Part shown: piece after piece, positions 1 to 64,000 of the stretch
How positions within the stretch are numbered: the stretch's first letter is position 1
Layout of the letters: each line of letters starts with the position of its first letter
Assembly: GCA_015059495.1 (NCBI GenBank)
Contig: SVAI01000001.1
Location: forward strand, 1,154,207-1,218,206
Length of the DNA stretch: 64,000 bases
Direction of reading: 5' to 3'
Source: Bacillota bacterium
Lineage (GTDB): Bacteria; Bacillota_I; Bacilli_A; RF39; UBA660
Made by a program: the position numbers and the translations under genes
The notes under the pieces: generated by a model
The model's database searches: none
Seen by the model: only the letters and a program-made list of their open reading frames with translations
Told to the model about the DNA's origin: nothing

Positions 1-1
1 A

Positions 2-163
2 TTTTATAAAGAATATGAAGATGATCTTACTAGAATATTCGATGATGAACAAATGATAATTAAATCAACAAGAAATATTGAATTATCCAGTCGTTATGAC
101 AGCTATGAAGAATTTAAGAATAATATAGAGAATAAACAATTTAAATGTGAGGAAGTACTATGA
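2..163 (+). CDS. 3' end of an unidentified CDS running in from the left edge
   Basis: Frame 2 is open from the window edge to TGA 161-163 (...SYEEFKNNIENKQFKCEEVL*); the stop overlaps the ATG of the next ORF (ATGA). No recognisable motif. Confidence 0.3.
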   Translation, partial: FYKEYEDDLTRIFDDEQMIIKSTRNIELSSRYDSYEEFKNNIENKQFKCEEVL

Positions 164-534
164 AACAGATAAAATATTTAATAGTAATATTAGTACAATT
201 AAACCTACTATATTTAATCTTAAACTTATTTTCTTCAACTAGTTCTAATACATATCTATGCTATGAATTAGACGAAAACAATAATAATAGTGCATCATAT
301 AGATTAAAATTAGATGATAATAATTATATTGAAGAATACATTAAATATTTTCCAAGATATAATAAAAATAATTTTAAAGAAACATTAAGCTATTCAACTA
401 AGTTCTACAAACAAGATGATAAAGTAATAAATAATAGAATATACCTATCTAATAATAATAATTTTGGAGAAAAAGATACTATTTATCAAATAACTTCTAA
501 ATTTCCAAATAGTAGATGTATTCTAACTAAATAA
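160..534 (+). CDS. hypothetical protein with N-terminal hydrophobic segment (secreted or membrane-anchored), Asn-rich
   Basis: ORF track; N-terminal LIVILVQLNLLYLILNLF stretch; followed directly by a strong hairpin terminator. Confidence 0.4.
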   Translation: MKQIKYLIVILVQLNLLYLILNLFSSTSSNTYLCYELDENNNNSASYRLKLDDNNYIEEYIKYFPRYNKNNFKETLSYSTKFYKQDDKVINNRIYLSNNNNFGEKDTIYQITSKFPNSRCILTK

Positions 535-568
535 ATCAAGGTTAAGTAATTAACCTTGATATTTTTTT
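535..568 (+). terminator. rho-independent terminator
   Basis: Perfect 10-bp stem ATCAAGGTTA / TAACCTTGAT (535-544 / 551-560) followed by ATTTTTTT. Confidence 0.65.
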
Positions 569-608
569 ATATTTATGGTAAAGTAATACATGTGAAAAAG
601 GAGTGATT

Positions 609-830
609 ATGATGGAAGTAGCACTTTTAGTAGTATCAATATTATTAATTGTTTTAGTACTTTTACAAAGTAATAAAGCAAGTGATGGTGGACAAATAAT
701 ATCAGGTGGTAATGAAGTATTATTCCAAAATCAAAAAGAAAGAGGTTTAGAACTTCTAATTACAAGATTAACTGCCTTTTTAGGATTTGTATTCTTTGTA
801 ATATCTTTTATATTATTTATTACTAAATAA
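609..830 (+). CDS. secG: preprotein translocase subunit SecG
   Basis: About 73 aa with two hydrophobic helices and the SecG-like LLQSNK...GG core. AAAGGAG RBS 7 nt before ATG 609 (ORF track starts at GTG 603). Conserved secG-rnr-smpB neighbourhood. Confidence 0.8.
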   Translation: MMEVALLVVSILLIVLVLLQSNKASDGGQIISGGNEVLFQNQKERGLELLITRLTAFLGFVFFVISFILFITK

Positions 831-852
831 GTCCAATACGGACTTTTTTTTT
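829..852 (+). terminator. weak rho-independent terminator after secG
   Basis: AAGTCC-AATAC-GGACTT hairpin followed by a T-run (844-852). Confidence 0.4.
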
Positions 853-891
853 AGGTAAAAATATTGTATACTTTATAGTAGGTGAGTGCGT

Positions 892-1329
892 ATGAAAAAG
901 AACGGATATACACTAGTAGAATTAATTGTAACAATAGGTTTAATTGCAACTGCAGCTACTATTATTCTAGTTAATATGGTTGGTATGAGAAGTGATCAAG
1001 ACGTAGATAATTCAAAGAAATTTAAAAATGCTATTGCAGCAGCAGCATGTACTTATATTGACATGTCTGATCCTACTATAGTAGCAAAAAGAAATCTATG
1101 TAAGGGTGATCCTAATAACGCAGCATGCAAAGTGAGCCTAGAAGTTTTATTAAATGATACAATCGCACTTGTAGATCCAGACTTAAAGGATCCTGAAACA
1201 AACTGCACAGCAGAAAAAGAAAAAAATAAAGTTTATGTAACTGTAAAATTTGAAAATAGTATTATAAATGGACGAACAGTCTATGAAAAAAAATGTGAAT
1301 TTAAAAGAATAGAAATGACAAAATGTTAA
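892..1329 (+). CDS. prepilin-type N-terminal cleavage/methylation domain protein (type IV pilin / pseudopilin-like)
   Basis: MKKNG/YTLVELIVTIGLIA is a class III signal with Glu at +5 and a hydrophobic helix. Globular part has 6 Cys. AGGTGA RBS 6 nt before ATG 892 (track start GTG 886). Confidence 0.7.
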   Translation: MKKNGYTLVELIVTIGLIATAATIILVNMVGMRSDQDVDNSKKFKNAIAAAACTYIDMSDPTIVAKRNLCKGDPNNAACKVSLEVLLNDTIALVDPDLKDPETNCTAEKEKNKVYVTVKFENSIINGRTVYEKKCEFKRIEMTKC

Positions 1330-1342
1330 GGAATGATTACAA

Positions 1343-3460
1343 ATGAGAGAAGAAATAATAAAAGTATTAGATAATGTATATGAAGCAAAGGATATTATTG
1401 AAATAAATGATATGCTTAATTTAACAACTTCTGAAGAACTACAAGAACTACAAAGTGAATTAAATAAACTAGTAGAGGAATATATTGTTTATTTTACTAA
1501 AAAGAATAAGTATATATTATTAAAGAATTGTACTAATTTATTTATAGGTAGACTATCTGTTAATAAAAAAGGATTTGGTTTTGTTATCATTCCTAAAGAT
1601 GAAGATATCTATATAGCTAAAGATAATATTAATAGTGCAATTGATGAAGATATAGTTCTATGTGAAGTTATTAATAAAGGTATTAAAAGAGAAGGTAGAA
1701 TAATTAAAGTTGTTAAAAGAGAACTTAACTTAATTGTTGGTACAATCTTCTTTAAAAAGGATAAAATCTTTTTAGATTTAGATGATAAAAAGAATATAAC
1801 TGTTGAAATAGAAAAAGATAGTGCCTTTAATGTAGTTGAAGGACATAAAGTACAAGCTAAGATAATTAAAGAACAAACTAAAAATAGATACTTAGCAAGA
1901 ATACTAACTGTAATTGGACACAAAGATGATCCAGGAGTAGATATTTTATCTATCGCATATAAATATGGAATCTATCCAGAGTTTAATGCAGAAGTAGAAG
2001 AAGAACTTAAAAATATTCCAGATCATGTTGAAGATTCAGAACTTAAAGGTAGAAGAGATTTAACTGATAAAGTTATATTTACTATAGATGGTGATGATAC
2101 TAAAGATATAGATGATGCTATATCACTAGAAGAAAAAGATGGTAATTATGTACTTGGTGTACATATTGCAGATGTATCTAATTATGTTAAAGAAAACACT
2201 GCCCTTGGTGATGAAGCATATAAGAGAGGTACTTCTTCATATCTAGCAGATACAGTAATTCCAATGTTACCTCACCAATTATCTAATGGTATATGTTCAC
2301 TAAATGAGGGTGTAATTAGATTATCTATGTCATGTGTAATGGAAATAGATAATAATGGTAAAGTAGTTAATTATGAAATATTCCCATCATACATTAAGAG
2401 TTCTAAAAAGATGACCTATAAACATGTTAATAATCTTTTAATGAGAAATACTGTTGATGAAGGATATGAACCATTCAAAGATACATTATTAAAGATGAAT
2501 GAACTTGCTCATATATTACGTAAAGAAAAGATATCAAGAGGATATATTGATTTTGAAATAGATGAAGCTAAGATAGTACAAGATGAGAGTGGTAAAGCTA
2601 TAGATGTAATTAAAAGAGTTAGAGAAGATGGTGAAAAACTAATCGAAGACTTTATGATTGCAGCTAACGAATGTGTTGCCCAAACAATTTATAACATGGA
2701 CTTACCATTCATTTATCGTATCCATGAAAATCCTAAACCAGAAAAAGTAGATGAATTCTTAAATCTAGTTAAGATTTTAGGATACAAACTTAAAACAAAT
2801 GTAAAAGAAATAACACCTAAAGTAATGCAAAGTGTTATTAATGAATTAAAAGATAAACCAGAGTTCCCAATTCTTTCTACATTACTACTTCGTAGTATGA
2901 GAAAAGCAGAATACTCAAAAGAAAACTTAGGACACTTTGGTCTAGCATCTAAAGCATATACTCACTTCACATCACCAATTAGACGTTTCCCAGACTTAAC
3001 TGTTCATAGATTATTAAAGAAATACTTAGTTGAAAATGATATGTCTATGACAACAATTAATACTCTAGAAACATCTCTAATTGAAGTTGCATCTCAATCT
3101 TCAGAAAGAGAAGTAGCAGCAGTTGATGCAGAACGTGATGTAGATGATATGAAGATGGCTGAATACATGGAAAGCCATGTAGGAGAAGAATACGAAGGAA
3201 TAATAAGTGGTATTACATCATATGGTATGTTTGTTGAATTACCAAACCTAATTGAAGGATTAGTACATATATCAACACTAAAAGGAGATTACTTTAACTA
3301 CATTGAAGAAATCTTATCAATGGTAGGTAAATCTACTAAAAAAACATATCGTTTAGGTGATAAAGTTAAGGTTAAGTGTGTAGCAGCTTCTAAACTAAGT
3401 TCATCAATTGACTTTGAACTAGTTGAAGAAAGGAAGACAAAGGATGAAGATACAAAATAA
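1343..3460 (+). CDS. rnr: ribonuclease R
   Basis: 705 aa with cold-shock-like N-terminus, an RNB core (DDAISLE, HIADVS, YSKENLGHFGLA...YTHFTSPIRRFPDL) and a C-terminal S1 domain (YEGIISGITSYGMFVEL). Sits between secG and smpB. Confidence 0.95.
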   Translation: MREEIIKVLDNVYEAKDIIEINDMLNLTTSEELQELQSELNKLVEEYIVYFTKKNKYILLKNCTNLFIGRLSVNKKGFGFVIIPKDEDIYIAKDNINSAIDEDIVLCEVINKGIKREGRIIKVVKRELNLIVGTIFFKKDKIFLDLDDKKNITVEIEKDSAFNVVEGHKVQAKIIKEQTKNRYLARILTVIGHKDDPGVDILSIAYKYGIYPEFNAEVEEELKNIPDHVEDSELKGRRDLTDKVIFTIDGDDTKDIDDAISLEEKDGNYVLGVHIADVSNYVKENTALGDEAYKRGTSSYLADTVIPMLPHQLSNGICSLNEGVIRLSMSCVMEIDNNGKVVNYEIFPSYIKSSKKMTYKHVNNLLMRNTVDEGYEPFKDTLLKMNELAHILRKEKISRGYIDFEIDEAKIVQDESGKAIDVIKRVREDGEKLIEDFMIAANECVAQTIYNMDLPFIYRIHENPKPEKVDEFLNLVKILGYKLKTNVKEITPKVMQSVINELKDKPEFPILSTLLLRSMRKAEYSKENLGHFGLASKAYTHFTSPIRRFPDLTVHRLLKKYLVENDMSMTTINTLETSLIEVASQSSEREVAAVDAERDVDDMKMAEYMESHVGEEYEGIISGITSYGMFVELPNLIEGLVHISTLKGDYFNYIEEILSMVGKSTKKTYRLGDKVKVKCVAASKLSSSIDFELVEERKTKDEDTK

Positions 3461-3866
3461 AAAAGCTCACTTTTCTTACTTTATTCTAGAGGAAATCGAA
3501 TGTGGAATTGAACTTAAAGGAACTGAAATAAAATCAATTAGACAAGGTTCATGTGATATTCGTGATTCTTATGTAATAATTAAAAATAATGAAGCTTACG
3601 TACTTAATATGTATGTAGCTAAATATAAAGAAGGTAACTTATTTAATCATGATGAAAGAAGAACAAGAAAACTTCTTTTACATAAACATGAAATAAAGAA
3701 GTTAAAAGAGAAAAAAGAAAGAGAAGGAATAACTTTAATACCTTTAGAAATATATTTTAAAGGAAGTCATGCAAAACTTAAACTTGGAGTATGCAAAGGT
3801 AAAAAGTTATATGACAAACGTCAAACAATAAAAGAAAGAGATTTAAAAAGAGAAAATAGATTATAA
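3444..3866 (+). CDS. smpB: SsrA-binding protein SmpB
   Basis: MKIQNKKAHFSYFILEEIECGIELKGTEIKSIR matches the SmpB N-terminus. AGGAAG RBS before ATG 3444 (track uses upstream TTG 3423). Overlaps the rnr stop. Confidence 0.93.
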   Translation: MKIQNKKAHFSYFILEEIECGIELKGTEIKSIRQGSCDIRDSYVIIKNNEAYVLNMYVAKYKEGNLFNHDERRTRKLLLHKHEIKKLKEKKEREGITLIPLEIYFKGSHAKLKLGVCKGKKLYDKRQTIKERDLKRENRL

Positions 3867-3906
3867 CTATTTTCTTTTTTATGTTATAATTGTATTGGTG
3901 ATTTAT

Positions 3907-4335
3907 ATGAACAAGTCAAGTAATGGTTGGGGATTACCAACACTATTATTAATGATATGTATAATAATTATTGCACTTTTAACATCTACATTATTTGTTA
4001 TTAGATTTAATTCTATGTTAGGTAGAACTAATAATGAAAGTGAAGAACAAGTACAAAAAGTTGTTAATGAAACATACTATATTGGGAAGATGAATGAATT
4101 AACTTTAGCAACAAATAAATATATTGATGATTTTAATGTAAATTTAAACGATGGAGTTGTAAGAATAGATTTATATACTTTAATTAATAGTGATTATATT
4201 AATCCTATTAAAGATAGTGTTACTAATTCTAGATGTAAAGGATATTCAGAAGCATTTTTAAATAAAGATGGTATAAAACAAATTAATTCATTTCTAAAAT
4301 GTGATAGTTATACTACACCAGACTATAGAGGGTAA
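3907..4335 (+). CDS. hypothetical membrane-anchored protein, degenerate pilin-like N-terminus
   Basis: MNKSSNGWGLPTLLLMICIIIIALL resembles a prepilin leader plus helix but lacks Glu+5. C-terminal Cys pair (SRC...LKC). TGTTATAAT extended -10 at 3882-3890. Confidence 0.35.
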   Translation: MNKSSNGWGLPTLLLMICIIIIALLTSTLFVIRFNSMLGRTNNESEEQVQKVVNETYYIGKMNELTLATNKYIDDFNVNLNDGVVRIDLYTLINSDYINPIKDSVTNSRCKGYSEAFLNKDGIKQINSFLKCDSYTTPDYRG

Positions 4336-4358
4336 TCTATAGTTTTTCTTTTTTTTAG
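4323..4358 (+). terminator. rho-independent terminator
   Basis: CTATAG-N8-CTATAG hairpin overlapping the stop, followed by TTTTTCTTTTTTTT. Confidence 0.45.
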
Positions 4359-4403
4359 ACCTAAAATATGATAAACTATTGTTAGTATAATGGAGTGATA
4401 AAT

Positions 4404-5474
4404 ATGAAGAAATTATTAAATAAAAAATCTAATGTAATAATACTTTCAGTATGTGCATTATTAGTAATAGCACTAGTAGTAATAATTATTATATCAATTA
4501 ATAAAAAGACTAATACTACTGAAGAGCCAAAGGTTAATCCAAGTGTACCTAAAGTAACAATAGTAGATGTTAATTCAAAATCAAGACCATATGCAGTAAT
4601 GATTAATAATCATCCTACTGCTAGATTACATCATGCTGGTTTACAAGATGCATATATCATGTATGAAATGATTGTTGAAGGTGGTATGACAAGATACATG
4701 GCATTATTTAAAGATCAAAAAACTGCTAAGATTGGTTCAGTTAGATCTGCAAGACATTATTTCTTAGACTATGCTTTAGAAAACGATGCATATTATGTTC
4801 ACTGGGGATGGTCACCACAAGCACAAAATGATATTTCATCTTTAAAAGTAAATAACATTAACGGATTATATTATGAAGGAACATATTTCTATAGAGATAG
4901 ATCTTTAGATATATCTAATGAACACAGAGGATTTACTACAATGGATATGCTATCTAAAGCTGTAGATAAATTAGGATATAGAAAAGAAACTAATTCAAAT
5001 CTATTATTAACTTATACTCCTGATGAAGTAGATTTAAGTCAAATTAATAATTCTGAGAAAGCAGAACAAGTTACTATTAAATATTCTAATTCAGTTGAAG
5101 ATTCATATACTTATGATAGTGAAAATAAATATTATTTAAGATTTGTTAATGGTAAAGCTCATGTAGATGATGTTACTAAAAAACAATATCACTTTAAAAA
5201 TATAATTACATACCAAGTTGAAAACTATACACTAGATGATGTTGAAAACAAAGGTAGACAAGGTATAAACAACATTGGTGAAGGTGAAGGATATTATATT
5301 ACTAATGGATATGCTATTAAAATTAAGTGGTCTAAAAAATCAAGAAGTGAACAAACTAAATATACTTATTTAGATGGAACACCAATAAATATAGCTGATG
5401 GTAATACATTCATTCAAATTCAACCTAAGAATCAAAGTTTCTCAATTACTGCATTAAATGGGGAGGCTAACTAA
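4404..5474 (+). CDS. DUF3048 (YerB-like) secreted/membrane-anchored protein
   Basis: SRPYAVMINNHPTARLHHAGLQDAYIMYEMIVEGGMTRYMALF closely resembles the B. subtilis YerB/DUF3048 core. N-terminal TM anchor. GGAG RBS 8 nt before ATG 4404. Confidence 0.8.
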   Translation: MKKLLNKKSNVIILSVCALLVIALVVIIIISINKKTNTTEEPKVNPSVPKVTIVDVNSKSRPYAVMINNHPTARLHHAGLQDAYIMYEMIVEGGMTRYMALFKDQKTAKIGSVRSARHYFLDYALENDAYYVHWGWSPQAQNDISSLKVNNINGLYYEGTYFYRDRSLDISNEHRGFTTMDMLSKAVDKLGYRKETNSNLLLTYTPDEVDLSQINNSEKAEQVTIKYSNSVEDSYTYDSENKYYLRFVNGKAHVDDVTKKQYHFKNIITYQVENYTLDDVENKGRQGINNIGEGEGYYITNGYAIKIKWSKKSRSEQTKYTYLDGTPINIADGNTFIQIQPKNQSFSITALNGEAN

Positions 5475-5824
5475 TGGATAAGTTTAATGATTTTGTAGCA
5501 AATAACTACGTAATATTTGCAATAGCAAGTGGTGTACTACTTCTAGCTTTAATCGGATACTTTATTGAAAAGAAATCGCAAGAAAAAAAGTTAATTAAAA
5601 CTGAAGAACTAAAAACAATTAATATCCAAGAACAAGTTAATCAAGGTGTTAATCAAAATGCTCAAGTTGAAACATTAGAGATTCAGGATGCACCTGCTGC
5701 ACCAGTTCAAGATGCAAATCAAACAGTTCAACCAACACAAGAAGTAACAAACCAAAATGTTGAACAACAACTAACAGCTCCAGCTCCAGAAAAGAGCGAA
5801 GAAAATGTTGAAATTTTAGGATAA
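5474..5824 (+). CDS. hypothetical membrane-anchored protein with Q/P/N-rich tail
   Basis: ORF track; one TM (VIFAIASGVLLLALIGYFI) then a low-complexity tail. Start overlaps the upstream stop (TAATG). Confidence 0.45.
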   Translation: MDKFNDFVANNYVIFAIASGVLLLALIGYFIEKKSQEKKLIKTEELKTINIQEQVNQGVNQNAQVETLEIQDAPAAPVQDANQTVQPTQEVTNQNVEQQLTAPAPEKSEENVEILG

Positions 5825-5836
5825 AAATAATAAATG

Positions 5837-5863
5837 AAACTACATGAACATGTAGTTTTTTTT
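5837..5863 (+). terminator. rho-independent terminator
   Basis: AAACTACATG / CATGTAGTTT inverted repeat followed by a T-run. Confidence 0.6.
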
Positions 5864-5880
5864 ATATGTTTTTGATATAA

Positions 5881-7890
<2,010 letters not shown>

Positions 7891-7932
7891 GCATTTTATT
7901 GTATAATAGAGAATACGAAAGGGAATAAAAAT

Positions 7933-8421
7933 ATGAAGAAATATTTAAAAGAAAATAAAACTTTAGCAATACTATTTATTATTGCAATAGTATGTATTGT
8001 AGTAAGTGGTGTATTATTATTTCAATACTTCTACTTTGGTAGTGGTGGAACTAAATATGGTTCTAGATTAGAAGGTATTGAAAACGTACAAATTAATGAT
8101 GAAAATAAAAATAGAATAGTATCAAATCTAGAATCAGTAGATAAAGTAGAAAGAGCATCTATGACTATTACTGGTAAGAGAATAGATATTAAAATAGTAT
8201 TTAAATCTGATGCTACATTAACTGAAGCACAAAATGTTGCACTACTATCATTAGATAACTTTAGTGCTGAGGAAAAAGCATTCTATGATTTTGAATTTAC
8301 TATTAAACAAGAAGCTTCTGAAACAACTGAAGGATTCTTACTAATGGGTGCTAAGAATGTTAATGGAACAAACTTAGTATGGGTTAATAACAATTCTACT
8401 AAAAGTGAAGAGGAACAATAA
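7933..8421 (+). CDS. hypothetical membrane-anchored protein
   Basis: ORF track; N-terminal TM (LAILFIIAIVCIVVSGVLLF). Stop overlaps the next start (ATAATG), so probably co-transcribed with the GGDEF-like sensor. Confidence 0.5.
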   Translation: MKKYLKENKTLAILFIIAIVCIVVSGVLLFQYFYFGSGGTKYGSRLEGIENVQINDENKNRIVSNLESVDKVERASMTITGKRIDIKIVFKSDATLTEAQNVALLSLDNFSAEEKAFYDFEFTIKQEASETTEGFLLMGAKNVNGTNLVWVNNNSTKSEEEQ

Positions 8422-10445
8422 TGAAAAATAAATTAAGATATATTATCATTGGTACTATAACTTTAATAGTTGTAATATTTGTAGGACTATTTATTTATAA
8501 TACTTTAAATGATAAAAATAAAATAACTGTAAATGAAAAGAAGTGGATAAATGCTAACTTATCAACACTTCAAAATACTTACGTTATAAATAATAGTTCA
8601 ATCTTTGCAGATAATGGATATGGAGTATTCTATGACTTTATGTCTGATTTCTCAAAAGAATATTCTGTTAAGATCAATCCTATTACATATAACTATGGTG
8701 AAAATAATTATGATGATGGTTTTAAAATAACTAATACTATTGATGATAATTCTGTTGTATTCTATACAGACTATTATGTATTAGTAAGTAAAAACTATGA
8801 AAGTGTAACTGATGCAAGTAAGATTAAAGATTACTCAATTGGAGTTGCACAAAATGATTATAACTATATTAAATCATATGTTGATGCAGAACTTGTTGCA
8901 TTTAATTCTTATAAAGATTTAGAAGCAGCATTTGAAGGTTCAGCAGAAGATGGAACTAAAATAGATTATATGCTAGTTCCAAGATTCTTATATTTAGACT
9001 TTGTTGTAAGTAAAGAATATAAATTTATATATCACTTTAGTGATGTTAAAGCATATTATGTATATCAAATGAAAAATGATGATACATTCTCATCTATTAT
9101 TAAAAAATATTTTAATAACTGGAAAAAGAGTAAACTAGCTAAATCATATAATAATCATTATTTATCATCTCTAACAAATAGTTTAAACTTATCTGAAAAA
9201 GATGTAACTAATATTAAGAGTAAAGTATATCAATGTGGATTTGTTAACAATAGTCCATATGAATTATTAACTAGTGGTACTTATGGTGGAATAGTATCTG
9301 AATACTTACAAAACTTTAGTAATTTAACTGGAGTTGAATTTAAGTTTACTAAGTATAAAGATTTCTCAACATTTGCTAATGCAATTAATAGTGCTAATGT
9401 AGATATCTATTTTAACTACTATAATTTATCAAATAATTATAAAACAATAGATACTAATATGAATATTAATTATGTTGTAGTAGCTAAAGATACTAATGAT
9501 TTAGTAGTTAATTCTCTAAATTCTCTACAATATAAAGATGTATATGTTTTAGAAAATTCAATGCTTTATGATTTAATATCAAAAATACCAAATGTAAATA
9601 TTAATAAATATAAAGATGCCAATGAATTATCTAAAATAGTTAAAAATAATGGAGTTGTAATATTAGATAATGAAACATATAATTTCTTAAAACAATCAAG
9701 TCTAAAGAATTACAGTGTTAGATATTATGGATCTTCATCATCTACATATTCATTTAAATTAAATACTGATGATCCATTCTATAACTTATTTAGAGCATAT
9801 GTAATGTTACAAGATAAACAATCAATTAAAATTGAAGGTTTATATAATCATGATAAACTAGTTGCACGTGGTAGAGTATTTATGAGTGTAGCAAGATACA
9901 TACTATTAATGCTTGCATCACTAGTAGTAATACTATACATACTATTTAAGCATAGAAAGAGAACTAAAGTTAAAATTTCTAAGAAGATTAAAAAAGAAGA
10001 TAAGATTAAATATATTGATCAATTAACTTCTCTAAAAAATAGAAATTACTTAAATGATAATATTGACGCATGGAATAAAAATAGAGTATATCCACAAGCT
10101 ACAATTATTATTGATTTAAATAAAGTACAAGAAATTAATGATACAAAAGGATATGAAGAAGGAGATAGACAAATTAAAGCTGCTTCAAATATCTTAATTA
10201 GAACACAATTAGATAATAGTGATATTATGAGAACAGATGGTAATGAATTCTTAATCTATACTATTGGATATGAAAAGAGAAGTATAGAAAGCTATATTAG
10301 AAAACTAATTAAAGAATTTAAAGATCTACCATATGATTACAATGCTATTATTACATACTCAATGATTGAAGATGATGTTAAAACAATTGAAGACTCAATC
10401 AACGACGCTGTACTTGAAATGAAAGAAAAAAAGCAAGAAATCTAG
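8421..10445 (+). CDS. membrane sensor protein with large extracytoplasmic region and degenerate GGDEF domain
   Basis: TM at N-terminus and at about aa 495-515. C-terminal DQLTSLKNRNYL...IIIDLNKVQEINDTKGYEEGDRQIK...RTDGNEFLIY follows the GGDEF fold, but GGDEF reads DGNEF and DxD reads DLN. Confidence 0.65.
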   Translation: MKNKLRYIIIGTITLIVVIFVGLFIYNTLNDKNKITVNEKKWINANLSTLQNTYVINNSSIFADNGYGVFYDFMSDFSKEYSVKINPITYNYGENNYDDGFKITNTIDDNSVVFYTDYYVLVSKNYESVTDASKIKDYSIGVAQNDYNYIKSYVDAELVAFNSYKDLEAAFEGSAEDGTKIDYMLVPRFLYLDFVVSKEYKFIYHFSDVKAYYVYQMKNDDTFSSIIKKYFNNWKKSKLAKSYNNHYLSSLTNSLNLSEKDVTNIKSKVYQCGFVNNSPYELLTSGTYGGIVSEYLQNFSNLTGVEFKFTKYKDFSTFANAINSANVDIYFNYYNLSNNYKTIDTNMNINYVVVAKDTNDLVVNSLNSLQYKDVYVLENSMLYDLISKIPNVNINKYKDANELSKIVKNNGVVILDNETYNFLKQSSLKNYSVRYYGSSSSTYSFKLNTDDPFYNLFRAYVMLQDKQSIKIEGLYNHDKLVARGRVFMSVARYILLMLASLVVILYILFKHRKRTKVKISKKIKKEDKIKYIDQLTSLKNRNYLNDNIDAWNKNRVYPQATIIIDLNKVQEINDTKGYEEGDRQIKAASNILIRTQLDNSDIMRTDGNEFLIYTIGYEKRSIESYIRKLIKEFKDLPYDYNAIITYSMIEDDVKTIEDSINDAVLEMKEKKQEI

Positions 10446-10454
10446 GAGGAAGCA

Positions 10455-11303
10455 ATGAAAAAGAGATTTAAAAAATTTTTAAATAACTTTTTTACAGTTT
10501 TAAAAAGACCAGAAATGTTGGTCCTTCCAGGTCAACTTGCTTTCTTTTTTATTCTTTCTGTTGTTCCAATGCTTACTCTAATTAGTTATGGAGTTGCTTC
10601 ATTTAACTTATCACTAGAAGTTGTTGAATCATTCTTAACTAAAAGCTTTGGTGCAGAAATAACTAATCTATTAATACCTGAAGTATCAAATGTAAGTATT
10701 TCCTTTGGATTTGTATTTACAATTCTAGTAGGATTCTTCTTTGCATCAAATGGTGCTTCATCAATAATTATTACATCTAATACTATTTATGGTATAAAAG
10801 ATAAGGGATTTTTAGCAAGAAAAATAAAAGCAATGATAATGACTGTATTTATAGTATTATTATTCCTATTTATTTTATTAGTACCATTATTTGGTGAATC
10901 AATTATCAGAATAGCAGATAGTATTAATAGTGCGTCTAAAGATGGCGTCGCTCAAGTAATTAGAATACTTAATGGTCCAATATCATGGTTTATAATATTC
11001 TTCTTTATTAAGATATTATATACTATGGCACCAGATAAAAAGATAGCTTCTAATAGAACAACATATGGAGCATTATTCACATCAATTGGATGGATAATAT
11101 CAACTGCTATATATTCATTCTATATTAATAATTATGCTAATTATTCAATATTCTATGGAAGTTTAACTAATATTATTATATTAATGTTATGGACATACCT
11201 TTTAGCATTTATCTTTACTATTGGTTTAGCACTAAACTATAGAAAAGATGAACTAGGTGAAACATTTGAAATAAAATTATCAAAAAAAGATATTAAAAAA
11301 TAA
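10455..11303 (+). CDS. YihY/BrkB family membrane protein
   Basis: 282 aa with about 6 TM. N-terminal RPEMLVLPGQLAFFFILSVVPML matches the YihY signature (AxxLAFYxLLSxxPLL). Confidence 0.7.
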   Translation: MKKRFKKFLNNFFTVLKRPEMLVLPGQLAFFFILSVVPMLTLISYGVASFNLSLEVVESFLTKSFGAEITNLLIPEVSNVSISFGFVFTILVGFFFASNGASSIIITSNTIYGIKDKGFLARKIKAMIMTVFIVLLFLFILLVPLFGESIIRIADSINSASKDGVAQVIRILNGPISWFIIFFFIKILYTMAPDKKIASNRTTYGALFTSIGWIISTAIYSFYINNYANYSIFYGSLTNIIILMLWTYLLAFIFTIGLALNYRKDELGETFEIKLSKKDIKK

Positions 11304-11372
11304 TATCCTACATATAATTTAGTGTAAATAAATATTTATTTACATGTATCAATCAATATCTATAGATATAAT

Positions 11373-11396
11373 AAAAGACATCATTTGATGTCTTTT
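11373..11396. terminator. bidirectional hairpin terminator between convergent genes
   Basis: AAAAGACATC-ATTT-GATGTCTTTT, flanked by A-run and T-run. Lies between the 10455-11303 (+) and 11395-12051 (-) genes. Confidence 0.55.
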
Positions 11397-12051
11397 ATAA
11401 TTTTTCTACTTCGTTATATACAGTTCCTTTAGTATCTACTATAGCTTTTTCAATAATTAAATTTTCTTTTAATTGATCTGATTTAGCACTTACAGTCTCA
11501 GCATTCTTTTCAATTTTTTCAACATTTTCCATTCCTTTAACAACTTTACCAAATGCTGCATAATTTCCATCTAAATGTTCAGCAGTACCTAACATAATAA
11601 AGAATTGAGAACCAGCAGAGTTTGGTAAAGAACTTCTTGCCATTGATACAATACCTCTAGTATGTTTTAAATCATTTTTAAAGTTATTTGCAGAGAACTC
11701 ACCTTGAATATGATATCCAGGACCACCAGTACCAGTACCAGTTGGATCTCCACCTTGAAGTACAAATCCTTTAGCTAATCTATGGAATGTATTGTTATCA
11801 TAAAAACCATTCTTAGTTAATGATATAAAATTATTAACTGTATTAGGAGCAACATCAGGATATAATTCAATAATAATTGCACCATATCCTTTTATCTTCA
11901 TTGCAACAAGTGGATTTTCAGTTTCATAATCAATTGAGGCTTCATTTCCTTCAACTTTAAAATTAATTCCTAGATCACTATTTTTAATCTTACATCCTGT
12001 TAATAAAGATAAACTTATTAACATAATAAATATACTTATAACTTTCTTCAT
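11395..12051 (-). CDS. cyclophilin-type peptidyl-prolyl cis-trans isomerase, lipoprotein
   Basis: Lipobox LLTGC. FHRLAKGFVLQGGDPTGTGTGGPGY and GIVSMARS...NSAGSQFFI cyclophilin motifs. AGGTGA RBS before ATG 12051 (track start GTG 12060). Confidence 0.9.
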   Translation of the reverse strand: MKKVISIFIMLISLSLLTGCKIKNSDLGINFKVEGNEASIDYETENPLVAMKIKGYGAIIIELYPDVAPNTVNNFISLTKNGFYDNNTFHRLAKGFVLQGGDPTGTGTGGPGYHIQGEFSANNFKNDLKHTRGIVSMARSSLPNSAGSQFFIMLGTAEHLDGNYAAFGKVVKGMENVEKIEKNAETVSAKSDQLKENLIIEKAIVDTKGTVYNEVEKL

Positions 12052-12135
12052 TTTTATCACCTAATAAAAATTATAACATAGTATTGTTTTTTTACAAATT
12101 ATTTATTAAAATAATACATTAATGAGGTGAGTAGG

Positions 12136-12681
12136 ATGTTTCAAAGACAAGATTATTTAACATGGGATGAATATTTTATGGCATTAGCTAAACTAACTGC
12201 CATTAGAAGTAAAGATCCAAATAGCCAAGTAGGGGCAGTAATAGTAGATAGTGAAAATAGAGTTTTATCAATCGGATATAATGGAGCACCAAACGGCTTT
12301 AGTGATGATTTATTTCCTTGGGCCAGAGAAGGTGAAGAATTAGCAACAAAATATCCGTATGTTTGTCATGGCGAATTAAATGCTATATCAAATTTTACTG
12401 GAAGTAGAAAAGAATTACGTGGTGCAAAAATATATGTAACTTTATTTCCTTGCAATAAGTGTACACAACTAATTATTCAAAACGGAATCAAAGAGGTAAT
12501 CTATGCATGTGATAAATATGCAGATACTAATGATGTTAAAGCATCTAAAAAAATGCTTAATGAATGTGGTGTTACTTATAGACATTTTGATTTAGAAGAT
12601 GATATTTTAATTGAACACAAGGGATCAGCACAACGACAAGTTAGAATAAGAAAAAGAGAAAATGACAATGAAAGAAAGTAG
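12136..12681 (+). CDS. dCMP deaminase (DCTD/ComEB family), copy 1
   Basis: WDEYFMALAKLTAIRSKDPNSQVGAVIV...GYNGAPNG...KYPYVCHGELNAI...LFPCNKCTQLIIQNGIKEV is near-collinear with eukaryotic-type dCMP deaminase. Zinc ligands H-x-E and PCxxC are present. Confidence 0.85.
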   Translation: MFQRQDYLTWDEYFMALAKLTAIRSKDPNSQVGAVIVDSENRVLSIGYNGAPNGFSDDLFPWAREGEELATKYPYVCHGELNAISNFTGSRKELRGAKIYVTLFPCNKCTQLIIQNGIKEVIYACDKYADTNDVKASKKMLNECGVTYRHFDLEDDILIEHKGSAQRQVRIRKRENDNERK

Positions 12682-13228
12682 ACTATCGTGGGATGAATAC
12701 TTCATGTCTGTTGCTAAACTAGTAGCAATGAGAAGTGATGATCCAGATACAAAAGTTGGAGCCGTTATTGTAAAAGATAATACAATAGTAGCAACAGGTT
12801 ATAATGGTAAACCAAAAGGAATGGATAGTATTCCATGGGGTAAAAGTGAAGATCCTATGCAATCAAAATTTACCTATGTTGTTCATTCAGAACTTAATGC
12901 TATACTAAGTGCTGGAAGTAGATCTAATTTAATCGCTGGTTCAACAATATATGTAACAAGACACCCATGTAATGAATGTGCAAAAGCAATCATTCAATCA
13001 GGTATAAAAGAAGTTGTATTTGATGCCATTAAACATGAAGAAAGATTTGATGTACAAGCATCAAAATTAATGTTTGAAAGCGCTGGTGTTTCATCTAGAA
13101 GATTTCTTCCATCAAGAGAGATTGTCCTACCTGCAGATACTGAAGATAATTATAATTTTGGATATATAAATCCAATGATAAAACCTAAATCAAGAGTATT
13201 AACTCCAGATAATAAAAATAAAGATTAA
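12662..13228 (+). CDS. dCMP deaminase family, copy 2 (tandem paralogue)
   Basis: WDEYFMSVAKLVAMRSDDPDTKVGAVIV...GYNGKPKG...VVHSELNAIL...HPCNECAKAIIQSGIKEV. Overlaps copy 1 by 20 nt. Confidence 0.85.
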   Translation: MTMKESRLSWDEYFMSVAKLVAMRSDDPDTKVGAVIVKDNTIVATGYNGKPKGMDSIPWGKSEDPMQSKFTYVVHSELNAILSAGSRSNLIAGSTIYVTRHPCNECAKAIIQSGIKEVVFDAIKHEERFDVQASKLMFESAGVSSRRFLPSREIVLPADTEDNYNFGYINPMIKPKSRVLTPDNKNKD

Positions 13229-13286
13229 AAATCTTTATTTTTTATTTTTATTAAGATATAATTAAATTAAGAGAAGGTGAGAATAA

Positions 13287-14336
13287 ATGGACTTAATGGT
13301 TAATGGACATAATGCCTGTATAATATTATTAGTAACATTTTTAACATCATTGATTTTAACACCATTGGTTAAAACTATTGCTATACATATTAATGCAATG
13401 GACATTCCAAACAAAAGAAAGATTCATAAAAAACCTATTCCTACTTTAGGGGGGTTATCAATATTCTTTGCATTTATGCTAGGGTATATGCTTTATGCTA
13501 GAGAATCAACAATGATGCTATCAGTACTAATGGGAAGTTTCTTACTTATTCTATGTGGTATCATTGATGATATTAATCCAGTAAAAGCAAAATATAAATT
13601 TATAGTTCAATTAGTAGCTGCTTCTACAATAGTTATCTATGGTAACTTAATACTTAATGAAGTATCTATCTTTGGTTTAAATTTATACTTTACTCAACCA
13701 TGGGCACAGATTATTACAATAATATTTATAGTTGCAGTAACAAATATTATAAATCTAATAGATGGAATTGATGGGTTAGCATCGGGTATATCTGCTATAT
13801 ACTTTATTACAATAGCAATTATTGCCTTTGTATTAAATCAAATGGGTGGTTTAGATATCATATTATCTCTAATCATGGCTGGAGCAACATTAGGTTTCTT
13901 GGCACATAACTTTCCTCCAGCATCAATATTTTTAGGGGATACTGGATCATACTTCTTAGGTTTTATTATTTCAATTATTGCATTACTTGGATACAAAGCA
14001 ACAACACTTACATCTTTAGTAATTCCTATTGCAATACTTGCAATACCAATTTTTGATACAGCATCAGCAATAATAAGAAGATTATTAAAACATCAAAATC
14101 CATTTACAAATCCTGATAGAGAACATTTACATCATCAATTATTAAAGATGACTTCTTCTCCTAAGAAAACTGTACTAATAATATACATAATAACAATATT
14201 ATTTAGTGTAGTTTCAATTCTATTCGCATTACATGAAAAACAACAAGCAATGTTTGTTTATGTAATATTAATGATATTAGCTATTCTACTAGTTATGAAA
14301 ACTGATATCGTATTTACCCACAAAAAGAAAAAATAA
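13287..14336 (+). CDS. glycosyltransferase family 4 (MraY/WecA/TagO-type undecaprenyl-phosphate sugar-1-phosphate transferase)
   Basis: About 10-11 TM. NIINLIDGIDGLASG and FLGDTGSYFLGF motifs typical of the polyprenyl-phosphate N-acetylhexosamine-1-P transferase family. Confidence 0.85.
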   Translation: MDLMVNGHNACIILLVTFLTSLILTPLVKTIAIHINAMDIPNKRKIHKKPIPTLGGLSIFFAFMLGYMLYARESTMMLSVLMGSFLLILCGIIDDINPVKAKYKFIVQLVAASTIVIYGNLILNEVSIFGLNLYFTQPWAQIITIIFIVAVTNIINLIDGIDGLASGISAIYFITIAIIAFVLNQMGGLDIILSLIMAGATLGFLAHNFPPASIFLGDTGSYFLGFIISIIALLGYKATTLTSLVIPIAILAIPIFDTASAIIRRLLKHQNPFTNPDREHLHHQLLKMTSSPKKTVLIIYIITILFSVVSILFALHEKQQAMFVYVILMILAILLVMKTDIVFTHKKKK

Positions 14337-14341
14337 AAAAC

Positions 14342-14875
14342 TTGAAAGGATTAAAAAACACACACATGAAAGACAGTGGTAGATTTACACCAATGAAAGC
14401 CGATGAGTTTGTAATAACTTATTTATGGCCAAATGGAATTTACAAAGAATTAAATGATTGGATTCAAGAAGGATTAAAAAGGGAAGAAATATTAACTAAG
14501 AAATTAGAAAGCCAAGATTTTTTAGTGAAAAATAAAGAACAAAATGAGGAAGTGCATATTCCATCGATAGTAAAATATAATCGAAGAAAAAAAAGATTTG
14601 AAGGTTTATTAAATCAAGATTTTGCAAATGGTTCATACATAATAGTTAAGTGTAAAGGTGAAATATATGCATGTATGCCACCAATTAATAAGGATGATGT
14701 TCTAGGTCAAATGATAGCAAGTGCTATTTATCTTCCAGACTATACTACATTTGAACCTGTATATGAAGAAGAAGTAGATACTACTAAAAAACAATCAAAA
14801 GGTTATACTAGAACAAGAAAGAAAGAAGACAAATCAAAAGTAGGACATGCACATAAAATTCCTGGAAGAAAATAA
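14342..14875 (+). CDS. hypothetical basic protein
   Basis: ORF track only (TTG start; alternative ATG 14366). No motif recognised. Followed by a good terminator. Confidence 0.4.
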   Translation: MKGLKNTHMKDSGRFTPMKADEFVITYLWPNGIYKELNDWIQEGLKREEILTKKLESQDFLVKNKEQNEEVHIPSIVKYNRRKKRFEGLLNQDFANGSYIIVKCKGEIYACMPPINKDDVLGQMIASAIYLPDYTTFEPVYEEEVDTTKKQSKGYTRTRKKEDKSKVGHAHKIPGRK

Positions 14876-14900
14876 TACTTTACAAATTATTTAGCTTATA

Positions 14901-14929
14901 AAAACAACTTTTGTCGAAGTTGTTTTTTT
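14901..14929 (+). terminator. rho-independent terminator (loop contains a TGTCGAA heptamer)
   Basis: AAAACAACTT-TTGTCG-AAGTTGTTTT followed by TTT. Confidence 0.65.
14912..14918 (+). promoter_or_regulatory. exact Spo0A-box heptamer TGTCGAA upstream of the sigma factor gene
   Basis: Exact match to the Bacillus/Clostridium 0A-box consensus, 54 nt upstream of ATG 14972. One of only four exact copies I found in the window by manual scan. Confidence 0.35.
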
Positions 14930-14971
14930 ATTTTTTTAATTATTTTAATATCAAATCAGGAAGGAGGATAT

Positions 14972-15583
14972 ATGGAAGAATTATTAATTACTTGTGAACC
15001 ATTAATTAAATCTATTGCTAATACTTTTTATAATGTTGAAAAAGATGATTTAATCCAAGCTGGAAGAATAGGTTTAATCGAAGCTTATAAACATTATGAT
15101 AAAAATTCTAATGTTAAATTTTCTACATTTGCTTATTCTTATATATTTGGTCAAATGTATAACTTATCTATTAAATCTAATCCTATTAAAATAAATAAAG
15201 ATAATTTGAAGTTAGTTAAACTAATAAACAAAACATATAATTATCTATCTCAAACATTAAATAAAGTACCTACCCTTAATGATATATCTTCATATTTAAA
15301 TATAGATATAAATACTATCAATAATGTATATAATTCTTCATTATCTACATTAGATATAGAGGATAATGATAATACATATATAACATACGATAATGATATA
15401 AGAATAGATTTAAATAATTCTATTAATACTTTACCAAAAGAAGAAAAAGATTTAATTAAATATAGATACTTTTGTGACTTAACTCAAAGTGAAGTAGCAA
15501 GTATTATGAATACTTCACAAGTTAGTGTATCAAGACAAGAAAAGAAAACCTTGAAGAAATTAAAACAATTAATAGCTGCATAA
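14972..15583 (+). CDS. sigma-70 family RNA polymerase sigma factor, sporulation (SigF/SigG)-like, short form
   Basis: Region 2 (DLIQAGRIGLIEAYKHYD...FSTFAYSYIFGQM) and region 4 HTH (LTQSEVASIMNTSQVSVSRQEKKTLKKLK). GGAGGA RBS. Directly upstream of spoVAC-AD-AE, as sigF is in Bacillus. Confidence 0.8.
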   Translation: MEELLITCEPLIKSIANTFYNVEKDDLIQAGRIGLIEAYKHYDKNSNVKFSTFAYSYIFGQMYNLSIKSNPIKINKDNLKLVKLINKTYNYLSQTLNKVPTLNDISSYLNIDINTINNVYNSSLSTLDIEDNDNTYITYDNDIRIDLNNSINTLPKEEKDLIKYRYFCDLTQSEVASIMNTSQVSVSRQEKKTLKKLKQLIAA

Positions 15584-15623
15584 AAACAAATAAAGTTCTT
15601 CATAATACTTATAGGAGGACTTT

Positions 15624-16052
15624 ATGAATATAGATGAATATAAGAAAATAGTAAAAAAATATACACCATCACCCAATAAATTAAAGAATGCTTATCTATC
15701 ATTTATATCTGGTGGTTGTATTGGATTAATTGGTACTATTATTTATAATATTTTAACTTATTATAATATAAGTAATGCTAATGTCTGGGTAATAATTATA
15801 TTAATAATATCAGCAAGTATATTAACTGGATTATCAATATTTGATAATCTAGTTGAAAAATTCAAATGTGGAATAATAATACCAATAACTGGATTTGCAC
15901 ATGCTATGACATCTAGTGCTATAGATTATAAAAAAGATGGTTTTATAAGTGGTATAGGCTCTAATACATTTAAACTAGCAGGTAGTGTAATTCTATACGG
16001 AACAATAAGTGCGTTTATTCTAACAATAATAAAGGTGATTACTAATGGCTAG
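15624..16052 (+). CDS. spoVAC: stage V sporulation protein AC
   Basis: 142 aa, 4 TM, N-terminal ...YTPSPNKLKNAYLSFISGGCIGLIG like SpoVAC. Operon position before spoVAD. Confidence 0.85.
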   Translation: MNIDEYKKIVKKYTPSPNKLKNAYLSFISGGCIGLIGTIIYNILTYYNISNANVWVIIILIISASILTGLSIFDNLVEKFKCGIIIPITGFAHAMTSSAIDYKKDGFISGIGSNTFKLAGSVILYGTISAFILTIIKVITNG

Positions 16053-17001
16053 TTTATTATTTAAAAATGTATATCTACATAATTATTACACTATATCTTC
16101 TAAGTTAGAATATGAAGGTAATATAACACCGGATCTAGTTATAGATAATTATTACTTTGGCTGTAAAACCTTTGAAGGTGCAGAAATAAAAATGCAACGT
16201 ACTGTTATAGACTATTTACTAAACAAAAATAAGATAGATTTAATCATAGGTGGTGATTTATCTAACCAAATAGCAATTAGCTCTTATATGGCTTGTAAAT
16301 ATGATATACCATATCTTGGTATGTATAGTGCATGTGCAACATTTAATAGTGCTTTAATTACTATGTCTAATTTAATTGATTCTAATAAAATAAAACAGGG
16401 TATAGTAATAACATCTTCACACAATAAAGTATCAGAGCGACAGTTTAGATATCCAATTGAATATGGTGCACCTAAAAGTGATTATTCAACATATACTGCA
16501 ACTGGTTCAACTGGAGTAATAGTATCTAAAAAAAAGAGTAATATAAAAGTTGAATCAGCAACTATAGGAAAAGTAATAGACTCTAAAACTAAAGATGTTA
16601 ATAACATGGGAGCAGTAATGGCTATATCAGCATGTAATACTTTATATCAACATTTAAAAGATCTAAATAGAAATATAAATTATTATGATTTAATACTAAC
16701 TGGAGATCTAGGAATATATGGTTCTAAAATATTTAAAGAATATTTAAATAAAGAGTATAATTTAAAATTAAAAAACCATATAGATGCTGGATCTAACATA
16801 TATAAAAGAGAACAAAACTTATATGCTGGATCATCTGGTCCTGTATCTTTACCCTTATATTTATTTACAAATATTATTTCTAAAAATAAATATAAAAAGA
16901 TATTACTTTTAGCAACAGGATCTCTTCATTCTCCAACACTAGTAAATCAAAAAAATACATTATTATCTACTTGCCATGCAATTAGTCTGGAGGTTATATA
17001 A
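16045..17001 (+). CDS. spoVAD: stage V sporulation protein AD
   Basis: 318 aa thiolase-like protein with GGDLSNQI and YSACATF motifs. Overlaps spoVAC by 8 nt. Confidence 0.85.
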   Translation: MASLLFKNVYLHNYYTISSKLEYEGNITPDLVIDNYYFGCKTFEGAEIKMQRTVIDYLLNKNKIDLIIGGDLSNQIAISSYMACKYDIPYLGMYSACATFNSALITMSNLIDSNKIKQGIVITSSHNKVSERQFRYPIEYGAPKSDYSTYTATGSTGVIVSKKKSNIKVESATIGKVIDSKTKDVNNMGAVMAISACNTLYQHLKDLNRNINYYDLILTGDLGIYGSKIFKEYLNKEYNLKLKNHIDAGSNIYKREQNLYAGSSGPVSLPLYLFTNIISKNKYKKILLLATGSLHSPTLVNQKNTLLSTCHAISLEVI

Positions 17002-17351
17002 TGGAGTATATTAATGCTTTTATTTTAGTAGGACTAATATCTATGATTGGTCAAATAATATTAGATAACACTAAATTAACTCCAGGACATATTACATCTT
17101 TATTTGTAATAATAGGTTCTATACTTTCATTTTTTAATATCTATGATTATTTAATTAATTACTCTTATATTGGTAGTTCCATACCTATAACATCATTTGG
17201 TAATTTATTATATAAATCATGCCTTGATGGTTATACTAATCAAGGTATAATTGGATTATTTACAAACATGTATAAAACTACAAGTGCTGGAATATCTTCT
17301 GCTATAATATTTTCTTTTATAGTAACATTATTTTTTAAACCAAAAGACTAG
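17001..17351 (+). CDS. spoVAE: stage V sporulation protein AE (SpoVAEB-type)
   Basis: 116 aa membrane protein. AFILVGLISMIGQIILDNTKLTPGHITSLFV matches the SpoVAEB signature. ATAATG overlap with spoVAD. Confidence 0.85.
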   Translation: MEYINAFILVGLISMIGQIILDNTKLTPGHITSLFVIIGSILSFFNIYDYLINYSYIGSSIPITSFGNLLYKSCLDGYTNQGIIGLFTNMYKTTSAGISSAIIFSFIVTLFFKPKD

Positions 17352-17403
17352 CAATAGTCTTCTTTTTAATGTATAATAAATAAAAAGAATAAAGGTGATT
17401 TAT

Positions 17404-18588
17404 ATGGATAAAGATAATAACAATTCTCCAGATTTACAAAGTATGATTAATGATTTACCAGAAGTAAAAAAAGAAGTAGAAATTGTTGAAAATGATTTAC
17501 CAAAACCAGCTCCAGTAGAACAAGTTGGAGAGCCTACATCTGCATTTGATGATATGGCTGTTTCTACACCTGCAGTAGAAAATGCAAAGAAACCAGAAAC
17601 AATGGCTAATGCACCAATTGCAGAGGAACCAAAACCAGTTGAACCAACTCCAGTGGTTCCAAATGTAGAAGAACCAAAGAGTGAATTCACATTAAATGCA
17701 CAAACAATCGGAACAGTAAAACCGGACAAACAAAAAAGTCCAATAGCGATGATTGTATTATTTGGTATCTTATTAGCATTTATGATATTTATGCCTGAAG
17801 TATTAAATTATGTTAACAAAACATTTGGTACAAACTTACAAACTCACAGTGGAGTAAAGATTCCAGAAGTAGTTGAACAAGAAGAAAAGCCTCAAGAAAT
17901 AACAATGTATGATTTAAATGATGATACAGTTATTACTTTAGATAAGATTAGTTTCCAAACATTTGTTAAATCAATCGAAGATACTGATTATAAATTATCA
18001 TTTACTATTAAAAATAGTGGAACTCAACTATATAGTTTTAGTAAAAAATTATACTTTGAATTCTATGATAATAGTAAAACATTCTTAGGAAGATCATATT
18101 TAGAAAACGTTAAAGATATAACTGGTGGTGTATCAAATCATTATCAAGTAGACATTAATAAGGATATATATGATAAGGCAACAAAAATAGAATTAGTTCA
18201 AAGAACTGATGATGATTATCCAACTGTTGAACTAACATCTAACTTATTAACATGTACTAATTCAAAATATAATATTGTTTATTCATTTGATACTAATCAA
18301 AGATTAAGTAGTATTAAAGATATGTTTACTTATACTAAACCAGATGATATTGTAGCTTATTCTACTGATTTAGTTTCATACAAAGCTAAGATTGATAATC
18401 TAGATAGATTAGATGGTGTAACTGCAGTTTTAGCAGAAAATGAAACTGGATTTATAACTACTATAGCAATAGATTATAAACAAGCAGATTACTCTCAATT
18501 ATCATCAGATACTAAATATTATCAAAAAGATACATATGCAAGAATAATAAAATTTGAAATGTCAGCGAAAGGATATAATTGTAGATAA
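17404..18588 (+). CDS. hypothetical membrane protein with P/E-rich N-terminal tail and about 250-aa extracytoplasmic domain
   Basis: ORF track; AAAGGTGA RBS before ATG 17404. Disordered PxxEP-rich segment, single TM (IAMIVLFGILLAFMIFM), then a beta-rich domain. Confidence 0.5.
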   Translation: MDKDNNNSPDLQSMINDLPEVKKEVEIVENDLPKPAPVEQVGEPTSAFDDMAVSTPAVENAKKPETMANAPIAEEPKPVEPTPVVPNVEEPKSEFTLNAQTIGTVKPDKQKSPIAMIVLFGILLAFMIFMPEVLNYVNKTFGTNLQTHSGVKIPEVVEQEEKPQEITMYDLNDDTVITLDKISFQTFVKSIEDTDYKLSFTIKNSGTQLYSFSKKLYFEFYDNSKTFLGRSYLENVKDITGGVSNHYQVDINKDIYDKATKIELVQRTDDDYPTVELTSNLLTCTNSKYNIVYSFDTNQRLSSIKDMFTYTKPDDIVAYSTDLVSYKAKIDNLDRLDGVTAVLAENETGFITTIAIDYKQADYSQLSSDTKYYQKDTYARIIKFEMSAKGYNCR

Positions 18589-18986
18589 TGGAAAAGAAAA
18601 TAGAAAAGATAATAAATATAACATCTATAGTTAATTTATTAACTATTATTGCATCGATTATATGGATACTAGTATCTAAACAAGATTCAATAATTCCATT
18701 TTATCTACTTACTATATCTTTTCTAATTGCCTTAATAATAATTATTATATCGTTTATATTTAAATCAAATAAATATATAAGAATAATATGTATAGCATAC
18801 TTAATAGTTTTAATTGCAGTATTTCTATTTGGACCTGCATTTAAACCTTGTGCTGGATGCCAAACATCTACAAAGTGCGAGTATGCAACACAATGCAAAC
18901 AAAACAATGATAACAAAACATATAACTGTCATTATTACACTGAAGATGGTAGTGTATCAAAAGATACAATAACATGTAATAAATAG
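18588..18986 (+). CDS. small polytopic membrane protein with Cys-rich C-terminal domain (paralogue A)
   Basis: Three predicted TM helices then ...PCAGCQTSTKCEYATQCKQ...NCHYYTEDGSVSKDTITC. TAATG overlap with the upstream gene. Confidence 0.5.
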   Translation: MEKKIEKIINITSIVNLLTIIASIIWILVSKQDSIIPFYLLTISFLIALIIIIISFIFKSNKYIRIICIAYLIVLIAVFLFGPAFKPCAGCQTSTKCEYATQCKQNNDNKTYNCHYYTEDGSVSKDTITCNK

Positions 18987-18995
18987 AGGAAAATT

Positions 18996-19379
18996 ATGAA
19001 AAATAAAATTATAGCGATAGTAACATTTGTAATATTATTAGTAAACATTATTCTAATATCAGCAATTAGATGTAACGATCTTGCAAAAAATATTTTTTAC
19101 ATTATTAATATACTTGCAATAATAATTTATATTTATTTATTAATAAAGATAATAAAAGAAAGAAAAATGCTAACAACTATTATTTATACAACAATAGTTG
19201 TTGTAACTGCAATTATTACTGCTGATAAATATAAAACAATAGATTTCTATTGTGAAACTCATTGTGCTAGGGCAGTTCAGTGTTCAGAAACAGCTGATAG
19301 TTGTACAACATGTCATTATTATCTAGAAGATGGAAGTATATCAGAAGACACAGTACAATGTTGTACTTACGAAAAATAA
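18996..19379 (+). CDS. small polytopic membrane protein with Cys-rich C-terminal domain (paralogue B)
   Basis: Same layout as 18588-18986. C-terminus ...YCETHCARAVQCSETADSCTTCHYYLEDGSISEDTVQCC. AGAGGA RBS. Confidence 0.5.
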   Translation: MKNKIIAIVTFVILLVNIILISAIRCNDLAKNIFYIINILAIIIYIYLLIKIIKERKMLTTIIYTTIVVVTAIITADKYKTIDFYCETHCARAVQCSETADSCTTCHYYLEDGSISEDTVQCCTYEK

Positions 19380-19401
19380 AATAATCCAAAGGGGGATTTA
19401 T

Positions 19402-20127
19402 ATGACATATACATTTACAATTAATGATTTTGAAGGTCCTCTAGATCTTCTTTTGCATCTAGTAAAAACATCTAAAATGGATATCTATGAAATCCCTATA
19501 AAGATGTTAATAGATGAATACATTAGCTTTATTAAATCACAAGAAGAATTAAATATTGATATAGCATCTGAATACTTAGTTATGGCTTCTGATTTATTAC
19601 ATTTAAAATCAAGAATGTTGATAAATAAGGGTGACGAAGAGGAAACAAGCGAAGACGAAGAATCTGTAATTAACTCTGAAGAAGAATTAAGAAATAAATT
19701 AATTGAATATGAAAAAATTAAGAATTTAAAAGAATCATTTAAAGAATTAGAAAATAAACGTTCAGAGATATTTGAAAAATCTCCTGAAAGTATTTCTAAT
19801 TATAAAGATAATGTAGTATATGATAGTAATGTATCTAATGTAGATGAACTATATAATGCTATATTAGAATTTCAAAAGAGATTTAAATATACTAAACCTC
19901 TAAAAACTAAAATAACTAATAAAGAATTATCTATTGAAGATAAAATAAAAGATATAAGAACAAGATTAAATAAGCAATCAAGAATAAATTTCTTAGAATT
20001 ATTTGATGATTTATCTAAAGATTATATTATTATTACATTCTTATCAGTACTTGATATGTCTAAGAATAATGAAATAAATATCATCCAAGAAGATAATTTT
20101 AAAGAAATTATCATAGAAAAAAGGTGA
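19402..20127 (+). CDS. scpA: segregation and condensation protein A
   Basis: MTYTFTINDFEGPLDLLLHLVKTSKMDIYEIPI is the ScpA N-terminal signature. GGGGGA RBS before ATG 19402 (the track's 19330 start is an artefactual extension). Confidence 0.9.
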   Translation: MTYTFTINDFEGPLDLLLHLVKTSKMDIYEIPIKMLIDEYISFIKSQEELNIDIASEYLVMASDLLHLKSRMLINKGDEEETSEDEESVINSEEELRNKLIEYEKIKNLKESFKELENKRSEIFEKSPESISNYKDNVVYDSNVSNVDELYNAILEFQKRFKYTKPLKTKITNKELSIEDKIKDIRTRLNKQSRINFLELFDDLSKDYIIITFLSVLDMSKNNEINIIQEDNFKEIIIEKR

Positions 20128-20132
20128 AGTAA

Positions 20133-20699
20133 ATGAACTTACAAGGAGTTTTGGAAGGATTATTATTTGTAGTAGGGGATGAAGGTCTTACTATAAATCA
20201 AATCTGTGATAGTTTAGATATTAAAGAAGAAGAAGCAAAAGAATTATTACTTAAATTAAAACAATCATATGAAGATGAAAATAGAGGAATAAGAGTAAGT
20301 TTTCTAGGTGACGCTTTTAAACTTACAACTAAACCTGAACATAAAAGTTTCTATCAAAAATTATTATTAAATGAAGAAACTAATACTTTATCTGATTCAG
20401 CTTTAGAAACAGTTGCTTTAATAGCGTATCATCAACCAATAACAAGAATTGAAGTTGATAACTTAAGAGGTGTTTCAACAGCACATATAATCAGAAAACT
20501 AGTAGCTAAAGGCTTAATCAAAGAAGTTGGTAAATCAACAATGCCAGGTAGACCAAACCTTTATGGTACTACAAAAGAATTTTTAGATTACTTTGGTATG
20601 TCATCGCTTAATGACTTACCTAAATTACCTGAAGAAGAAGAACAAAAAGAAGAAGGGGACTTATTTACATCAATTTATAAAGAAGAAGTTGAAAACTAG
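20133..20699 (+). CDS. scpB: segregation and condensation protein B
   Basis: LEGLLFVVGDEGLT..., ALETVALIAYHQPITRIEVDNLRGV and GRPNLYGTTKEFLDYFG are ScpB winged-helix signatures. Follows scpA. Confidence 0.9.
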   Translation: MNLQGVLEGLLFVVGDEGLTINQICDSLDIKEEEAKELLLKLKQSYEDENRGIRVSFLGDAFKLTTKPEHKSFYQKLLLNEETNTLSDSALETVALIAYHQPITRIEVDNLRGVSTAHIIRKLVAKGLIKEVGKSTMPGRPNLYGTTKEFLDYFGMSSLNDLPKLPEEEEQKEEGDLFTSIYKEEVEN

Positions 20700-20712
20700 G
20701 AGGTTTTGGATT

Positions 20713-21327
20713 ATGTATGGAAGACTAATATATGTTTATGGAGCAATGGGAAGTGCTAAAACAGCAGAACTTTTAATAGAAGCGTATGCACATGAAGAAA
20801 AAGGATTTAAGGTTTGTTGTATAAAACCACAAAGAGACACTAGAGATAAAACTATTAAATCTAGAGCAGGAGACCTAGAAAGAGAAGCAGACTTTTTAGT
20901 TACTCCAGATGATGATTTATTTGAGTTAATTCCAGATGATGTTGATAGTTTATTTGTTGATGAAGTTCAATTTTTAACACCAGAACAAATAGATCAATTA
21001 AGAAAATTAACTATAGATAAACAAATGACTGTTTTAACATATGGTCTTAGAGCAGATTTCCAAACAAATGGATTTCCTGGTTCCATAAGATTATTTGAGG
21101 TAGCAGATGAAATAAGAGAAAAATATTACAATTGTAAATGTCATGGAAAAGCAACATACAATGCAAGATTCCTAAATGGTGAAATAGTTGTTGAAGGTGA
21201 TCAAGTAGCTATTGAAGGAGAAGATGGAATTCAATACAATTCAGTTTGTCCAGAATGCTATTATAGATTAAGAGAAGAACAACTAAAAAAACAACAAGGT
21301 CCAGTTAGAATTAGAAAGAAAGATTAA
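20713..21327 (+). CDS. tdk: thymidine kinase
   Basis: P-loop GAMGSAKT, FVDEVQFL Walker B and a C-terminal zinc ribbon (CKCHGKA...CPECY). AGGAGG RBS before ATG 20713 (the track's 20593 start overlaps scpB and is rejected). Confidence 0.9.
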   Translation: MYGRLIYVYGAMGSAKTAELLIEAYAHEEKGFKVCCIKPQRDTRDKTIKSRAGDLEREADFLVTPDDDLFELIPDDVDSLFVDEVQFLTPEQIDQLRKLTIDKQMTVLTYGLRADFQTNGFPGSIRLFEVADEIREKYYNCKCHGKATYNARFLNGEIVVEGDQVAIEGEDGIQYNSVCPECYYRLREEQLKKQQGPVRIRKKD

Positions 21328-21345
21328 CAATAATCTTTCTTTTTA
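21317..21345 (+). terminator. hairpin terminator overlapping the tdk stop
   Basis: AGAAAGATT-AACAAT-AATCTTTCT followed by TTTT. Confidence 0.5.
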
Positions 21346-21354
21346 TGTTATAAT
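21346..21354 (+). promoter_or_regulatory. extended -10 promoter element (TGTTATAAT) for tRNA-Leu
   Basis: TGTTATAAT ends 14 nt before the tRNA 5' end. The same TATGTTATAAT string recurs upstream of several genes (3880, 22737). Confidence 0.4.
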
Positions 21355-21368
21355 GATATTGTTGATTT

Positions 21369-21455
21369 GCCCTTGTGGCGGAATTGGTAGACGCGACGGA
21401 CTCAAAATCCGTTGGTAGCAATATCGTGTCGGTTCGAGTCCGACCAGGGGCACCA
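21369..21455 (+). tRNA. tRNA-Leu (anticodon CAA)
   Basis: Hand-folded cloverleaf: acceptor GCCCTTG/CAGGGGC, D-arm GCGGAATTGGTAGACGC, anticodon stem-loop ACGGA-CTCAAAA-TCCGT, long variable arm, T-arm GTCGG-TTCGAGT-CCGAC, encoded CCA. Confidence 0.9.
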
Positions 21456-21527
21456 ATGTATAAATAACAATCAGAAATGATTGTTTTTATTTTGTTCCAT
21501 GCTATAATGAATATAGGTGTGAATGTT

Positions 21528-21950
21528 ATGAACAATTTATATGATATGCTGAATTTATCAGGCAATAAAGAAGAAATAATAAAAGAATCTATAACAAAAA
21601 CAAGATATGATTTAAGAAATATAGTAGAGGCACAAAGATGTAAAATTTATTCTTCATATCTTAGTGATTTATTAAGAGAAAAGCACTTACCTAATAAAAT
21701 TATTAAAACAGGTAGTTTTTCTAATTATGATCATCATTTTGTATTAGTTCCTAAGAGTTCAGATATATATTATTTAATAGACTTAACATATTCACAATTT
21801 AATAATAGGGAATACTTTGAAGAATTACTTGAACAAGGTTATACTGAAGTAAATGATTCAATGTTAATAATTTACTTATCCATAGTTACAGGTCAAGTAA
21901 TAAATCAAAGCATAGATGATATTTATTTTGGTAATACTAAATCAAGATAA
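21528..21950 (+). CDS. hypothetical protein
   Basis: ORF track; AGGTGTGA RBS before ATG 21528 (the track's 21477 start lies in the tRNA trailer). No motif recognised. Confidence 0.4.
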   Translation: MNNLYDMLNLSGNKEEIIKESITKTRYDLRNIVEAQRCKIYSSYLSDLLREKHLPNKIIKTGSFSNYDHHFVLVPKSSDIYYLIDLTYSQFNNREYFEELLEQGYTEVNDSMLIIYLSIVTGQVINQSIDDIYFGNTKSR

Positions 21951-21971
21951 TTGTATAAGGGAGGTTTAATT

Positions 21972-22277
21972 ATGTACATGCAATTAAGTGACAAAGTTCA
22001 AAATATTTTAGTAGAGTTAATGAATTATAACAATGAAAATCCATACCAACAACATTTACCTAGTCAAGAACTAAGCAAAAATGATGCTTATCTATTAGAA
22101 ATGGCAATTCCAGAAATAATTCCAAATATCATAGTAACTCATAGTTTAACAGATACTGAAGAAGATTTAAAACAACAAAATTTAAGACGTAATGAACTTA
22201 ATTCTATGAATATGTATCCATACTACATAGATATTAAAGTAAAAGCTAAAAAAAGAGCTAGACTACAAACAGTTTAG
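21972..22277 (+). CDS. hypothetical protein
   Basis: ORF track; AGGGAGG RBS before ATG 21972. No motif recognised. Confidence 0.4.
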   Translation: MYMQLSDKVQNILVELMNYNNENPYQQHLPSQELSKNDAYLLEMAIPEIIPNIIVTHSLTDTEEDLKQQNLRRNELNSMNMYPYYIDIKVKAKKRARLQTV

Positions 22278-22367
22278 TTTTTTTATTATACGTAAAGTAA
22301 TAATTTTTAATAATAAAACTATTGTTATTTATTTATATTACTATTATAATTCTTATAAGGTGATAAT

Positions 22368-22592
22368 ATGCAATTCTATCAATATTGGTTAGTAGTTATA
22401 GTATTTATTTTAATGTTTATATCACTATATAATATCGTTAAGATTGGTATATTTGTAAGTAGAAATAAATATCCTAAAATAGATAAGAACGATATGCTTA
22501 ATAGTAGTTTAAGAAACATGTTTATATCAATTGGATTATTAAGTGTTTGTTCTCTAGTTTATGTAATGCTAGTATTTTTTCAATATCAATAG
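22368..22592 (+). CDS. small membrane protein (2 TM)
   Basis: ORF track; AAGGTGA RBS. Two hydrophobic helices. Confidence 0.35.
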   Translation: MQFYQYWLVVIVFILMFISLYNIVKIGIFVSRNKYPKIDKNDMLNSSLRNMFISIGLLSVCSLVYVMLVFFQYQ

Positions 22593-22626
22593 ACTTAATA
22601 GTCTTTTTTTATTATAATAATTATAT

Positions 22627-22703
22627 GTTCTCGTAGCTCAGCTGGATAGAGCACCACCCTCCTAAGGTGGGTGTCATGCGTTCAAATCGCATCGAGAACA
22701 CCA
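22627..22703 (+). tRNA. tRNA-Arg (anticodon CCU)
   Basis: Hand-folded: acceptor GTTCTCG/CGAGAAC, D-arm GCTC-AGCTGGATA-GAGC, anticodon arm CCACC-CTCCTAA-GGTGG, T-arm ATGCG-TTCAAAT-CGCAT, encoded CCA. TATAAT at 22613-22618. Confidence 0.9.
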
Positions 22704-22712
22704 CTAGTTTAT

Positions 22713-22737
22713 AAATGTCTTTTAAAGACATTTTTTT
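22713..22737 (+). terminator. hairpin terminator after tRNA-Arg
   Basis: AAATGTCTTT / AAAGACATTT palindrome followed by a T-run. Immediately followed by TATGTTATAAT. Confidence 0.5.
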
Positions 22738-22765
22738 ATGTTATAATTACTTTAGGAGAGATAAT

Positions 22766-23515
22766 ATGAAAAAGATAATTCCTTTATTATTTATTATTTT
22801 TTTACTTACTGGTTGTTCATCTAAAGACAATAATGAAAACTATGATGAAGAATTAGAGCTAACATATTTAACTAAAAGAGAAATAAAATGTGATGAAATT
22901 AAGAATGCTAAACTAATGAATATGGATTTATTTGTTACTAATGATAATATTATTTATCAATATAGTTTAGATAAAACATATGGTGATTTAAATTGTAAAA
23001 ATTATGCTAGTACTACATCAAAAATAACTGGATTATATAATCGTAATCTAATAGATGAAAATAAAACAGTTTTAATAGCACCACCATCTAGTGATAAGTT
23101 ATTATATGTTGATAATTATTCTAACACATATACTCATGATGAATATTATTATGGATCAAGTTTAATAATTAGAGAAAACAATTCAATGTATTCAATGGTT
23201 AATAAAGGAGATTCTAATAAGAAAATAGATATTCAAAATCCTTTATCTAGTAATATTAAAATAAATTCTATTAATGGTAGAGTAATTAATACAGATCAAG
23301 GATACTATGTTATTAACTACAGAGTTACTAACAAGGAAGAATGTGAAAGTGATACTACTAAAGAATGTATTAAAGAAAATTATATTGAATCAAGTGAAGT
23401 ATTAAACAAGATTAAAGATAAAATATCTATAGCGTATACAAAAAATTATGATGATTATGATAATACAATATATTTTTATTATAATGGATATATTTATACT
23501 ATAAATGTATCATAA
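22766..23515 (+). CDS. lipoprotein, function unknown
   Basis: MKKIIPLLFIIFLLTGCSS lipobox. AGGAGAG RBS before ATG 22766 (the track's 22715 start lies inside the tRNA terminator). Confidence 0.6.
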   Translation: MKKIIPLLFIIFLLTGCSSKDNNENYDEELELTYLTKREIKCDEIKNAKLMNMDLFVTNDNIIYQYSLDKTYGDLNCKNYASTTSKITGLYNRNLIDENKTVLIAPPSSDKLLYVDNYSNTYTHDEYYYGSSLIIRENNSMYSMVNKGDSNKKIDIQNPLSSNIKINSINGRVINTDQGYYVINYRVTNKEECESDTTKECIKENYIESSEVLNKIKDKISIAYTKNYDDYDNTIYFYYNGYIYTINVS

Positions 23516-23524
23516 AACTATAAA

Positions 23525-23554
23525 AAAAGTTCTAATCTATAAGAACTTTTTTTA
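23525..23554 (+). terminator. rho-independent terminator
   Basis: AAAAGTTCT-N8-AGAACTTTT followed by TTTT. Confidence 0.6.
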
Positions 23555-23625
23555 TTTATTATTTCTTTTAAATTGACTAATAATATGATAAAATGATTAT
23601 GTATGATAGATTGGAGAAATGATAT

Positions 23626-24159
23626 ATGAATAAGGTTGGGAAAGTTATAAGAAATATCTTAATAGGTATTTGGTTTGTTATAGCTGTTTTTACTACTGCA
23701 TGTTTACTATCTTATAATGATTTTAAGGTATCAACATTTGGTAAAAATTCATTAATAATTATTAATGATGATGAAATGGAAGAAGCAGGTTTTAACGAAG
23801 GTGATTTATTAGTAGTTAAAAGAAATAGCGATGCTAAAATCAATGTAGGTGATAAAGTATTCTATTACAATGCCAACAAAGATAGCGACGTAAATATCTT
23901 TACTGATGAAGTACAAGAAAAAGAAGCAGTAACTAAAACTGAAACAACTTATGTTCTAAATGGTAAAAAAGTATCTGGTGATTATGTAATTGGTACATTT
24001 AATAATACTAAAGTATATCATCACTTAGGAACAGTACTTGGAATTTTAACATCTAAATGGGGATTTATGTTCCTAGTTATATTCCCAACACTATTTGGAA
24101 CTATTTATGAAGTTATAATGATCGTAGACTTAGCAAAGTCAAATAAAGAAGAAGAGTAG
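23626..24159 (+). CDS. SipW-family (ER/archaeal-type signal peptidase I) paralogue with catalytic Ser and His replaced; probable pseudo-peptidase
   Basis: Same size and topology (N- and C-terminal TM) as the two SipW copies and collinear with them. The SGSMEP box reads DDEMEE and the THR(I/V) box reads FTDEV. Confidence 0.6.
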   Translation: MNKVGKVIRNILIGIWFVIAVFTTACLLSYNDFKVSTFGKNSLIIINDDEMEEAGFNEGDLLVVKRNSDAKINVGDKVFYYNANKDSDVNIFTDEVQEKEAVTKTETTYVLNGKKVSGDYVIGTFNNTKVYHHLGTVLGILTSKWGFMFLVIFPTLFGTIYEVIMIVDLAKSNKEEE

Positions 24160-24161
24160 TT

Positions 24162-24716
24162 ATGAAGATTAAACTATTAATATGTGCTGCTATACTATGT
24201 GGCATTACTGCACTAGTAGTATCAAACACATATGCATTATTTGAAACTAATGCTAGTGCAACATCAGACTTTCAAATAGGTAAATGGGTAATTAAATTAA
24301 ATAACAAAGACATATCACTATCTAAAATAATTACGCTAGATGATTTTACTTATGTTAATTCTACTCATGTTGAAGATGGCTATTTTGCGCCAACTTCAAA
24401 AGCAGAATTTGAAATTGATATTGATGCATCAGAAACTGATACATCAGTTGAATATACACTTGATATAGATGATTCAAATATTAGAGAATATCCCAATATA
24501 GGATTTAAAATTATTGATTTAGATACTAATCAAGAAACAACAGAAGTTAATATTTCTGGAATAATGTATCTAAATGATACAAATAAAACTAAAAGATATA
24601 AAATATCATTAGAATGGAACAATGATCCAGACTATGATGAATCAGATACAAGTTTAATTGGATCTGAATTACAATGTAAATTAAGTTTAGATTTCAAACA
24701 ATATCTAGGAGAATAA
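24162..24716 (+). CDS. secreted protein with SipW-cognate (TasA/camelysin-class) signal peptide
   Basis: Signal ...ALVVSNTYALFETNASATSDFQIGKWVIKLN resembles the TasA/CalY T-[WFY]-A-x-F motif. Paralogous to 31879-32472 (shared A/GxW..K(L/V)N and (Y/F)(F/I)APTS motifs). Confidence 0.6.
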   Translation: MKIKLLICAAILCGITALVVSNTYALFETNASATSDFQIGKWVIKLNNKDISLSKIITLDDFTYVNSTHVEDGYFAPTSKAEFEIDIDASETDTSVEYTLDIDDSNIREYPNIGFKIIDLDTNQETTEVNISGIMYLNDTNKTKRYKISLEWNNDPDYDESDTSLIGSELQCKLSLDFKQYLGE

Positions 24717-24734
24717 AAAAGGAAGTGGCTTGTT

Positions 24735-25520
24735 ATGGACCAAGTAAAAAACATAACGAAAAACATAATAAATATATTATGTGTAATACTATTTATTATT
24801 TTAGCACTTGTTATATATGCTAAATTAAGAGTTACGTTTTCAAATGATATTCATGCCAATTACTTCGGCGTAAGAATATTTGAAGTAGCAAGCGGTTCAA
24901 TGGAGCCAACTTTACAAATAAATGATGTATTACTAGTTAAAGTTAATGTAGATGATTTACAAAAAGATGATATAATCGCATATAAATCAGAAGATGCTAT
25001 AATAACACACAGAATTATTATGATTAATGATAATGATTTAATAGTAAAAGGGGACGCTAATAACACAGTTGATTCTCCAATTAAAAAAGAACAAGTAATC
25101 GGAAAAGTAGTTAAGGTCTTTCCACACCTTGGTATATGGAAAAAAATATTAACAGAGCCTAAGATACTAATATTAATATTTATTACTTTATTATTATTTG
25201 ATGGAGCTCTATCTTATAATGGTAAAGATAAGAAAAATAATAAAGAAGAAATTAAAAAAGAAGAAGTAAAAGAAATAAAGCAAGAACCTAAAAAAGAAGA
25301 CATCAAAGTAGATGTTGTTCAAGAGGATAATAAAACTAAAAACAATGATGATTTATTAACTAAATCAAAGATGCTTGCAAAACAAAACATAGATGAACTA
25401 TTAAAACAAGCAGAAGAGAAAATAGAAAAAGAAGAAGAACAAGTAGAAGAAGACACAGAATATACTATCAGGTTAGATTTAAATGAAATTCAAAAGAATA
25501 TAAATAAGTCTGTTAAGTAA
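24735..25520 (+). CDS. sipW: signal peptidase I, SipW type, with about 95-aa K/E-rich C-terminal extension
   Basis: Canonical boxes ASGSMEPT, ITHRII and KGDANN. TMs at the N-terminus and about aa 145-165, then a long charged tail. Confidence 0.85.
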   Translation: MDQVKNITKNIINILCVILFIILALVIYAKLRVTFSNDIHANYFGVRIFEVASGSMEPTLQINDVLLVKVNVDDLQKDDIIAYKSEDAIITHRIIMINDNDLIVKGDANNTVDSPIKKEQVIGKVVKVFPHLGIWKKILTEPKILILIFITLLLFDGALSYNGKDKKNNKEEIKKEEVKEIKQEPKKEDIKVDVVQEDNKTKNNDDLLTKSKMLAKQNIDELLKQAEEKIEKEEEQVEEDTEYTIRLDLNEIQKNINKSVK

Positions 25521-25535
25521 AGTGGGTGATGATAA

Positions 25536-26132
25536 GTGAAAAAAATAAAAGAGTTTTTAAATAATTTTAATAAGAAAACACTTAAACGTAGTTTACTATT
25601 TTCACTTATCGTTATGTTACTTATTATTACAATCGCAGCTTTTGATTTAACCCAAGCAAGATATGAAACAGCAACAGAAGTAAGAATTGAACCTGATTTA
25701 GCTTTTTTTATCGTAGATGTTGAAAGCCAAACTGGACAAATAAAATTAGAAAGTATGCTACCATCTACAACACCATATTTATATACATTTAATGTATCTA
25801 ATTTCAAAGATACTAAAAAAGCTAATGTAGATTTAAAATATTCAATTGAAATTATAACAACAACAAATATGCCACTTAACTATAAAGTGTATAAAGGTAC
25901 AAATACTAATAGTAATAAAGTATCAAATGATTACTTTGTTACTGATGATAATGGAATGTATTATCGCCATCTAGTAATAGATGATGTATCATATTTTAAC
26001 TATAATCAAAGACAAACTGATGTATATACACTTTGGGTAGAATATCCAATTGAATACAAAGCATATCCAAAAGAATATGCAGGTATTATAGATTTAGTGG
26101 ATATAAAAATAAATGCAGAGCAGGTAGTGTAA
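25536..26132 (+). CDS. secreted protein with variant SipW-type signal (…AFDLTQARYETATEV)
   Basis: Basic N-terminus, hydrophobic core and an A-[KR]-Y motif also found in 26134 and 31879. Beta-rich mature part. GTG start with GGGTGA RBS. Confidence 0.5.
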   Translation: MKKIKEFLNNFNKKTLKRSLLFSLIVMLLIITIAAFDLTQARYETATEVRIEPDLAFFIVDVESQTGQIKLESMLPSTTPYLYTFNVSNFKDTKKANVDLKYSIEIITTTNMPLNYKVYKGTNTNSNKVSNDYFVTDDNGMYYRHLVIDDVSYFNYNQRQTDVYTLWVEYPIEYKAYPKEYAGIIDLVDIKINAEQVV

Positions 26133-26133
26133 T

Positions 26134-27048
26134 ATGAAGAGATTAAGAAAATATTTAATAGTATTAATAATACTTGTTACACCATTATTTTTATATGGAA
26201 CATATACATTTGCTAAATATGTAACTGAAAAGTTCTTTAGTTACTATACTAATTCAAAGAACTTTTATTTCACAAGTAATATCTTAAAAGAAGATAATCC
26301 ACTATACCAAATTAATAACTGGGTAGGTATTGGACAATTTACTATCAACTTTGATTTATTATCATCAAAGAATGAATATGTTCATACTGATTATGATATT
26401 ACTTATGAAGCTTCAGTTACTTGTCCTAGTGATGTAATATGTGATTTAGACAAACCAACTGGAACAATACATGCTACAACACACAGTGATACATTACAAA
26501 TAACAGTAGCACCACAAAGGCTTTACACTGAAGGCCAAAAGATAACAATTCAAATTAGAGCGAAAACAACATCACCATATGTTAAAGAACTATATGCTAA
26601 ATATGAATATGTAGTTGGTAAAACTGGTGTTACATATGAAATAGAAGATAATGCTAATTCTCCATATCTATTACTTAAAATAACAAATGCAATTAACTAT
26701 TGTACAGTAATACAAGCTTTTGGAGAACATAATTTGCGTGATGCAATAGATGTTGATAACTACATGCAATTATCACAAACTGACAAAGCAAAATGTGTAA
26801 GTCAATATGCAAACTTTGGATTTGATCCAAATATGCTATTACTTGATACAACAAGTGAAGTAATAAAAAAAGCAACTTATGGAACTAGTAATGTAAATGG
26901 AAGAAACTATGTTAATTACATGAGATTTCCTCTAGATCCTTTAAGTAGTGTTGCTATAAAATTTTATAAGAATAACCCATCTGAAAACTATACTTATCCA
27001 GGAGTATATTCATGGAGTGTAATTTGGATTAACTTCCAAGAACCATAA
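26134..27048 (+). CDS. secreted protein with variant SipW-type signal (…GTYTFAKYVTEKF)
   Basis: N-terminal signal/anchor plus T-x-A-K-Y motif. 304 aa, beta-rich. Tightly coupled to the upstream gene (TAATATG). Confidence 0.5.
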   Translation: MKRLRKYLIVLIILVTPLFLYGTYTFAKYVTEKFFSYYTNSKNFYFTSNILKEDNPLYQINNWVGIGQFTINFDLLSSKNEYVHTDYDITYEASVTCPSDVICDLDKPTGTIHATTHSDTLQITVAPQRLYTEGQKITIQIRAKTTSPYVKELYAKYEYVVGKTGVTYEIEDNANSPYLLLKITNAINYCTVIQAFGEHNLRDAIDVDNYMQLSQTDKAKCVSQYANFGFDPNMLLLDTTSEVIKKATYGTSNVNGRNYVNYMRFPLDPLSSVAIKFYKNNPSENYTYPGVYSWSVIWINFQEP

Positions 27049-27065
27049 TAAAAAGGAGTAAGGCT

Positions 27066-28040
27066 ATGGAATATAATATAATCAATACCTATATTAAGTT
27101 TATCAAAACAAAGCTAATTGATTTCTTTAGAATAGTACTTAGAAATAGATATCAAAAGTCTATAGTTGAATTATTTGTTGATAAATATATTGAAGTAAGA
27201 TATTTCAATGAAACTAATTACTATGAACAAAAAGATTTCATAAAAAGACTTAATAGTGACTTAATAGATGTTTATAGTGCTAATGTTGATGAAAAGAATT
27301 CTAATACTTTAAAAACAATAGTAGCTTTATTTGGATACTTAACATATTTGGACGATTTATGTTATATCAAAGAAGATCTTGAAGTAATTAAAACTCTATC
27401 TTTAGATAAGAATTTAAAAATAGATGATGCTCAAAACTTAGAACAAGAATTAAAAACATGGTATTACGCATTAAAAGCAAGTAAAGAAAAATTCCAAAAG
27501 TCTATTGGAACAAAAGAGTTTAATTTAACTGAAAAAAGAATATATAAAAATACTTTTGAAGTTAAATTAGAACATAATGTTAAAATATCATATTTATTTA
27601 GTGAAACAGCTATTAATAAAGCATATAACTCAGGTACAGTAAATGAAGATAAATTATTTATTACTTATATTTTAACTACATTTAATGTATTAAATAATGC
27701 TAATAATTTAGATTTCTCTAAAAAATATATTGTTGATATAGCGGAAAGTATTTTTTCAAAAGAAAAGAAAAGAGAAAGATTATTTAATATCTTAAATACT
27801 ACTTTAGCTAAAAAACATGTAAGTATTAAAATAAATTATAGTGATTATTTAGAACATAAAGAATTTATAAATAAAAAGATAAAAGAAGGTTACTCTTTCA
27901 GTGTTGTTCTAGATAAAGATGATGTAGATTTAAATGAATTAATATTATTTTCTTATGTTTATGTATATGAAGATAGTGAGTTATTTGATATAATAAGTAA
28001 TAATGAAAATAAAGTAAGCGCAAAGATTATTAAGATTTAG
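27066..28040 (+). CDS. hypothetical cytoplasmic protein
   Basis: ORF track; AAGGAG RBS. No TM or signal. No motif I can support. Confidence 0.5.
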   Translation: MEYNIINTYIKFIKTKLIDFFRIVLRNRYQKSIVELFVDKYIEVRYFNETNYYEQKDFIKRLNSDLIDVYSANVDEKNSNTLKTIVALFGYLTYLDDLCYIKEDLEVIKTLSLDKNLKIDDAQNLEQELKTWYYALKASKEKFQKSIGTKEFNLTEKRIYKNTFEVKLEHNVKISYLFSETAINKAYNSGTVNEDKLFITYILTTFNVLNNANNLDFSKKYIVDIAESIFSKEKKRERLFNILNTTLAKKHVSIKINYSDYLEHKEFINKKIKEGYSFSVVLDKDDVDLNELILFSYVYVYEDSELFDIISNNENKVSAKIIKI

Positions 28041-28051
28041 GTGGTGAAGTT

Positions 28052-29575
28052 ATGAATACATTTTTTAGATTCCTATATGAATTTTTATCACAATTATTTA
28101 ATGGTTTATTATTTGCAGTTCAAGGAATATTTAGATGCTTTAAAACTATATTCAATTTTGGTGAATATATAAGAATAGTAAATGAATATAAAAATGACTT
28201 CAATGGACCTGAATGGATATTTGTAGGACTAGCAATACTTTTAACACTTGCAGTTCTAGCAGCAATAGTATTCTTAATATACTTCATTGTAAGAAAAATA
28301 CTTAAGTTTAGAAAAACTTTAGTAGATCAAGAATCACTATTAGATGAAGTTGCACAACTTAATAATGAAGTTGCTAAACTATATAAAGAAAAAGAACAAA
28401 TATTAGCAATGAAGGTATCTAAATTAGGATTAAAGCCTGATGAATCAGATACTGAAGAAGCACCTGCTGAGGGTGATAATGTAGATCCTAATACAGAAAT
28501 TAGATTCCCTAAATTATATGATGTAGATGAAAGATATAAAGATTACAAAGTTGCAAATTATAATAATAGTTTTGAATTACCAGAACTAGTAGATTTATTT
28601 AGAAACTTTGCAGCATCTAAATTAAAACTATACTATAAACCAAATATGATAAGATTGTTTATTGCTTCCTTAGCATCTACTAAGTTAGTAATCTTACAAG
28701 GTATTTCTGGTACAGGTAAAACATCGCTTGCATATGCTTGGGGTAAATTTTTAAAACATGACTCATGTATCGCATCAGTTCAACCATCATGGAGAGATAG
28801 AACTGAGTTATTCGGATACTTTAACGAATTTACTAAACGTTTCAATGAAACAGAAGTTTTAAAAGAAATGTATGAAGCAGGTTATACTGATGATGTTTAT
28901 ACAGTAATCTTAGATGAAATGAACATCTCTCGTGTAGAATATTATTTCGCAGAAATGTTATCTATCCTAGAGATGCCAAATAAAGATGAATGGATCGTTG
29001 AAATCGTACCAAGTGCATGGAAAAACGACCCTAAACGTTTAATGGAAGGTAAATTAAAAATTCCACCAAATGTATGGTACATCGGAACAATCAACAACGA
29101 TGACTCAACATTCATGGTAACAGATAAGGTTTACGACCGTGCCATGCCAATTGATATCAACGACAAAGGTGAAGTATTTACACCAGATGAAGTTGATGCA
29201 CAAGATATTAATTACTCATATTTAGATAAGAAATTTACTGAAGCTATTCAAGCTAATCCAATACATCAAGAAAATTTAGATAAAATTGAAAGAATGGATA
29301 ACTATGTTATTCAACACTTCAGAATTGCCTTCGGTAACCGTATTGTTGCACACATGAGAAAGTTTGTACCAGTATATGTTGCCTGTGGTGGAGATGAAGT
29401 AGATGGTATTGATTACTTCATAGCACGTAAAATCTTAAGAAAATTTGAACAACTTAACATTGCTTATATTAGAGATGAAATAGATGGATTTGTTGATTTC
29501 TTAAATAAAGAATTCGGTGAAAATAAAATGCATGAATGCATTGAATATCTATTAAGATTAAAGAAGATGGCATAG
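28052..29575 (+). CDS. membrane-anchored McrB-family AAA+ GTPase-like protein
   Basis: TM at about aa 55-80, short coiled coil, then Walker A GISGTGKTS, Walker B VILDEMNISRVEYYFAEMLSILE and PPNVWYIGTINNDDSTFMVTDKVYDRAM. These are collinear with E. coli McrB DEINRAN...GEVMMLME and VYIIGLMNTADRSLAVVDYALRRRF; the NxxD motif is kept. Confidence 0.8.
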   Translation: MNTFFRFLYEFLSQLFNGLLFAVQGIFRCFKTIFNFGEYIRIVNEYKNDFNGPEWIFVGLAILLTLAVLAAIVFLIYFIVRKILKFRKTLVDQESLLDEVAQLNNEVAKLYKEKEQILAMKVSKLGLKPDESDTEEAPAEGDNVDPNTEIRFPKLYDVDERYKDYKVANYNNSFELPELVDLFRNFAASKLKLYYKPNMIRLFIASLASTKLVILQGISGTGKTSLAYAWGKFLKHDSCIASVQPSWRDRTELFGYFNEFTKRFNETEVLKEMYEAGYTDDVYTVILDEMNISRVEYYFAEMLSILEMPNKDEWIVEIVPSAWKNDPKRLMEGKLKIPPNVWYIGTINNDDSTFMVTDKVYDRAMPIDINDKGEVFTPDEVDAQDINYSYLDKKFTEAIQANPIHQENLDKIERMDNYVIQHFRIAFGNRIVAHMRKFVPVYVACGGDEVDGIDYFIARKILRKFEQLNIAYIRDEIDGFVDFLNKEFGENKMHECIEYLLRLKKMA

Positions 29576-29578
29576 TAT

Positions 29579-30688
29579 ATGAATGAATTAAAAGTATTAG
29601 ATTTATACCAAAATACACCTAAAGATAGATTAGAAAATTTCACTAATAATACTAGAGCTGAACTTAATATAAGCACAAATGTTAATAGAGTTGAAACAGA
29701 CTTCGAATGGTTAGAAATAATGGAAGATACAATAAGATATTTAGATAATATCTTAAGAAATCCTAATAGATTTATCGTTAATGAAGATGAAATAGTTAAA
29801 GTTGAACTTGCACGTCGTATTACAGTAGAATCTATTCGTCATTTATCTAAACATACTAACTTTATTCAAAAGATTGAAGATAATGGTGATGTTAAACCAT
29901 CTAAAATATTAAATATTAATAAAGAAGAAAGTTACGATACATATGAAAATAGACTTATCTATACATTAATAGATAATATGCGTAACTTTCTTGAAATAAA
30001 AAAGAAGAGTTTAATAACTTCTTCTTCTGTTAAAGATGTTAAGAAAGCTAGCTATAGTGCTAGAACAAAAGTGGGAAATGAAAACGTTTTTGTAGAGATG
30101 AGTTATTCATCAAGCTTAAACGAAAAAGTAGGCCCACAAGGTGAAGATTCACTAGAAAATAGAATTAAAAGATTAGATGATGATATAACTATGCTATCTA
30201 ATACAGATGTTATTAAAGCATTAAAAAAGGCTCACGTAGCAAGAGTTATACCACCAATAAAAAAGACTAATGTTATTTTAAAAAATACTAACTTTCAATA
30301 TGCAATGAAACTATGGGATTTCTTACAAAATCACGTAGCTAATGATGATAAAGTTATTAAGAGTAATAAGTCTTATGAAGAAAATGGTATATTAAAAGAT
30401 TATATGAATTCAACATTCTTACTTAATTATTTAGCAATGAATACCTTAAGCGATACATCACAAGGTAAAGCTGCAACTAAACAAGCAGTAGATGAAATTA
30501 CTGATAAATTAGTACAAAGAATTGTTGAATTAAACGTAGATATGCCTATGTCGGAATTAAAAGAAAGAATAGGAGATAAGATTGCTATAACAAGATATAA
30601 GACTGAAGCGTCTTTATCTGAAGTTAGCAATACATTCTCTAAACACATTAAAACTTATTTAGAAAAAATAGAAAATATAGAATTGTAG
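29579..30688 (+). CDS. McrC N-terminal / DUF2357-like protein lacking a recognisable nuclease domain
   Basis: EESYDTYENRLIYTLIDNM parallels E. coli McrC NEDTLANRIIKSTLAIL, and NTNFQYAMKLWDFL parallels NTRYYKFVISVCKFI. No D...(D/E)xK block follows. Gene lies 3 nt after the McrB-like gene. Confidence 0.55.
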   Translation: MNELKVLDLYQNTPKDRLENFTNNTRAELNISTNVNRVETDFEWLEIMEDTIRYLDNILRNPNRFIVNEDEIVKVELARRITVESIRHLSKHTNFIQKIEDNGDVKPSKILNINKEESYDTYENRLIYTLIDNMRNFLEIKKKSLITSSSVKDVKKASYSARTKVGNENVFVEMSYSSSLNEKVGPQGEDSLENRIKRLDDDITMLSNTDVIKALKKAHVARVIPPIKKTNVILKNTNFQYAMKLWDFLQNHVANDDKVIKSNKSYEENGILKDYMNSTFLLNYLAMNTLSDTSQGKAATKQAVDEITDKLVQRIVELNVDMPMSELKERIGDKIAITRYKTEASLSEVSNTFSKHIKTYLEKIENIEL

Positions 30689-30696
30689 GTATCAAC

Positions 30697-31233
30697 ATGA
30701 AGGTAATATGGAAAATTTTTAAAGGAATACTAATCGCATGCTTAGTAATTATGTTAATATTTGTTATATTTCAAAAAGTAACAGATTCAAAATTAGCAAT
30801 AGGTAATATATATGTATTCCAAGTAGCTACTGAATCAATGACTCCAGAATATCAAGTTGGAGACATAATTGTTGTTAAAAAAGCTGATGCTTCAAAAATA
30901 GAAGTAGGCGATGATGTAACATATTTAGGAAAGAAAAGCGACCTTAAAAATAAAAAAATAACTCACCGAGTTATAACTAAGAACAAAAAAGAAGATAAAT
31001 ATTATTTTGTAACTCAAGGTATTGCTAATGAAAATGCAGACCCTGAAATAAGTGAAGATGATATTTATGGAAAGGTTGCTTATCATGCAATTATTCTAAG
31101 TTTTATTGGTAGAATTATGATGAATCCTATAGCATATTATGTAATATTTATTTTAGTAGCAGCAAGTTTTTCATATGAAACAATTACATCATTTCTTGTT
31201 AAAAAGGATGATATAGATGAAGAAGAAAAGTAA
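30697..31233 (+). CDS. sipW: signal peptidase I, SipW type (Ser and His boxes intact, Asp box variant)
   Basis: ATESMTPE and ITHRVI boxes. The GDxN box reads GIANEN. N- and C-terminal TM helices. Confidence 0.8.
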   Translation: MKVIWKIFKGILIACLVIMLIFVIFQKVTDSKLAIGNIYVFQVATESMTPEYQVGDIIVVKKADASKIEVGDDVTYLGKKSDLKNKKITHRVITKNKKEDKYYFVTQGIANENADPEISEDDIYGKVAYHAIILSFIGRIMMNPIAYYVIFILVAASFSYETITSFLVKKDDIDEEEK

Positions 31234-31849
31234 GAAAAATAAAAAGAAATTACTTATCCTAAGATTAGTATTTGTATTCTTTTTAGTAGTTTCAAATACT
31301 TTTGCATGGTTTATTTATATTACAAGAGTTGATAACAGTGTTAATGTGCATGTTAAATCTTGGGATGTTACATTTCAAAGTGGTGAACATGAAATATCAA
31401 ATAATGTAGTAGTAGATATCGAAAATTTATATCCTGGTATGGCAGACTTTAATTATGAAATTAAAGCATTTAATAGATCTGAAGTATCAGCTACTTTATC
31501 TTATACTATATTAGAGGCTAGAATATTTGAAGATGAATACGTAACAGTTGAGGGTAGAGAACTTAATGGAGATGATCCGGTTGCAACAGATTTAACAAGT
31601 GCACAACTAGAAACTAAATTAAGAACTGAATACCCATTTACTATTCGTATAACATTATCTAGTGATACAATAGACAGTGAAAATGGTAATGAGTTATTTA
31701 CACTGGGTGCTGTATGGCCTTATGAAAGTGGAGATGATGAATTAGACACAGAGTGGGGAATACGTGCAGCAACTTATAAAAAACAACATCCAACATTACA
31801 AAGCATAACACTAAAAATAAGACTTGATATAACACAAAATCAGGATTAA
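31217..31849 (+). CDS. secreted protein with SipW-cognate signal peptide (…VVSNTFAWFIYITRVDNS)
   Basis: Lys-rich N-terminus, hydrophobic core and T-F-A-W-F motif. Overlaps the SipW gene by 17 nt. VWPYESGDDELD resembles the W-x-EG-x-D motif of 32675 and 33403. Confidence 0.55.
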   Translation: MKKKSKKNKKKLLILRLVFVFFLVVSNTFAWFIYITRVDNSVNVHVKSWDVTFQSGEHEISNNVVVDIENLYPGMADFNYEIKAFNRSEVSATLSYTILEARIFEDEYVTVEGRELNGDDPVATDLTSAQLETKLRTEYPFTIRITLSSDTIDSENGNELFTLGAVWPYESGDDELDTEWGIRAATYKKQHPTLQSITLKIRLDITQNQD

Positions 31850-31879
31850 AAAAGAATTATATTAATTTATAATTCTTTT
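31850..31879. terminator. bidirectional terminator between convergent TasA-like genes
   Basis: Perfect 12-bp stem AAAAGAATTATA / TATAATTCTTTT with a 6-nt loop, flanked by A-run and T-run. Confidence 0.6.
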
Positions 31880-32472
31880 TAATTTGCTCTTTGAATAAAG
31901 TTGATATTAACGTTTAAACTTGTTGTTTCGTCTTTAGAAGCAGCTGTATCAGCATCATTATCCATTGTTTCACCAGTTCCATCAATCCATTGAACAAAGA
32001 ATCTAAATGTATCTTGAGAAGTGGCAGAACCTAGTAAATGAGTTAAAGATATTTCATCACCAGCATCAATAGATACTAATGGACCTCCATTTAAAGTATA
32101 TCCAGTTAATACTAAATCAGTTACAGAACTATCATCTGGGTAACTAACACTAACAGTTTCATCAAAAGATACTCCAACTTCACTATAATCAACAATTACA
32201 TCAAAGTGGCCAGTACTAGTAGGTGCGATAAAACCTTCTTTAATATTTGAATTAGTATCTATAACAGGAACAATAGTACTTGAAAAATCACTTTCAGCTA
32301 ATACATCTTGATCATTAACTTTAAAAGTCCATTGAGCAATAGTAAAGTTAGAACTAGCAGAGGCACTAGATATATATTTAGCATATGATTCTTGAATAGT
32401 GTTAGTTAAAACTAATAAAGATATCATAGCAAGTAAAAGTTTAAACTTTGCAGTCTTTAAACAATTCAACAT
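31879..32472 (-). CDS. secreted protein with SipW-type signal (…IQESYAKYISSASASSNFTIAQWTFKVN), paralogue of 24162-24716
   Basis: AGGAGG RBS 7 nt before the ATG. Signal peptide plus A-K-Y motif. Shares FIAPTS and the C-terminal beta-strand pattern with 24162. Confidence 0.6.
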   Translation of the reverse strand: MLNCLKTAKFKLLLAMISLLVLTNTIQESYAKYISSASASSNFTIAQWTFKVNDQDVLAESDFSSTIVPVIDTNSNIKEGFIAPTSTGHFDVIVDYSEVGVSFDETVSVSYPDDSSVTDLVLTGYTLNGGPLVSIDAGDEISLTHLLGSATSQDTFRFFVQWIDGTGETMDNDADTAASKDETTSLNVNINFIQRAN

Positions 32473-32674
32473 ATTAAGGCCTCCTTTACTATTATCATTG
32501 TACCAAAAAAGTGTATACTTTTCGACAAATTTACATCAAATATTTGTCAAATTTACGTGAATTTTACACAATAAAAATCGTAACAATTTTCGACAATTTT
32601 TATTGATTTTGTGGTATAAAGATGGTATATTATATGTATGGTATGACGATATATCATGATTATGGTGGAATGTT
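32473..32674. promoter_or_regulatory. divergent promoter region with repeated TTTTCGACAA boxes (two exact Spo0A-box heptamers plus one near-match)
   Basis: TTCGACA at 32521-32527 and 32589-32595 (TGTCGAA on the minus strand); TGTCAAA at 32545-32551. Candidate promoters: minus TGgTACAAT (rc of 32497-32505); plus TTGATT(32603)-17-TGgTATATT(32623-32631). Confidence 0.45.
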
Positions 32675-33397
32675 ATGGCAAAAGAGGTAATAGTAAGTGC
32701 CAAAAAGGTACGTAAACGAAAAATTTTAAACAGGGCAGTTAGACTTGCATTACTTGGTTTGTTACTATTCTTGCTAATACTTTATATCATATTAGCAATA
32801 ATTTATAACGAAGGTAAATTCACCGTAATATTAGACTCTAATAAAACTCTACAGAGTGGTATAGCAATATACGACAATATTAACGACACTATTGGTAAGA
32901 GAAAATTAGAAGCCGAATCCATAAGATTTATGGATAATATCTCATTTAAATGGTTACCAGAATACATCGATGCAGATGAATTATATGGTCCACATAATGG
33001 AGATAACTACATAGCTTATACATTCTTTGTAGAAAATCAAAATACTGAAGTATTAAATTATTGGTATGAAGTAGTAGTTGATGATGTTATCAAGAATGTA
33101 GATGAAGCAATAAGAATTAGGATATATCGTAATGGAGAATCCACAACATACGCAAAGAAGAGCAACTTAGATGATACTCCAGAACAAGGAACGACACCAT
33201 TTAGAAACATTAAAGATGCTGAAAGTTCTATCATACTAGAAGAAGTTGACAATTTTCAACCTGGACAAAGAGATCGTATAACTGTAGTCGTATGGCTTGA
33301 AGGAGACGATCCAGACTGTACAGACCCACTAATAGGTGGAGAACTTAAAATGCATATGGTTATAACTGAAAATCATACAGAACCAAAAGAGGAGTGA
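32675..33397 (+). CDS. membrane-anchored protein sharing a C-terminal W-x-EG-x-D-x-DC domain with the adjacent TasA-like subunit
   Basis: Basic cytoplasmic N-terminus, one TM (LALLGLLLFLLILYIILAIIY) and no TasA-type cleavage motif. VVVWLEGDDPDCTDPLIGGELKMHMVI parallels RIYMWIEGQDIDCENNATGSDIEFNLQL in 33403. Confidence 0.55.
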   Translation: MAKEVIVSAKKVRKRKILNRAVRLALLGLLLFLLILYIILAIIYNEGKFTVILDSNKTLQSGIAIYDNINDTIGKRKLEAESIRFMDNISFKWLPEYIDADELYGPHNGDNYIAYTFFVENQNTEVLNYWYEVVVDDVIKNVDEAIRIRIYRNGESTTYAKKSNLDDTPEQGTTPFRNIKDAESSIILEEVDNFQPGQRDRITVVVWLEGDDPDCTDPLIGGELKMHMVITENHTEPKEE

Positions 33398-33402
33398 AAA
33401 AC

Positions 33403-34383
33403 ATGGCTAAAAGAAAATCAAATAAAAAGAAAGTGACTAGTTTAATACTACTTTTATTACTAAGTATTGTAATGCTTGGTACTACAACTTATGCATGGTT
33501 TACTGCAAACCAAGTAGTAACAATCAATTCAATCAATGTTAAGGTAGAAGCTAGTAACGGTTTACAAATTTCAACAAATGCAGCACAATGGAAATCAGTA
33601 ATTACAAACTCGGATATCCTAGCAGGATATACTGGTAGTGTTAACCAATTTCCAATTTATGTAACAAACGTATCTACAGATAGTACTGTAGATCAAACTG
33701 CTGGTAGATTAAATATGTATAGAGCTGTAGTAGGTAACGATGCTACTACCGGTGATTATAATATTTATACTGCAAAAGAAACTGATACTGCAGGAAGTAC
33801 AGGAAATTATGTTGCATTCGATATATTCTTAAGAGTTGATAAAACACAAACAATTTACTTAACATCAGATTCTGATGTAGTAGCTAAAGAAGGAACTGAA
33901 GATAGAGGACTTAAAAATGCAGCTCGTATTGCATTCGTAACATTAGGTCACGGTGAATCTACAGATTCTGTATCATCATTAACAGGTTTAAGAAACAATG
34001 TATCTGCTAAAGCACTTATTTGGGAACCAAATGCAGATGCTCATACACAAATGGTATCTGACACAGTTGCTCCAGAATATAATGTAACATTAGTAGCAGG
34101 AGCTAACACTCCATACTATGGCGTAAATAAAGCAATTTCTACACCAGTAAATTTAAAGGAATTAGTTAATGGAACTAACGGTACTGATGCTACATTAGTA
34201 AATCCTGGAATTGTAACAAAAGAATCAAATGCAGTATATAAAGAAGCATTTGACTTAGCTGCTGGAGTTACAAAAATGAGAATTTATATGTGGATTGAAG
34301 GACAAGATATCGACTGCGAAAACAATGCTACAGGATCTGATATTGAATTCAATTTACAATTAAGTACAGAGTCAGGAGACTAG
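33403..34383 (+). CDS. secreted TasA/camelysin-class protein, candidate major fibre subunit
   Basis: Signal KKKVTSLILLLLLSIVMLGTTTYAWFTANQ (T-Y-A-W-F-T). Thr/Ser/Asn/Gly-rich beta protein. AGAGGAG RBS before ATG 33403. Followed by a strong terminator. Confidence 0.6.
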   Translation: MAKRKSNKKKVTSLILLLLLSIVMLGTTTYAWFTANQVVTINSINVKVEASNGLQISTNAAQWKSVITNSDILAGYTGSVNQFPIYVTNVSTDSTVDQTAGRLNMYRAVVGNDATTGDYNIYTAKETDTAGSTGNYVAFDIFLRVDKTQTIYLTSDSDVVAKEGTEDRGLKNAARIAFVTLGHGESTDSVSSLTGLRNNVSAKALIWEPNADAHTQMVSDTVAPEYNVTLVAGANTPYYGVNKAISTPVNLKELVNGTNGTDATLVNPGIVTKESNAVYKEAFDLAAGVTKMRIYMWIEGQDIDCENNATGSDIEFNLQLSTESGD

Positions 34384-34400
34384 GCATAAAATTAATAATT

Positions 34401-34427
34401 AAAATGAGAAGAAATTCTCATTTTTTT
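34401..34427 (+). terminator. rho-independent terminator/attenuator between the subunit gene and the giant gene
   Basis: AAAATGAGAA-GAAA-TTCTCATTTT followed by TTT. Confidence 0.7.
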
Positions 34428-34448
34428 AATGTAAAAATAGGGGTTTTA

Positions 34449-34457
34449 TGGTAAAAT
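34449..34457 (+). promoter_or_regulatory. extended -10 element TGgTAAAAT upstream of the giant gene
   Basis: TGGTAAAAT lies 21 nt before ATG 34478 with an AGGAG RBS between. AT-rich context, so specificity is low. Confidence 0.3.
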
Positions 34458-34477
34458 GATTATAGGAGAATAGGAGT

Positions 34478-37400
34478 ATGCAAGCACGAACTAATATATC
34501 TAAAAATAAATTAGTTTTAATCATGCTAATAACAGCACTAGCTGTTATTTTGTCGTGGGTTGCTATTAAAGTATTTACTGCATCGGTTGAAGATTCTTCA
34601 TGGAATGGAGTAGTTGCTACATCCTTTAAAAGTGGAACAGGTAGTACTTCCAACCCATATGTAATTTCTTCATCTGCAGAATTTGCATACTTCAAACAAT
34701 TAATGGAAGGTAATAGTGCTACACTATATGCTTCTAAAAATTATGAAATAACAATCGGACTTAATTATGGTGATCATGATATTTCAATTAATAACACAAT
34801 TCCTTTTAGTGGAACAATAGATGGTAAAGGTAATACAATCTATAATGCTAATATAACTAATGGATTATTTAATGAATTATCTAATGCTACTATTAAAAAT
34901 TTAGCATTTAATAATACTGATTATACTTTAGATGATGAACAAGGTGGTTTCTTAGCAGACTCTATTACATCATCTACAATTGAAATGGTTGTAATAGATT
35001 CTAAAATAGTAAAAGGAAATGACGAATATATTGTAAGTGGTATTACTAATTCATCTACTTCATCAACATATAACAAGGTAGTTGTATATAATAAATATCA
35101 AGGAACTTATGGTACTAATACAACATACAATATTGCGCACTTATCAAATAGTGATTCATATACTAATGTCTTAACTAACCAAAATGGATTTAATAACTTT
35201 AGTAATGCTAATCACGAAATAAAAAGATTTACTGTTAGCAACAATAACACACTAACTTATAGTCAAATGGCTGACTTTAGTGATACTGATTATGAAATAG
35301 TAATTAACAGTACTCAATTTGTATTAAGAGAAAAAGTTCAACAAGCAACTAATCCTACATCAGCAGAACATGCAACTGGAAGAGAAGGTAATACAATTTA
35401 TTTAAATAATTTAGATGCTGATTTTGGTTTCTATTCGGGTTTAAATTATACTTACTCAAGTGATTATAAATTACCAACAATGGTAAGTAAAAATATTTAT
35501 ACAGATACAACTTTAGTTAAAGCAACAATTACTTATTCTGGTATTGAAACAAATAGTAATCAAACATTAACTGGTACTATTTCTTCAACAGAAAACTATA
35601 ACAAAATAGTTTATTATGATTATCTACCAGTAGAAAACAATAAAGTTAAAATTACTTTAATAGATAATCCATTTACAAATAGACCTAATGGTAAAGGATT
35701 TAACAACTGGATAAGTGATACCGTTGGAGTAACACTTTCATATGACTTAGTTAGATATGAAAGATTTGCAGAAATAGCTTTAACAAGAAATGCACAAGGT
35801 ACATATGATCCTATCACATTAGACTTCCATGCAAGTTGGGTTGATGCAACTGAATATGGTTTAACTGGTAATAACTGGACAAACGCATTTAACACTTTCA
35901 AATCAAAAGGTTTAGAACAAATTGAAGTATCAAGAGAAGAATGTGGACCAGTAATGGATCAATATTATAGATATGCAGTAGCAGCAAGATATTCATACTA
36001 TACTGGTTATTATCAAAGTGGTAATTCATGGTACAACGCAAATAATAGATATTGTAATACCAGAAATGGATGTCCATACTATTATGATGTTCCTGAAGGT
36101 GAAATATATCAACCTGGAACAACATATTACTATTTTCAAAATAATGCATTCCATCAATTAGATACAACTGGATATCAAGTAACTTGTGAAACAATACAAC
36201 TTGTTAATTCAAACTTTATAACAGCTGGATATTATACAGAAAAGACATTTAGTAGAAATCAATCAATAAATGGTTATTATAATGCAAATGGTGAACCTGT
36301 ATCTGGAACATGTACATCATCAAGTTGTACATATTATGAATTTATTCAATCATATACAAGTAATGGTCAAAGACCTCTAGTAGACTTTTCAAAGAAATAT
36401 TATTACTTAGTTACTAGAGATACTAACATAGCTTATCTAACTGGAGATATTACAAACTATTGGAGTAGTTCACAAAATAAACCATTTACTTTGACTGGTC
36501 TACATAATGGTACTCAAACATCATATGACTGGACAGTAACAAATAATGTTATAACATTACAAAATGATACAACAATAGAGCACTTAACAATTTATAACAA
36601 TAAAAGCTTTAATACTTTAGACCCACAGCCAAGTGTATCAAGTGGTGGATGGTGGTCTTCTACAACATACTATTCAGCAATAAATGCAAACTGGCATAAT
36701 TTAAAAGTGGGTAGAGGATTAAAACAATATAGTACTAATAATCCAACATTCGATTATATCTGGGGTGGATCAAGTGCAGTAAGTAGTAGTTCATCATCAG
36801 GTTACTACAACATGATTATTGAATCTGGTCACTATGATTCAATGGCGTATACTTTGCCATATAATAATGGTTCAACAATATATGTAGATAATAAAACAGT
36901 GTTAGGCTGTGATGTTGATAAAGTACTAGATACTAACAACAATAACTTATCAGTATACTATGAAGCTGCTGCATCATTTTCTGGAACAATATATCCTAAA
37001 GTAGAAATAGCAACAGACCTAACAGTTAAGAGTGGTAAGTTTGGTACATCAAAAGAGGACATGTATACAGGTATCTATGTTGGTGGATTAACAAGTGGTA
37101 CAAACTATGCTGCAAGAAAAATAAAAGTTGAAGGTGGATACATCTATAACTTAATCGGTGGACCTTTAACACACGAAAATAGAAAACAATATAATGACTC
37201 TTATATTTATATGACTGGTGGAGAAGTCGATATTATTATCGGTGGTGCCGGTAGATCTCCAACATATGGTAATCGTATAATTCAAGTTACTGGTGGTAAA
37301 GTTAACTATGGTGTCTTAGGCGGATCTAATGGATCTGGTTCAGATACCCAAGATGGAGACGGAGTTGTTAATGGTTCATCTTACCTATATATAGGTGGTA

Positions 37401-40400
37401 ATGCAGTTATTGGAAGTGATTCGCTAATAACTAGTAATTCAACGCTTTGGGGTGTTGCATCTGGATCAGTATTTGGTAATGGTAATGGTAAGAGTGGAAC
37501 TGAATATATTGGCTCAAATGATAACTCATACGTAATTATAGATGGTGAGGCAGAGATTAAAGGCTCAGTATACGGTGGTGGAAACTACGGTGCAACAGGT
37601 GTAAGAAGTACAGCATCAACAACTGAAACAAAAATAAATATCATCGGTGGAACAATAAATCAAGATGTTTATGGTGGAGGTAACCAAAATGGTTCTGGTT
37701 CAACTTCCAAGTCATCAACAATTACAATAAATCAAACAGGCGGAACTGTTAAAGGAAGTATATACGGTGGATCAAATATTTCTGGAACTATCTATGGAGT
37801 AACTAATGTAAATGTTTTAGATGGAACAGTTGATACAAATGTCTATGGTGGTGGAAAGGGACAAAATACATTTGTTAGAAATAATGCAAATGTAACAATT
37901 GGAAATTCAACACCTAATGTTCCAGTAATAAATGGTAACGTTTATGGTGGTTCTGGTTATGGAACAGTAAACGGTGTTAATACAAGTACTCAAACATCAA
38001 ATGCAAATACTTATGTAACAGTTAACAACGGAATTGTTAAAGGTTCAGTATTTGGTGGTGGTCAAGGAAGTAATACTTATACACCTTATGTTCTTGGAAA
38101 CATTACTGTAGAGATTAATGGTGGAGATATAACTGCTGTATATGGTGGTAATGATCAAGCAGGATCACATAATAAAACAAATAAAGTAAATTTAAATGGC
38201 GGTGTAATTGAAAACGCCTTTGGTGGTGGTAACAGGTCAAGTGTTAACACAACAAATGTTACATTACAAGGTTCAGAAGTAGCTAACATTTATGGTGGAT
38301 CAAACAATACTGGAACAGTTCAAACATCAAATGTTCAAATAAAATCTGGTTCTGTTGGAAACGCTTTAGGTGGAAACAACAAAGGTGGAAATTGTTATAC
38401 AACCAATGTTAACGTTGAAGGTAGTGCAAATGTTTTAGTAGCAGTATACGGTGGAGGAAACGAAGTAGATACAACTAGCGCAAATGTTACTTTAAAATCT
38501 GCAGGAAGTACAATACCAAATGTTTATGGTGGAGGAAACTCAGCAAGCGTTAATACCGTACAAATTACTAAGACTAGTACAAATGTAACAAACTTATTTG
38601 GTGGCTCTAATTCATCAGGTACAGTTCAACAATGTTATATAAATCATAATGGTGGAACAACAACAAACCTTTATGGTGGAAATAACGAAGGTGGTAGTAC
38701 ATTATCAAGTAATATTTACTATAGTAATGGTAATGCTACAACAATTTATGGTGGAGGAAACAAAGCAAGTACTCAAACAGCTAATGTTAACATCTATGGT
38801 GGAACAATAGATACTATATTTGGTGGTGGTAACTCTGCTGGTGTTAATAACACAACTGTTAATGCAAGTGGTGCCACAATTAATAATATTTATGGTGGTT
38901 CAAATGCTTCTGGTTTAGTTCAAACAACAACTATTAACTCAAACACAAACGTACATAATATTTATGGTGGAGGTAACTTAGCTGAAACTAATACACCAAC
39001 AATAAATGTAACTGCTGGAACAGTAGATTACATCTACGGTGGCGGAAACTTAGCTAAAGTTAACAACGGCACAACAATAAGAATTCAAAATGCTACTGTA
39101 AATAATAATATTTATGGTGGTGGAAACTTCGGAGTAGTTAAAGGTTCAACAGACCTAAGAGTACTTAATACTACAATAAAAGGTAGTATCTATGGTGGAG
39201 GAAATGGTGAATCTGCTACTGTTGAAGGAAATACACTAGTAAATGTTGGAGGAAACACAATTGTTGGTACAACATCATCTGTTGCTCCACATTCAGGTAG
39301 TGTCTTTGGTGGAGGTAACCAAGCCTACACAGGAACAGTAACAAGAAATGATTCAACAACAACAGTAAACATTGCTGGTGCAACAATTTATGGTAATGTT
39401 TATGGTGGTGCAAATACATCAGTTGTTTACGGAGATACAAACGTTAATATTGGATATGATAAAGTAACTGATAATACTTTACCAAAAGATAATATTTATA
39501 TTAAAGGTCATGTCTTTGGTGGTGGTGAAGCTAACGCTGCTGGTTCAGAAAACTACGACTGGTACTTCATCAGTGTTACTCAAGGTACTAACATCAATAT
39601 TGATGCTAATGGACATACATCATTTGATATCCTTGGATCATTCTATGGTGGAGGTAATGCATCTTCAGCAACAGGTGATACAATATTAAATATTGATAAT
39701 TATGGTTACTCACAACATCCAAAAGTAAACGTTTCAATTCAACGTGTTACAACAGTTAATATTAATAACTCATCAATTGCTCTAAAAGGTGCAATCGATA
39801 GAGCTAATGATTATGATAAAGAATTATTTGCAATAAGTCGTGTTATTACACTTAACTTAAAAAATAATTCAGAATTATATTTTGCTACTGGTACAAACTT
39901 ACTTGAAAACTTCAATTCACTTGATGCAAGTAATAATCCAGCAGTAGTAACAATAGATAGTGAAACTCATCAAATAACAAAGAGTGTCGATAATAGACTT
40001 TATGCATACGAAGGTAAAAATATTAACATTGCTCATGACCAACAAGTTACAGATTATGGTAATGTTACTGGTATGACATTCTTTGGGTTATTCACATTCA
40101 ATTATGATGATAGTGTATACACTGGTAACTATTCTCCAAATTATAATTATGGTGATGCACTTTCATATGCTGGAGCATTTACACGTGGTAGTTATGTACT
40201 AGGAGCTCATAAAACAAATCATAACATCGAAGTAGATGGATTCTACAGTAATTTCATGAATGAAGAAACTCAATTAAATGAGATTAAATATATAGATCCA
40301 ACACCAACAGATGCATTATTCTACATGTGGTTTATTGGTGAAAATGTAATTGAATATAATGTTAACTTAGTAGCATCTAAATATTCAACTTTAGGTTCAG

Positions 40401-42223
40401 TTGAAGTATCGTTCTTCGAATTTACTGATCCAAATACATCATTTGAAATTCTTAACTTTGACAGTACTGAATTAGCAGATGGTATTCATTTAGTAAATAA
40501 AAATGATATTCCAAGAACAGCATCAACTGAAGCAGAAGCTAACTCAAACTTTGGTTTAACAATGGAAGCTTCAAACACAGGTTGGTTAACAACTGGTAAA
40601 ACATCATTCTATACTGCTGATCCAAATATGGTTGGAACAACATACTATGAAGGTGAAAATTCAACATTAGTTCCAACAATGCTATTCTACTTATACCATT
40701 CAAAAAATATAAGTTTAGAACAAGAACTAGGAACAGTAAGAATATCAGTTATGACTATAACAAAGAAGAGTGCGCTTCAAAGTGAGGTAAGAAGACTTGT
40801 TATTAACGTTAACATGTCAACAGCATTGTTCCAATCAGTAGAGTATGAAGGTGCGATGACACCAGGTGATAAGTACGAATTATTTGCTTCAACAACAAAT
40901 AACATAACAACAAAATCAAAACTAAGTGCTTATTATTCACTATATGGTGAAAATACAAATCTATATAGACCAGGATATCATAGAGTACTTACATCAACTT
41001 ACATACTTCCATTAAATACTAAAATAACTATGATAGACTTTGCTAACAATCAAAATAATTATTATTATCACATTATAGATCAAGCTGATGTAACTAGAAC
41101 AACAACTGAATATCAAAATCAAAATGAAGTATCTTATCCATTATCTATGTTTACGGCAATGGGTTCACTAGATACAAACAATAATTATTCTGATGCAGCA
41201 ATGAATTCAATATACTATGATGGAACGGATAGTTCTGAGGAATTTATATTTATACTGGATTTCTCAGATACTGATATTAATTCAGATCAATTAAATAATA
41301 AACTATTAATTGAAATAAGAGATTCTAATGAAGAATCAATGATTACAGTATTAGGTATTGAACATAATCAATTAACTTATAACCTATATCATGATAGAGA
41401 TTCAAAAATTAACGTTAACGTAACACCTAGTGATAATCCACTTTATATAGGTTATAGTGATATCTTCGATTTATCAGTTAGCTATCAAAATGATTCACTA
41501 GATAACATTGGTGTAATTGATACCCAATACTTTAACTCTAAACTTGGAGTACAAATATCTATAGTTAATAATGAAGGTAATACAATATCAGGTACAGACC
41601 TTGTAGGTACATATTTTGAAATGGATGGTCAAAGATATTATCCAGATGTAAATGGTATTACACACATTAAATTATCAGATAAAGTTGGTAATACACAAAA
41701 ATGGATTATATTTAACACTGAAAACTCTTCAATAGCAACCGGTGACTATACATTCGTATTTAGTGCATTTGGTTCAGTTGACGGTATATATTACAGTGAA
41801 TCCTTGCCAGATGTTGAAAACTTAGATATAATTATTATTAATAGTAAGTATGGTCTAAACCCAGAGATAAATGATAATTCAATTATCTTTAATGCTATTA
41901 ATGATAAGAGTTTGAAATTTACTGTAGACTATTCTTCTATGTTAGATAATCCAAATATTAGAGTAGCATTGTATCGTAGAAAATATGATCAAATATATGA
42001 TACAAGATATGATTTAGTAGATTTAGCTGATTATGTTGATCAAGATCTATTTACTACTAATAATCCAAAAGAATACTTGTTAATAAATAATCCTCAAGCT
42101 CATAATAGTTTCAACCTAGCTATGAAAGAAGAATTATTAACAGGTACATATAGACTAATATTTAGACTATATGATAATGATGTCTTAATCGGTGACATAA
42201 CAAGATATATAATAATAAAGTGA
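34478..42223 (+). CDS. giant (2581 aa) secreted/surface beta-helix repeat protein, putative adhesin or fibre component
   Basis: Uninterrupted ORF with AGGAG RBS. N-terminal signal/anchor (LVLIMLITALAVILSWVAI), GLUG-like head (PFSGTIDGKGNTIYNANITNGLF), about 870 aa of 24-residue [VI][YF]GG[GS]N repeats, and about 880 aa of C-terminal beta-rich region. No LPXTG. Confidence 0.85.
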   Translation: MQARTNISKNKLVLIMLITALAVILSWVAIKVFTASVEDSSWNGVVATSFKSGTGSTSNPYVISSSAEFAYFKQLMEGNSATLYASKNYEITIGLNYGDHDISINNTIPFSGTIDGKGNTIYNANITNGLFNELSNATIKNLAFNNTDYTLDDEQGGFLADSITSSTIEMVVIDSKIVKGNDEYIVSGITNSSTSSTYNKVVVYNKYQGTYGTNTTYNIAHLSNSDSYTNVLTNQNGFNNFSNANHEIKRFTVSNNNTLTYSQMADFSDTDYEIVINSTQFVLREKVQQATNPTSAEHATGREGNTIYLNNLDADFGFYSGLNYTYSSDYKLPTMVSKNIYTDTTLVKATITYSGIETNSNQTLTGTISSTENYNKIVYYDYLPVENNKVKITLIDNPFTNRPNGKGFNNWISDTVGVTLSYDLVRYERFAEIALTRNAQGTYDPITLDFHASWVDATEYGLTGNNWTNAFNTFKSKGLEQIEVSREECGPVMDQYYRYAVAARYSYYTGYYQSGNSWYNANNRYCNTRNGCPYYYDVPEGEIYQPGTTYYYFQNNAFHQLDTTGYQVTCETIQLVNSNFITAGYYTEKTFSRNQSINGYYNANGEPVSGTCTSSSCTYYEFIQSYTSNGQRPLVDFSKKYYYLVTRDTNIAYLTGDITNYWSSSQNKPFTLTGLHNGTQTSYDWTVTNNVITLQNDTTIEHLTIYNNKSFNTLDPQPSVSSGGWWSSTTYYSAINANWHNLKVGRGLKQYSTNNPTFDYIWGGSSAVSSSSSSGYYNMIIESGHYDSMAYTLPYNNGSTIYVDNKTVLGCDVDKVLDTNNNNLSVYYEAAASFSGTIYPKVEIATDLTVKSGKFGTSKEDMYTGIYVGGLTSGTNYAARKIKVEGGYIYNLIGGPLTHENRKQYNDSYIYMTGGEVDIIIGGAGRSPTYGNRIIQVTGGKVNYGVLGGSNGSGSDTQDGDGVVNGSSYLYIGGNAVIGSDSLITSNSTLWGVASGSVFGNGNGKSGTEYIGSNDNSYVIIDGEAEIKGSVYGGGNYGATGVRSTASTTETKINIIGGTINQDVYGGGNQNGSGSTSKSSTITINQTGGTVKGSIYGGSNISGTIYGVTNVNVLDGTVDTNVYGGGKGQNTFVRNNANVTIGNSTPNVPVINGNVYGGSGYGTVNGVNTSTQTSNANTYVTVNNGIVKGSVFGGGQGSNTYTPYVLGNITVEINGGDITAVYGGNDQAGSHNKTNKVNLNGGVIENAFGGGNRSSVNTTNVTLQGSEVANIYGGSNNTGTVQTSNVQIKSGSVGNALGGNNKGGNCYTTNVNVEGSANVLVAVYGGGNEVDTTSANVTLKSAGSTIPNVYGGGNSASVNTVQITKTSTNVTNLFGGSNSSGTVQQCYINHNGGTTTNLYGGNNEGGSTLSSNIYYSNGNATTIYGGGNKASTQTANVNIYGGTIDTIFGGGNSAGVNNTTVNASGATINNIYGGSNASGLVQTTTINSNTNVHNIYGGGNLAETNTPTINVTAGTVDYIYGGGNLAKVNNGTTIRIQNATVNNNIYGGGNFGVVKGSTDLRVLNTTIKGSIYGGGNGESATVEGNTLVNVGGNTIVGTTSSVAPHSGSVFGGGNQAYTGTVTRNDSTTTVNIAGATIYGNVYGGANTSVVYGDTNVNIGYDKVTDNTLPKDNIYIKGHVFGGGEANAAGSENYDWYFISVTQGTNINIDANGHTSFDILGSFYGGGNASSATGDTILNIDNYGYSQHPKVNVSIQRVTTVNINNSSIALKGAIDRANDYDKELFAISRVITLNLKNNSELYFATGTNLLENFNSLDASNNPAVVTIDSETHQITKSVDNRLYAYEGKNINIAHDQQVTDYGNVTGMTFFGLFTFNYDDSVYTGNYSPNYNYGDALSYAGAFTRGSYVLGAHKTNHNIEVDGFYSNFMNEETQLNEIKYIDPTPTDALFYMWFIGENVIEYNVNLVASKYSTLGSVEVSFFEFTDPNTSFEILNFDSTELADGIHLVNKNDIPRTASTEAEANSNFGLTMEASNTGWLTTGKTSFYTADPNMVGTTYYEGENSTLVPTMLFYLYHSKNISLEQELGTVRISVMTITKKSALQSEVRRLVINVNMSTALFQSVEYEGAMTPGDKYELFASTTNNITTKSKLSAYYSLYGENTNLYRPGYHRVLTSTYILPLNTKITMIDFANNQNNYYYHIIDQADVTRTTTEYQNQNEVSYPLSMFTAMGSLDTNNNYSDAAMNSIYYDGTDSSEEFIFILDFSDTDINSDQLNNKLLIEIRDSNEESMITVLGIEHNQLTYNLYHDRDSKINVNVTPSDNPLYIGYSDIFDLSVSYQNDSLDNIGVIDTQYFNSKLGVQISIVNNEGNTISGTDLVGTYFEMDGQRYYPDVNGITHIKLSDKVGNTQKWIIFNTENSSIATGDYTFVFSAFGSVDGIYYSESLPDVENLDIIIINSKYGLNPEINDNSIIFNAINDKSLKFTVDYSSMLDNPNIRVALYRRKYDQIYDTRYDLVDLADYVDQDLFTTNNPKEYLLINNPQAHNSFNLAMKEELLTGTYRLIFRLYDNDVLIGDITRYIIIK
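37072..39680 (+). repeat. coding tandem repeat: about 25 clear plus about 5 degenerate copies of a 72-nt (24-aa) unit
   Basis: Recurrent TATGGTGGAGGAAAC (YGGGN). Consensus x-[IV]-[YF]-G-G-[GS]-N-x-x-x-[VT]-x-x-[TS]-x-[VI]-N-[VI]-x-G-G-x-[VI]. Units are diverged at the DNA level. Confidence 0.75.
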
Positions 42224-42233
42224 GGTATAAAAT

Positions 42234-42380
42234 ATGAATATTAATAACATTAAAAATTTAAGTAATAATGAAATACTACAGTTAAGATCAAAAATAGTAC
42301 AACATGTCGAAACATTGGAAGAAAAAAAGAATAAGGTGGAAGAAATAAATGCTGGAAAATCTGCAAAACCAACTAGATGA
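42234..42380 (+). CDS. possible small ORF (48 aa) absent from the ORF track
   Basis: ATG 42234 is 10 nt after the giant gene stop. Encodes MNINNIKNLSNNEILQLRSKIVQHVETLEEKKNKVEEINAGKSAKPTR*. Overlaps the next gene's start by 32 nt in another frame. Confidence 0.3.
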   Translation: MNINNIKNLSNNEILQLRSKIVQHVETLEEKKNKVEEINAGKSAKPTR

Positions 42381-43848
42381 AACAATTAACTTAATTGATA
42401 CTCTTCCAGAAAATACTAAAGATAATAGACAAAAGAAACTAAAATACATTGCAGAAGAAGAGATGAAATCACTTGCTCTTCTTACTGCAATAAATAATGA
42501 GTTAAAATATAGAACTGCTAAATTTAGTTTCTTAAAAGAAAATAAAGCTTTAGAAGAATTACAAAAAGAATTAGATAAATGTACTATTATAGATGAATGG
42601 AGTACTTACAATACTTCATATGAAAAACTTCACTTAGATTATTATTTATATCAATTACATAGATATTATAAAAATGATTTAGAAAATGTTAATAACTGTA
42701 TAAGACAAATATTAGATATATTTAAAGGAGTGGGTATTAATCTTACTCAAGAAGATTTTGACTACCATCCATATGTATCTAAATATATAACAATGATTCA
42801 AAATAATACTGATGAAGAACAATTAAAAGATGCTTTTGAACCACTTTACTGGAAACTTCCAGAGTTAATCAAAGCTATTGAAATAAACTTCAAAAGTATA
42901 TATTTAAAGTATGAAAAGAAAATAGATAAATATTTTGAAACTAAACAAAAAGAATATTTATCAAAACATACTGATAAAGAATTAATAGATAAAAAACAAC
43001 AATTAATTAAAACAATTAATTCTACTAGAGAAAAAGATCCATACTATATATTCAATAAATTTGTTAATAAAGAATATATGTTAAATGATTATAATGAAAA
43101 TGATATCAATAAAAGAAAACAATTATATTTTAATGATTTAGGATATACATTTGATTTCCTACTTGAATTCTATCAAGTATTATTCGATTATAAACTAATA
43201 CTTAAATATAATTATTTATTCAAAGATATTAAAGAATTATTGTCACAAGTTAATACACTAAAAGATGCTAAAAAGAATGCACTTAAGAAAGTATTAAATA
43301 CTGAAAAACAAATTAAGAAATTAACAGGTAAAGGATTATTTGGTAAAGAAAAGAATCCTGATTCTTACTTAATTAAATATAAAGCTTTATTAACCCAAAT
43401 AATTGATGAATATACTGAGTTAGAAGATGCATCATTTAAAGATACAATATTTAATAATTTTAATACTAATTCATCAGCACTAAATGCACTAGAATTAGTA
43501 AGCTTAAATTATCTACACTTTATAAATAAACTTAAAGAAGTAGATGATAATGAAGAATTAGATAATATTAATTCTAAATATAATGAATTAAAAGATATAT
43601 TAAATACTAATAATTTTGTATTACTTGATAAATTATCTCTATTAGATGAATATCAATTAAAACAAGTTATTGTAGATAAATATGTTTTAGATGGTGTTAA
43701 ACTAACTAAAGAACAATTAGAAGCTGATAGTATTGATAAAACTCTAGCAGATATAAAGATATTAATTAATAATGAATATATTATTAGATCTGGACTAAAA
43801 CTAGAAGATATTAAATTATACTTTGACGTAAAGAGTTTAGATATATAA
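42349..43848 (+). CDS. cytoplasmic alpha-helical / coiled-coil protein, function unknown
   Basis: 499 aa, K/E/L/N-rich, with no TM or signal. Last gene before a strong terminator. Confidence 0.55.
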   Translation: MLENLQNQLDETINLIDTLPENTKDNRQKKLKYIAEEEMKSLALLTAINNELKYRTAKFSFLKENKALEELQKELDKCTIIDEWSTYNTSYEKLHLDYYLYQLHRYYKNDLENVNNCIRQILDIFKGVGINLTQEDFDYHPYVSKYITMIQNNTDEEQLKDAFEPLYWKLPELIKAIEINFKSIYLKYEKKIDKYFETKQKEYLSKHTDKELIDKKQQLIKTINSTREKDPYYIFNKFVNKEYMLNDYNENDINKRKQLYFNDLGYTFDFLLEFYQVLFDYKLILKYNYLFKDIKELLSQVNTLKDAKKNALKKVLNTEKQIKKLTGKGLFGKEKNPDSYLIKYKALLTQIIDEYTELEDASFKDTIFNNFNTNSSALNALELVSLNYLHFINKLKEVDDNEELDNINSKYNELKDILNTNNFVLLDKLSLLDEYQLKQVIVDKYVLDGVKLTKEQLEADSIDKTLADIKILINNEYIIRSGLKLEDIKLYFDVKSLDI

Positions 43849-43851
43849 AAG

Positions 43852-43879
43852 AAAATCTAGAATACTAGATTTTTTTTTA
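43852..43879 (+). terminator. rho-independent terminator closing the accessory locus
   Basis: AAAATCTAG-AATA-CTAGATTTT followed by a long T-run. Confidence 0.7.
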
Positions 43880-43903
43880 TTATAATGATAATAGGTGATA
43901 ACT

Positions 43904-44458
43904 ATGAAAATACCAGTAGGAGTATCAGCAAGACATATCCATTTAACTAAAGATAATTTTATTAAATTATTTGGATATGAAGAATTAACTAAATTTAAAG
44001 ATATAAAACAACCAGGTCTATTTGCTGCAGAGGAAAAAGTAACTTTAAAAACAGATAACTATTCAATAGACAATGTAAGAATTCTAGGACCATTTAGGGA
44101 ATATAACCAAGCAGAAATATCTAAAACGGATGCATACAAATTTAAAGTGGATCCTAAAGTTAGACGCAGTGGAGAAGTTGAAGGAACTGACTTAATTACA
44201 GTAGTAGGTCCTAAAGGTGAAATACAAATACCTGTAATAATAGCTAATAGACATATTCATATAACAGAAGAACAAGCAAATGAATTAAATGTTAAGGATA
44301 GACAACTAGTACCCGTAAAAATTAATAGTGAAAAACCAGGCGTTATACTAGCTGAATTTAAAGTAAGTAAAGAAGCATTCCTAGAACTACATCTAGATAC
44401 AGATGATGCTAATGCATTCTTATTAAAACAAGATAATGAAGTAGAAGTAATGTTATAA
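43904..44458 (+). CDS. pduL: phosphate propanoyl/acetyltransferase PduL
   Basis: Duplicated PduL signature: IPVGVSARHIHLTKDNFIKLFG and IPVIIANRHIHITEEQANELNV. AGGTGA RBS before ATG 43904. Confidence 0.85.
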   Translation: MKIPVGVSARHIHLTKDNFIKLFGYEELTKFKDIKQPGLFAAEEKVTLKTDNYSIDNVRILGPFREYNQAEISKTDAYKFKVDPKVRRSGEVEGTDLITVVGPKGEIQIPVIIANRHIHITEEQANELNVKDRQLVPVKINSEKPGVILAEFKVSKEAFLELHLDTDDANAFLLKQDNEVEVML

Positions 44459-44517
44459 TTACTTCTTTTTAATTGATAAAAACTTAATAATATGCAATAA
44501 TATATGCGGTGATTACT

Positions 44518-45501
44518 ATGTTTAAAATTGGTAATGTAGAAATAAAAAATAGAGTTATATTAGCTCCTATGGCAGGAGTATCTAATACATCTTTTAGAAA
44601 GATAATTAAAGAGATGGGTGCAGGATTAATCTATTGTGAAATGGTTAGTGATAAGGCAGTTACTTTTGAATCTAAAAAAACAATGGATTTATTAAAAATG
44701 GATGAAATGGAACGTCCTATTTCACAACAAATATTTGGTAGTGATATTGATTCATTTGTTACTGCAGCTAAAAAGATTTATGAATTACAACATCCAGATA
44801 TTATAGATATTAATATGGGATGTCCAGTACCAAAAGTAGCAATAAAAAATCAAGCTGGTTCAGCTCTTTTAAAAGATCCAAAAAAGATTGGTGAAATAGT
44901 ATCTGCTGTAGTTAATGCTGTACCTTGTCCAGTTACAGTTAAAATAAGAAGTGGATGGGATGAAAAACACATTAATGCAGTTGAAGTAGCAAAAGTTTGT
45001 GAAAAAGCTGGAGCTTCAGCAATCGCAGTTCATGCTAGAACTAGAAGTCAAGGATATTCAGGTGAGGCAGACTGGAACATCATCAAACAAGTCAAAGAAG
45101 CAGTGTCTATTCCTGTAATTGGAAACGGAGATGTTACATCTTGTTATCTTGCTAAAAAGATGTTAGATGAAACTAAGTGCGATGCTGTAATGATTGGTAG
45201 AGGTGTCTTAGGTAATCCATGGTTAATTAAAGAATGTGTTGAATACTTAGAAAATGGAACAAAACCTAAAGAAGTAACATATGAAGATAAAATTAATATG
45301 ATGAGAAGACACTATGAATTACTAAAAGAAGATAAAGGAGAAGTAGTAGCTTCTCTAGAAATTAGAATGTTTATTCTTTACTATTTAAAAGGTATTAAAG
45401 GATCAAAGGAAATAAAAAATAAAATATGTCAAACTAAGAGTAGTGAAGAAATATTTAAGATAATTGATGAGTTCAAAGAAAAATTAGATAAAGGTATGTA
45501 A
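44518..45501 (+). CDS. dus: tRNA-dihydrouridine synthase
   Basis: RVILAPMAGVSNTSFRKI, DINMGCPVPKV and HARTRSQGYSGEADW motifs of the DusB family. Confidence 0.9.
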   Translation: MFKIGNVEIKNRVILAPMAGVSNTSFRKIIKEMGAGLIYCEMVSDKAVTFESKKTMDLLKMDEMERPISQQIFGSDIDSFVTAAKKIYELQHPDIIDINMGCPVPKVAIKNQAGSALLKDPKKIGEIVSAVVNAVPCPVTVKIRSGWDEKHINAVEVAKVCEKAGASAIAVHARTRSQGYSGEADWNIIKQVKEAVSIPVIGNGDVTSCYLAKKMLDETKCDAVMIGRGVLGNPWLIKECVEYLENGTKPKEVTYEDKINMMRRHYELLKEDKGEVVASLEIRMFILYYLKGIKGSKEIKNKICQTKSSEEIFKIIDEFKEKLDKGM

Positions 45502-45559
45502 TACCTTTATTTTATTTGGTATTTATGATAAAATACTGAATTGAAAAAGAGGGATTATT

Positions 45560-46282
45560 ATGGTAGTTTTAGTAACTGGTTCATCCAAAGGAATTGGAAG
45601 AGAAACAATAAAAAAATTTGCTAGTGAAGGATACGATGTAGTTATTCACTACAATAACTCGGAAAGAGAAGCATTATCTCTTCAAAAAGAAATTGAAGAA
45701 TATAATGTTAAATCTATGGTTATTAAATGTGATATGTCTATCGAAGAAGATATTAAATACATGTTTAAAAAAGTAATAGATAATTTTGGTACTATAGATG
45801 TACTTGTTAATAATGCAGGTGTAGCTATAGATACTACTTTTGAAGATAAAACAGTAGAAAATTTTAGATACACTTTATCTGTTAATTTAATTGGTCCATT
45901 TGTATTATCTAGATTAGTTGGAGACACTATGTATAAGAATAAAAAAGGTACAATTATAAATATATCTTCAACTAATGGTATTGATACAACATACCCAGAA
46001 AGTTTAGATTATGATGCATCTAAAGCAGGTCTTATTTCACTAACTCATAACTTAGCAACTCAATATGCACCATACGTTAGAGTTAATGCCATATGTCCTG
46101 GTTGGGTTAATACACCAATGAATAAAGACTTAGATGAAGACTTTAAAAAGGTAGAAGAATCTAAAATACTACTAAATAGATTTGCTGAACCAAAAGAAAT
46201 AGCAGAGGCTATCTATAATATAACAATAAGTTCTTATATAAATGATTCAATAATAAGAGTAGATGGAGGGGAAAAAGCATGA
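45560..46282 (+). CDS. SDR-family oxidoreductase (FabG-like)
   Basis: VLVTGSSKGIGRE (TGxxxGIG), NNAGV and YDASKAG (YxxxK) motifs. Confidence 0.85.
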   Translation: MVVLVTGSSKGIGRETIKKFASEGYDVVIHYNNSEREALSLQKEIEEYNVKSMVIKCDMSIEEDIKYMFKKVIDNFGTIDVLVNNAGVAIDTTFEDKTVENFRYTLSVNLIGPFVLSRLVGDTMYKNKKGTIINISSTNGIDTTYPESLDYDASKAGLISLTHNLATQYAPYVRVNAICPGWVNTPMNKDLDEDFKKVEESKILLNRFAEPKEIAEAIYNITISSYINDSIIRVDGGEKA

Positions 46283-47502
46283 ATATTGAAGAATTAATAT
46301 TAGATGCTGAAAATAATTTAAAAGAACAATATAAAAATATTGAAAATATAGAATTTTATTATTCAAATAAAATATTAAAAGCATTTAAAGATAATAATGT
46401 ATCTGAGAACTGTTTTACTTCAACTACAGGATACGGATATAATGATTATGGTAGAGATACTTTAGAGAAAGTATATGCAAATATTTTTGGCGCAGAAGCA
46501 GCACTTGTTAGAAACCAATTTGTGTCTGGTTCACATGCACTTAGTACAACTTTATTTGCACTATTAAGACCTAATGATACATTATTAAGTGTATCGGGTC
46601 TTCCATATGATACACTACATGAAGTAATAGGTATAGTACCTAATCCTTCATCACTAAAATCATATAATATTAATTATGATCAAATAGATTTAATTAATAA
46701 TGATTTTGATTATGATAAGATTAAAGAATATCTAACTAATAATAAAGTTAAATTAATTGAAATTCAAAGAAGTAAAGGATATTCAACAAGAGAATCACTT
46801 ACTATCGATAAGGTTGAAAAAGTAATTAAATTAATAAAAGAAGTATCTCCTAATACAATTGTTATGATTGATAATTGTTATTGTGAATTTGTTGAAAAAA
46901 CAAATCCAATTGAAGTAGGAGCAGATATTATTGTAGGTTCTCTAATCAAAAACTTAGGTGGTGGAATAGCACCTAATGGAGCATATGTAGTAGGTAAAAA
47001 AGATTTAGTAGAACTAGTAGGTGAAAGATTAACTTTACCAGGTGAAGGTATGGAAGTAGGGCCATCTCTAGGAGTTAATAAAAGTTTCTATCAAGGATTA
47101 TTTTTTGCACCATCAGTTGTGGCTTCAGCAATGAAGACTGCAACTCTTACATCATATGTATTAGAAAAAATAGGATATGAAGTATCACCTAAATATAATG
47201 ATACAAGAGCAGATATTGTACAAAATATAATCTTTAGAGATAAAGATAAATTAATAAAATATACACAAGGTATTCAAGCGGGATCACCAATTGATTCAAA
47301 CACTTTACCAATACCTTGGGATATGCCAGGATATAAAGATCAAGTAATTATGGCTAGTGGTTCATTTACTCAAGGTTCATCAATTGAGTTATCATGCGAC
47401 GGACCAATAAGAGAACCATATATAGCATACCAACAAGGTGCACTAACTTACACTTATGGTAAACTTGGATTAATCGAAGCAATCAAAAAAATAAGTGAAT
47501 AA
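46279..47502 (+). CDS. YnbB / aluminium-resistance-family PLP-dependent enzyme (Met gamma-lyase-like)
   Basis: TTGYGYNDYGRDTLEKVYANIFGAEAALVRNQFVSGSHAL and GSLIKNLGGGIAP resemble the YnbB family. ATGA overlap with the SDR gene. Confidence 0.7.
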   Translation: MNIEELILDAENNLKEQYKNIENIEFYYSNKILKAFKDNNVSENCFTSTTGYGYNDYGRDTLEKVYANIFGAEAALVRNQFVSGSHALSTTLFALLRPNDTLLSVSGLPYDTLHEVIGIVPNPSSLKSYNINYDQIDLINNDFDYDKIKEYLTNNKVKLIEIQRSKGYSTRESLTIDKVEKVIKLIKEVSPNTIVMIDNCYCEFVEKTNPIEVGADIIVGSLIKNLGGGIAPNGAYVVGKKDLVELVGERLTLPGEGMEVGPSLGVNKSFYQGLFFAPSVVASAMKTATLTSYVLEKIGYEVSPKYNDTRADIVQNIIFRDKDKLIKYTQGIQAGSPIDSNTLPIPWDMPGYKDQVIMASGSFTQGSSIELSCDGPIREPYIAYQQGALTYTYGKLGLIEAIKKISE

Positions 47503-47526
47503 CAATTAAGTTATTCACTTTTTTAT
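47493..47526. terminator. bidirectional terminator between convergent genes
   Basis: AAGTGAATAAC-N6-GTTATTCACTT followed by a T-run. A-rich on the other side. Confidence 0.6.
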
Positions 47527-48092
47527 TTTATATAAACGTAATATTTATTACCTTTTTGACTATCTTCTAAATATTGTTCATAGTAGAATAAAGCCATTGG
47601 TTTTTCTGTTTTCTTATCTATTTCATATACTGTATCAATTGTCTTAGTTTCACCAACACCAACAACCATTTCATTTACTAACATTGTATCAGTATAAGCT
47701 TTCATTGAACTAACATAAGATCTATCTTCTTTATCTAAATCCCATACTAGAGCAAAGTCATCTTCAAATAAGAATACATCTTTATTAGTAGTATTAGTAA
47801 TAGTAATAGTAGCATGTACTAAAACTTTACTATCATCACTAACTTTATATCCTTCATATTCATTTAAAAATTCAACTTTATCAACAGTAAAATCATACCA
47901 TTTAGCACTAACCTTATCACCAATGTTAGCACCCATCCATCCACCAACGATTCTACCATCAACTAATGGATAAGATTCTAATAACTTTTTAGTAGCCCAA
48001 GCAGGATACTTTGATGATTGAAAAGGTAGGGCACAAGAAGATAAAGCTAACATACTAAATAAAAGAACAGAACACTTAAATAACTTCTTCAT
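47523..48092 (-). CDS. lipoprotein, DUF4352-like
   Basis: Lipobox LALSSC. Beta-rich 170-aa mature part of the type usually annotated DUF4352 (assignment by resemblance only). Confidence 0.45.
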   Translation of the reverse strand: MKKLFKCSVLLFSMLALSSCALPFQSSKYPAWATKKLLESYPLVDGRIVGGWMGANIGDKVSAKWYDFTVDKVEFLNEYEGYKVSDDSKVLVHATITITNTTNKDVFLFEDDFALVWDLDKEDRSYVSSMKAYTDTMLVNEMVVGVGETKTIDTVYEIDKKTEKPMALFYYEQYLEDSQKGNKYYVYIK

Positions 48093-49015
48093 TATTTAAC
48101 CTCCAATCTTTTAATCTTATTTGTTGCAGTATATGTTTTATGCATCGCAAAGTTTGTTAAAGCACCAAATGCACCAAACATTAAAGATAATAATAAACTT
48201 TGATTATATGCATCTCTAATAGCAGCACTATTTCTAATATAATATGGCATAGCTCTATATACATCAAATAAATTAATATTATAATTTGTAATATATTCAT
48301 TATATAATGCTATATCATTAGTAATTTCATTTGCTAAAATAATAAATCCAAATCCAATTATAATTGAAATAATTAAACCAGGAACCTTCATTGATTTAGC
48401 AAAATATTGATAAAAATATGCACTACCAAACATAATTATTAAACCTGTAACAGTAGGATTAATAGCTAAGTAAGATAATACTAACCATAATATTAATCCA
48501 GGTATACAACCAATAATTGATCCTATAATACCTAAGAAAATATTTTCTTTTATTTTCTTTTTCTTCTTTATTTCTTTTTCATAATTCTTATGTAATTCTT
48601 TATAACAATCATCACATGCATATCTAATAGAACCTTCAACTTCTACTAAGAAAGTATCTTTATGTTCTTTACATCTACCACATATATTATTATATTTATT
48701 CTTCTTTAAATACTTAATAACTATATCTATAACTTTATCACTTAAAGTAATAATATCTCTATGTCTATCACATGCTTCACTAATAATTAATTTATTATTA
48801 TTGTATTTAGCAACACAATATTTATCAAACTTAGCTAATTCAGTATTTAATTTATCTATATTAGATGGTCCACTAACATTAAAATAAATATTATAAAGTA
48901 GGGAAGTATAATCATATCTAATAGATATATCATATCCTTCTTCATTACCAAAGTAAGTACCATAATAATATCTATACTTACCATTTCTTAATTTTTTAGC
49001 TATTTTCTTTCCCAT
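48092..49015 (-). CDS. membrane protein with cytoplasmic zinc-ribbon (CGRC...CDDC) and 4-5 TM
   Basis: ORF track; GGAAGGAAG RBS. CxxC-x24-CxxC followed by hydrophobic helices. Confidence 0.5.
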   Translation of the reverse strand: MGKKIAKKLRNGKYRYYYGTYFGNEEGYDISIRYDYTSLLYNIYFNVSGPSNIDKLNTELAKFDKYCVAKYNNNKLIISEACDRHRDIITLSDKVIDIVIKYLKKNKYNNICGRCKEHKDTFLVEVEGSIRYACDDCYKELHKNYEKEIKKKKKIKENIFLGIIGSIIGCIPGLILWLVLSYLAINPTVTGLIIMFGSAYFYQYFAKSMKVPGLIISIIIGFGFIILANEITNDIALYNEYITNYNINLFDVYRAMPYYIRNSAAIRDAYNQSLLLSLMFGAFGALTNFAMHKTYTATNKIKRLEVK

Positions 49016-49569
49016 ATTTTTCTTCCTTTCCTATATACATGTTTATCATAAACTTCTTTTAAATACTTCTTATTTAATACTTTTTTTTCTCCATATGCTC
49101 CAAGTACTTCAAACACTTCAGTTAAAAATCCTTGCATCTTTTTATTCATATATTCTAAATCTCTAGATCTATTCCAAGCATAATAAGGAGATATATTTTT
49201 ATATTTTTTTCCCTCATATACTTTAGTAGCAGCTATCTTATCACATACCATCTCAACCATATATTTAAATGGTATAATAGGTGCTTTAATAGGAGAAGTC
49301 ATGTCTAAATAATATTCACTATGATGTTTATTTCTACCTTTATGATGTAACCATGCTTTAGAATATCCTAATTCTTTTTTAGCAGTTAATATTGGACTCT
49401 TTTTACCATCTGTATAATATTTAACTCCCTCAAAGAATTCAACAGGATGATACTTAGATAAATCATGTAATAAACCTCTAATTGGAAAACCACATTTAGT
49501 GCAAAGCTTAAACACAATAAATCTATGCTTATTAATTGTATGTAAATGTTTAAAAAAATTCATTATCAT
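49000..49569 (-). CDS. hypothetical His-rich protein (HDLSKY / WLHHKGRNKHH motifs)
   Basis: ORF track; AAGGAAG RBS. Conserved-looking His/Asp clusters suggest a metal-dependent fold. Family not assigned. Confidence 0.4.
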   Translation of the reverse strand: MIMNFFKHLHTINKHRFIVFKLCTKCGFPIRGLLHDLSKYHPVEFFEGVKYYTDGKKSPILTAKKELGYSKAWLHHKGRNKHHSEYYLDMTSPIKAPIIPFKYMVEMVCDKIAATKVYEGKKYKNISPYYAWNRSRDLEYMNKKMQGFLTEVFEVLGAYGEKKVLNKKYLKEVYDKHVYRKGRKIWERK

Positions 49570-49622
49570 GATTTAACTTCCTTGTCTATTAATAATTATA
49601 TCATATAATAAAAAAATAAACA

Positions 49623-49970
49623 TTATTTATGTTTATTTAATATTTCAAATTTATTAATAGTATTTTGTAATATTTCACTTAGTTTTTCTTTCTCATCACT
49701 ATCTATTATATTAATAGGATAACTCTTAGTATTAGTATCTTCACTTACTATAACAACTTCATTTAAACATATTATTAATATATTATTATCCTTAAATCTA
49801 ATTGAGAAACCTTTCTTATTATCTCCAAAATATCTTTCTAATACTACATTATTTAATTCTAAACAAGCTTTATTAACGTTACTATCCTTAAAATAACTAA
49901 TATTATCACTATTTCTAAATTCTGCATTAATCATGTTGCCTAAACAAATAATTAATTCATTAATTTCCAT
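49623..49970 (-). CDS. hypothetical protein
   Basis: ORF track; AAGAGG RBS. No motif. Confidence 0.4.
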   Translation of the reverse strand: MEINELIICLGNMINAEFRNSDNISYFKDSNVNKACLELNNVVLERYFGDNKKGFSIRFKDNNILIICLNEVVIVSEDTNTKSYPINIIDSDEKEKLSEILQNTINKFEILNKHK

Positions 49971-50034
49971 AAGTTACCTCTTAACTTTATTATATAACTA
50001 TTATTTACTAAGTCAATAAAAATAGAAGCATAAA

Positions 50035-53000
50035 TTATGCTTCTATTTTAACTATAAACTTAGTTTCACCTTTCATCTTATTATTCTTTTTAGTAAATGT
50101 AGTATAATCTTCACCTAATTTAACTAATCTAGTTAATTTATTTTGCATAGATTTAACATCGCCATTAGCAAGTTCAACAATTTTTTGAATTCCTTCTTCA
50201 TCAAATTGACTAATACCTTCGTTTAATGTTTCAAGACCACTATTTATAGTATTAGATGCATCATATAATTGACTTGTAGCACCTTCTATTTTATCAGTAG
50301 AACTAGATAGAGTAGATAAACCTTTACTAAATTCACTAGATCCATTATATAAAGTATTAACACCATTTTGTAATTGACTTAATTTACTATTAATAGTATT
50401 TAAATCAATTTTATCATTAGCCATATTTAAACCAGTTTCAATAGTCTTAACTCCATTATTTAATTCATCAATAGAACTAATTAATTTATTTAATATAGCA
50501 ATCATATTAACATTTTTATTTCCTGTAGTTGGATCAACTACATAATCAGCATTTAATAAAGTATCAGTAGTAGATAAATCTGTAACTAATCTTGTATATT
50601 CTTCAACACCTAAAGCATTAACCAATGCAGCTTTATTAGTTACTATTAAATTTAAAGCATCACTATTAGCAGCATTAATTTTATTAGCATATAAATATAC
50701 ACCATTTAAACCAGCCTTAGTTTGATTTAAACCAGCGCTAATTTGTTCTAATGCTTCAGTAGTTTTAGCAAGACCACTCTTTAATTCACCTAATGAATTA
50801 CTTAATGAAGCTAACTCACTTAATGAACTATTTAATGTATATAAACCACCATTAATTTGTTTATACCCATTATTTAATTTCTTAGTACCTTTATTTAATT
50901 CAATAATACCATTCTTATAAGTTTTAAAATTCTTATTATATTCATTCATACCATTACTTAATTTATTAGCACCATCAACTAATTTAGTAGATGATTCACC
51001 TAATAAATTAATCTTATCATATACTTCATCTAACTTATTAAATACATCAAAATCACTAGATGATATTAAATTAGAAGAGTATACATTATATATATCACTT
51101 TCTTCAAAAGAAGTAGTATCGTATTCAATAGTTATATTATTATATTTTGATAATTCACTTAAATTTAAACTCTTATCCAAATAAGGTAGTGCAAGTCCAA
51201 CTGCAACAGTAGAATTACCATTATTAATAATCTTACCTGTACTTATACTAACATTAGTAGCATTACCTCTGATAATAGTACCCATAGTAACAACAAATGG
51301 AGTATATAAATCACCATGTTTATCTAAATTCTTATAATCTATAACTAATTTTATATGTCCTTCTTTACCTTTAATTGATTTAACATTAACTTCTTCATTA
51401 TTTAAATAATATTTAACGCTTAATTCAATAGGTAATTTCTTAGTAGTAGTTCCTTGATAATAAATATTATTACCATTACTTTTCCAAGTTAATTGATAAT
51501 CCTTTTTAAAATATTCTTCATTACCATTAACATTTAATATATTTTCTAAATCAGATTCATCTAATACATCACCATTAACATCTTTTAATACTTCACTAAC
51601 AGTAGTATTAGTATTACCATTACTATCAATAATAGAATATACAGTTTCATCTTTAACTGCTGCACTAACAGACATTGGTAGAGCAACAGCAACTAACATA
51701 GTAGCAATAACTTTTTTATTCATAATCTTATTTCCTTTCTTAAACCCCTTAGTAGTTTTAATAATTAATTTATCTAAACATAATATCAATGAAGGAAGTA
51801 TAAATATAACAACAATCATTGATATAATTGCTCCTCTAGATATTAAATTACATATTGATCCAATCATATCTATTTTAGAATAGAAACCAACACCTGCAGT
51901 TGCTGCAAAGAAACATAAAGCAGAAGTGATAATCGAACCAACAGATGAATCAAGAGCATGCTTCATTGATTCAAACTTATCTTTTGTTTTTCTCTTATCT
52001 AAATATTTTGTAGTCATTAATATAGCGTAGTCAATTGTAGCACCAAGTTGAATTGTACCAATAACAATTGATGCAATAAATGGAAGTGTAACTCCGCTGT
52101 AATAGAATGTAGCCATATTTAAGAATATTGCAAATTCAATAGCTATAATTAAGATAATAGGTAGTGATACACTCTTAAGTACAAATATCATAATAATAAA
52201 TATAACTGCTATAGATGTATAATTAACATTATGAAAATCAGTATCACTTATCTTAATTAAATCTTTCATTAGTGGACCTTCACCAGCTAATATTGAATTA
52301 CTATCATAAGATTTAACAATATCATTAATCTTTCCAATTTGATCATTTAATTCTGGAGTTGCTATATCATATTTAGAATTAATAATAATCATTTGATATT
52401 TATCAGTTCTTAACATAGATTTAATATCATCACTAATCATAGATTCAGGTATATTTAAATCACTTAACTTAGAGTAACTAATAACACCTTCAATACCATC
52501 TAATTCATTTATTTTATCAACCATTTCGTTAACAGTATTATTTTTAATATTCTTATCAATCATAACTACTGAAGGACTACCTATACCAAATTTATTTTTA
52601 ACATCTTCATTAGCAACATTAAAGGCTAAATCCTTAGGTAAACTTTCAGATAAATTATAATAAGTTTTAACATTCTTATTACCAATATAAGCAGGTATTA
52701 ATAATATTAAGAATACTATTAATATTGCTTTATAATGTTTTAAAGTAAATTCTTTAATATGTTTAAATTCAGGTAATATTACTTTATGGGTAGTTTTATC
52801 AATTGCTTTATCAAATATTAATAATAGAGCAGGGAATAGAGTAAGTACACATATAACCCCAAGTAATACACCTTTAGCCATAACTATACCAATATCTTTA
52901 CCTAAAAGTAGAGTCATAGTACATAATGCTAAGAAACCTGCAATTGTTGTAAGTGATGATCCAGCAACACTAACAAACGTATCTTTAATCGCATCAGCCA

Positions 53001-53784
53001 TAGCTTCTTCTTTATTTAATTTCTTTTTCTTAAACTCATATCTATGATACAAGAATATAGAAAAGTCTGTTGTAACACCAAGTTGTAATACTGCACTAAT
53101 TGCCTTAGTAATATAAGATATATTACCTAAGAATATATTAGTACCCATATTATATAAAATAGCTATACCAATATTAATTAATAATATAAATGGTACTAGA
53201 TAAGAATCTAAACATAACATTAATACTAATATACAAAGTATAACTGCTATAACAACATATACAACAACTTCACTATCAGATAAATTCATAGTATCAAGTA
53301 CCATAGCACTCATACCACCAATTTTAGCTTTAGATGATATATTTCTAATTTCTTCAACTGCATTTAAAGTCTTTTCATTAGATGTACCTTCTTTAAATGT
53401 AATAGCAAGTAAATAAGAATTATCTTTATATACCTTATCTCTTAAATCACTAGGTAATATTTCAACAGGTATTGTAGTACCTAGTACATCTTTAATTGAA
53501 AATACTTTTTCAACACCATCAATACTTCTTACTTTATCTTCATAATCAAGTATTTCTTTTGATGACATATTTTCTAATATCGATACAGAAAAAGCACCCA
53601 TATTAAAATCATCAGTTAATATGTCTTGTCCTTTCATTGTTTCAATATCTTCAGGTAGATAAACTAAAACATTATAATTAATATTTGTCTTAACCATACC
53701 AATTATTGCAGGAATAATAAGTAGTAATCCAATTATTAATATAAGTGTTTTATGTTTAACTATTTTTTTACTTATATCTTTCAT
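50035..53784 (-). CDS. MMPL/RND-family transporter fused to a C-terminal about 560-aa extracytoplasmic domain with YhgE/Pip-like heptad repeats
   Basis: Two 6-TM bundles, each preceded by a large loop (MMPL layout). Then KGNKIMNKKVIATMLVAVALPMSVSAAVKDE (a 13th TM or internal signal) and repeated NxGxxxLxxG heptads. Divergent from a TetR gene. Confidence 0.85.
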   Translation of the reverse strand: MKDISKKIVKHKTLILIIGLLLIIPAIIGMVKTNINYNVLVYLPEDIETMKGQDILTDDFNMGAFSVSILENMSSKEILDYEDKVRSIDGVEKVFSIKDVLGTTIPVEILPSDLRDKVYKDNSYLLAITFKEGTSNEKTLNAVEEIRNISSKAKIGGMSAMVLDTMNLSDSEVVVYVVIAVILCILVLMLCLDSYLVPFILLINIGIAILYNMGTNIFLGNISYITKAISAVLQLGVTTDFSIFLYHRYEFKKKKLNKEEAMADAIKDTFVSVAGSSLTTIAGFLALCTMTLLLGKDIGIVMAKGVLLGVICVLTLFPALLLIFDKAIDKTTHKVILPEFKHIKEFTLKHYKAILIVFLILLIPAYIGNKNVKTYYNLSESLPKDLAFNVANEDVKNKFGIGSPSVVMIDKNIKNNTVNEMVDKINELDGIEGVISYSKLSDLNIPESMISDDIKSMLRTDKYQMIIINSKYDIATPELNDQIGKINDIVKSYDSNSILAGEGPLMKDLIKISDTDFHNVNYTSIAVIFIIMIFVLKSVSLPIILIIAIEFAIFLNMATFYYSGVTLPFIASIVIGTIQLGATIDYAILMTTKYLDKRKTKDKFESMKHALDSSVGSIITSALCFFAATAGVGFYSKIDMIGSICNLISRGAIISMIVVIFILPSLILCLDKLIIKTTKGFKKGNKIMNKKVIATMLVAVALPMSVSAAVKDETVYSIIDSNGNTNTTVSEVLKDVNGDVLDESDLENILNVNGNEEYFKKDYQLTWKSNGNNIYYQGTTTKKLPIELSVKYYLNNEEVNVKSIKGKEGHIKLVIDYKNLDKHGDLYTPFVVTMGTIIRGNATNVSISTGKIINNGNSTVAVGLALPYLDKSLNLSELSKYNNITIEYDTTSFEESDIYNVYSSNLISSSDFDVFNKLDEVYDKINLLGESSTKLVDGANKLSNGMNEYNKNFKTYKNGIIELNKGTKKLNNGYKQINGGLYTLNSSLSELASLSNSLGELKSGLAKTTEALEQISAGLNQTKAGLNGVYLYANKINAANSDALNLIVTNKAALVNALGVEEYTRLVTDLSTTDTLLNADYVVDPTTGNKNVNMIAILNKLISSIDELNNGVKTIETGLNMANDKIDLNTINSKLSQLQNGVNTLYNGSSEFSKGLSTLSSSTDKIEGATSQLYDASNTINSGLETLNEGISQFDEEGIQKIVELANGDVKSMQNKLTRLVKLGEDYTTFTKKNNKMKGETKFIVKIEA

Positions 53785-53797
53785 ATTTTCACCCTTC

Positions 53798-53845
53798 CTG
53801 ACTAAAAGTCAGTAGTATAATATCACTAAACTGACCAAAAGTCAA
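53798..53845. promoter_or_regulatory. two copies of a 15-bp palindrome, candidate TetR operator
   Basis: CTGACTAAAAGTCAG (53798-53812, perfect) and CTGACCAAAAGTCAA (53831-53845), 33 bp apart, in the 5' region of the MMPL gene. Confidence 0.5.
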
Positions 53846-53945
53846 TATCTAGATAATTATATGACATTTATTTTAAAAATAGTACATATTTCAATTGACT
53901 ATTAATATTAATTGTGTTATTTTTTTCTTGAGGAAGTGAAGTATT

Positions 53946-54515
53946 ATGGAAGAAACTTCAAAGAAAAAAAGATTACTTTCTAGTGCCTATGAATTATTTG
54001 CTAAGAAGGGTATAAATAAAACTACTATTCAAGATATAGTAGATGCTGCACGTGTTGCTAAGGGAACATTCTATTTATATTTTGAAGATAAATATAAATT
54101 ACAAGAAGAATTAGTAACTGAAAAATCAAAAGAATTATTTAATGAAGCTCTAGAGGAATTATCAAATCATAAAATTAAAAAGTTTGATGATCAAGTAATA
54201 TTTATTTTAGATTATGTTATTGATGCATTAAATAAAGAAAAGGGTATCTTAAATTTTGTATCAAAAGATTTATCTTTAGGATTATATCAAGATAAATTAT
54301 CAAACATGATTGAAAACGATCCTCTAAAACTACATGATATGTTTATGAATGGTGCTAAAGAAAATAAAATTAAAAAACCTGAAATAGCATTATTTATGAT
54401 TATTGAATTCTTTAGTGCTACTGCATATTCGGTTTTAACTAATAAAATTGACTTATCAATAACTGAATATAAAACATATTTACATAAAGTAGTTAAAAAT
54501 ATCTTAAATAACTAA
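53946..54515 (+). CDS. TetR/AcrR family transcriptional regulator
   Basis: N-terminal HTH KKRLLSSAYELFAKKGINKTTIQDIVDAARVAKGTFYLYFEDK. Candidate promoter TTGACT(53895)-17-TATTTT. Confidence 0.85.
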   Translation: MEETSKKKRLLSSAYELFAKKGINKTTIQDIVDAARVAKGTFYLYFEDKYKLQEELVTEKSKELFNEALEELSNHKIKKFDDQVIFILDYVIDALNKEKGILNFVSKDLSLGLYQDKLSNMIENDPLKLHDMFMNGAKENKIKKPEIALFMIIEFFSATAYSVLTNKIDLSITEYKTYLHKVVKNILNN

Positions 54516-54545
54516 GTAAAGCCATTGACTTTACTTTTTCTTTTG
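54514..54545 (+). terminator. rho-independent terminator
   Basis: AAGTAAAG-N7-CTTTACTT followed by TTTCTTTT. Confidence 0.5.
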
Positions 54546-54589
54546 TTGTATAATATCACCTGTTTTCGCTTAAAAAGGGGATTGATAAA

Positions 54590-55957
54590 ATGATAGATTA
54601 CAACAAGAGTATCGAAAACATTAAAAACTTAAAATTTAAAGCAGTAAATAATTTACCTAAAGAAGATTCTATGGATTTAGCATATTATATTAAAGAACGT
54701 AACTTGGAAGATATTATCAAAATACTTGTTGATTATTCTGATCTTGTTAACAAGTATTTTCTTTTTGAAATAATATATGATAATAAAAAATATGAAAATA
54801 AAGCAATGGATTTAATTAATAAAATAGATATACATAAATTACATAATTATCATATAACCAACTTACTTTATAAAACATCTTTTGGTTTAACATTTGTTAT
54901 AAGTAATTTTAATAATTTAATAAATAAAAAAGATAGTACTATAAATACTATAATATCTTTTTTAATGGCTAATTATACACATGATGATTACTTTGTTAAA
55001 TTCTTATCTAAATATAAAAACCTACATATAAGATATTTATTTATGAGCTATATCATTAAATATAATAAAGAATACTTTAATGATATATATGATAACTTTA
55101 TAAAATTATTTACTTTAAATAAAGTATTAATGGATAGTAAAGAAATATCTCATATTGCATACTTATTATACAAAGAAGGTTTACATAATGAATATGAACA
55201 ATTGAAATTATTTATTTATAGTAATTATAAATACAATTATTTAGCATCATATCTTTTAGATAATAAACAAGAAGAAGCATTTAAAAAAGATAGTGATAAC
55301 TTATTTAATACATCAATAGATTATAGATTAGAAATATATAAAAAATATTCAGATTATGTATCTAAATATTTAATTGAAGAAATGGCTAAGAATGTTAAAT
55401 GTTTTGGTGATGATTATGTATTAAAAAAACTATATGCATATAATTTAGGTAATAAAATAGAAGAATTAGTTAATAAATATTTATCTTTATCAACAAGTGA
55501 TGAATGTAAATTTATTGCTAAAGGTTCAACAACTCATACATATAAGATAGGGGATTATGCTTTTAAACTATCACATAGTAAATGGTCTTATGAAGATGAA
55601 TTAGCACCAAGACTATATATGATTCATAAAAACCTAGAAGAAATATTAATAAGAGATAATGATAATGTAATTACATCTGCAATAGAAGTACAAAAATACT
55701 TATCTAGAGGTGTAAAAGATATTGAAGAAAAATACTTTGATTTATTTAAAATGGAATTAGCACTACGTGGATACTATGTTGATGATAATTTAAGAACACC
55801 AAACGGTAATGATAATACTGCTGTGTTAGATTCTTATTTAGATGCAGACACAACAGATTATGAAAGTTTACCTAGATGGTTTAAACAAGTACCACTAGTA
55901 TTAATTGATAAAGATAGAGTACATGAAATAGGTAAACAAAAAAGACAAATTAGATAG
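54590..55957 (+). CDS. hypothetical protein, possible kinase-like C-terminal domain
   Basis: ORF track; AAGGGGA RBS. C-terminus GSTTHTYKIGDYAFKL...YYVDDNL...LIDKD loosely resembles protein-kinase-like folds. Confidence 0.45.
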   Translation: MIDYNKSIENIKNLKFKAVNNLPKEDSMDLAYYIKERNLEDIIKILVDYSDLVNKYFLFEIIYDNKKYENKAMDLINKIDIHKLHNYHITNLLYKTSFGLTFVISNFNNLINKKDSTINTIISFLMANYTHDDYFVKFLSKYKNLHIRYLFMSYIIKYNKEYFNDIYDNFIKLFTLNKVLMDSKEISHIAYLLYKEGLHNEYEQLKLFIYSNYKYNYLASYLLDNKQEEAFKKDSDNLFNTSIDYRLEIYKKYSDYVSKYLIEEMAKNVKCFGDDYVLKKLYAYNLGNKIEELVNKYLSLSTSDECKFIAKGSTTHTYKIGDYAFKLSHSKWSYEDELAPRLYMIHKNLEEILIRDNDNVITSAIEVQKYLSRGVKDIEEKYFDLFKMELALRGYYVDDNLRTPNGNDNTAVLDSYLDADTTDYESLPRWFKQVPLVLIDKDRVHEIGKQKRQIR

Positions 55958-55975
55958 CAATAGCTATCTTTTTTT
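55952..55975 (+). terminator. rho-independent terminator
   Basis: AGATAGC-AATA-GCTATCT followed by TTTTTT. Confidence 0.6.
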
Positions 55976-56022
55976 GACATTATTTTTAACTTATTAATGA
56001 TACATTAAAAATGGTGATAAAA

Positions 56023-56199
56023 ATGAAAGTAAAACTATTTGACGAAGAATCAGAAAAAGATTTAGAAATTTCCTTAAACCAATTTTTAAATAACGATAAA
56101 TATGATATAATAGATATCAAGTACTGTATCTCATCTTCTATGTTTTTAGAAGAGCAGATTTACTGCTTTAGTGCAATGGTATGGTACAATGAAAAGTAA
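56023..56199 (+). CDS. Cse60 (YteV)-like small sporulation protein
   Basis: 58 aa. MKVKLFDEESEKDLE...IIDIKY...QIYCFSAMVWY recalls B. subtilis Cse60. GGTGA RBS before ATG 56023. Confidence 0.5.
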   Translation: MKVKLFDEESEKDLEISLNQFLNNDKYDIIDIKYCISSSMFLEEQIYCFSAMVWYNEK

Positions 56200-56209
56200 G
56201 TGGTTAGAA

Positions 56210-57844
56210 ATGAAAAAAAGTTCGTTTATTGAAGGTACATTTATTGCAACATTAGCAATTATTATTGTTAAGATTATGGGTATGTTATATGTTATACCAT
56301 TTTATGCAGTAATCGGAATTGAAGGTAGTGCATTATATGCCTATGCATATAATATCTATAATATCTTTTTAGATATATCTACCATAGGATTTCCAATTGC
56401 AATGTCTAAAATAACAAACGAATATAATACTTTAAAAATGATGGATGCTAAACAAAGAGCATATAAAATAGCTATAAATATTATGAGATTCATGTCTATA
56501 GCAATATTTATTATTCTATTTATATTTGCTAGAGGTATAGCAACATTAATTATAAGTGATCTATCAGGTGGTAATACAATCGAAGATGTTACTACTGCTA
56601 TTCGTTTTGTATCTTTAGCAATACTTGTAATACCATATCTAAGTGTAACTAAAGGTTATTTACAAGGACATAAAATAATTAATATTCCTTCAATAGGTAA
56701 TATATTAGAACAAGTAATAAGAATAGTTATTGTTTTAGCAGGAAGTTATGTAGTAGTTAAACTACTTAACAAAGGTTATGCACTAGGTGTAGACATAGCA
56801 CTTCTAGGTGCATTCTTTGGTGGTCTTGTTTCATATGCGTATATTAAAATTCAAATGTCTAAAAACAAAGAAGAATTAGGCTTAGACGATAAAGTAAAAA
56901 AAGATAAAATAACTAATAAAGAAATAACTAAAAAAATAATATCTTATGCTATTCCATTTATTATTATTAATACAGTATCATCATTTTATAATTTTATTGA
57001 TATGTTATTAGTATTAAGAACAATGGAACACATAGGATTTGATGCTGTAACTGTAGAATTTATTGCAACATCTATTTCAACATGGGCATCAAAAATTAAC
57101 ATGATAATTGTTTCAATAGCAATGGGTATGACAATTAGTTTAATACCTTCAATTGTTGAAGCTTATACTCTAAAGAAATGGAAAGATGTTGAAAGAAGAA
57201 TCAACAGTTCTCTAAAGATGATAATCTTTGTATCACTACCAATGGCAGTAGGTCTATCATTTTTAGCACCTAGTGTTTGGTCAGTATTCTATGGAGAAAA
57301 TATTATTGGAGCATCTATTTTAAGTCTATCTGTATTTGTTGCAGTAGCACTTAATATTTATATGGTTACATCTTCAATAGTCCAAGGTTTAAACAAATTT
57401 AAAACTGTTTATATAGCATCAATTACAGGATTTGTTGTAAATGCAGCTCTTGATGTACCTTTAATGTTATTATGTAATAGTATTAATGTACCAGCATATT
57501 TAGGTGCCTTAATATCAAGTATCATTGGATACTTAAGTGCTTCAATTATTGCCTTATATATTATTAAAAAAGAACACAAGATTAATTATAAAGAAACATT
57601 TAAATCAATTACTAAAATATTAGTACCAATAGCATCAATGATGTTAGTACTAGTACTATTAAGTCTAGCTATTAAGGTAGATTTATCATCAAGATTATCA
57701 TGTATAATCTATATAGCAATTAATAGTATTATCGGAGGATTAGTATATATCTATGTATCTTCTAAAATGGGATTACTTAAAGATATAATTGGTCAAAATA
57801 TGATTGATAAAATAAAGAAAAAACTTACCTTTGGTAAGTTATAG
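56210..57844 (+). CDS. MOP-superfamily flippase (SpoVB / YtgP / MurJ-like)
   Basis: About 14 TM. N-terminus MKKSSFIEGTFIATLAIIIVKIMGMLYVIPF is typical of SpoVB/YtgP polysaccharide-biosynthesis proteins (the track's 56171 start overlaps the upstream gene). Confidence 0.8.
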   Translation: MKKSSFIEGTFIATLAIIIVKIMGMLYVIPFYAVIGIEGSALYAYAYNIYNIFLDISTIGFPIAMSKITNEYNTLKMMDAKQRAYKIAINIMRFMSIAIFIILFIFARGIATLIISDLSGGNTIEDVTTAIRFVSLAILVIPYLSVTKGYLQGHKIINIPSIGNILEQVIRIVIVLAGSYVVVKLLNKGYALGVDIALLGAFFGGLVSYAYIKIQMSKNKEELGLDDKVKKDKITNKEITKKIISYAIPFIIINTVSSFYNFIDMLLVLRTMEHIGFDAVTVEFIATSISTWASKINMIIVSIAMGMTISLIPSIVEAYTLKKWKDVERRINSSLKMIIFVSLPMAVGLSFLAPSVWSVFYGENIIGASILSLSVFVAVALNIYMVTSSIVQGLNKFKTVYIASITGFVVNAALDVPLMLLCNSINVPAYLGALISSIIGYLSASIIALYIIKKEHKINYKETFKSITKILVPIASMMLVLVLLSLAIKVDLSSRLSCIIYIAINSIIGGLVYIYVSSKMGLLKDIIGQNMIDKIKKKLTFGKL

Positions 57845-58102
57845 CATATACATATTAGTACTTGTATCTATACTTTCTATTTGTTTATTTTCTAATTTAG
57901 ATATTCTAGAATCAAGTCTATTAATTTGTCTTTCTATTTTTGATAATCTACTTTCATAATCCTCAAAATTATTTTGATTATTAGGATAAGGTCCAAAATA
58001 ACTTTGTTGAGAACCACTAGATAAGTATGGTGTCATAACAGGTACATTATATTGTTGTGCATAAGATGATTCTTGAAAAAAAGAATTTCTATTTCTTAAC
58101 AT
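57839..58102 (-). CDS. small Q/Y/N/P-rich protein with C-terminal coiled coil
   Basis: Strong AGGAGGG RBS. Low-complexity N-terminus (YAQQYNVPVMTPYLSSGSQQSYFGPYPNNQNN) then a heptad segment. Confidence 0.5.
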   Translation of the reverse strand: MLRNRNSFFQESSYAQQYNVPVMTPYLSSGSQQSYFGPYPNNQNNFEDYESRLSKIERQINRLDSRISKLENKQIESIDTSTNMYML

Positions 58103-58142
58103 GTTATCCCTCCTAATTAATTATATGAAAGGAAGTAAAAAA

Positions 58143-58772
58143 ATGCGTATTAGAAATTTAAAAAACACACAAGAGATAGTGGAAAATACTACTTATCTAT
58201 TAAATAATCCAAAAGAATATAAAGGTAAATTTAATAAACTATTTAATAATGATAATCCAATACATTTAGAAATAGGTATGGGTAAAGGTAACTTTATTAT
58301 AAATATGGCTAAAAAATATCCTAATATTAATTTTATAGGATTAGAACTATATACAAATGTTATAGCAAGAGCTATAAAAAAACTTAATGAAGAAGATATC
58401 CCTAACTTAAAATTAATTAATAGTAATGCCTTAGAATTAAATGATATCTTTGATAAGGAAATATCATGTATTTATCTTAACTTCTCAGATCCATGGCCAA
58501 AGAAAAGAAATGCCAAGAGAAGATTAACAAGTGAAGTATTCTTGAAAGTTTATGATAACATCTTTAAAGGTGATAAACTAATCATTCAAAAAACAGATAA
58601 TATTGGTTTATTTGAATCATCAATAGTATCTTTATCTAACTATGGATATACTATCGAAGAAATATCACTAGATTTACATAATACTGACATTGACAATGTT
58701 GAAACAGAATATGAACATAAATTTGCTTCACAAGGTATTAAAATCAATTACTTAAAAGCAAGAAAAAAATAG
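58143..58772 (+). CDS. trmB: tRNA (guanine46-N7)-methyltransferase
   Basis: LEIGMGKGNFIINMAKKYPNINFIGLE SAM motif and NFSDPWPKKRNAKRRL signature. ATG 58143 preferred over the track's 58101. Confidence 0.9.
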   Translation: MRIRNLKNTQEIVENTTYLLNNPKEYKGKFNKLFNNDNPIHLEIGMGKGNFIINMAKKYPNINFIGLELYTNVIARAIKKLNEEDIPNLKLINSNALELNDIFDKEISCIYLNFSDPWPKKRNAKRRLTSEVFLKVYDNIFKGDKLIIQKTDNIGLFESSIVSLSNYGYTIEEISLDLHNTDIDNVETEYEHKFASQGIKINYLKARKK

Positions 58773-58825
58773 TTATTTCAAACTATCAATTAATTTGATA
58801 TAATAACTAAAGTAGGTGAGTATAA

Positions 58826-59467
58826 ATGAAGAAAAGAATATTTCTATTAATAAGTATAATGTTTCTTTTAACTTCATGTACATCAATTAATAAGAAAGAT
58901 TATTCTAAAATAATTGATGAAGTAATAAACAGTAGATATACAATTAACAATGAATATAGAACAGGTTATAAATATTATGCACCAAGTGGTTTAACTTCAA
59001 TGAGTTCAACTGATTATAATGAAGTATTACAATCATCTAAATACAGATATTACTTATATGTAGATGTTGTATCTTATTATAATAGGGTAATTCAAGAGTA
59101 TGATGAAGATTCAAATGCATATTTTTCTAAAGTAATTAACCATGATGATAAATTTGGATATATTGAAATTAATTTACAAGAAAATAAAAAATATTTGGTT
59201 GAAATCATGTATAATTATGCTAAAATAGAAGTAATGGTAGAAGAAGACGATATTAACTATGCAGTAACTAATGCAATGATTGTTCTATCAAGTATCGATT
59301 ATAACTCTGATATCTTATCAAGTATAATCGGAGATAATGTTTTAGAGTTTAATGAAGAAACATTTGATATATTCCAAGCAAAGAAAAAAGAAACTACATA
59401 TTTAGATGTTGGATCGTCTTCAAATACTGAAGAAACTAAAGAACATGATCCAGATTTAATAAAGTAA
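58826..59467 (+). CDS. lipoprotein, function unknown
   Basis: Lipobox LLTSC. AGGTGAG RBS. Confidence 0.55.
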   Translation: MKKRIFLLISIMFLLTSCTSINKKDYSKIIDEVINSRYTINNEYRTGYKYYAPSGLTSMSSTDYNEVLQSSKYRYYLYVDVVSYYNRVIQEYDEDSNAYFSKVINHDDKFGYIEINLQENKKYLVEIMYNYAKIEVMVEEDDINYAVTNAMIVLSSIDYNSDILSSIIGDNVLEFNEETFDIFQAKKKETTYLDVGSSSNTEETKEHDPDLIK

Positions 59468-59482
59468 GAAAGGTGTATTATT

Positions 59483-60394
59483 ATGGGATTATTTAATAAG
59501 ATTAAAAACGTATTATTTACTGAGGAAGAAGAAACAACTGAAATTCCTTTAATTCAAAAGGATGAGTATAAATATGAAGAAAAAGAGGATACTAAAGAAG
59601 AAACTAGTAGATTCAATAACTTCAGAGTTGAGGACAATTTAAATAAATTCGAAGAAAAAGAAAAAGAAGAGGTTAAAGAAGAAATTCCAGTACGTCACGA
59701 AGAAAAACGTGAAGAAATAAGACCTGTTGAAAGATCTCCTTTCCAATCTTTTGATGAAGAAGAATTTGATAGAATTGCTGCAATTAATAAGAATAGATTA
59801 CTAGAAAGAGATAGAAGAGCTAGAGAAGAAAAAGAAAGACAAAATAGATATGCTTTCGAAGAGAAAAAGGTTGAAGTTAGATTACCACAACAAGAAACGC
59901 ATAAATTCAAACCAACTCCAGTTATATCTCCTGTTTATGGTATTTTAGATAAGAATTATACTAAAGATGATATTTTACCAACTGCATCTTCTGAAGGAAC
60001 ACTTCCTAAAATATTAGATGTAGATGCTGTAAGACAAAAAGCATTTGGTAGATTAGATCAAATTGAAAAAGATATCGAAGAAGATAATTTAGATGATATT
60101 AAAATTACTTCATTTGATGATGAAGATGATTCAAAAGTAGTTCTTCCAGAAATTGAAGCAATCGAAGAAGATGTAGAAATAACTACACCTCTACCTAAGA
60201 TTGAAGATGTAGAAAAAGAACTTGAAAAGGAAGAAGAAGTTGCTATTCCAGAAGAAGTAGTAATTCCTGAAGAAGTTGAAGAAGAACCAAAACCAATTCA
60301 AGAGCCAATTAAAGTAGAAGAAGATTCAGACAAAATAGAAAGTGACTTATTTGATTTAATAGATTCAATGTATCAAGAAGAAGGTGAAAACTAA
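59483..60394 (+). CDS. highly acidic E/K-rich protein with N-terminal amphipathic GLFNKIKNVLF motif
   Basis: ORF track; AAAGGTG RBS. Low complexity apart from the PTPVISPVYGIL segment. Confidence 0.5.
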   Translation: MGLFNKIKNVLFTEEEETTEIPLIQKDEYKYEEKEDTKEETSRFNNFRVEDNLNKFEEKEKEEVKEEIPVRHEEKREEIRPVERSPFQSFDEEEFDRIAAINKNRLLERDRRAREEKERQNRYAFEEKKVEVRLPQQETHKFKPTPVISPVYGILDKNYTKDDILPTASSEGTLPKILDVDAVRQKAFGRLDQIEKDIEEDNLDDIKITSFDDEDDSKVVLPEIEAIEEDVEITTPLPKIEDVEKELEKEEEVAIPEEVVIPEEVEEEPKPIQEPIKVEEDSDKIESDLFDLIDSMYQEEGEN

Positions 60395-60696
60395 TGTTTT
60401 ACGAATTCTTACAAATGTTTTTACCAATTATCATATACTTACTATTAATTGCAGTATTAATTATTGCAATTATAATTGGTATTAAATGTGTTACATTATT
60501 AAATAATGTTAATCATTTAACTGAAAGTATATCTGATAAAGTAGACTCATTAAATGGACTATTCAGAGCAATTGACTTTGCTACTGATAAAGTAAGTGAA
60601 GTAACAACTAAAATTGTAGATACAATTGTTAGTGGTGTTTCAAAAGTAGTACATCGTAAATCTAAAAAGGAAAAAGAAGAGGAGGAAGATTTATGA
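60394..60696 (+). CDS. DUF948 (YtxG-like) membrane-anchored protein
   Basis: N-terminal TM then an alpha-helical tail. Sits directly upstream of the YtxH-like gene, as in B. subtilis ytxG-ytxH. Confidence 0.55.
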   Translation: MFYEFLQMFLPIIIYLLLIAVLIIAIIIGIKCVTLLNNVNHLTESISDKVDSLNGLFRAIDFATDKVSEVTTKIVDTIVSGVSKVVHRKSKKEKEEEEDL

Positions 60697-61118
60697 GTAA
60701 GAAAAAAGGATTAGGAAAATTTATACTTGGAGCTGCTGTAGGAGCAGGACTAGGAGTATTATTTGCACCAAAGTCTGGTGAAGAAACTAGAAAAGAATTA
60801 AAGAAAAGCTTAAATGAATTAATTGATAATTTAAAAGATCTAGATAAAGAAGAAGTTAAGAAAAATATCATGAATAAAATTGAAGATATTAAAGACGAAC
60901 TTCAAGATCTAGACAAAGAAAAAGTAGCAGCTATTGCTAAAAAACAAGCTGAAAATATTAAAAAGAAAGCACAAGAATTAGTAGAATATGCTAAAGAAAA
61001 AGGTACTCCAATTCTTGAAAAATCAGCTCAAAAAGTTAAAGATCAAACTATTAAAACTTTAGAAGCTACTTTAGATAAATTAAAAGATTCTGATAAGACT
61101 AAAAAAACTACTAAATAG
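60693..61118 (+). CDS. YtxH-like general stress protein
   Basis: GKFILGAAVGAGLGVLFAPKSGEETRKELK is the YtxH family signature. Confidence 0.8.
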   Translation: MSKKKGLGKFILGAAVGAGLGVLFAPKSGEETRKELKKSLNELIDNLKDLDKEEVKKNIMNKIEDIKDELQDLDKEKVAAIAKKQAENIKKKAQELVEYAKEKGTPILEKSAQKVKDQTIKTLEATLDKLKDSDKTKKTTK

Positions 61119-61141
61119 ACACAAATTTGTGTCTTTTTTTA
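61117..61141 (+). terminator. rho-independent terminator
   Basis: AGACACAAA / TTTGTGTCT palindrome followed by TTTTTTT. Confidence 0.6.
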
Positions 61142-61203
61142 ATATGTTTATCTTGTAAAAAAACTTAATAAATGATATTATTATTACAAGAGTAGGTGTT
61201 AAT

Positions 61204-63075
61204 ATGAAGATTAATTTTAAATATTTAGCATTATCACTTGTTGCATTCTTTTTATTTAGTACAAGTGTATTTGCTAAACCAGTAATTACAAAGGTTGTTC
61301 AACAATATGAATCATCTGGAACTAAAGACCTTTATTTAGTTTATGCAGATGCTAATGGAGGAACAATCACAGGATATATGGTTACTTCAGATATTAAAGG
61401 AACAAATGGAGAATCATATCCTTATACAAGTGCAACTCAACAATATATAACACTACCAAATGGTTTATATTATGTTTGGGTAAAAACAACTAATGAAGTT
61501 TCAGATCCATTTCCAGTATATGTAACTGATTCATGTACTGCAGGTGGAACAGTAACTAATGCTACTGATTCAGGAACATATGAAAGATGTAATAGAAGAT
61601 ATCATGATGGTAGAGAAGTTCAAATAGGAAGCGCATCTGATGCAACTTGTGCTCCTGGTTACAACATGGATGCTGCACAATCAACTATCATTGCTAATGA
61701 TTGTAGTAACAAAAATGCTGCAAAGTATGGTTTAGAATTCAGATATTGTAGAAAAGCTTATAGTTACAAATGTGTTAAAATTCAAAATAGTGGATCATCT
61801 CAAGGTGGAATGAAACCAAGTGATGCTTCAACAGGTAATGCTAAATTAGCTTCATTATCAGTATCAAGTGGAACATTAACTCCAGGATTCCAACCAAGCA
61901 CAGTAAGTTATGCAGTAACAACTGATGCATCTCAAATCACAGTTAGTGCAACACTTCAAAATTCATCTGCAACATTTGTTAGCGGATATGGACCAAGAAC
62001 TGTTAACTTAGGTTATGGTACAAATGTAATTGAAATTAAAACTAAAGATGGTAATACATCTAATACATATACTATTAAAGTAAAAAGAGCAGATCAAAGA
62101 TCATCTGTTAATACATTATCAAGTTTAAATGTAACAAATGGAAAACTAAGTCCAGACTTTAATCCACTTGTAAATGCTTATAATGTAGCTGTTACAGGAG
62201 ATGCTAAGAGTGTTGATGTAACTGCTGTATTAAGTGATTCAAACGCAACATTTGTTGATGGATTTGGACCAAGAACAGTTGAATTAACTGGTGAAACAAC
62301 TAGAGCATCAGTCAAAGTTAAAGCTCAATCTGGTGCAGTTAGAACTTATTCAATGTTATTCTATAAAGAAGGTTCTGAAGTAACTCAACCAGATAATCAT
62401 GCATTACTAAAATCATTAGAATTAAGTGCTGGTAAAATTGAATTTGATTCAAATACATTCGATTACAATGTTACTGTTCCATATGATGTAACAAGTACTG
62501 TTGTAACTGCTATTGCACAAGATGAAAATGACGAAGTAGTTGTTAACGGTGGAGAAAACCTAGAAGCAGATAAATTAAATGAAATTTCAATTATCGTTAC
62601 ATCAAGTGATGGTAAATATTCAAATACATATACAATTTATGTAATCAGAAAGAATGAAGATCTAGGAGTATCTAATAACTCATTACTATCTGATCTTTCA
62701 ATCGACGGATATAATATTAAATTCGATGCTAAAAAAACTGAATACAAAATAAGTGTTCAAGAAGGAGTTAACTCTCTAGTTATTTATGCTACTCCTGCTG
62801 ATAATAGAGCTGTAGTTTCAATCGAAGGAAACGAAAACTTAAAAAATGGTAGTGAGGTTAAAGTTAGAGTAACTGCAGAAGATAACTCATATACTGATTA
62901 TGTTATTAAAGTAAAAATGGTAGGAAAAGGTGGAAACGTATTCCTAACAATAATTGTTGTAATTTTAATTATCCTAGCACTTGCATACTTAGTATTAAGA
63001 GCTATGGGATATAAGATTTACTTAAACTTTGATGCTGTTAAAGATAAAGTTAAAGGAATCTTCAAAAGAAATTAA
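61204..63075 (+). CDS. surface protein with Cys-rich N-terminal domain, four cadherin-like beta-sandwich repeats and C-terminal TM anchor
   Basis: Signal peptide. Four units of about 85-90 aa: L-x-SL-x-[VL]-S-x-G-x-L-x-P-x-F-x-P...Y-x-V-x-V...Y-T-I-x-V-x-R/K. C-terminal TM LTIIVVILIILALAYLVL. Confidence 0.75.
   Translation: MKINFKYLALSLVAFFLFSTSVFAKPVITKVVQQYESSGTKDLYLVYADANGGTITGYMVTSDIKGTNGESYPYTSATQQYITLPNGLYYVWVKTTNEVSDPFPVYVTDSCTAGGTVTNATDSGTYERCNRRYHDGREVQIGSASDATCAPGYNMDAAQSTIIANDCSNKNAAKYGLEFRYCRKAYSYKCVKIQNSGSSQGGMKPSDASTGNAKLASLSVSSGTLTPGFQPSTVSYAVTTDASQITVSATLQNSSATFVSGYGPRTVNLGYGTNVIEIKTKDGNTSNTYTIKVKRADQRSSVNTLSSLNVTNGKLSPDFNPLVNAYNVAVTGDAKSVDVTAVLSDSNATFVDGFGPRTVELTGETTRASVKVKAQSGAVRTYSMLFYKEGSEVTQPDNHALLKSLELSAGKIEFDSNTFDYNVTVPYDVTSTVVTAIAQDENDEVVVNGGENLEADKLNEISIIVTSSDGKYSNTYTIYVIRKNEDLGVSNNSLLSDLSIDGYNIKFDAKKTEYKISVQEGVNSLVIYATPADNRAVVSIEGNENLKNGSEVKVRVTAEDNSYTDYVIKVKMVGKGGNVFLTIIVVILIILALAYLVLRAMGYKIYLNFDAVKDKVKGIFKRN
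61837..62917 (+). repeat. four tandem cadherin-like domain repeats (coding)
   Basis: AKLASLSVSSGTLTPGFQPS..., LSSLNVTNGKLSPDFNPL..., LLKSLELSAGKIEFDSNT..., LLSDLSIDGYNIKFDAKK... Confidence 0.7.
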
Positions 63076-63090
63076 TAATTAAACAAAATA

Positions 63091-63127
63091 AACTCTTTTC
63101 ATAAAATAATATGAAAGGAGTTTTTTT
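63091..63127 (+). terminator. strong terminator whose 3' arm contains the AAAGGAG of the next small ORF
   Basis: 12-bp stem AACTCTTTTCAT / ATGAAAGGAGTT (one G-U) with an 8-nt loop, followed by TTTTT. Confidence 0.65.
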
Positions 63128-63128
63128 A

Positions 63129-63299
63129 ATGTATAGACAAAACATGTATTATAACTATAATGATGAAAGATTTGGTTTCTTTGTTCCTTTTTTACTTGGT
63201 GGTTTAGCAGGTGCAGGAGTCGTAGGTATATCTAGACCTAGACCTGTTTATGTTAATCAAGGCCCTATGCCAAATTCATACTTTTATTACCCTTACTAA
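63129..63299 (+). CDS. possible small Tyr/Pro-rich membrane protein
   Basis: MYRQNMYYNYNDERFGFFVPFLLGGLAGAGVVGISRPRPVYVNQGPMPNSYFYYPY. AAAGGAG 8 nt upstream, but sequestered in the terminator stem. Convergently overlaps the SEDS gene. Confidence 0.35.
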   Translation: MYRQNMYYNYNDERFGFFVPFLLGGLAGAGVVGISRPRPVYVNQGPMPNSYFYYPY

Positions 63300-64000
63300 T
63301 AGTTAGTCCAATTAAAATCATTGATGTAACTATGTGACTACCACCATAACTTATAAATAGGTAAGGTATACCAATGACAGGCACTAACTTTAAATTCATA
63401 GCCAGATTATAAAAACATTGCCATAATATCATATAAAATACGATTCTAGATACAATCGTATTTTTCTTTATTAATATAAATAATATACTAATCGTACAAC
63501 TAACAATAATTACTATTAAACATATATTTTTACTTAATAAATATGATATATAAAAATCATTAAACATTTCTGGAAAATATAATAGTTTTGAAGTCGCTAT
63601 TGATATTAATGCATTAGTACTTTGAATATTATCATCTCTAATAAAATTAGTTAATCTATCTAATCTATAAATTATAGATGAACCAAATATATTAATTAAT
63701 AATTCTTTATTAAATATAACCAAATAGATTGTTAATAATATAATACTTAATAACATTATAATTAAATATTTTTTATACTTCTTTTTAATTCTTCTAAATA
63801 AAAAATATAAATATATTATTAAAAGAGTAATAACACCACCAGTATCAGGTTCTAAAAATATTAATATCATAGGTAATATATTATATAAATTAAATAAATG
63901 TATATTAATTCTTTTATATTTTAAATTAAATAATAACAAAGCTATTTTCATAAATTCAGATGGTTGTATATTAATAAAACCAATACTTAACCATGCTTTA
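63265..64000 (-). CDS. SEDS-family protein (FtsW/RodA/SpoVE), 3' portion; continues beyond the right edge
   Basis: Frame stays open upstream of the track's Met to the window end (...KAWLSIGFINIQPSEFMKIALLL), giving the QPSEFxK hallmark. C-terminal PVIGIPYLFISYGGSHIV motif. Confidence 0.85.
   Translation of the reverse strand, partial: KAWLSIGFINIQPSEFMKIALLLFNLKYKRINIHLFNLYNILPMILIFLEPDTGGVITLLIIYLYFLFRRIKKKYKKYLIIMLLSIILLTIYLVIFNKELLINIFGSSIIYRLDRLTNFIRDDNIQSTNALISIATSKLLYFPEMFNDFYISYLLSKNICLIVIIVSCTISILFILIKKNTIVSRIVFYMILWQCFYNLAMNLKLVPVIGIPYLFISYGGSHIVTSMILIGLTISKGNKSMNLA

Follow-up and report, generated by a model that had tools for sequence, protein, structure and literature searches.

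A conserved SipW-peptidase locus with an McrB/McrC-like core in Bacilli, a probable surface-fibre system of the CoCoPALM type

Among the described systems closest to the locus reported here are the SipW-dependent biofilm fibres and the CoCoPALM clade. [quoted passage not shown] CoCoPALM was named by Bell et al. 2024 (eLife 13:RP94800, PMC11090510, section 7) in one paragraph, without a component list and with the analysis deferred. It is defined by an NxD-type McrB that has a transmembrane (TM) and coiled-coil N-terminus and is associated with signal peptidases. Its sister clades among the NxD McrB GTPases, the CoCoNuTs, are predicted defence systems (PMC11090510). Our literature search found no follow-up on CoCoPALM; this type of system is already named (2024) but uncharacterised.

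The locus is a 20-kb stretch in the chromosome of one of the Bacilli, an uncultured gut or rumen bacterium with a small, low-GC genome, and lies within a 64-kb window, which is the whole stretch of DNA that was analysed. Every open reading frame (ORF) listed in a preliminary description of this DNA was recovered at its position, and orthologues of each occur in dozens of further genomes. The features are as follows:

23626..24159, plus strand: pSipW, catalytically dead SipW-type paralogue, 177 aa, two TM helices (TIGR02228, only 24.8 bits)
24162..24716, plus: T184, ~200-aa pilin-like secreted subunit, signal ...SNTYA/LFETN (42 orthologues)
24735..25520, plus: SipW261, active SipW-type signal peptidase whose C-terminal tail is long and K/E-rich (TIGR02228, 89.1 bits)
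25536..26132, plus: S198, secreted ~200-aa subunit, signal ...LTQA/RYE (46 orthologues)
26134..27048, plus: S304, secreted 304-aa protein, FA/KY signal (42 orthologues)
27066..28040, plus: U324, cytoplasmic protein (41 syntenic orthologues)
28052..29575, plus: McrB-like GTPase of the NxD branch (CoCoPALM McrB), N-terminal TM helix and coiled coil, AAA+
29579..30688, plus: McrC369, McrC-like partner, 369 aa, DUF2357 N-terminal domain (PF09823, 45.3 bits)
30697..31233, plus: SipW178, second active SipW-type peptidase (TIGR02228, 88.9 bits), 8 nt after the McrC-like gene
31217..31849, plus: T210, secreted subunit, signal ...SNTFA/WFIY (41 orthologues)
31879..32472, minus: T197m, pilin-like secreted subunit, signal ...QESYA/KYISS (AF2 and Foldseek)
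32675..33397, plus: A240, N-terminally membrane-anchored Maj326 paralogue
33403..34383, plus: Maj326, 326-aa candidate major subunit, signal ...TTTYA/WFTAN, C-terminal YMWIEGQDIDCENNATGS (homologues, AF2)
34401..34430, plus: terminator-like AT-rich hairpin and U-run after the major-subunit gene
34478..42223, plus: giant surface protein, 2581 aa, N-terminal hydrophobic helix, Gly/Asn-rich solenoid region at residues ~947-1723
42234..42380, plus: small 48-aa ORF between the giant gene and CC499
42349..43848, plus: CC499, cytoplasmic K/E-rich, probably helical protein (55 orthologues), constant partner of the giant gene
43852..43880, plus: terminator, hairpin and U9, at the locus end

No protein of the locus is more conserved than the McrB-like GTPase. 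It has a single TM helix (residues 62-80), and its coiled coil is indicated by matches of residues 66-117 to designed coiled coils and to that of NEMO; a Pfam search at E ≤ 0.1 did not reproduce the homology of this N-terminus to FtsB. The AAA+ domain matches E. coli McrB (E 2.5e-4), and the Walker A (GISGTGKTS), Walker B (ILDEMN) and N-N-D-D signature motifs are invariant in 42 orthologues. McrC369 matches DUF2357, the McrC N-terminal domain, and no nuclease domain was detected in it, either as a PD-(D/E)xK match or as a conserved acidic D..ExK pattern. The E. coli McrBC type IV restriction enzyme likewise pairs an AAA+ GTPase (Walker A/B, Asn-Asp signature) with a DUF2357 McrC directly downstream. 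In contrast to that enzyme, the locus has an NxD rather than an NxxD signature, a TM helix and coiled coil in place of the N-terminal DNA-binding domain, a nuclease-less McrC, and a secretory instead of a restriction-modification context. Although the preliminary description could match the architecture to no described system, the McrB N-terminus, the nuclease-less DUF2357 McrC, the linkage to signal peptidases and the occurrence in Bacillota agree with the published CoCoPALM definition (PMC11090510). The McrC of this locus differs from that of CoCoPALM in being short, with little or no coiled coil, and in having the peptidase as a separate gene.

We also found that the McrB/McrC-like pair is the conserved core of the locus. 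Across species the pair is 59-91% identical, versus 38-71% for the major subunit, and it is tied to SipW peptidases and major-subunit-family proteins in a much wider Bacillota set. Distant McrB relatives, with 35-47% identity to the seed, defined a set of 80 metagenome loci. An McrC-like gene adjoins McrB in 75 of them, a peptidase of the SipW family is encoded within 5 kb in 70, and secreted proteins of the Maj/A240 family lie within 6 kb in 61. The pair had been called "embedded", which implies insertion, but its top conservation and this wide linkage rule out embedded foreign DNA. Elsewhere, homologues of the McrC-like protein carry a coiled coil and a SipW peptidase on the same chain. Such fusions occur in the metagenome loci L146 and L115 and in a cultured Ruminococcus (GCA_000621285.1), and their topology fits an McrC part in the cytoplasm, TM helices and a peptidase domain on the outside whose TGSMEP/THRIV motifs are intact. 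As these fusions and the conserved adjacency show, McrC is physically coupled to a SipW peptidase, and SipW178 is the split form of the McrC::SipW fusion. In this lineage, U324 always directly precedes the McrB-like gene; it has no TM helix and no Pfam, NCBIfam, PADLOC or PDB match.

The three SipW paralogues proposed earlier comprise two active enzymes and one dead one. TIGR02228, the profile of archaeal/SipW-type signal peptidase I, has a cut-off of 51.85 bits. SipW261 conserves the SGSM, THR and GDANN motifs and SipW178 the Ser of its xSM and the THRVI motif, and in both the Ser (SGSM or xSM), His (THR) and GDxN..D motifs are kept in every orthologue. pSipW, whose TM helices span residues 11-29 and 134-152, is a full-length homologue of both active families (hhalign 97-99%). 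Since the Ser and His motifs are missing in all 46 of its orthologues, it is a conserved pseudo-peptidase, as the preliminary description had anticipated for the gene at 23626. A parallel is SipA/LepA of Streptococcus pyogenes, a signal-peptidase-like pilus assembly chaperone (PMC4049620), which is also a catalytically inactive signal-peptidase homologue within a Gram-positive pilus locus. However, SipA is of the bacterial P-type and acts with sortase-polymerised LPXTG pilins, whereas pSipW is of the SipW (ER/archaeal) type in a sortase-free locus.

In six proteins (genes at 24162, 25536, 26134, 31217, 31879 on the minus strand, and 33403), a [YF]-A-x-[FY]-type motif comes after a hydrophobic N-terminal helix. 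When the 64-kb window was scanned with a regular expression of the signal motif, five ORFs matched, all five inside the locus, as are all members of the locus families in the window. T184 is a paralogue of T197m (hhalign 99.8%) without Pfam or PDB sequence matches. As their signals are of the A-L-F and A-K-Y type, respectively, this closest kinship contradicts the idea that three signal-motif classes mark structurally distinct subunits. S198 is a distant member of the pilin-like family (95% to the T197m family, 77% to T184). T210, whose gene overlaps that of SipW178 by 17 nt, reaches 95% to T184 and 94% to the major subunit, the latter over the N-terminal ~50 residues only. S304 always adjoins U324 and McrB and has no family match or detected relatives beyond these loci.

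The AF2 model of T197m (pLDDT 74.7) has best PDB matches that are nearly all donor-strand-exchange pilins. Its top Foldseek matches are the CS20 pilin 8eht_B (4.4e-4) and the TasA fibre 8aur_A (5.4e-4, prob 1.0), together with CFA/I, the PapG pilin domain, FimG and CsuA/B. With E about 5e-4, a TM-score of 0.31-0.35 and a pLDDT of 75 the match is weak, and the ~200-aa subunits model only weakly as donor-strand pilins. Of the earlier label "TasA-like", this fold-level resemblance stands for the ~200-aa family, but sequence does not support it: PF12389 (Peptidase_M73/TasA) matched none of 26 family members, and profile searches with the family reached no TasA chain in the PDB.

Maj326 has 1607 homologues and was found in 483 of 185,579 species genomes. 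Its AF2 model is all-beta (pLDDT 84.8) and has no fold or sequence relative in the PDB; the best filament match, the Sulfolobus thread 7pnb (E 0.03), is not significant. Only Maj326 touches the SipW-cognate profile TIGR04088, at 16.5 bits and below the cut-off of 19. The lack of a filament fold match for Maj326, the weak pilin match of T197m and the PF12389 result were counted against a fibre reading. A240 was correctly recognised as a membrane-anchored relative: its TM helix (residues 25-43), preceded by K/R residues, looks uncleaved, and it has the C-terminal W-x-E-G-x-D-x-D-C motif in common with Maj326. The A240 family HMM matches about 45 of the 80 metagenome loci and, in Ruminococcus (6e-65), a gene two upstream of McrB with a SipW gene between, and A240 is a core CoCoPALM component. 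The locus adds to CoCoPALM a substrate family (T-Y-A-W-F ... W-x-E-G-x-D-x-D-C), an anchored paralogue as core gene, a dead peptidase that is conserved, minor subunits resembling donor-strand pilins, U324, and the giant solenoid protein with CC499.

The giant protein contains 26 [YFLA]GG[GSAN] motifs with a period of 24-27 residues. This period is consistent with a solenoid or beta-helix, as first described, and searches gave no family or PDB match. Its orthologues (1656-2947 aa, at least 30 loci) almost always adjoin CC499, in which we found no TM helix and no family or PDB match. Gene calling on L001 and L002 predicts the 48-aa ORF as a gene, and it shows weak similarity at the matching position in seven other loci (E 5e-4 to 0.03).

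We consider it rather probable that the locus is a CoCoPALM-type surface-fibre system, i.e., an McrBC-linked, sortase-independent pilus assembly. The secreted proteins would be exported through the N-terminal hydrophobic helix ending in the [YF]-A-x-[FY] motif, and the two active ER/archaeal-type SipW peptidases would clip Maj326, the four ~200-aa pilin-like proteins and S304; peptidases and motifs are both established, and the cleavage itself is predicted from the B. subtilis SipW-TasA/TapA paradigm. The new, strongly conserved N-terminal strand, almost invariant in Maj326, may pair with the following subunit in the manner of TasA and chaperone-usher pili, as the fold match of the ~200-aa family to donor-strand pilins suggests. 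A240 would hold the fibre on the membrane as its base, and pSipW may be a signal-peptide-binding chaperone or scaffold by analogy with SipA/LepA. The GTPase would be tethered beneath the membrane by its own TM helix and coiled coil. The least certain step is the role of the McrBC pair as a motor or gate, in which GTP hydrolysis may drive or gate subunit processing and membrane extraction, similar to PilB and PilD in type IV pili. Because the genes are constantly adjacent, the giant protein is a putative adhesive or distal component, with CC499 and the 48-aa peptide as presumed cytoplasmic partners.

[quoted passage not shown] There is no homology, however: the subunits are all-beta and their helix would be cleaved off, unlike that of alpha-beta pilins, which retain it, the NTPase is an McrB-type AAA+ rather than PilB/GspE, and no PilC-like platform is present. 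Unlike the B. subtilis and B. cereus operons, the locus shows no TasA/camelysin membership by sequence, its major subunit is larger and unrelated, and it has three peptidase paralogues, an NTPase pair and a putative giant adhesin. As stated previously, no locus protein has an LPXTG motif, and family searches of all locus proteins gave no sortase, PilB/PilT-type ATPase or SinR/SinI-type regulator.

An accidental juxtaposition of a tapA-sipW-tasA-like unit, a restriction system and an adhesin gene could explain why the modules are separable, as some genomes carry Giant-CC499-pSipW-T184-SipW-S198-Maj without nearby McrBC and others A240-Maj-CC499-SipW-Giant alone. We regard it as extremely improbable, since the neighbourhood data already contradict it. 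Of the species-level loci, 40 extend for at least 9 kb to either side of the major-subunit gene; 25 of these carry the complete gene set, with its order mostly kept, and the set persists in species whose major subunit is only ~40% identical. The McrBC linkage to SipW or Maj/A240-family genes in 61-70 of the 80 independent distant loci and the gene fusions also argue against chance. The stretch is one conserved gene cluster, a chromosomal operon set, which supports the earlier proposal of a single multi-component surface-fibre locus built on SipW logic. In 11 of the 40 loci, Maj326 is present and the McrBC pair absent within 10 kb (the giant gene is present in 10 of these), indicating that the GTPase is not needed locally in every version.

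The pair could instead be an immune module (type IV restriction or abortive infection) with the fibre as phage receptor, the membrane tether and the peptidase link allowing it to sense the surface and trigger a cytoplasmic response. The predicted defence role of the CoCoNuTs (PMC11090510) and the match of the AAA+ domain to the PADLOC defence-candidate model PDC-M26A (4e-35) point this way, yet no nuclease or other effector domain was detected in McrC369, U324 or any neighbour, and McrC is fused to a signal peptidase. Moreover, the synteny of the pair is stable, with its identity high where other locus proteins are at 25-60%, unlike mobile, patchy defence genes, and the chromosomal surroundings are housekeeping, with PTAC and DusB downstream of the locus; we judge this explanation unlikely. 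Somewhat less unlikely, though still doubtful, is a non-filamentous coat (an S-layer-like sheet, capsule-like matrix or envelope scaffold of these reduced-genome bacteria) fixed by the anchored paralogue, with the giant protein as an embedded adhesin. It would suit a large, all-beta, highly conserved and very widespread Maj326 without a filament-protein fold match, and a membrane-anchored core component. Against it, the ~200-aa paralogues match donor-strand pilins specifically, one major with several minor subunits is the pattern of pili, and an invariant N-terminal strand past the cleavage site is typical of donor strands. The McrBC-free loci and the CoCoNuTs, as closest McrB-clade relatives with a predicted defence role, were also counted against the fibre reading.

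The start of Maj326 is the ATG at 33403, which replaces a GTG at 33394. Terminators had been proposed after 34383 and at the locus end, and both sites have a hairpin and U-run: the former has a z-score of only -1.6 (106-nt stretch), and the latter, after 43848, reaches -14.4 kcal/mol (z -4.6). A third AT-rich hairpin and U-run terminator lies between the convergent genes.

The locus at 23626-43879, in chromosomal DNA with a GC content of ~26% in the window, contains 15 substantial ORFs and one small ORF, tightly packed or overlapping and all on the plus strand except one. Its genes, as observed in a preliminary description, were confirmed.

Genes of the locus and its flanks
Upstream flank: RNase R, LigA, a GGDEF protein, thymidine kinase and a lipoprotein (housekeeping)
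23626-24159 (+): pSipW, inactive SipW homologue
24162-24716 (+): T184, secreted protein
24735-25520 (+): SipW261, signal peptidase
25536-26132 (+): S198, secreted protein
26134-27048 (+): S304, secreted protein
27066-28040 (+): U324, unannotated protein
28052-29575 (+): McrB-like GTPase
29579-30688 (+): McrC369, McrC-like protein
30697-31233 (+): SipW178, signal peptidase
31217-31849 (+): T210, secreted protein
31879-32472 (-): T197m, secreted protein
32675-33397 (+): A240, anchored relative of the major subunit
33403-34383 (+): Maj326, major subunit
34478-42223 (+): giant 2581-aa protein
42234-42380 (+): small 48-aa ORF
42349-43848 (+): CC499, putative coiled-coil protein
Downstream flank: PTAC acyltransferase, DusB, an SDR and a methionine gamma-lyase-family enzyme (housekeeping)

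Because housekeeping genes lie on both flanks, the locus is not a mobile island, and we dropped that reading. By direct folding, each of the three transcription blocks proposed earlier ends in an AT-rich hairpin followed by a U-run, a terminator. A promoter/terminator scan based on GC found no more sites than in shuffled sequence; the AT-rich terminators are visible only by direct folding. Pfam and NCBIfam searches of all 15 locus proteins gave matches only to peptidases, DUF2357 and, weakly, McrB. The locus proteins include no sortase-family match, no LPXTG-like motif, no PilB-type ATPase and no SinR/SinI-type regulator, in agreement with the preliminary description. The locus thus differs from sortase-assembled Gram-positive pili, which have both a sortase gene and LPXTG signals.

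Among the related loci, the McrB-like gene is by far the most conserved, with 59-91% identity compared to 38-71% for the major subunit and 25-60% for the small subunits. A HMMER scan of 1.84 billion representatives yielded 763 McrB relatives at E <= 1e-30, including full-length membrane-anchored forms down to 35% identity and others with larger N-termini of extracellular, multi-spanning or coiled-coil type. We then aligned the distant membrane-anchored relatives, used this alignment to seed a metagenome scan, and labelled the neighbours by HMMs of the window families. In the 80 distant loci, an McrC-like gene is directly downstream of McrB in 75, a SipW-family gene lies within 5 kb of McrB in 70, typically one on either side, and proteins of the Maj326/A240 family are encoded within 6 kb in 61. 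The latter carry a T-[YF]-A-W-[FY] signal and a W-x-E-G-x-D-x-(D/E)-C motif. The McrBC-like pair had been regarded as embedded in the locus; given its association with SipW and the Maj326/A240 family, it is instead the conserved core.

In addition, McrC and SipW are fused in single genes (L146:11589-14558, L115:1948-5121 and L166:11644-14613, the last from a cultured Ruminococcus, GCA_000621285.1). In these fusions, the two parts are linked by a charged coiled coil of ~200 residues together with transmembrane helices, and the SipW domain has intact TGSMEP/THRIV motifs. The window contains the split form, in which SipW178 begins 8 nt past the McrC-like gene. The fusions and the split adjacent pair point to the GTPase complex acting jointly with the peptidase. 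The Ruminococcus operon has the order EAL - A240-like - SipW - McrB - McrC::SipW. Its EAL-domain gene is immediately upstream and a convergent GGDEF gene is located ~300 nt past two small ORFs that follow McrC::SipW, which hints at c-di-GMP control. In the window, 13 kb upstream of the locus, a protein of 674 aa (8421-10445, plus strand) has a GGDEF domain at its C-terminus; it may or may not be linked to control of the fibre genes.

The McrB-like protein (507 aa) contains one transmembrane helix (62-80), a coiled-coil-like stretch (66-120) and an AAA+ domain that matches E. coli McrB (E 2.5e-4) and PADLOC PDC-M26A (4e-35). In McrBC type IV restriction, McrB carries an N-terminal domain that binds DNA or reads modified bases and McrC an active PD-(D/E)xK nuclease. 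In contrast, the McrB of the locus lacks such a domain and has a conserved hydrophobic N-terminus with the transmembrane and coiled-coil segment, and McrC369 (369 aa) has DUF2357, the McrC N-terminal domain; searches of Pfam, NCBIfam, PADLOC and the PDB revealed no nuclease, and no D..ExK pattern is conserved across 45 sequences. A survey of McrBC systems gave the name CoCoPALM to a large clade within the branch that has an NxD signature (Bell et al. 2024, eLife 13:RP94800, section 7; PMC11090510). Its GTPase is fused to an FtsB-like domain with transmembrane and coiled-coil parts, the clade is associated with signal-peptidase-family genes, and its analysis was deferred to a forthcoming paper (PMC11090510). 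The window McrB has the NxD signature, usually followed by D or E in the clade, as G-T-I-N-N-D-D-S-T, which is invariant in 42 orthologues; distant relatives have N-H-D-E, N-S-D-Q, N-K-D-D or N-R-D-E. Since the GTPase has this diagnostic N-x-D-D signature, we filed the locus as CoCoPALM. The signal-peptidase association is also present, with three SipW-family genes including the one next to McrC. Residues 1-162 of McrB gave no match to Pfam FtsB/DivIC at E <= 0.1. McrC369 is short and has no coiled-coil family match; long coiled coils occur in larger homologues (613-1057 aa), for example with crescentin-rod-like matches in L133 or at residues ~380-590 in L166; the coiled-coil criterion that covers McrC is worded with "usually" (PMC11090510).

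A full-text search for "CoCoPALM" returned only the paper of Bell et al. and its preprint, and the text supplements of the CoCoNuT paper do not mention the name. Literature searches on links of SipW with McrB, DUF2357 with signal peptidases and McrB with signal peptidases and pilins gave no experimental work and no characterisation beyond a single paragraph of Bell et al. The earlier statement that no described system matches is therefore superseded: by its signature and its signal-peptidase association, the locus belongs, as an elaborate variant, to a class of systems that has a name but is entirely uncharacterised, and it very probably represents a single functional unit, conserved and of CoCoPALM type.

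Of 185,579 species-representative genomes, 483 encode the major subunit; relatives come under labels such as Bacilli, Erysipelotrichaceae and Clostridium sp. CAG. Identical copies of the 20 kb are present on metagenome contigs as long as 0.95 Mb. We compared all window proteins with the best 80 major-subunit loci, each with 10-kb flanks, and labelled the neighbourhoods by ORF calls of our own and HMMs derived from these loci. Flanking sequence reaches 9 kb or more on each side in 40 loci. McrB, a SipW, CC499, the giant protein and the ~200-aa family of small secreted proteins, which together make up the complete set, are all present in 25 of the 40, mostly in the order of the window, and 11 have no McrBC within 10 kb. 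Three layouts recur.

Recurring layouts around the major subunit
Layout 1: gene order of the window
Layout 2, permuted: Giant-CC499-pSipW-T184-SipW-S198-Maj, then pSipW-S304-U324-McrB-McrC-SipW-T210
Layout 3, minimal: A240-Maj-CC499-SipW-Giant

These layouts indicate that the most constant companions of the major subunit are one SipW, CC499 and the giant protein, and that S304-U324-McrB-McrC-SipW-T210 is a second module with its own peptidase. Bacillota-type loci also occur under other labels: L024, L030, L047, L050, L056, L060, L066, L076 and L084 include "uncultured Muribaculaceae" records, and Acidaminococcus, Bacteroidaceae and Vescimonas appear in single record titles each. These are probably mis-binned or mislabelled MAGs, the taxonomy given to MAGs being unreliable in many cases.

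On TIGR02228 (cut-off 51.85), SipW261 scores 89.1 bits and SipW178 88.9 bits, and the Ser, His and Asp motifs are kept in all their orthologues; by sequence, both belong to the SipW-type (ER/archaeal, S26B) signal peptidase I. pSipW reaches 24.8 bits, below the cut-off, and is a full-length homologue of the active pair (hhalign 97-99%). Its Ser/His catalytic motifs are absent in all 46 orthologues, indicating a conserved pseudo-enzyme, not a decaying gene. SipW261 has a K/E-rich tail of ~100 residues (~160-261) after the second transmembrane helix, and the minimal-layout loci have a single SipW of 418-463 aa. Such long charged tails may correspond, in split form, to the coiled coil of the McrC::SipW fusions.

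Six proteins of the locus have an N-terminal hydrophobic helix that ends in a [YF]-A-x-[FY]-type motif, which in the window is confined to locus ORFs; in the seventh secreted-type protein, A240, the anchor looks uncleaved. We built families from 80 related loci and compared them profile to profile with hhalign. T184, T197m, T210 and S198 form one ~200-aa family (probabilities 77-99.8%), A240 and the 326-aa major subunit share the C-terminal W-x-E-G-x-D-x-D-C motif, and S304 lies outside both families. The three signal classes, previously taken as structurally distinct subunits, cut across these families. The SipW-cognate model TIGR04088, suggested earlier as a check, is not reached by any locus protein: the major subunit is best with 16.5 bits (cut-off 19) and the others do not match. 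Close homologues of the major subunit carry the JGI annotation "SipW-like signal peptide", and the motif itself reads as a recognisable variant of the SipW-cognate signal. The major subunit starts at ATG, the called gene start; an exact database look-up of a form with a GTG start was empty.

The likeness to TasA held only in part. PF12389 (Peptidase_M73) matched no locus protein at E <= 0.01 and none of 26 members of the T184/T197m family at E <= 1, and TasA chains were absent from the matches of the T184/T197m profile to PDB sequences; PDB sequence searches with the major subunit, this profile, McrC, U324, CC499 and the giant protein gave nothing meaningful. Database homologues of the major subunit number 1607, and no Pfam domain is present in any of them; its AF2 model is confident and all-beta (pLDDT 84.8). 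With this model, Foldseek found nothing in the PDB at E < 0.03, the best filament match being the Sulfolobus thread (E 0.03); this protein has no significant structural relative. The AlphaFold2 model of T197m (197 aa), built from database homologues (pLDDT 74.7), matched CS20 pilin (E 4.4e-4) and the TasA fibre (8aur_A, E 5.4e-4, prob 1.0, TM 0.35) best, with further matches to CFA/I, the PapG pilin domain, FimG and CsuA/B. For this monomer model, the top PDB matches are nearly all donor-strand-exchange filament subunits, at E ~5e-4. For the ~200-aa family, and only for this family, the predicted fold gives weak but coherent support to a TasA/pilin likeness that the sequence does not show.

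Near the C-terminus of the beta-rich T184, T197m, T210, A240 and Maj326, a Trp is followed by an acidic loop, with variants W-N-N-D-P-D-Y-D, W-I-D-G-T-G-E-T-M-D-N, W-L-E-G-D-D-P-D-C and W-I-E-G-Q-D-I-D-C. This may be a shared metal-binding or strand-capping element that joins the small and large families, whose homology beyond the N-termini was unconfirmed by hhalign.

In the giant protein, the N-terminus has a hydrophobic helix, and 26 Gly-rich motifs recur with a period of 24-27 residues. From composition and periodicity, this protein is predicted to be a beta-helix and CC499 a coiled coil. After the helix (34478-34600 and orthologues), Bacilli-type loci have T-F-S-E...S-S-A-W-D-G and Clostridia-type loci N-S-R-A-(E/N)-K, which resembles an ordinary AxA-type cleavage site. 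hhalign showed no relation of U324 or CC499 to McrB, McrC or each other.

Several features of the genes form the basis of a proposed working: active SipW peptidases adjoin proteins with a common signal motif; a dead peptidase paralogue is conserved; the major subunit has a membrane-anchored paralogue; the GTPase is membrane-tethered and motif-intact; and the nuclease-less McrC is tied genetically, and sometimes covalently, to a peptidase. We favour, with some reserve, that the locus makes an extracellular fibre; a coat formed by the same secreted proteins is an unlikely alternative product. For the fibre, subunits would be clipped after the Ala of the motif, exposing a beta-strand of high conservation (in the major subunit, WFTANQVVTINSINVKVEA) that would complement the next subunit. 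A240 would be the fibre base, pSipW might hold signal peptides as SipA/LepA do in S. pyogenes pili (PMC4049620), and the giant solenoid protein could act as an adhesin. The earlier idea of a multi-component SipW-based fibre with a giant adhesin thus stands in spirit, but not its view of McrBC or that nothing like it was described.

The GTPase would drive or gate processing and extraction, and that it powers assembly is a tentative proposal. A speculative reading is that a restriction-derived McrB/McrC GTPase was co-opted as the cytoplasmic motor or gate of a hitherto unrecognised Gram-positive pathway for assembling extracellular filaments, with SipW in the prepilin-peptidase role and all-beta donor-strand subunits extracted from the membrane. 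That the GTPase pair instead retains an immune role coupled to the surface seems improbable, and accidental adjacency of the genes, contradicted by the neighbourhood data, is barely credible.

Should the filament-pathway reading be true, it would be a route distinct from sortase, type IV, chaperone-usher and spontaneous TasA-type pilus biogenesis, widespread in gut and rumen Bacillota including Ruminococcus. A GTPase working in fibre assembly would be the first non-defence role of the McrBC machine and a new Gram-positive way of building pili, and would give name and context to several large unannotated families (major-subunit/anchor, ~200-aa pilin-like, U324 and CC499). The carriers are abundant, uncultured, reduced-genome bacteria of human and ruminant gut communities; that the locus takes up ~1.6% of the longest carrying contig (~1.26 Mb) suggests an important surface structure. 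The wider system is found in hundreds of species, and one human-gut McrB variant represents > 5000 database sequences. Its presence in a cultivable Ruminococcus makes it testable. For CoCoPALM, what is new here is a list of components, a family of substrates, evidence from gene fusions and a model that can be cultured.

The hydrophilic ORF of 48 aa that follows the giant gene overlaps the start of CC499, and weakly similar ORFs (E 5e-4 to 0.03) occupy the same position in seven other loci. We rejected it as a frameshifted N-terminal extension of CC499 because orthologous CC499 proteins begin at the same Met. Just upstream of the locus, a 266-aa lipoprotein (22715-23515, plus strand, lipobox LLTGC) is present only in the identical contigs L001 and L002 and is therefore not in the conserved system. 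Two further envelope or surface genes lie outside the locus, encoding a 1249-aa MMPL-family membrane protein (50035-53784, minus strand) and a 623-aa protein with three cadherin-like beta-sandwich domains (61204-63075, plus strand).

Follow-up and report, generated by a model that had tools for sequence, protein, structure and literature searches.

A membrane-anchored McrB-like GTPase and its nuclease-less McrC-like partner in a SipW signal peptidase operon of a Bacillota bacterium

In McrBC the N-terminal domain of McrC plugs the McrB hexamer and stimulates GTP hydrolysis. FimX, a degenerate EAL protein, is a c-di-GMP receptor that governs the assembly of type IV pili. The tapA-sipW-tasA operon of B. 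subtilis and the sipW-bsaABC operon of C. perfringens each encode a dedicated SipW-type peptidase beside small secreted proteins, which carry an [ST]-[YF]-A-x-[FY] motif past the signal anchor; neither operon has McrB-like or McrC-like genes. The closest described relatives of the locus reported here belong to a class named CoCoPALM by Bell et al. 2024 (eLife, PMC11090510), comprising NxD-type McrB GTPases with a transmembrane and coiled-coil N-terminus, McrC partners and signal-peptidase neighbours; the passages of that paper concerned with the class amount to one paragraph, with its analysis deferred. Our literature search found neither a follow-up study nor an experiment on any CoCoPALM component. 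The sister group in the NxD branch, the CoCoNuT systems (coiled-coil nuclease tandems), is soluble and always accompanied by HEPN or other nucleases, whereas the system described below is membrane-anchored, nuclease-free and linked to SipW.

The window analysed here is a stretch of 64,000 nucleotides from a Bacillota bacterium. It contains the following features, given with the evidence for each.

23522..23553, forward strand: terminator of an upstream lipoprotein gene, a low-GC hairpin with a T-run (relaxed terminator scan, deltaG -9.6)
23626..24159, forward strand: SipW-like pseudo-peptidase, 177 aa (weak TIGR02228/SipW matches; paralogue alignment)
24162..24716, forward strand: small secreted protein, 184 aa (sequence; orthologues at the same position in relatives)
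24735..25520, forward strand: SipW-type (archaeal/ER-type) signal peptidase I (TIGR02228, E=2.7e-25, 89 bits, cut-off 51.85)
25536..26132, forward strand: small secreted protein, 198 aa (sequence; relatives)
26134..27048, forward strand: secreted protein, 304 aa, with GTYTFAKY after the signal anchor (sequence; relatives)
27066..28040, forward strand: X324, cytoplasmic third component, 324 aa (AF2 model, Foldseek, fusions)
28052..29575, forward strand: McrB-like AAA+ GTPase, very probably of CoCoPALM type, 507 aa (McrB homology, motifs, TM helix)
29579..30688, forward strand: McrC-like partner, 369 aa (Pfam PF09823, DUF2357)
30697..31233, forward strand: another SipW-type signal peptidase with intact catalytic residues, 178 aa (TIGR02228, E=3e-25; alignment)
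31217..31849, forward strand: final operon gene, for a small secreted protein of 210 aa that contains NTFAWF (sequence; relatives)
31852..31877, no strand assigned: AT-rich palindromic hairpin with T-runs between convergent genes (deltaG -7.3)
31879..32472, reverse strand: convergent small secreted protein, 197 aa (alignment; position and orientation kept in relatives)
32675..34383, forward strand: two further secreted proteins of 240 and 329 aa, both conserved (relatives)
34478..43848, forward strand: giant surface protein of 2581 aa and a protein of 499 aa (both accompany the locus in many relatives)

The genes from 23626 to 31849 form a predicted operon of ten, with every gap shorter than 20 nt and with strong terminators only at 23522-23553 and 31852-31877, which mark its 5' and 3' boundaries; promoter-like hexamers lie at about 23567-23600, just past the first of these. 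The terminator scan found no intergenic terminator in the operon interior, in agreement with the earlier inspection of 24162-31849 by eye. The three central ORFs (27066-28040, 28052-29575 and 29579-30688) are intact and tightly coupled, with spacings of 11 nt and then 3 nt, and the operon also encodes two SipW peptidases with intact catalytic residues, a SipW-like protein that is inactive and several secreted proteins of SipW type. Both catalytic residues, Ser and His, are intact in the peptidase at 24735, which has a charged cytoplasmic C-terminal tail of about 100 aa, and both are replaced in its paralogue at 23626, which reads DEM and TDE instead of GSM and THR. The protein at 24162, in which a hydrophobic N-terminal segment is followed by NTYALFET, belongs to a fibre-subunit-like family and is paralogous to that encoded at 31879-32472; the 329-aa protein downstream has a TTYAWFT motif and scores 16.5 bits against the SipW-dependent signal-peptide model TIGR04088, below the cut-off of 19. 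The original prediction had described the neighbours as SipW/TasA modules, of which the SipW half stands for 24735 and 30697 (TIGR02228, E of about 3e-25) and the TasA half could not be confirmed, the small secreted proteins having no Pfam or PDB profile match. The locus resembles the tapA and bsa operons in its dedicated peptidase and in the motif of its secreted proteins, and differs from them in having three SipW paralogues, about seven secreted proteins without detectable TasA or BsaA homology, and the McrB/McrC-like pair.

The GTPase is organised as an amphipathic N-terminus, a TM helix, a short coiled coil, an acidic linker and the GTPase domain. Its family profile aligns with E. coli McrB over 168 columns (hhalign probability 96.9%, E=1.8e-10), so that it is a genuine homologue of McrB, and the principal elements are as follows.

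28214..28294, forward strand: TM helix, aa 55-81 (hydropathy scan; same position in homologues)
28700..28723, forward strand: Walker A, GISGTGKT, aa 217-224 (G217, G220, G222 and K223 invariant)
28913..28918, forward strand: Walker B, D288-E289 (invariant or 99% conserved)
29093..29104, forward strand: signature N348-N349-D350-D351, or NxD(D/E) (129-sequence alignment)

The McrB-like core, the Walker A motif and the N-terminal helix proposed from the sequence were all recovered, and for Walker B (ILDEMN) and the block downstream of it, with invariant N291, R294 and E296, the HMMER alignment to E. coli McrB is the same as the one made by eye. The signature itself had been taken for an NxxD motif. 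In the alignment of 129 homologues T346, N348, D350, S352 and T353 are invariant, residue 349 is variable and residue 351 is D (91 sequences) or E (33), and the signature is therefore of the NxD(D/E) variant. These residues place the protein, on sequence grounds, in the NxD branch of McrB-type AAA+ GTPases with its catalytic residues invariant. The single strong TM helix (hydropathy up to 3.08) is followed by a cluster of +3 charge and then by a short stretch of helix with matches to designed coiled coils, an arrangement predicted to tether the GTPase at the inner face of the membrane.

In the McrC-like partner a DUF2357 domain, the N-terminal domain of McrC, is found at aa 25-149 (nt 29651-30025; E=8.6e-12, 45.3 bits, cut-off 23.3), and nearly all of its top homologues carry the same precomputed PF09823 annotation. 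Two McrC landmarks had been proposed in this ORF; they are present in E. coli McrC, but neither BLASTP (E=1.0) nor hhalign (E=0.3) backs the alignment of the two proteins, so that only the Pfam family match stands. The C-terminal region of about 100 aa is predicted to be helical, from a poor model, and no PD-(D/E)xK or other nuclease was matched in the ORF or in nine variant homologues. The partner keeps the McrC N-terminal domain only, as had been suspected, and the wider search for a cryptic nuclease, HEPN domain or other effector found none in any locus protein or variant.

Set against E. coli McrBC, the pair has in common the AAA+ core with Walker A, Walker B and aligned Arg and Asp residues, a partner of the McrC N-terminal domain family, and the gene order, GTPase first and partner 3 nt behind. 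It differs in having a TM helix and coiled coil in place of the N-terminal DNA-binding domain, NxD(D/E) instead of NxxD, a partner with neither the PD-(D/E)xK nuclease nor detectable similarity to E. coli McrC itself, and a place in a secretion/fibre operon rather than a restriction locus. The anatomy originally proposed, a membrane-tethered McrB-like motor with an McrC-like activator, the pair having lost both DNA recognition and DNA cleavage, within a SipW operon, is supported; its novelty is not, the class having already been described and named as CoCoPALM in the published passages (Bell et al. 2024, PMC11090510). McrB homology, the NxD(D/E) signature, the invariance of the Walker A/B and Arg residues, the TM helix, DUF2357 and the match to the published description together make it very probable that the 28052 module is a CoCoPALM system. 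The passages on CoCoPALM share with it the NxD-type GTPase with its N-terminal TM and coiled-coil segment, the adjacent McrC (DUF2357) homologue and the signal-peptidase-family neighbours; a further shared feature is that in clostridial relatives the McrC homologue bears coiled coils of great length, whereas the partner in the window is short (369 aa), with a modest helical tail and no extensive coiled coil. Plain HMMs do not reproduce the FtsB homology given there for the CoCoPALM N-terminus, yielding DivIC in one of 35 members and weak FtsL matches. The same passages make no mention of X324 or its SipW fusion, of the SipW-like pseudo-peptidase, or of how extremely conserved the GTPase is.

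X324 has no Pfam, NCBIfam or PADLOC match. Its AF2 model (pLDDT 86.3, pTM 0.84) shows a helical N-terminal half and then a degenerate EAL-like alpha/beta barrel; the top 19 Foldseek matches in the PDB are all EAL domains (E from 8.7e-5), those of FimX among the best, with TM-scores from this one model that are modest (0.35-0.55). Sequence searches found no support for the fold and the putative 'EAL' glutamate is not conserved; an EAL-like fold is given here as a structure prediction. In 11 related loci X324 is fused to the C-terminus of a SipW peptidase (X324 HMM, E=1e-21 to 1e-31).

We surveyed the neighbourhoods of the GTPase in 80 species genomes of Bacilli-like and Clostridia lineages, which provided 76 informative loci. 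The McrC-like gene adjoins the GTPase in 75 of these, and SipW is likewise present in 75; loci whose GTPase has fallen to 35-39% identity (L086, L100) still show this association. The relatives of polytopic-TM, soluble and viral type have no SipW. One soluble relative, P0159 (43% identity over the GTPase domain), adjoins UPF1-like AAA_11/AAA_12 helicases, as in CoCoNuTs, and a polytopic-TM relative adjoins a rolling-circle Rep gene. In L002, a relative of 40% identity on a short contig without SipW, the trio directly follows a phage holin/lysin cassette. The chromosomal context of the locus differs between the window and L001. No protein of the locus is as well conserved as the GTPase, whose median identity across three tiers is 73, 65 and 56%; all the other components fall at 28-50% (closest tier, 32-50%).

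Two readings had been offered for this arrangement, a part in fibre export or assembly and a defence module that landed in the locus by chance. The first is favoured over the second by the 75 of 76 loci, the persistence at 35-39% identity, the terminator-bounded operon and the SipW fusions, and we lean, with modest confidence, towards a GTP-driven switch or motor for SipW-dependent fibre assembly rather than nuclease-based defence. The link to fibres draws also on the lack of SipW in the polytopic-TM, soluble and viral relatives and on the strong conservation of the GTPase, and it has two precedents, FimX and, in C. perfringens, the SipW-dependent secretion of BsaA/BsaC, for which a T4P-like apparatus driven by an NTPase is required (PMC11580942). 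Subunits of TasA-type fibres join by donor-strand exchange outside the cell and, to our knowledge, no NTPase takes part, so the job of a cytoplasmic motor is not obvious, which counts against a fibre role, as do the descent of the GTPase family from defence systems, the secreted proteins without detectable TasA or BsaA homology and the phage-associated trio of L002.

We consider an anti-phage role less likely. Such a system would watch over a surface fibre that phages exploit as their receptor, acting in surveillance or by abortive infection: the McrBC-derived GTPase tethered in the membrane would detect infection where the fibre is rooted and then arrest either fibre or cell, with its own membrane segment, SipW or some protein that has escaped recognition as the effector. 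Descent from the McrBC/CoCoNuT branch speaks for this unlikely scheme, together with the phage cassette beside L002, the Rep gene, the differing contexts of the window and L001 loci, and the JGI annotation of the partner as a 'predicted component of viral defense system'. The GTPase domain also matches the PADLOC candidate PDC-M26A (E=4e-35), but all three architectures do so about equally and the PDC-M26A partners match nothing, so that the match reflects domain homology only. The locus proteins and variants have no effector, whereas nuclease-less McrC homologues in CoCoNuTs are, in the passages that treat them, always paired with another nuclease (Bell et al., PMC11090510). Moreover, the genes are part of a fibre operon delimited by terminators, synteny is near-universal in the 80 species, the clade of the window's GTPase is absent from 2.9 million viral contigs, and a GTPase far more conserved than its neighbours is the opposite of what an arms race would lead one to expect.

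More doubtful still is a membrane quality-control or extraction machine, in which a GTPase ring activated by the McrC-like plug would rid the membrane near SipW of leftover signal peptides and of fibre subunits that are uncleaved or wrongly inserted, keeping a site of high secretion flux free without driving assembly. A membrane-tethered AAA+ ring of the AAA_5/MoxR-dynein-McrB lineage (AAA_5 matches in 31 of 35 family members), the many signal-anchored substrates encoded, a catalytically dead SipW paralogue that could hold them and the fusion of X324 to SipW would all suit such a machine, and no observation here separates it from fibre assembly. McrB-type rings are not, however, known to thread polypeptides, the trio has no protease domain, and in the passages cited the McrBC pore is occupied by McrC (PMC6624300, PMC7680126). 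That an ordinary McrBC remnant is decaying between fibre genes in one genome, for which the missing DNA-binding and nuclease domains could in principle speak, is contradicted by the survey (the same arrangement in 75 of 76 informative loci), by catalytic residues all invariant in 129 homologues, by more than 8,000 representative homologues and by intact, tightly coupled ORFs, and we give it hardly any weight.

For the fibre-assembly role that we favour, we propose that the GTPase would form a membrane-tethered hexamer with the McrC-like protein as its activating plug, that the EAL-like X324 would dock this complex onto the cytoplasmic face of SipW and might sense a nucleotide signal such as c-di-GMP, and that the GTP cycle would gate or power a step in which the secreted fibre subunits are processed, released or polymerised; in this scheme the GTPase would be specific for GTP and the complex would interact with SipW. 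FimX-PilZ-PilB offers a functional analogy, with a degenerate EAL-fold protein, predicted in our case, beside a pilus-associated NTPase; X324 differs in having no sequence homology to FimX, the NTPase is of McrB rather than PilB type, and the locus showed neither GGDEF nor PilZ genes. To the published outline of the class this analysis adds an McrB-like/McrC-like pair inside a terminator-bounded ten-gene operon, a locus survey of 80 species with the GTPase as the most conserved gene, and in ORF 27066 a third conserved member, for which an EAL-like fold is predicted and SipW fusions are seen in 11 loci, of a system that may serve as a GTP-driven switch or motor in fibre biogenesis.

Our analysis describes a locus in which a membrane-tethered McrB-type GTPase, which by its sequence appears catalytically intact, is encoded beside a McrC-like partner that seems to retain only the N-terminal domain of McrC (DUF2357), and in which these two genes and a third, X324 (together the trio), appear to be co-transcribed with, and keep a conserved synteny to, the signal peptidase SipW and its likely substrates. 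The three ORFs exist as originally described, separated by gaps of 11 and 3 nt:

27066-28040, + strand, X324, 324 aa
28052-29575, + strand, McrB-like GTPase, 507 aa
29579-30688, + strand, McrC-like partner, 369 aa

They belong to a run of ten genes on one strand (23626-31849), in which every gap is shorter than 20 nt or the genes overlap and which also holds three SipW-like genes and four encoding small secreted proteins. The G+C content of the window is about 26%; a standard terminator scan, which needs G+C-rich stems, found no terminator on its + strand and was replaced by a relaxed scan for low-GC hairpins. This returned the following strong intergenic sites, each a hairpin with a T-run:

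23522-23553, terminator, -9.6 kcal/mol
31852-31877, terminator, -7.3 kcal/mol
34402-34423, terminator
43850-43875, terminator

As strong sites flank 23626-31849 and the relaxed scan found no intergenic site within it, the trio lies inside a terminator-bounded operon, in agreement with the earlier statement that no terminators could be seen by eye within 24162-31849. The site at 31852-31877, where genes 31217-31849 (+) and 31879-32472 (-) converge, forms a perfect AT-rich palindrome flanked by T-runs; it probably terminates transcription in both directions, and its low G+C explains why the standard scan missed it. An Rfam scan of the whole window for c-di-GMP or other riboswitches gave two tRNAs only, tRNA-Leu(CAA) at 21369-21455 and tRNA-Arg(CCT) at 22627-22703, just 5' of the locus. 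The chromosomal flanks are ScpA/ScpB and thymidine kinase in the window and YefM/YoeB, HtrA-like and Abi_2 genes in a related locus from another genome (L001); few flanks are visible across the 80 loci compared, and the locus may be mobile. Two further ORFs of this flank deserve mention: a 157-aa ORF (21477-21950) has a weak, sub-cut-off match to Tox-PLDMTX, a papain-like dermonecrotoxin fold family (E=5.8e-4), and the thymidine-kinase-like ORF (20593-21327) is listed with a TTG start that makes it overlap ScpB by about 100 nt, its true start probably being the internal Met directly 5' of the YVYGAMGSAKT P-loop.

E. coli McrB is the sole specific PDB relative of the GTPase (single sequence, E=2.5e-4, aa 162-365). 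A 35-sequence family profile matches it with E=1.7e-5, and hhalign aligns the family to it over 168 columns (probability 96.9%, E=1.8e-10), which bears out the McrB-like AAA+ assignment first made by eye; the NCBIfam McrB model matches the same region (E=5e-5) and Pfam AAA_5 matches 31 of the 35 family members. In an alignment of 129 homologues the residues of Walker A (G217, G220, G222 and K223) and Walker B (D288 and E289) are invariant or nearly so, as are N291, R294, E296, R363, G428 and R430. The same alignment revises the reading of INNDDS as an NxxD motif: N348 and D350 never change, position 349 varies, and the residue at 351 is Asp (91) or Glu (33) in 124 of the 129 sequences, giving NxD(D/E). 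In Bell et al. (PMC11090510), an NxD-then-acidic signature defines the branch that comprises CoCoNuT and CoCoPALM. An ungapped alignment places D/E351 opposite D336 of E. coli McrB, to which it could conceivably be functionally equivalent.

The N-terminus of the GTPase is ordered as amphipathic segment, TM helix, coiled coil and acidic linker. The TM helix is single and unambiguous (aa 55-81, mean hydropathy up to 3.08) and is followed by RKILKFRK, which places the GTPase domain in the cytoplasm; the short segment behind it matches designed and natural coiled coils. Domain-family searches of the ORF gave no DNA-binding domain match, so that the proposal of a TM helix and short coiled coil in place of such a domain holds. 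Across three tiers of relatives the median identity of the GTPase to its orthologues is 73, 65 and 56%, compared with 46, 40 and 35% for the McrC-like protein, about 30% for X324, 28-41% for the SipW paralogues and 29-50% for the secreted proteins. Constraint is thus far stronger on the GTPase than on any other gene of the locus, which is more in keeping with a multi-contact mechanoenzyme than with a defence gene that diversifies under selection.

The McrC-like protein matches Pfam DUF2357 (PF09823), the McrC N-terminal domain, over aa 25-149 with 45.3 bits against a cut-off of 23.3, and the same assignment is precomputed for nearly all of its top homologues. In McrBC this domain enters the ring formed by McrB, whose hydrolysis it stimulates (PMC6624300, PMC7680126). 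As predicted, the protein appears to end without a nuclease: none was matched at E<=1, the E. coli McrC block D244...D257-A-K259 is without a counterpart, and none was found in nine McrC-like variants. The search for a hidden effector or nuclease in X324 and in the C-terminus of the McrC-like protein likewise found none, and no nuclease was found anywhere in the locus. Both motifs originally cited as McrC landmarks exist in E. coli McrC, but their alignment with the window protein is unsupported, neither BLASTP (E=1.0) nor hhalign (E=0.3) being significant, and the family profile has no match at E<=10 among PDB sequences. A Foldseek search with the AF2 model (mean pLDDT 52.6) returned noise. 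Clostridial McrC-like proteins (L060, L065, L067-L070, L073-L077, L081 and L082; e.g. L070:11569-13743) have 680-850 aa, about 330 aa of DUF2357-like sequence being followed by 350-500 aa of KEKA-type charged coiled coil; those of L065 and L082 carry an extra C-terminal globular segment of about 130 aa.

McrBC is the textbook GTP-driven restriction motor. The window shares with canonical McrBC an AAA+ GTPase with Walker A and B motifs homologous to those of McrB, and departs from it in having NxD(D/E) where McrBC has NxxD, in lacking the N-terminal DNA-recognition domain of McrB and in lacking the PD-(D/E)xK nuclease of McrC. The class that Bell et al. (PMC11090510) named CoCoPALM in 2024, deferring its analysis to a future paper, has in common with the window the NxD GTPase, the TM helix, the adjacent DUF2357 partner and neighbours of the signal-peptidase family (pilus assembly), which in the window are the SipW genes. 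Since these testable features are present, the trio is a member of this named class and not a new kind, and the original claim that either of its readings would be new fails. For the FtsB-like TM helix and coiled coil of the class, the helix is clear and coiled-coil matches are found in the window protein, with FtsB homology only hinted at by weak matches (FtsL, E=0.16-0.72; DivIC in 1 of 35 members). The McrC homologue of the class is usually fused to a coiled coil, according to the same paper (PMC11090510), and in the low-confidence AF2 model the C-terminal ~100 aa of the window protein are predicted to be helical. The supplementary files of Bell et al. that were searched have nothing on CoCoPALM, and no later use of the name was found in the literature searched. 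Membership in PDC-M26, a PADLOC candidate defence system whose name appeared in no paper in our literature search, was rejected, as only its A model (PDC-M26A) matches, over the GTPase core (aa 191-315), and the partners have no PADLOC match. CoCoNuT, the sister group, pairs a soluble coiled-coil GTPase with a HEPN or other nuclease, and was rejected for a membrane-anchored protein in a locus without a nuclease; a plain decayed McrBC remnant was rejected on the same membership tests.

X324 has no family match in domain and defence-family searches (Pfam, NCBIfam, PADLOC) and only 176 detectable homologues. In 33 of 71 loci its gene immediately precedes that of the GTPase, and in 11 further loci (L044, L050, L054-L056, L058, L059, L064, L066, L072 and L075; e.g. 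L066:7749-10004) this place is taken by a gene product of 633-756 aa that joins a SipW peptidase, through an acidic low-complexity linker, to an X324-like domain, which the X324 HMM covers end to end (E=1e-21 to 1e-31). The SipW part consists of TM helix, peptidase and TM helix; as the second helix brings the chain back to the cytoplasm, X324 would lie on the cytoplasmic face of the peptidase. Because X324 is fused to SipW in these loci, we regard the gene architecture as direct evidence that the trio and SipW are likely to function together. The Clostridial loci have no X324, and a plain SipW precedes the GTPase. The AF2 model of X324 (pLDDT 86.3, pTM 0.84) was compared with the PDB by Foldseek, a check proposed with the original prediction, and every one of its top 19 matches is an EAL domain, Bd1971, FimX and MorA among them (E=8.7e-5 to 2e-2, probability 0.99-1.0), the TM-scores from this one model being only 0.35-0.55. 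There is no Pfam EAL match at E<=1, the conserved EAL catalytic and c-di-GMP-binding residues (EAL, DDFGTG and others) were not found in X324, and the candidate Glu169 is Lys or His in the SipW fusions. With matches of fold that sequence does not support, and a glutamate that the fusions do not keep, we call X324 a putative degenerate EAL-like domain; the call is one of structure only, because the X324 profile finds no EAL domain among PDB sequences.

More than 8,000 representative homologues of the GTPase were detected at E<1e-3; the top 150 fall into three architectures: 450-540 aa with one or two TM helices (the window type), polytopic with 4-6 TM helices, and soluble with 700-870 aa. A soluble relative adjoins UPF1-like helicases, in the fashion of CoCoNuT, and a polytopic one adjoins a Rep gene. 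A scan of one genome per species gave 595 or more matching stretches; the best 80 loci (54-80% identity) were taken from these, and all their ORFs were compared with the window proteins. They come from MAGs labelled Bacilli, Tenericutes and Erysipelotrichaceae, but also Clostridia, Oscillospiraceae, Ruminococcus and Acutalibacteraceae; the closest relatives of the window are gut and rumen MAGs with the first three labels. Among these best 80, the McrC-like gene is adjacent to the GTPase in 75 of the 76 loci with room, and 75 of 76 also encode a SipW-type peptidase. The secreted-protein families of the window recur in related loci, and the link to fibre genes is kept at 35-39% GTPase identity, where one locus (L086) reads sec240-sec329-GTPase and another (L100) sec240-sec329-GTPase-McrC-SipW, sec240 and sec329 being secreted-protein families of 240 and 329 aa. 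In a further cluster (L099:6692-14923), among giant LRR surface proteins and with SipW not detected, tandem genes encode GTPases of 465 and 493 aa; a McrC-like gene (604 aa) comes after the first of them, and after the second a gene for a surface protein of transglutaminase / antigen I/II type (1141 aa).

The peptidases and secreted proteins of the operon were described originally as SipW/TasA modules. The SipW half of this label stands: TIGR02228 (E~3e-25) identifies ORFs 24735 and 30697 as peptidases of the SipW type, and both have Ser and His intact. The TasA half is unverified, since the neighbouring secreted proteins have no Pfam match or profile similarity to TasA/BsaA (Peptidase_M73), and profiles of two of their families found no TasA, CalY or AbpA match in Pfam and the PDB. 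Six of the seven small secreted proteins carry, after a hydrophobic segment, a [ST]-[YF]-A-x-[FY] motif that we take to resemble the TasA signal-peptide region, and one has a sub-threshold match to the TIGR04088 signal peptide. With this label, the NxD signature and the E. coli McrC motif alignment refined, the original observation was largely correct. The first SipW-like gene of the operon (23626-24159) carries DEM and TDE instead of the GSM/ESM and THR of its paralogues, placing Glu and Asp at the catalytic Ser and His positions; many relatives have an orthologue at the same position, and its product is probably an inactive pseudo-peptidase. The active SipW 24735-25520 ends in a tail of about 100 aa rich in lysine and glutamate, which should be cytoplasmic and may be a docking site for the trio. 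Conserved C-terminal motifs mark the 329-aa family (33394-34383, alignment A5; acidic/Cys, W-x-EGQD-x-DC-x-NN) and the 197-aa family (31879-32472, alignment A6; W-x-DG-x-x-ETMDN-x-ADT), and could be metal-binding or cross-linking sites. A 2581-aa protein (34478-42223) has an N-terminal signal anchor, long YGG-N-type repeat runs and no Pfam or NCBIfam match; about 25 of the 80 relatives have fragments of an orthologue of it along with the locus.

The main alternative is that the module keeps an anti-phage role from its McrBC ancestry, in line with the second original reading, a membrane-associated defence module. The ancestry itself, the PADLOC candidate match and a JGI annotation of the McrC-like partner as a predicted viral-defence component speak for it, as does one locus of 40% identity (L002:3317-8267): on an 8.7-kb contig that shows no SipW, its trio (384, 500 and 324 aa) directly follows genes for a phage holin and for a lysin of the M23/LysM type. 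However, no effector was found, the trio sits inside a fibre operon with near-universal synteny, the conservation pattern of the GTPase fits a defence gene less well, and the clade is absent from viral contigs, where the 12 matches are all distant soluble forms without SipW. A fibre-linked module, the first of the original readings, is favoured over defence.

For this fibre-linked module we propose that the GTPase would assemble at the membrane into a hexamer, with the McrC-like protein as its plug and X324 docking it on SipW, and that its GTP cycle, perhaps under nucleotide-second-messenger control, would gate or power the processing, release or polymerisation of fibre subunits. FimX-type degenerate EAL domains control pilus NTPases. 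In C. perfringens, SipW-dependent secretion of BsaA/BsaC depends on genes associated with type IV pili (PMC11580942). These precedents make such a mechanism plausible. A broader reading, which we consider rather unlikely, is that CoCoPALM loci encode a previously unrecognised NTP-powered surface-filament machine, type IV pilus-like in parts but built from different ancestors; it would comprise several pilin-like subunits and a giant tip or adhesin protein, a dedicated set of SipW peptidases, one of them inactive, a motor made of the membrane-tethered McrB-type GTPase ring with its McrC-derived plug, and, as control input, an EAL-like nucleotide sensor attached to the peptidase. If true, this would be the first non-defence, non-nucleic-acid job of the McrBC engine.

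CoCoPALM was named without data, and our analysis adds to it the operon structure, the near-universal synteny, the constraint on the GTPase and an EAL-like third component with its SipW fusions, all of which offer handles for testing. A widespread branch of McrBC, present in at least several hundred species of gut and rumen Firmicutes, has shed both DNA recognition and nuclease and is firmly tied to fibre operons that depend on SipW. This suggests that the McrBC engine has been re-used for something at the membrane. If the fibre-assembly reading is true, SipW/TasA-type fibres would gain an energy-dependent control step that is absent from the B. subtilis model, and this would bear on the surface attachment of abundant uncultured gut Bacilli and Clostridia.
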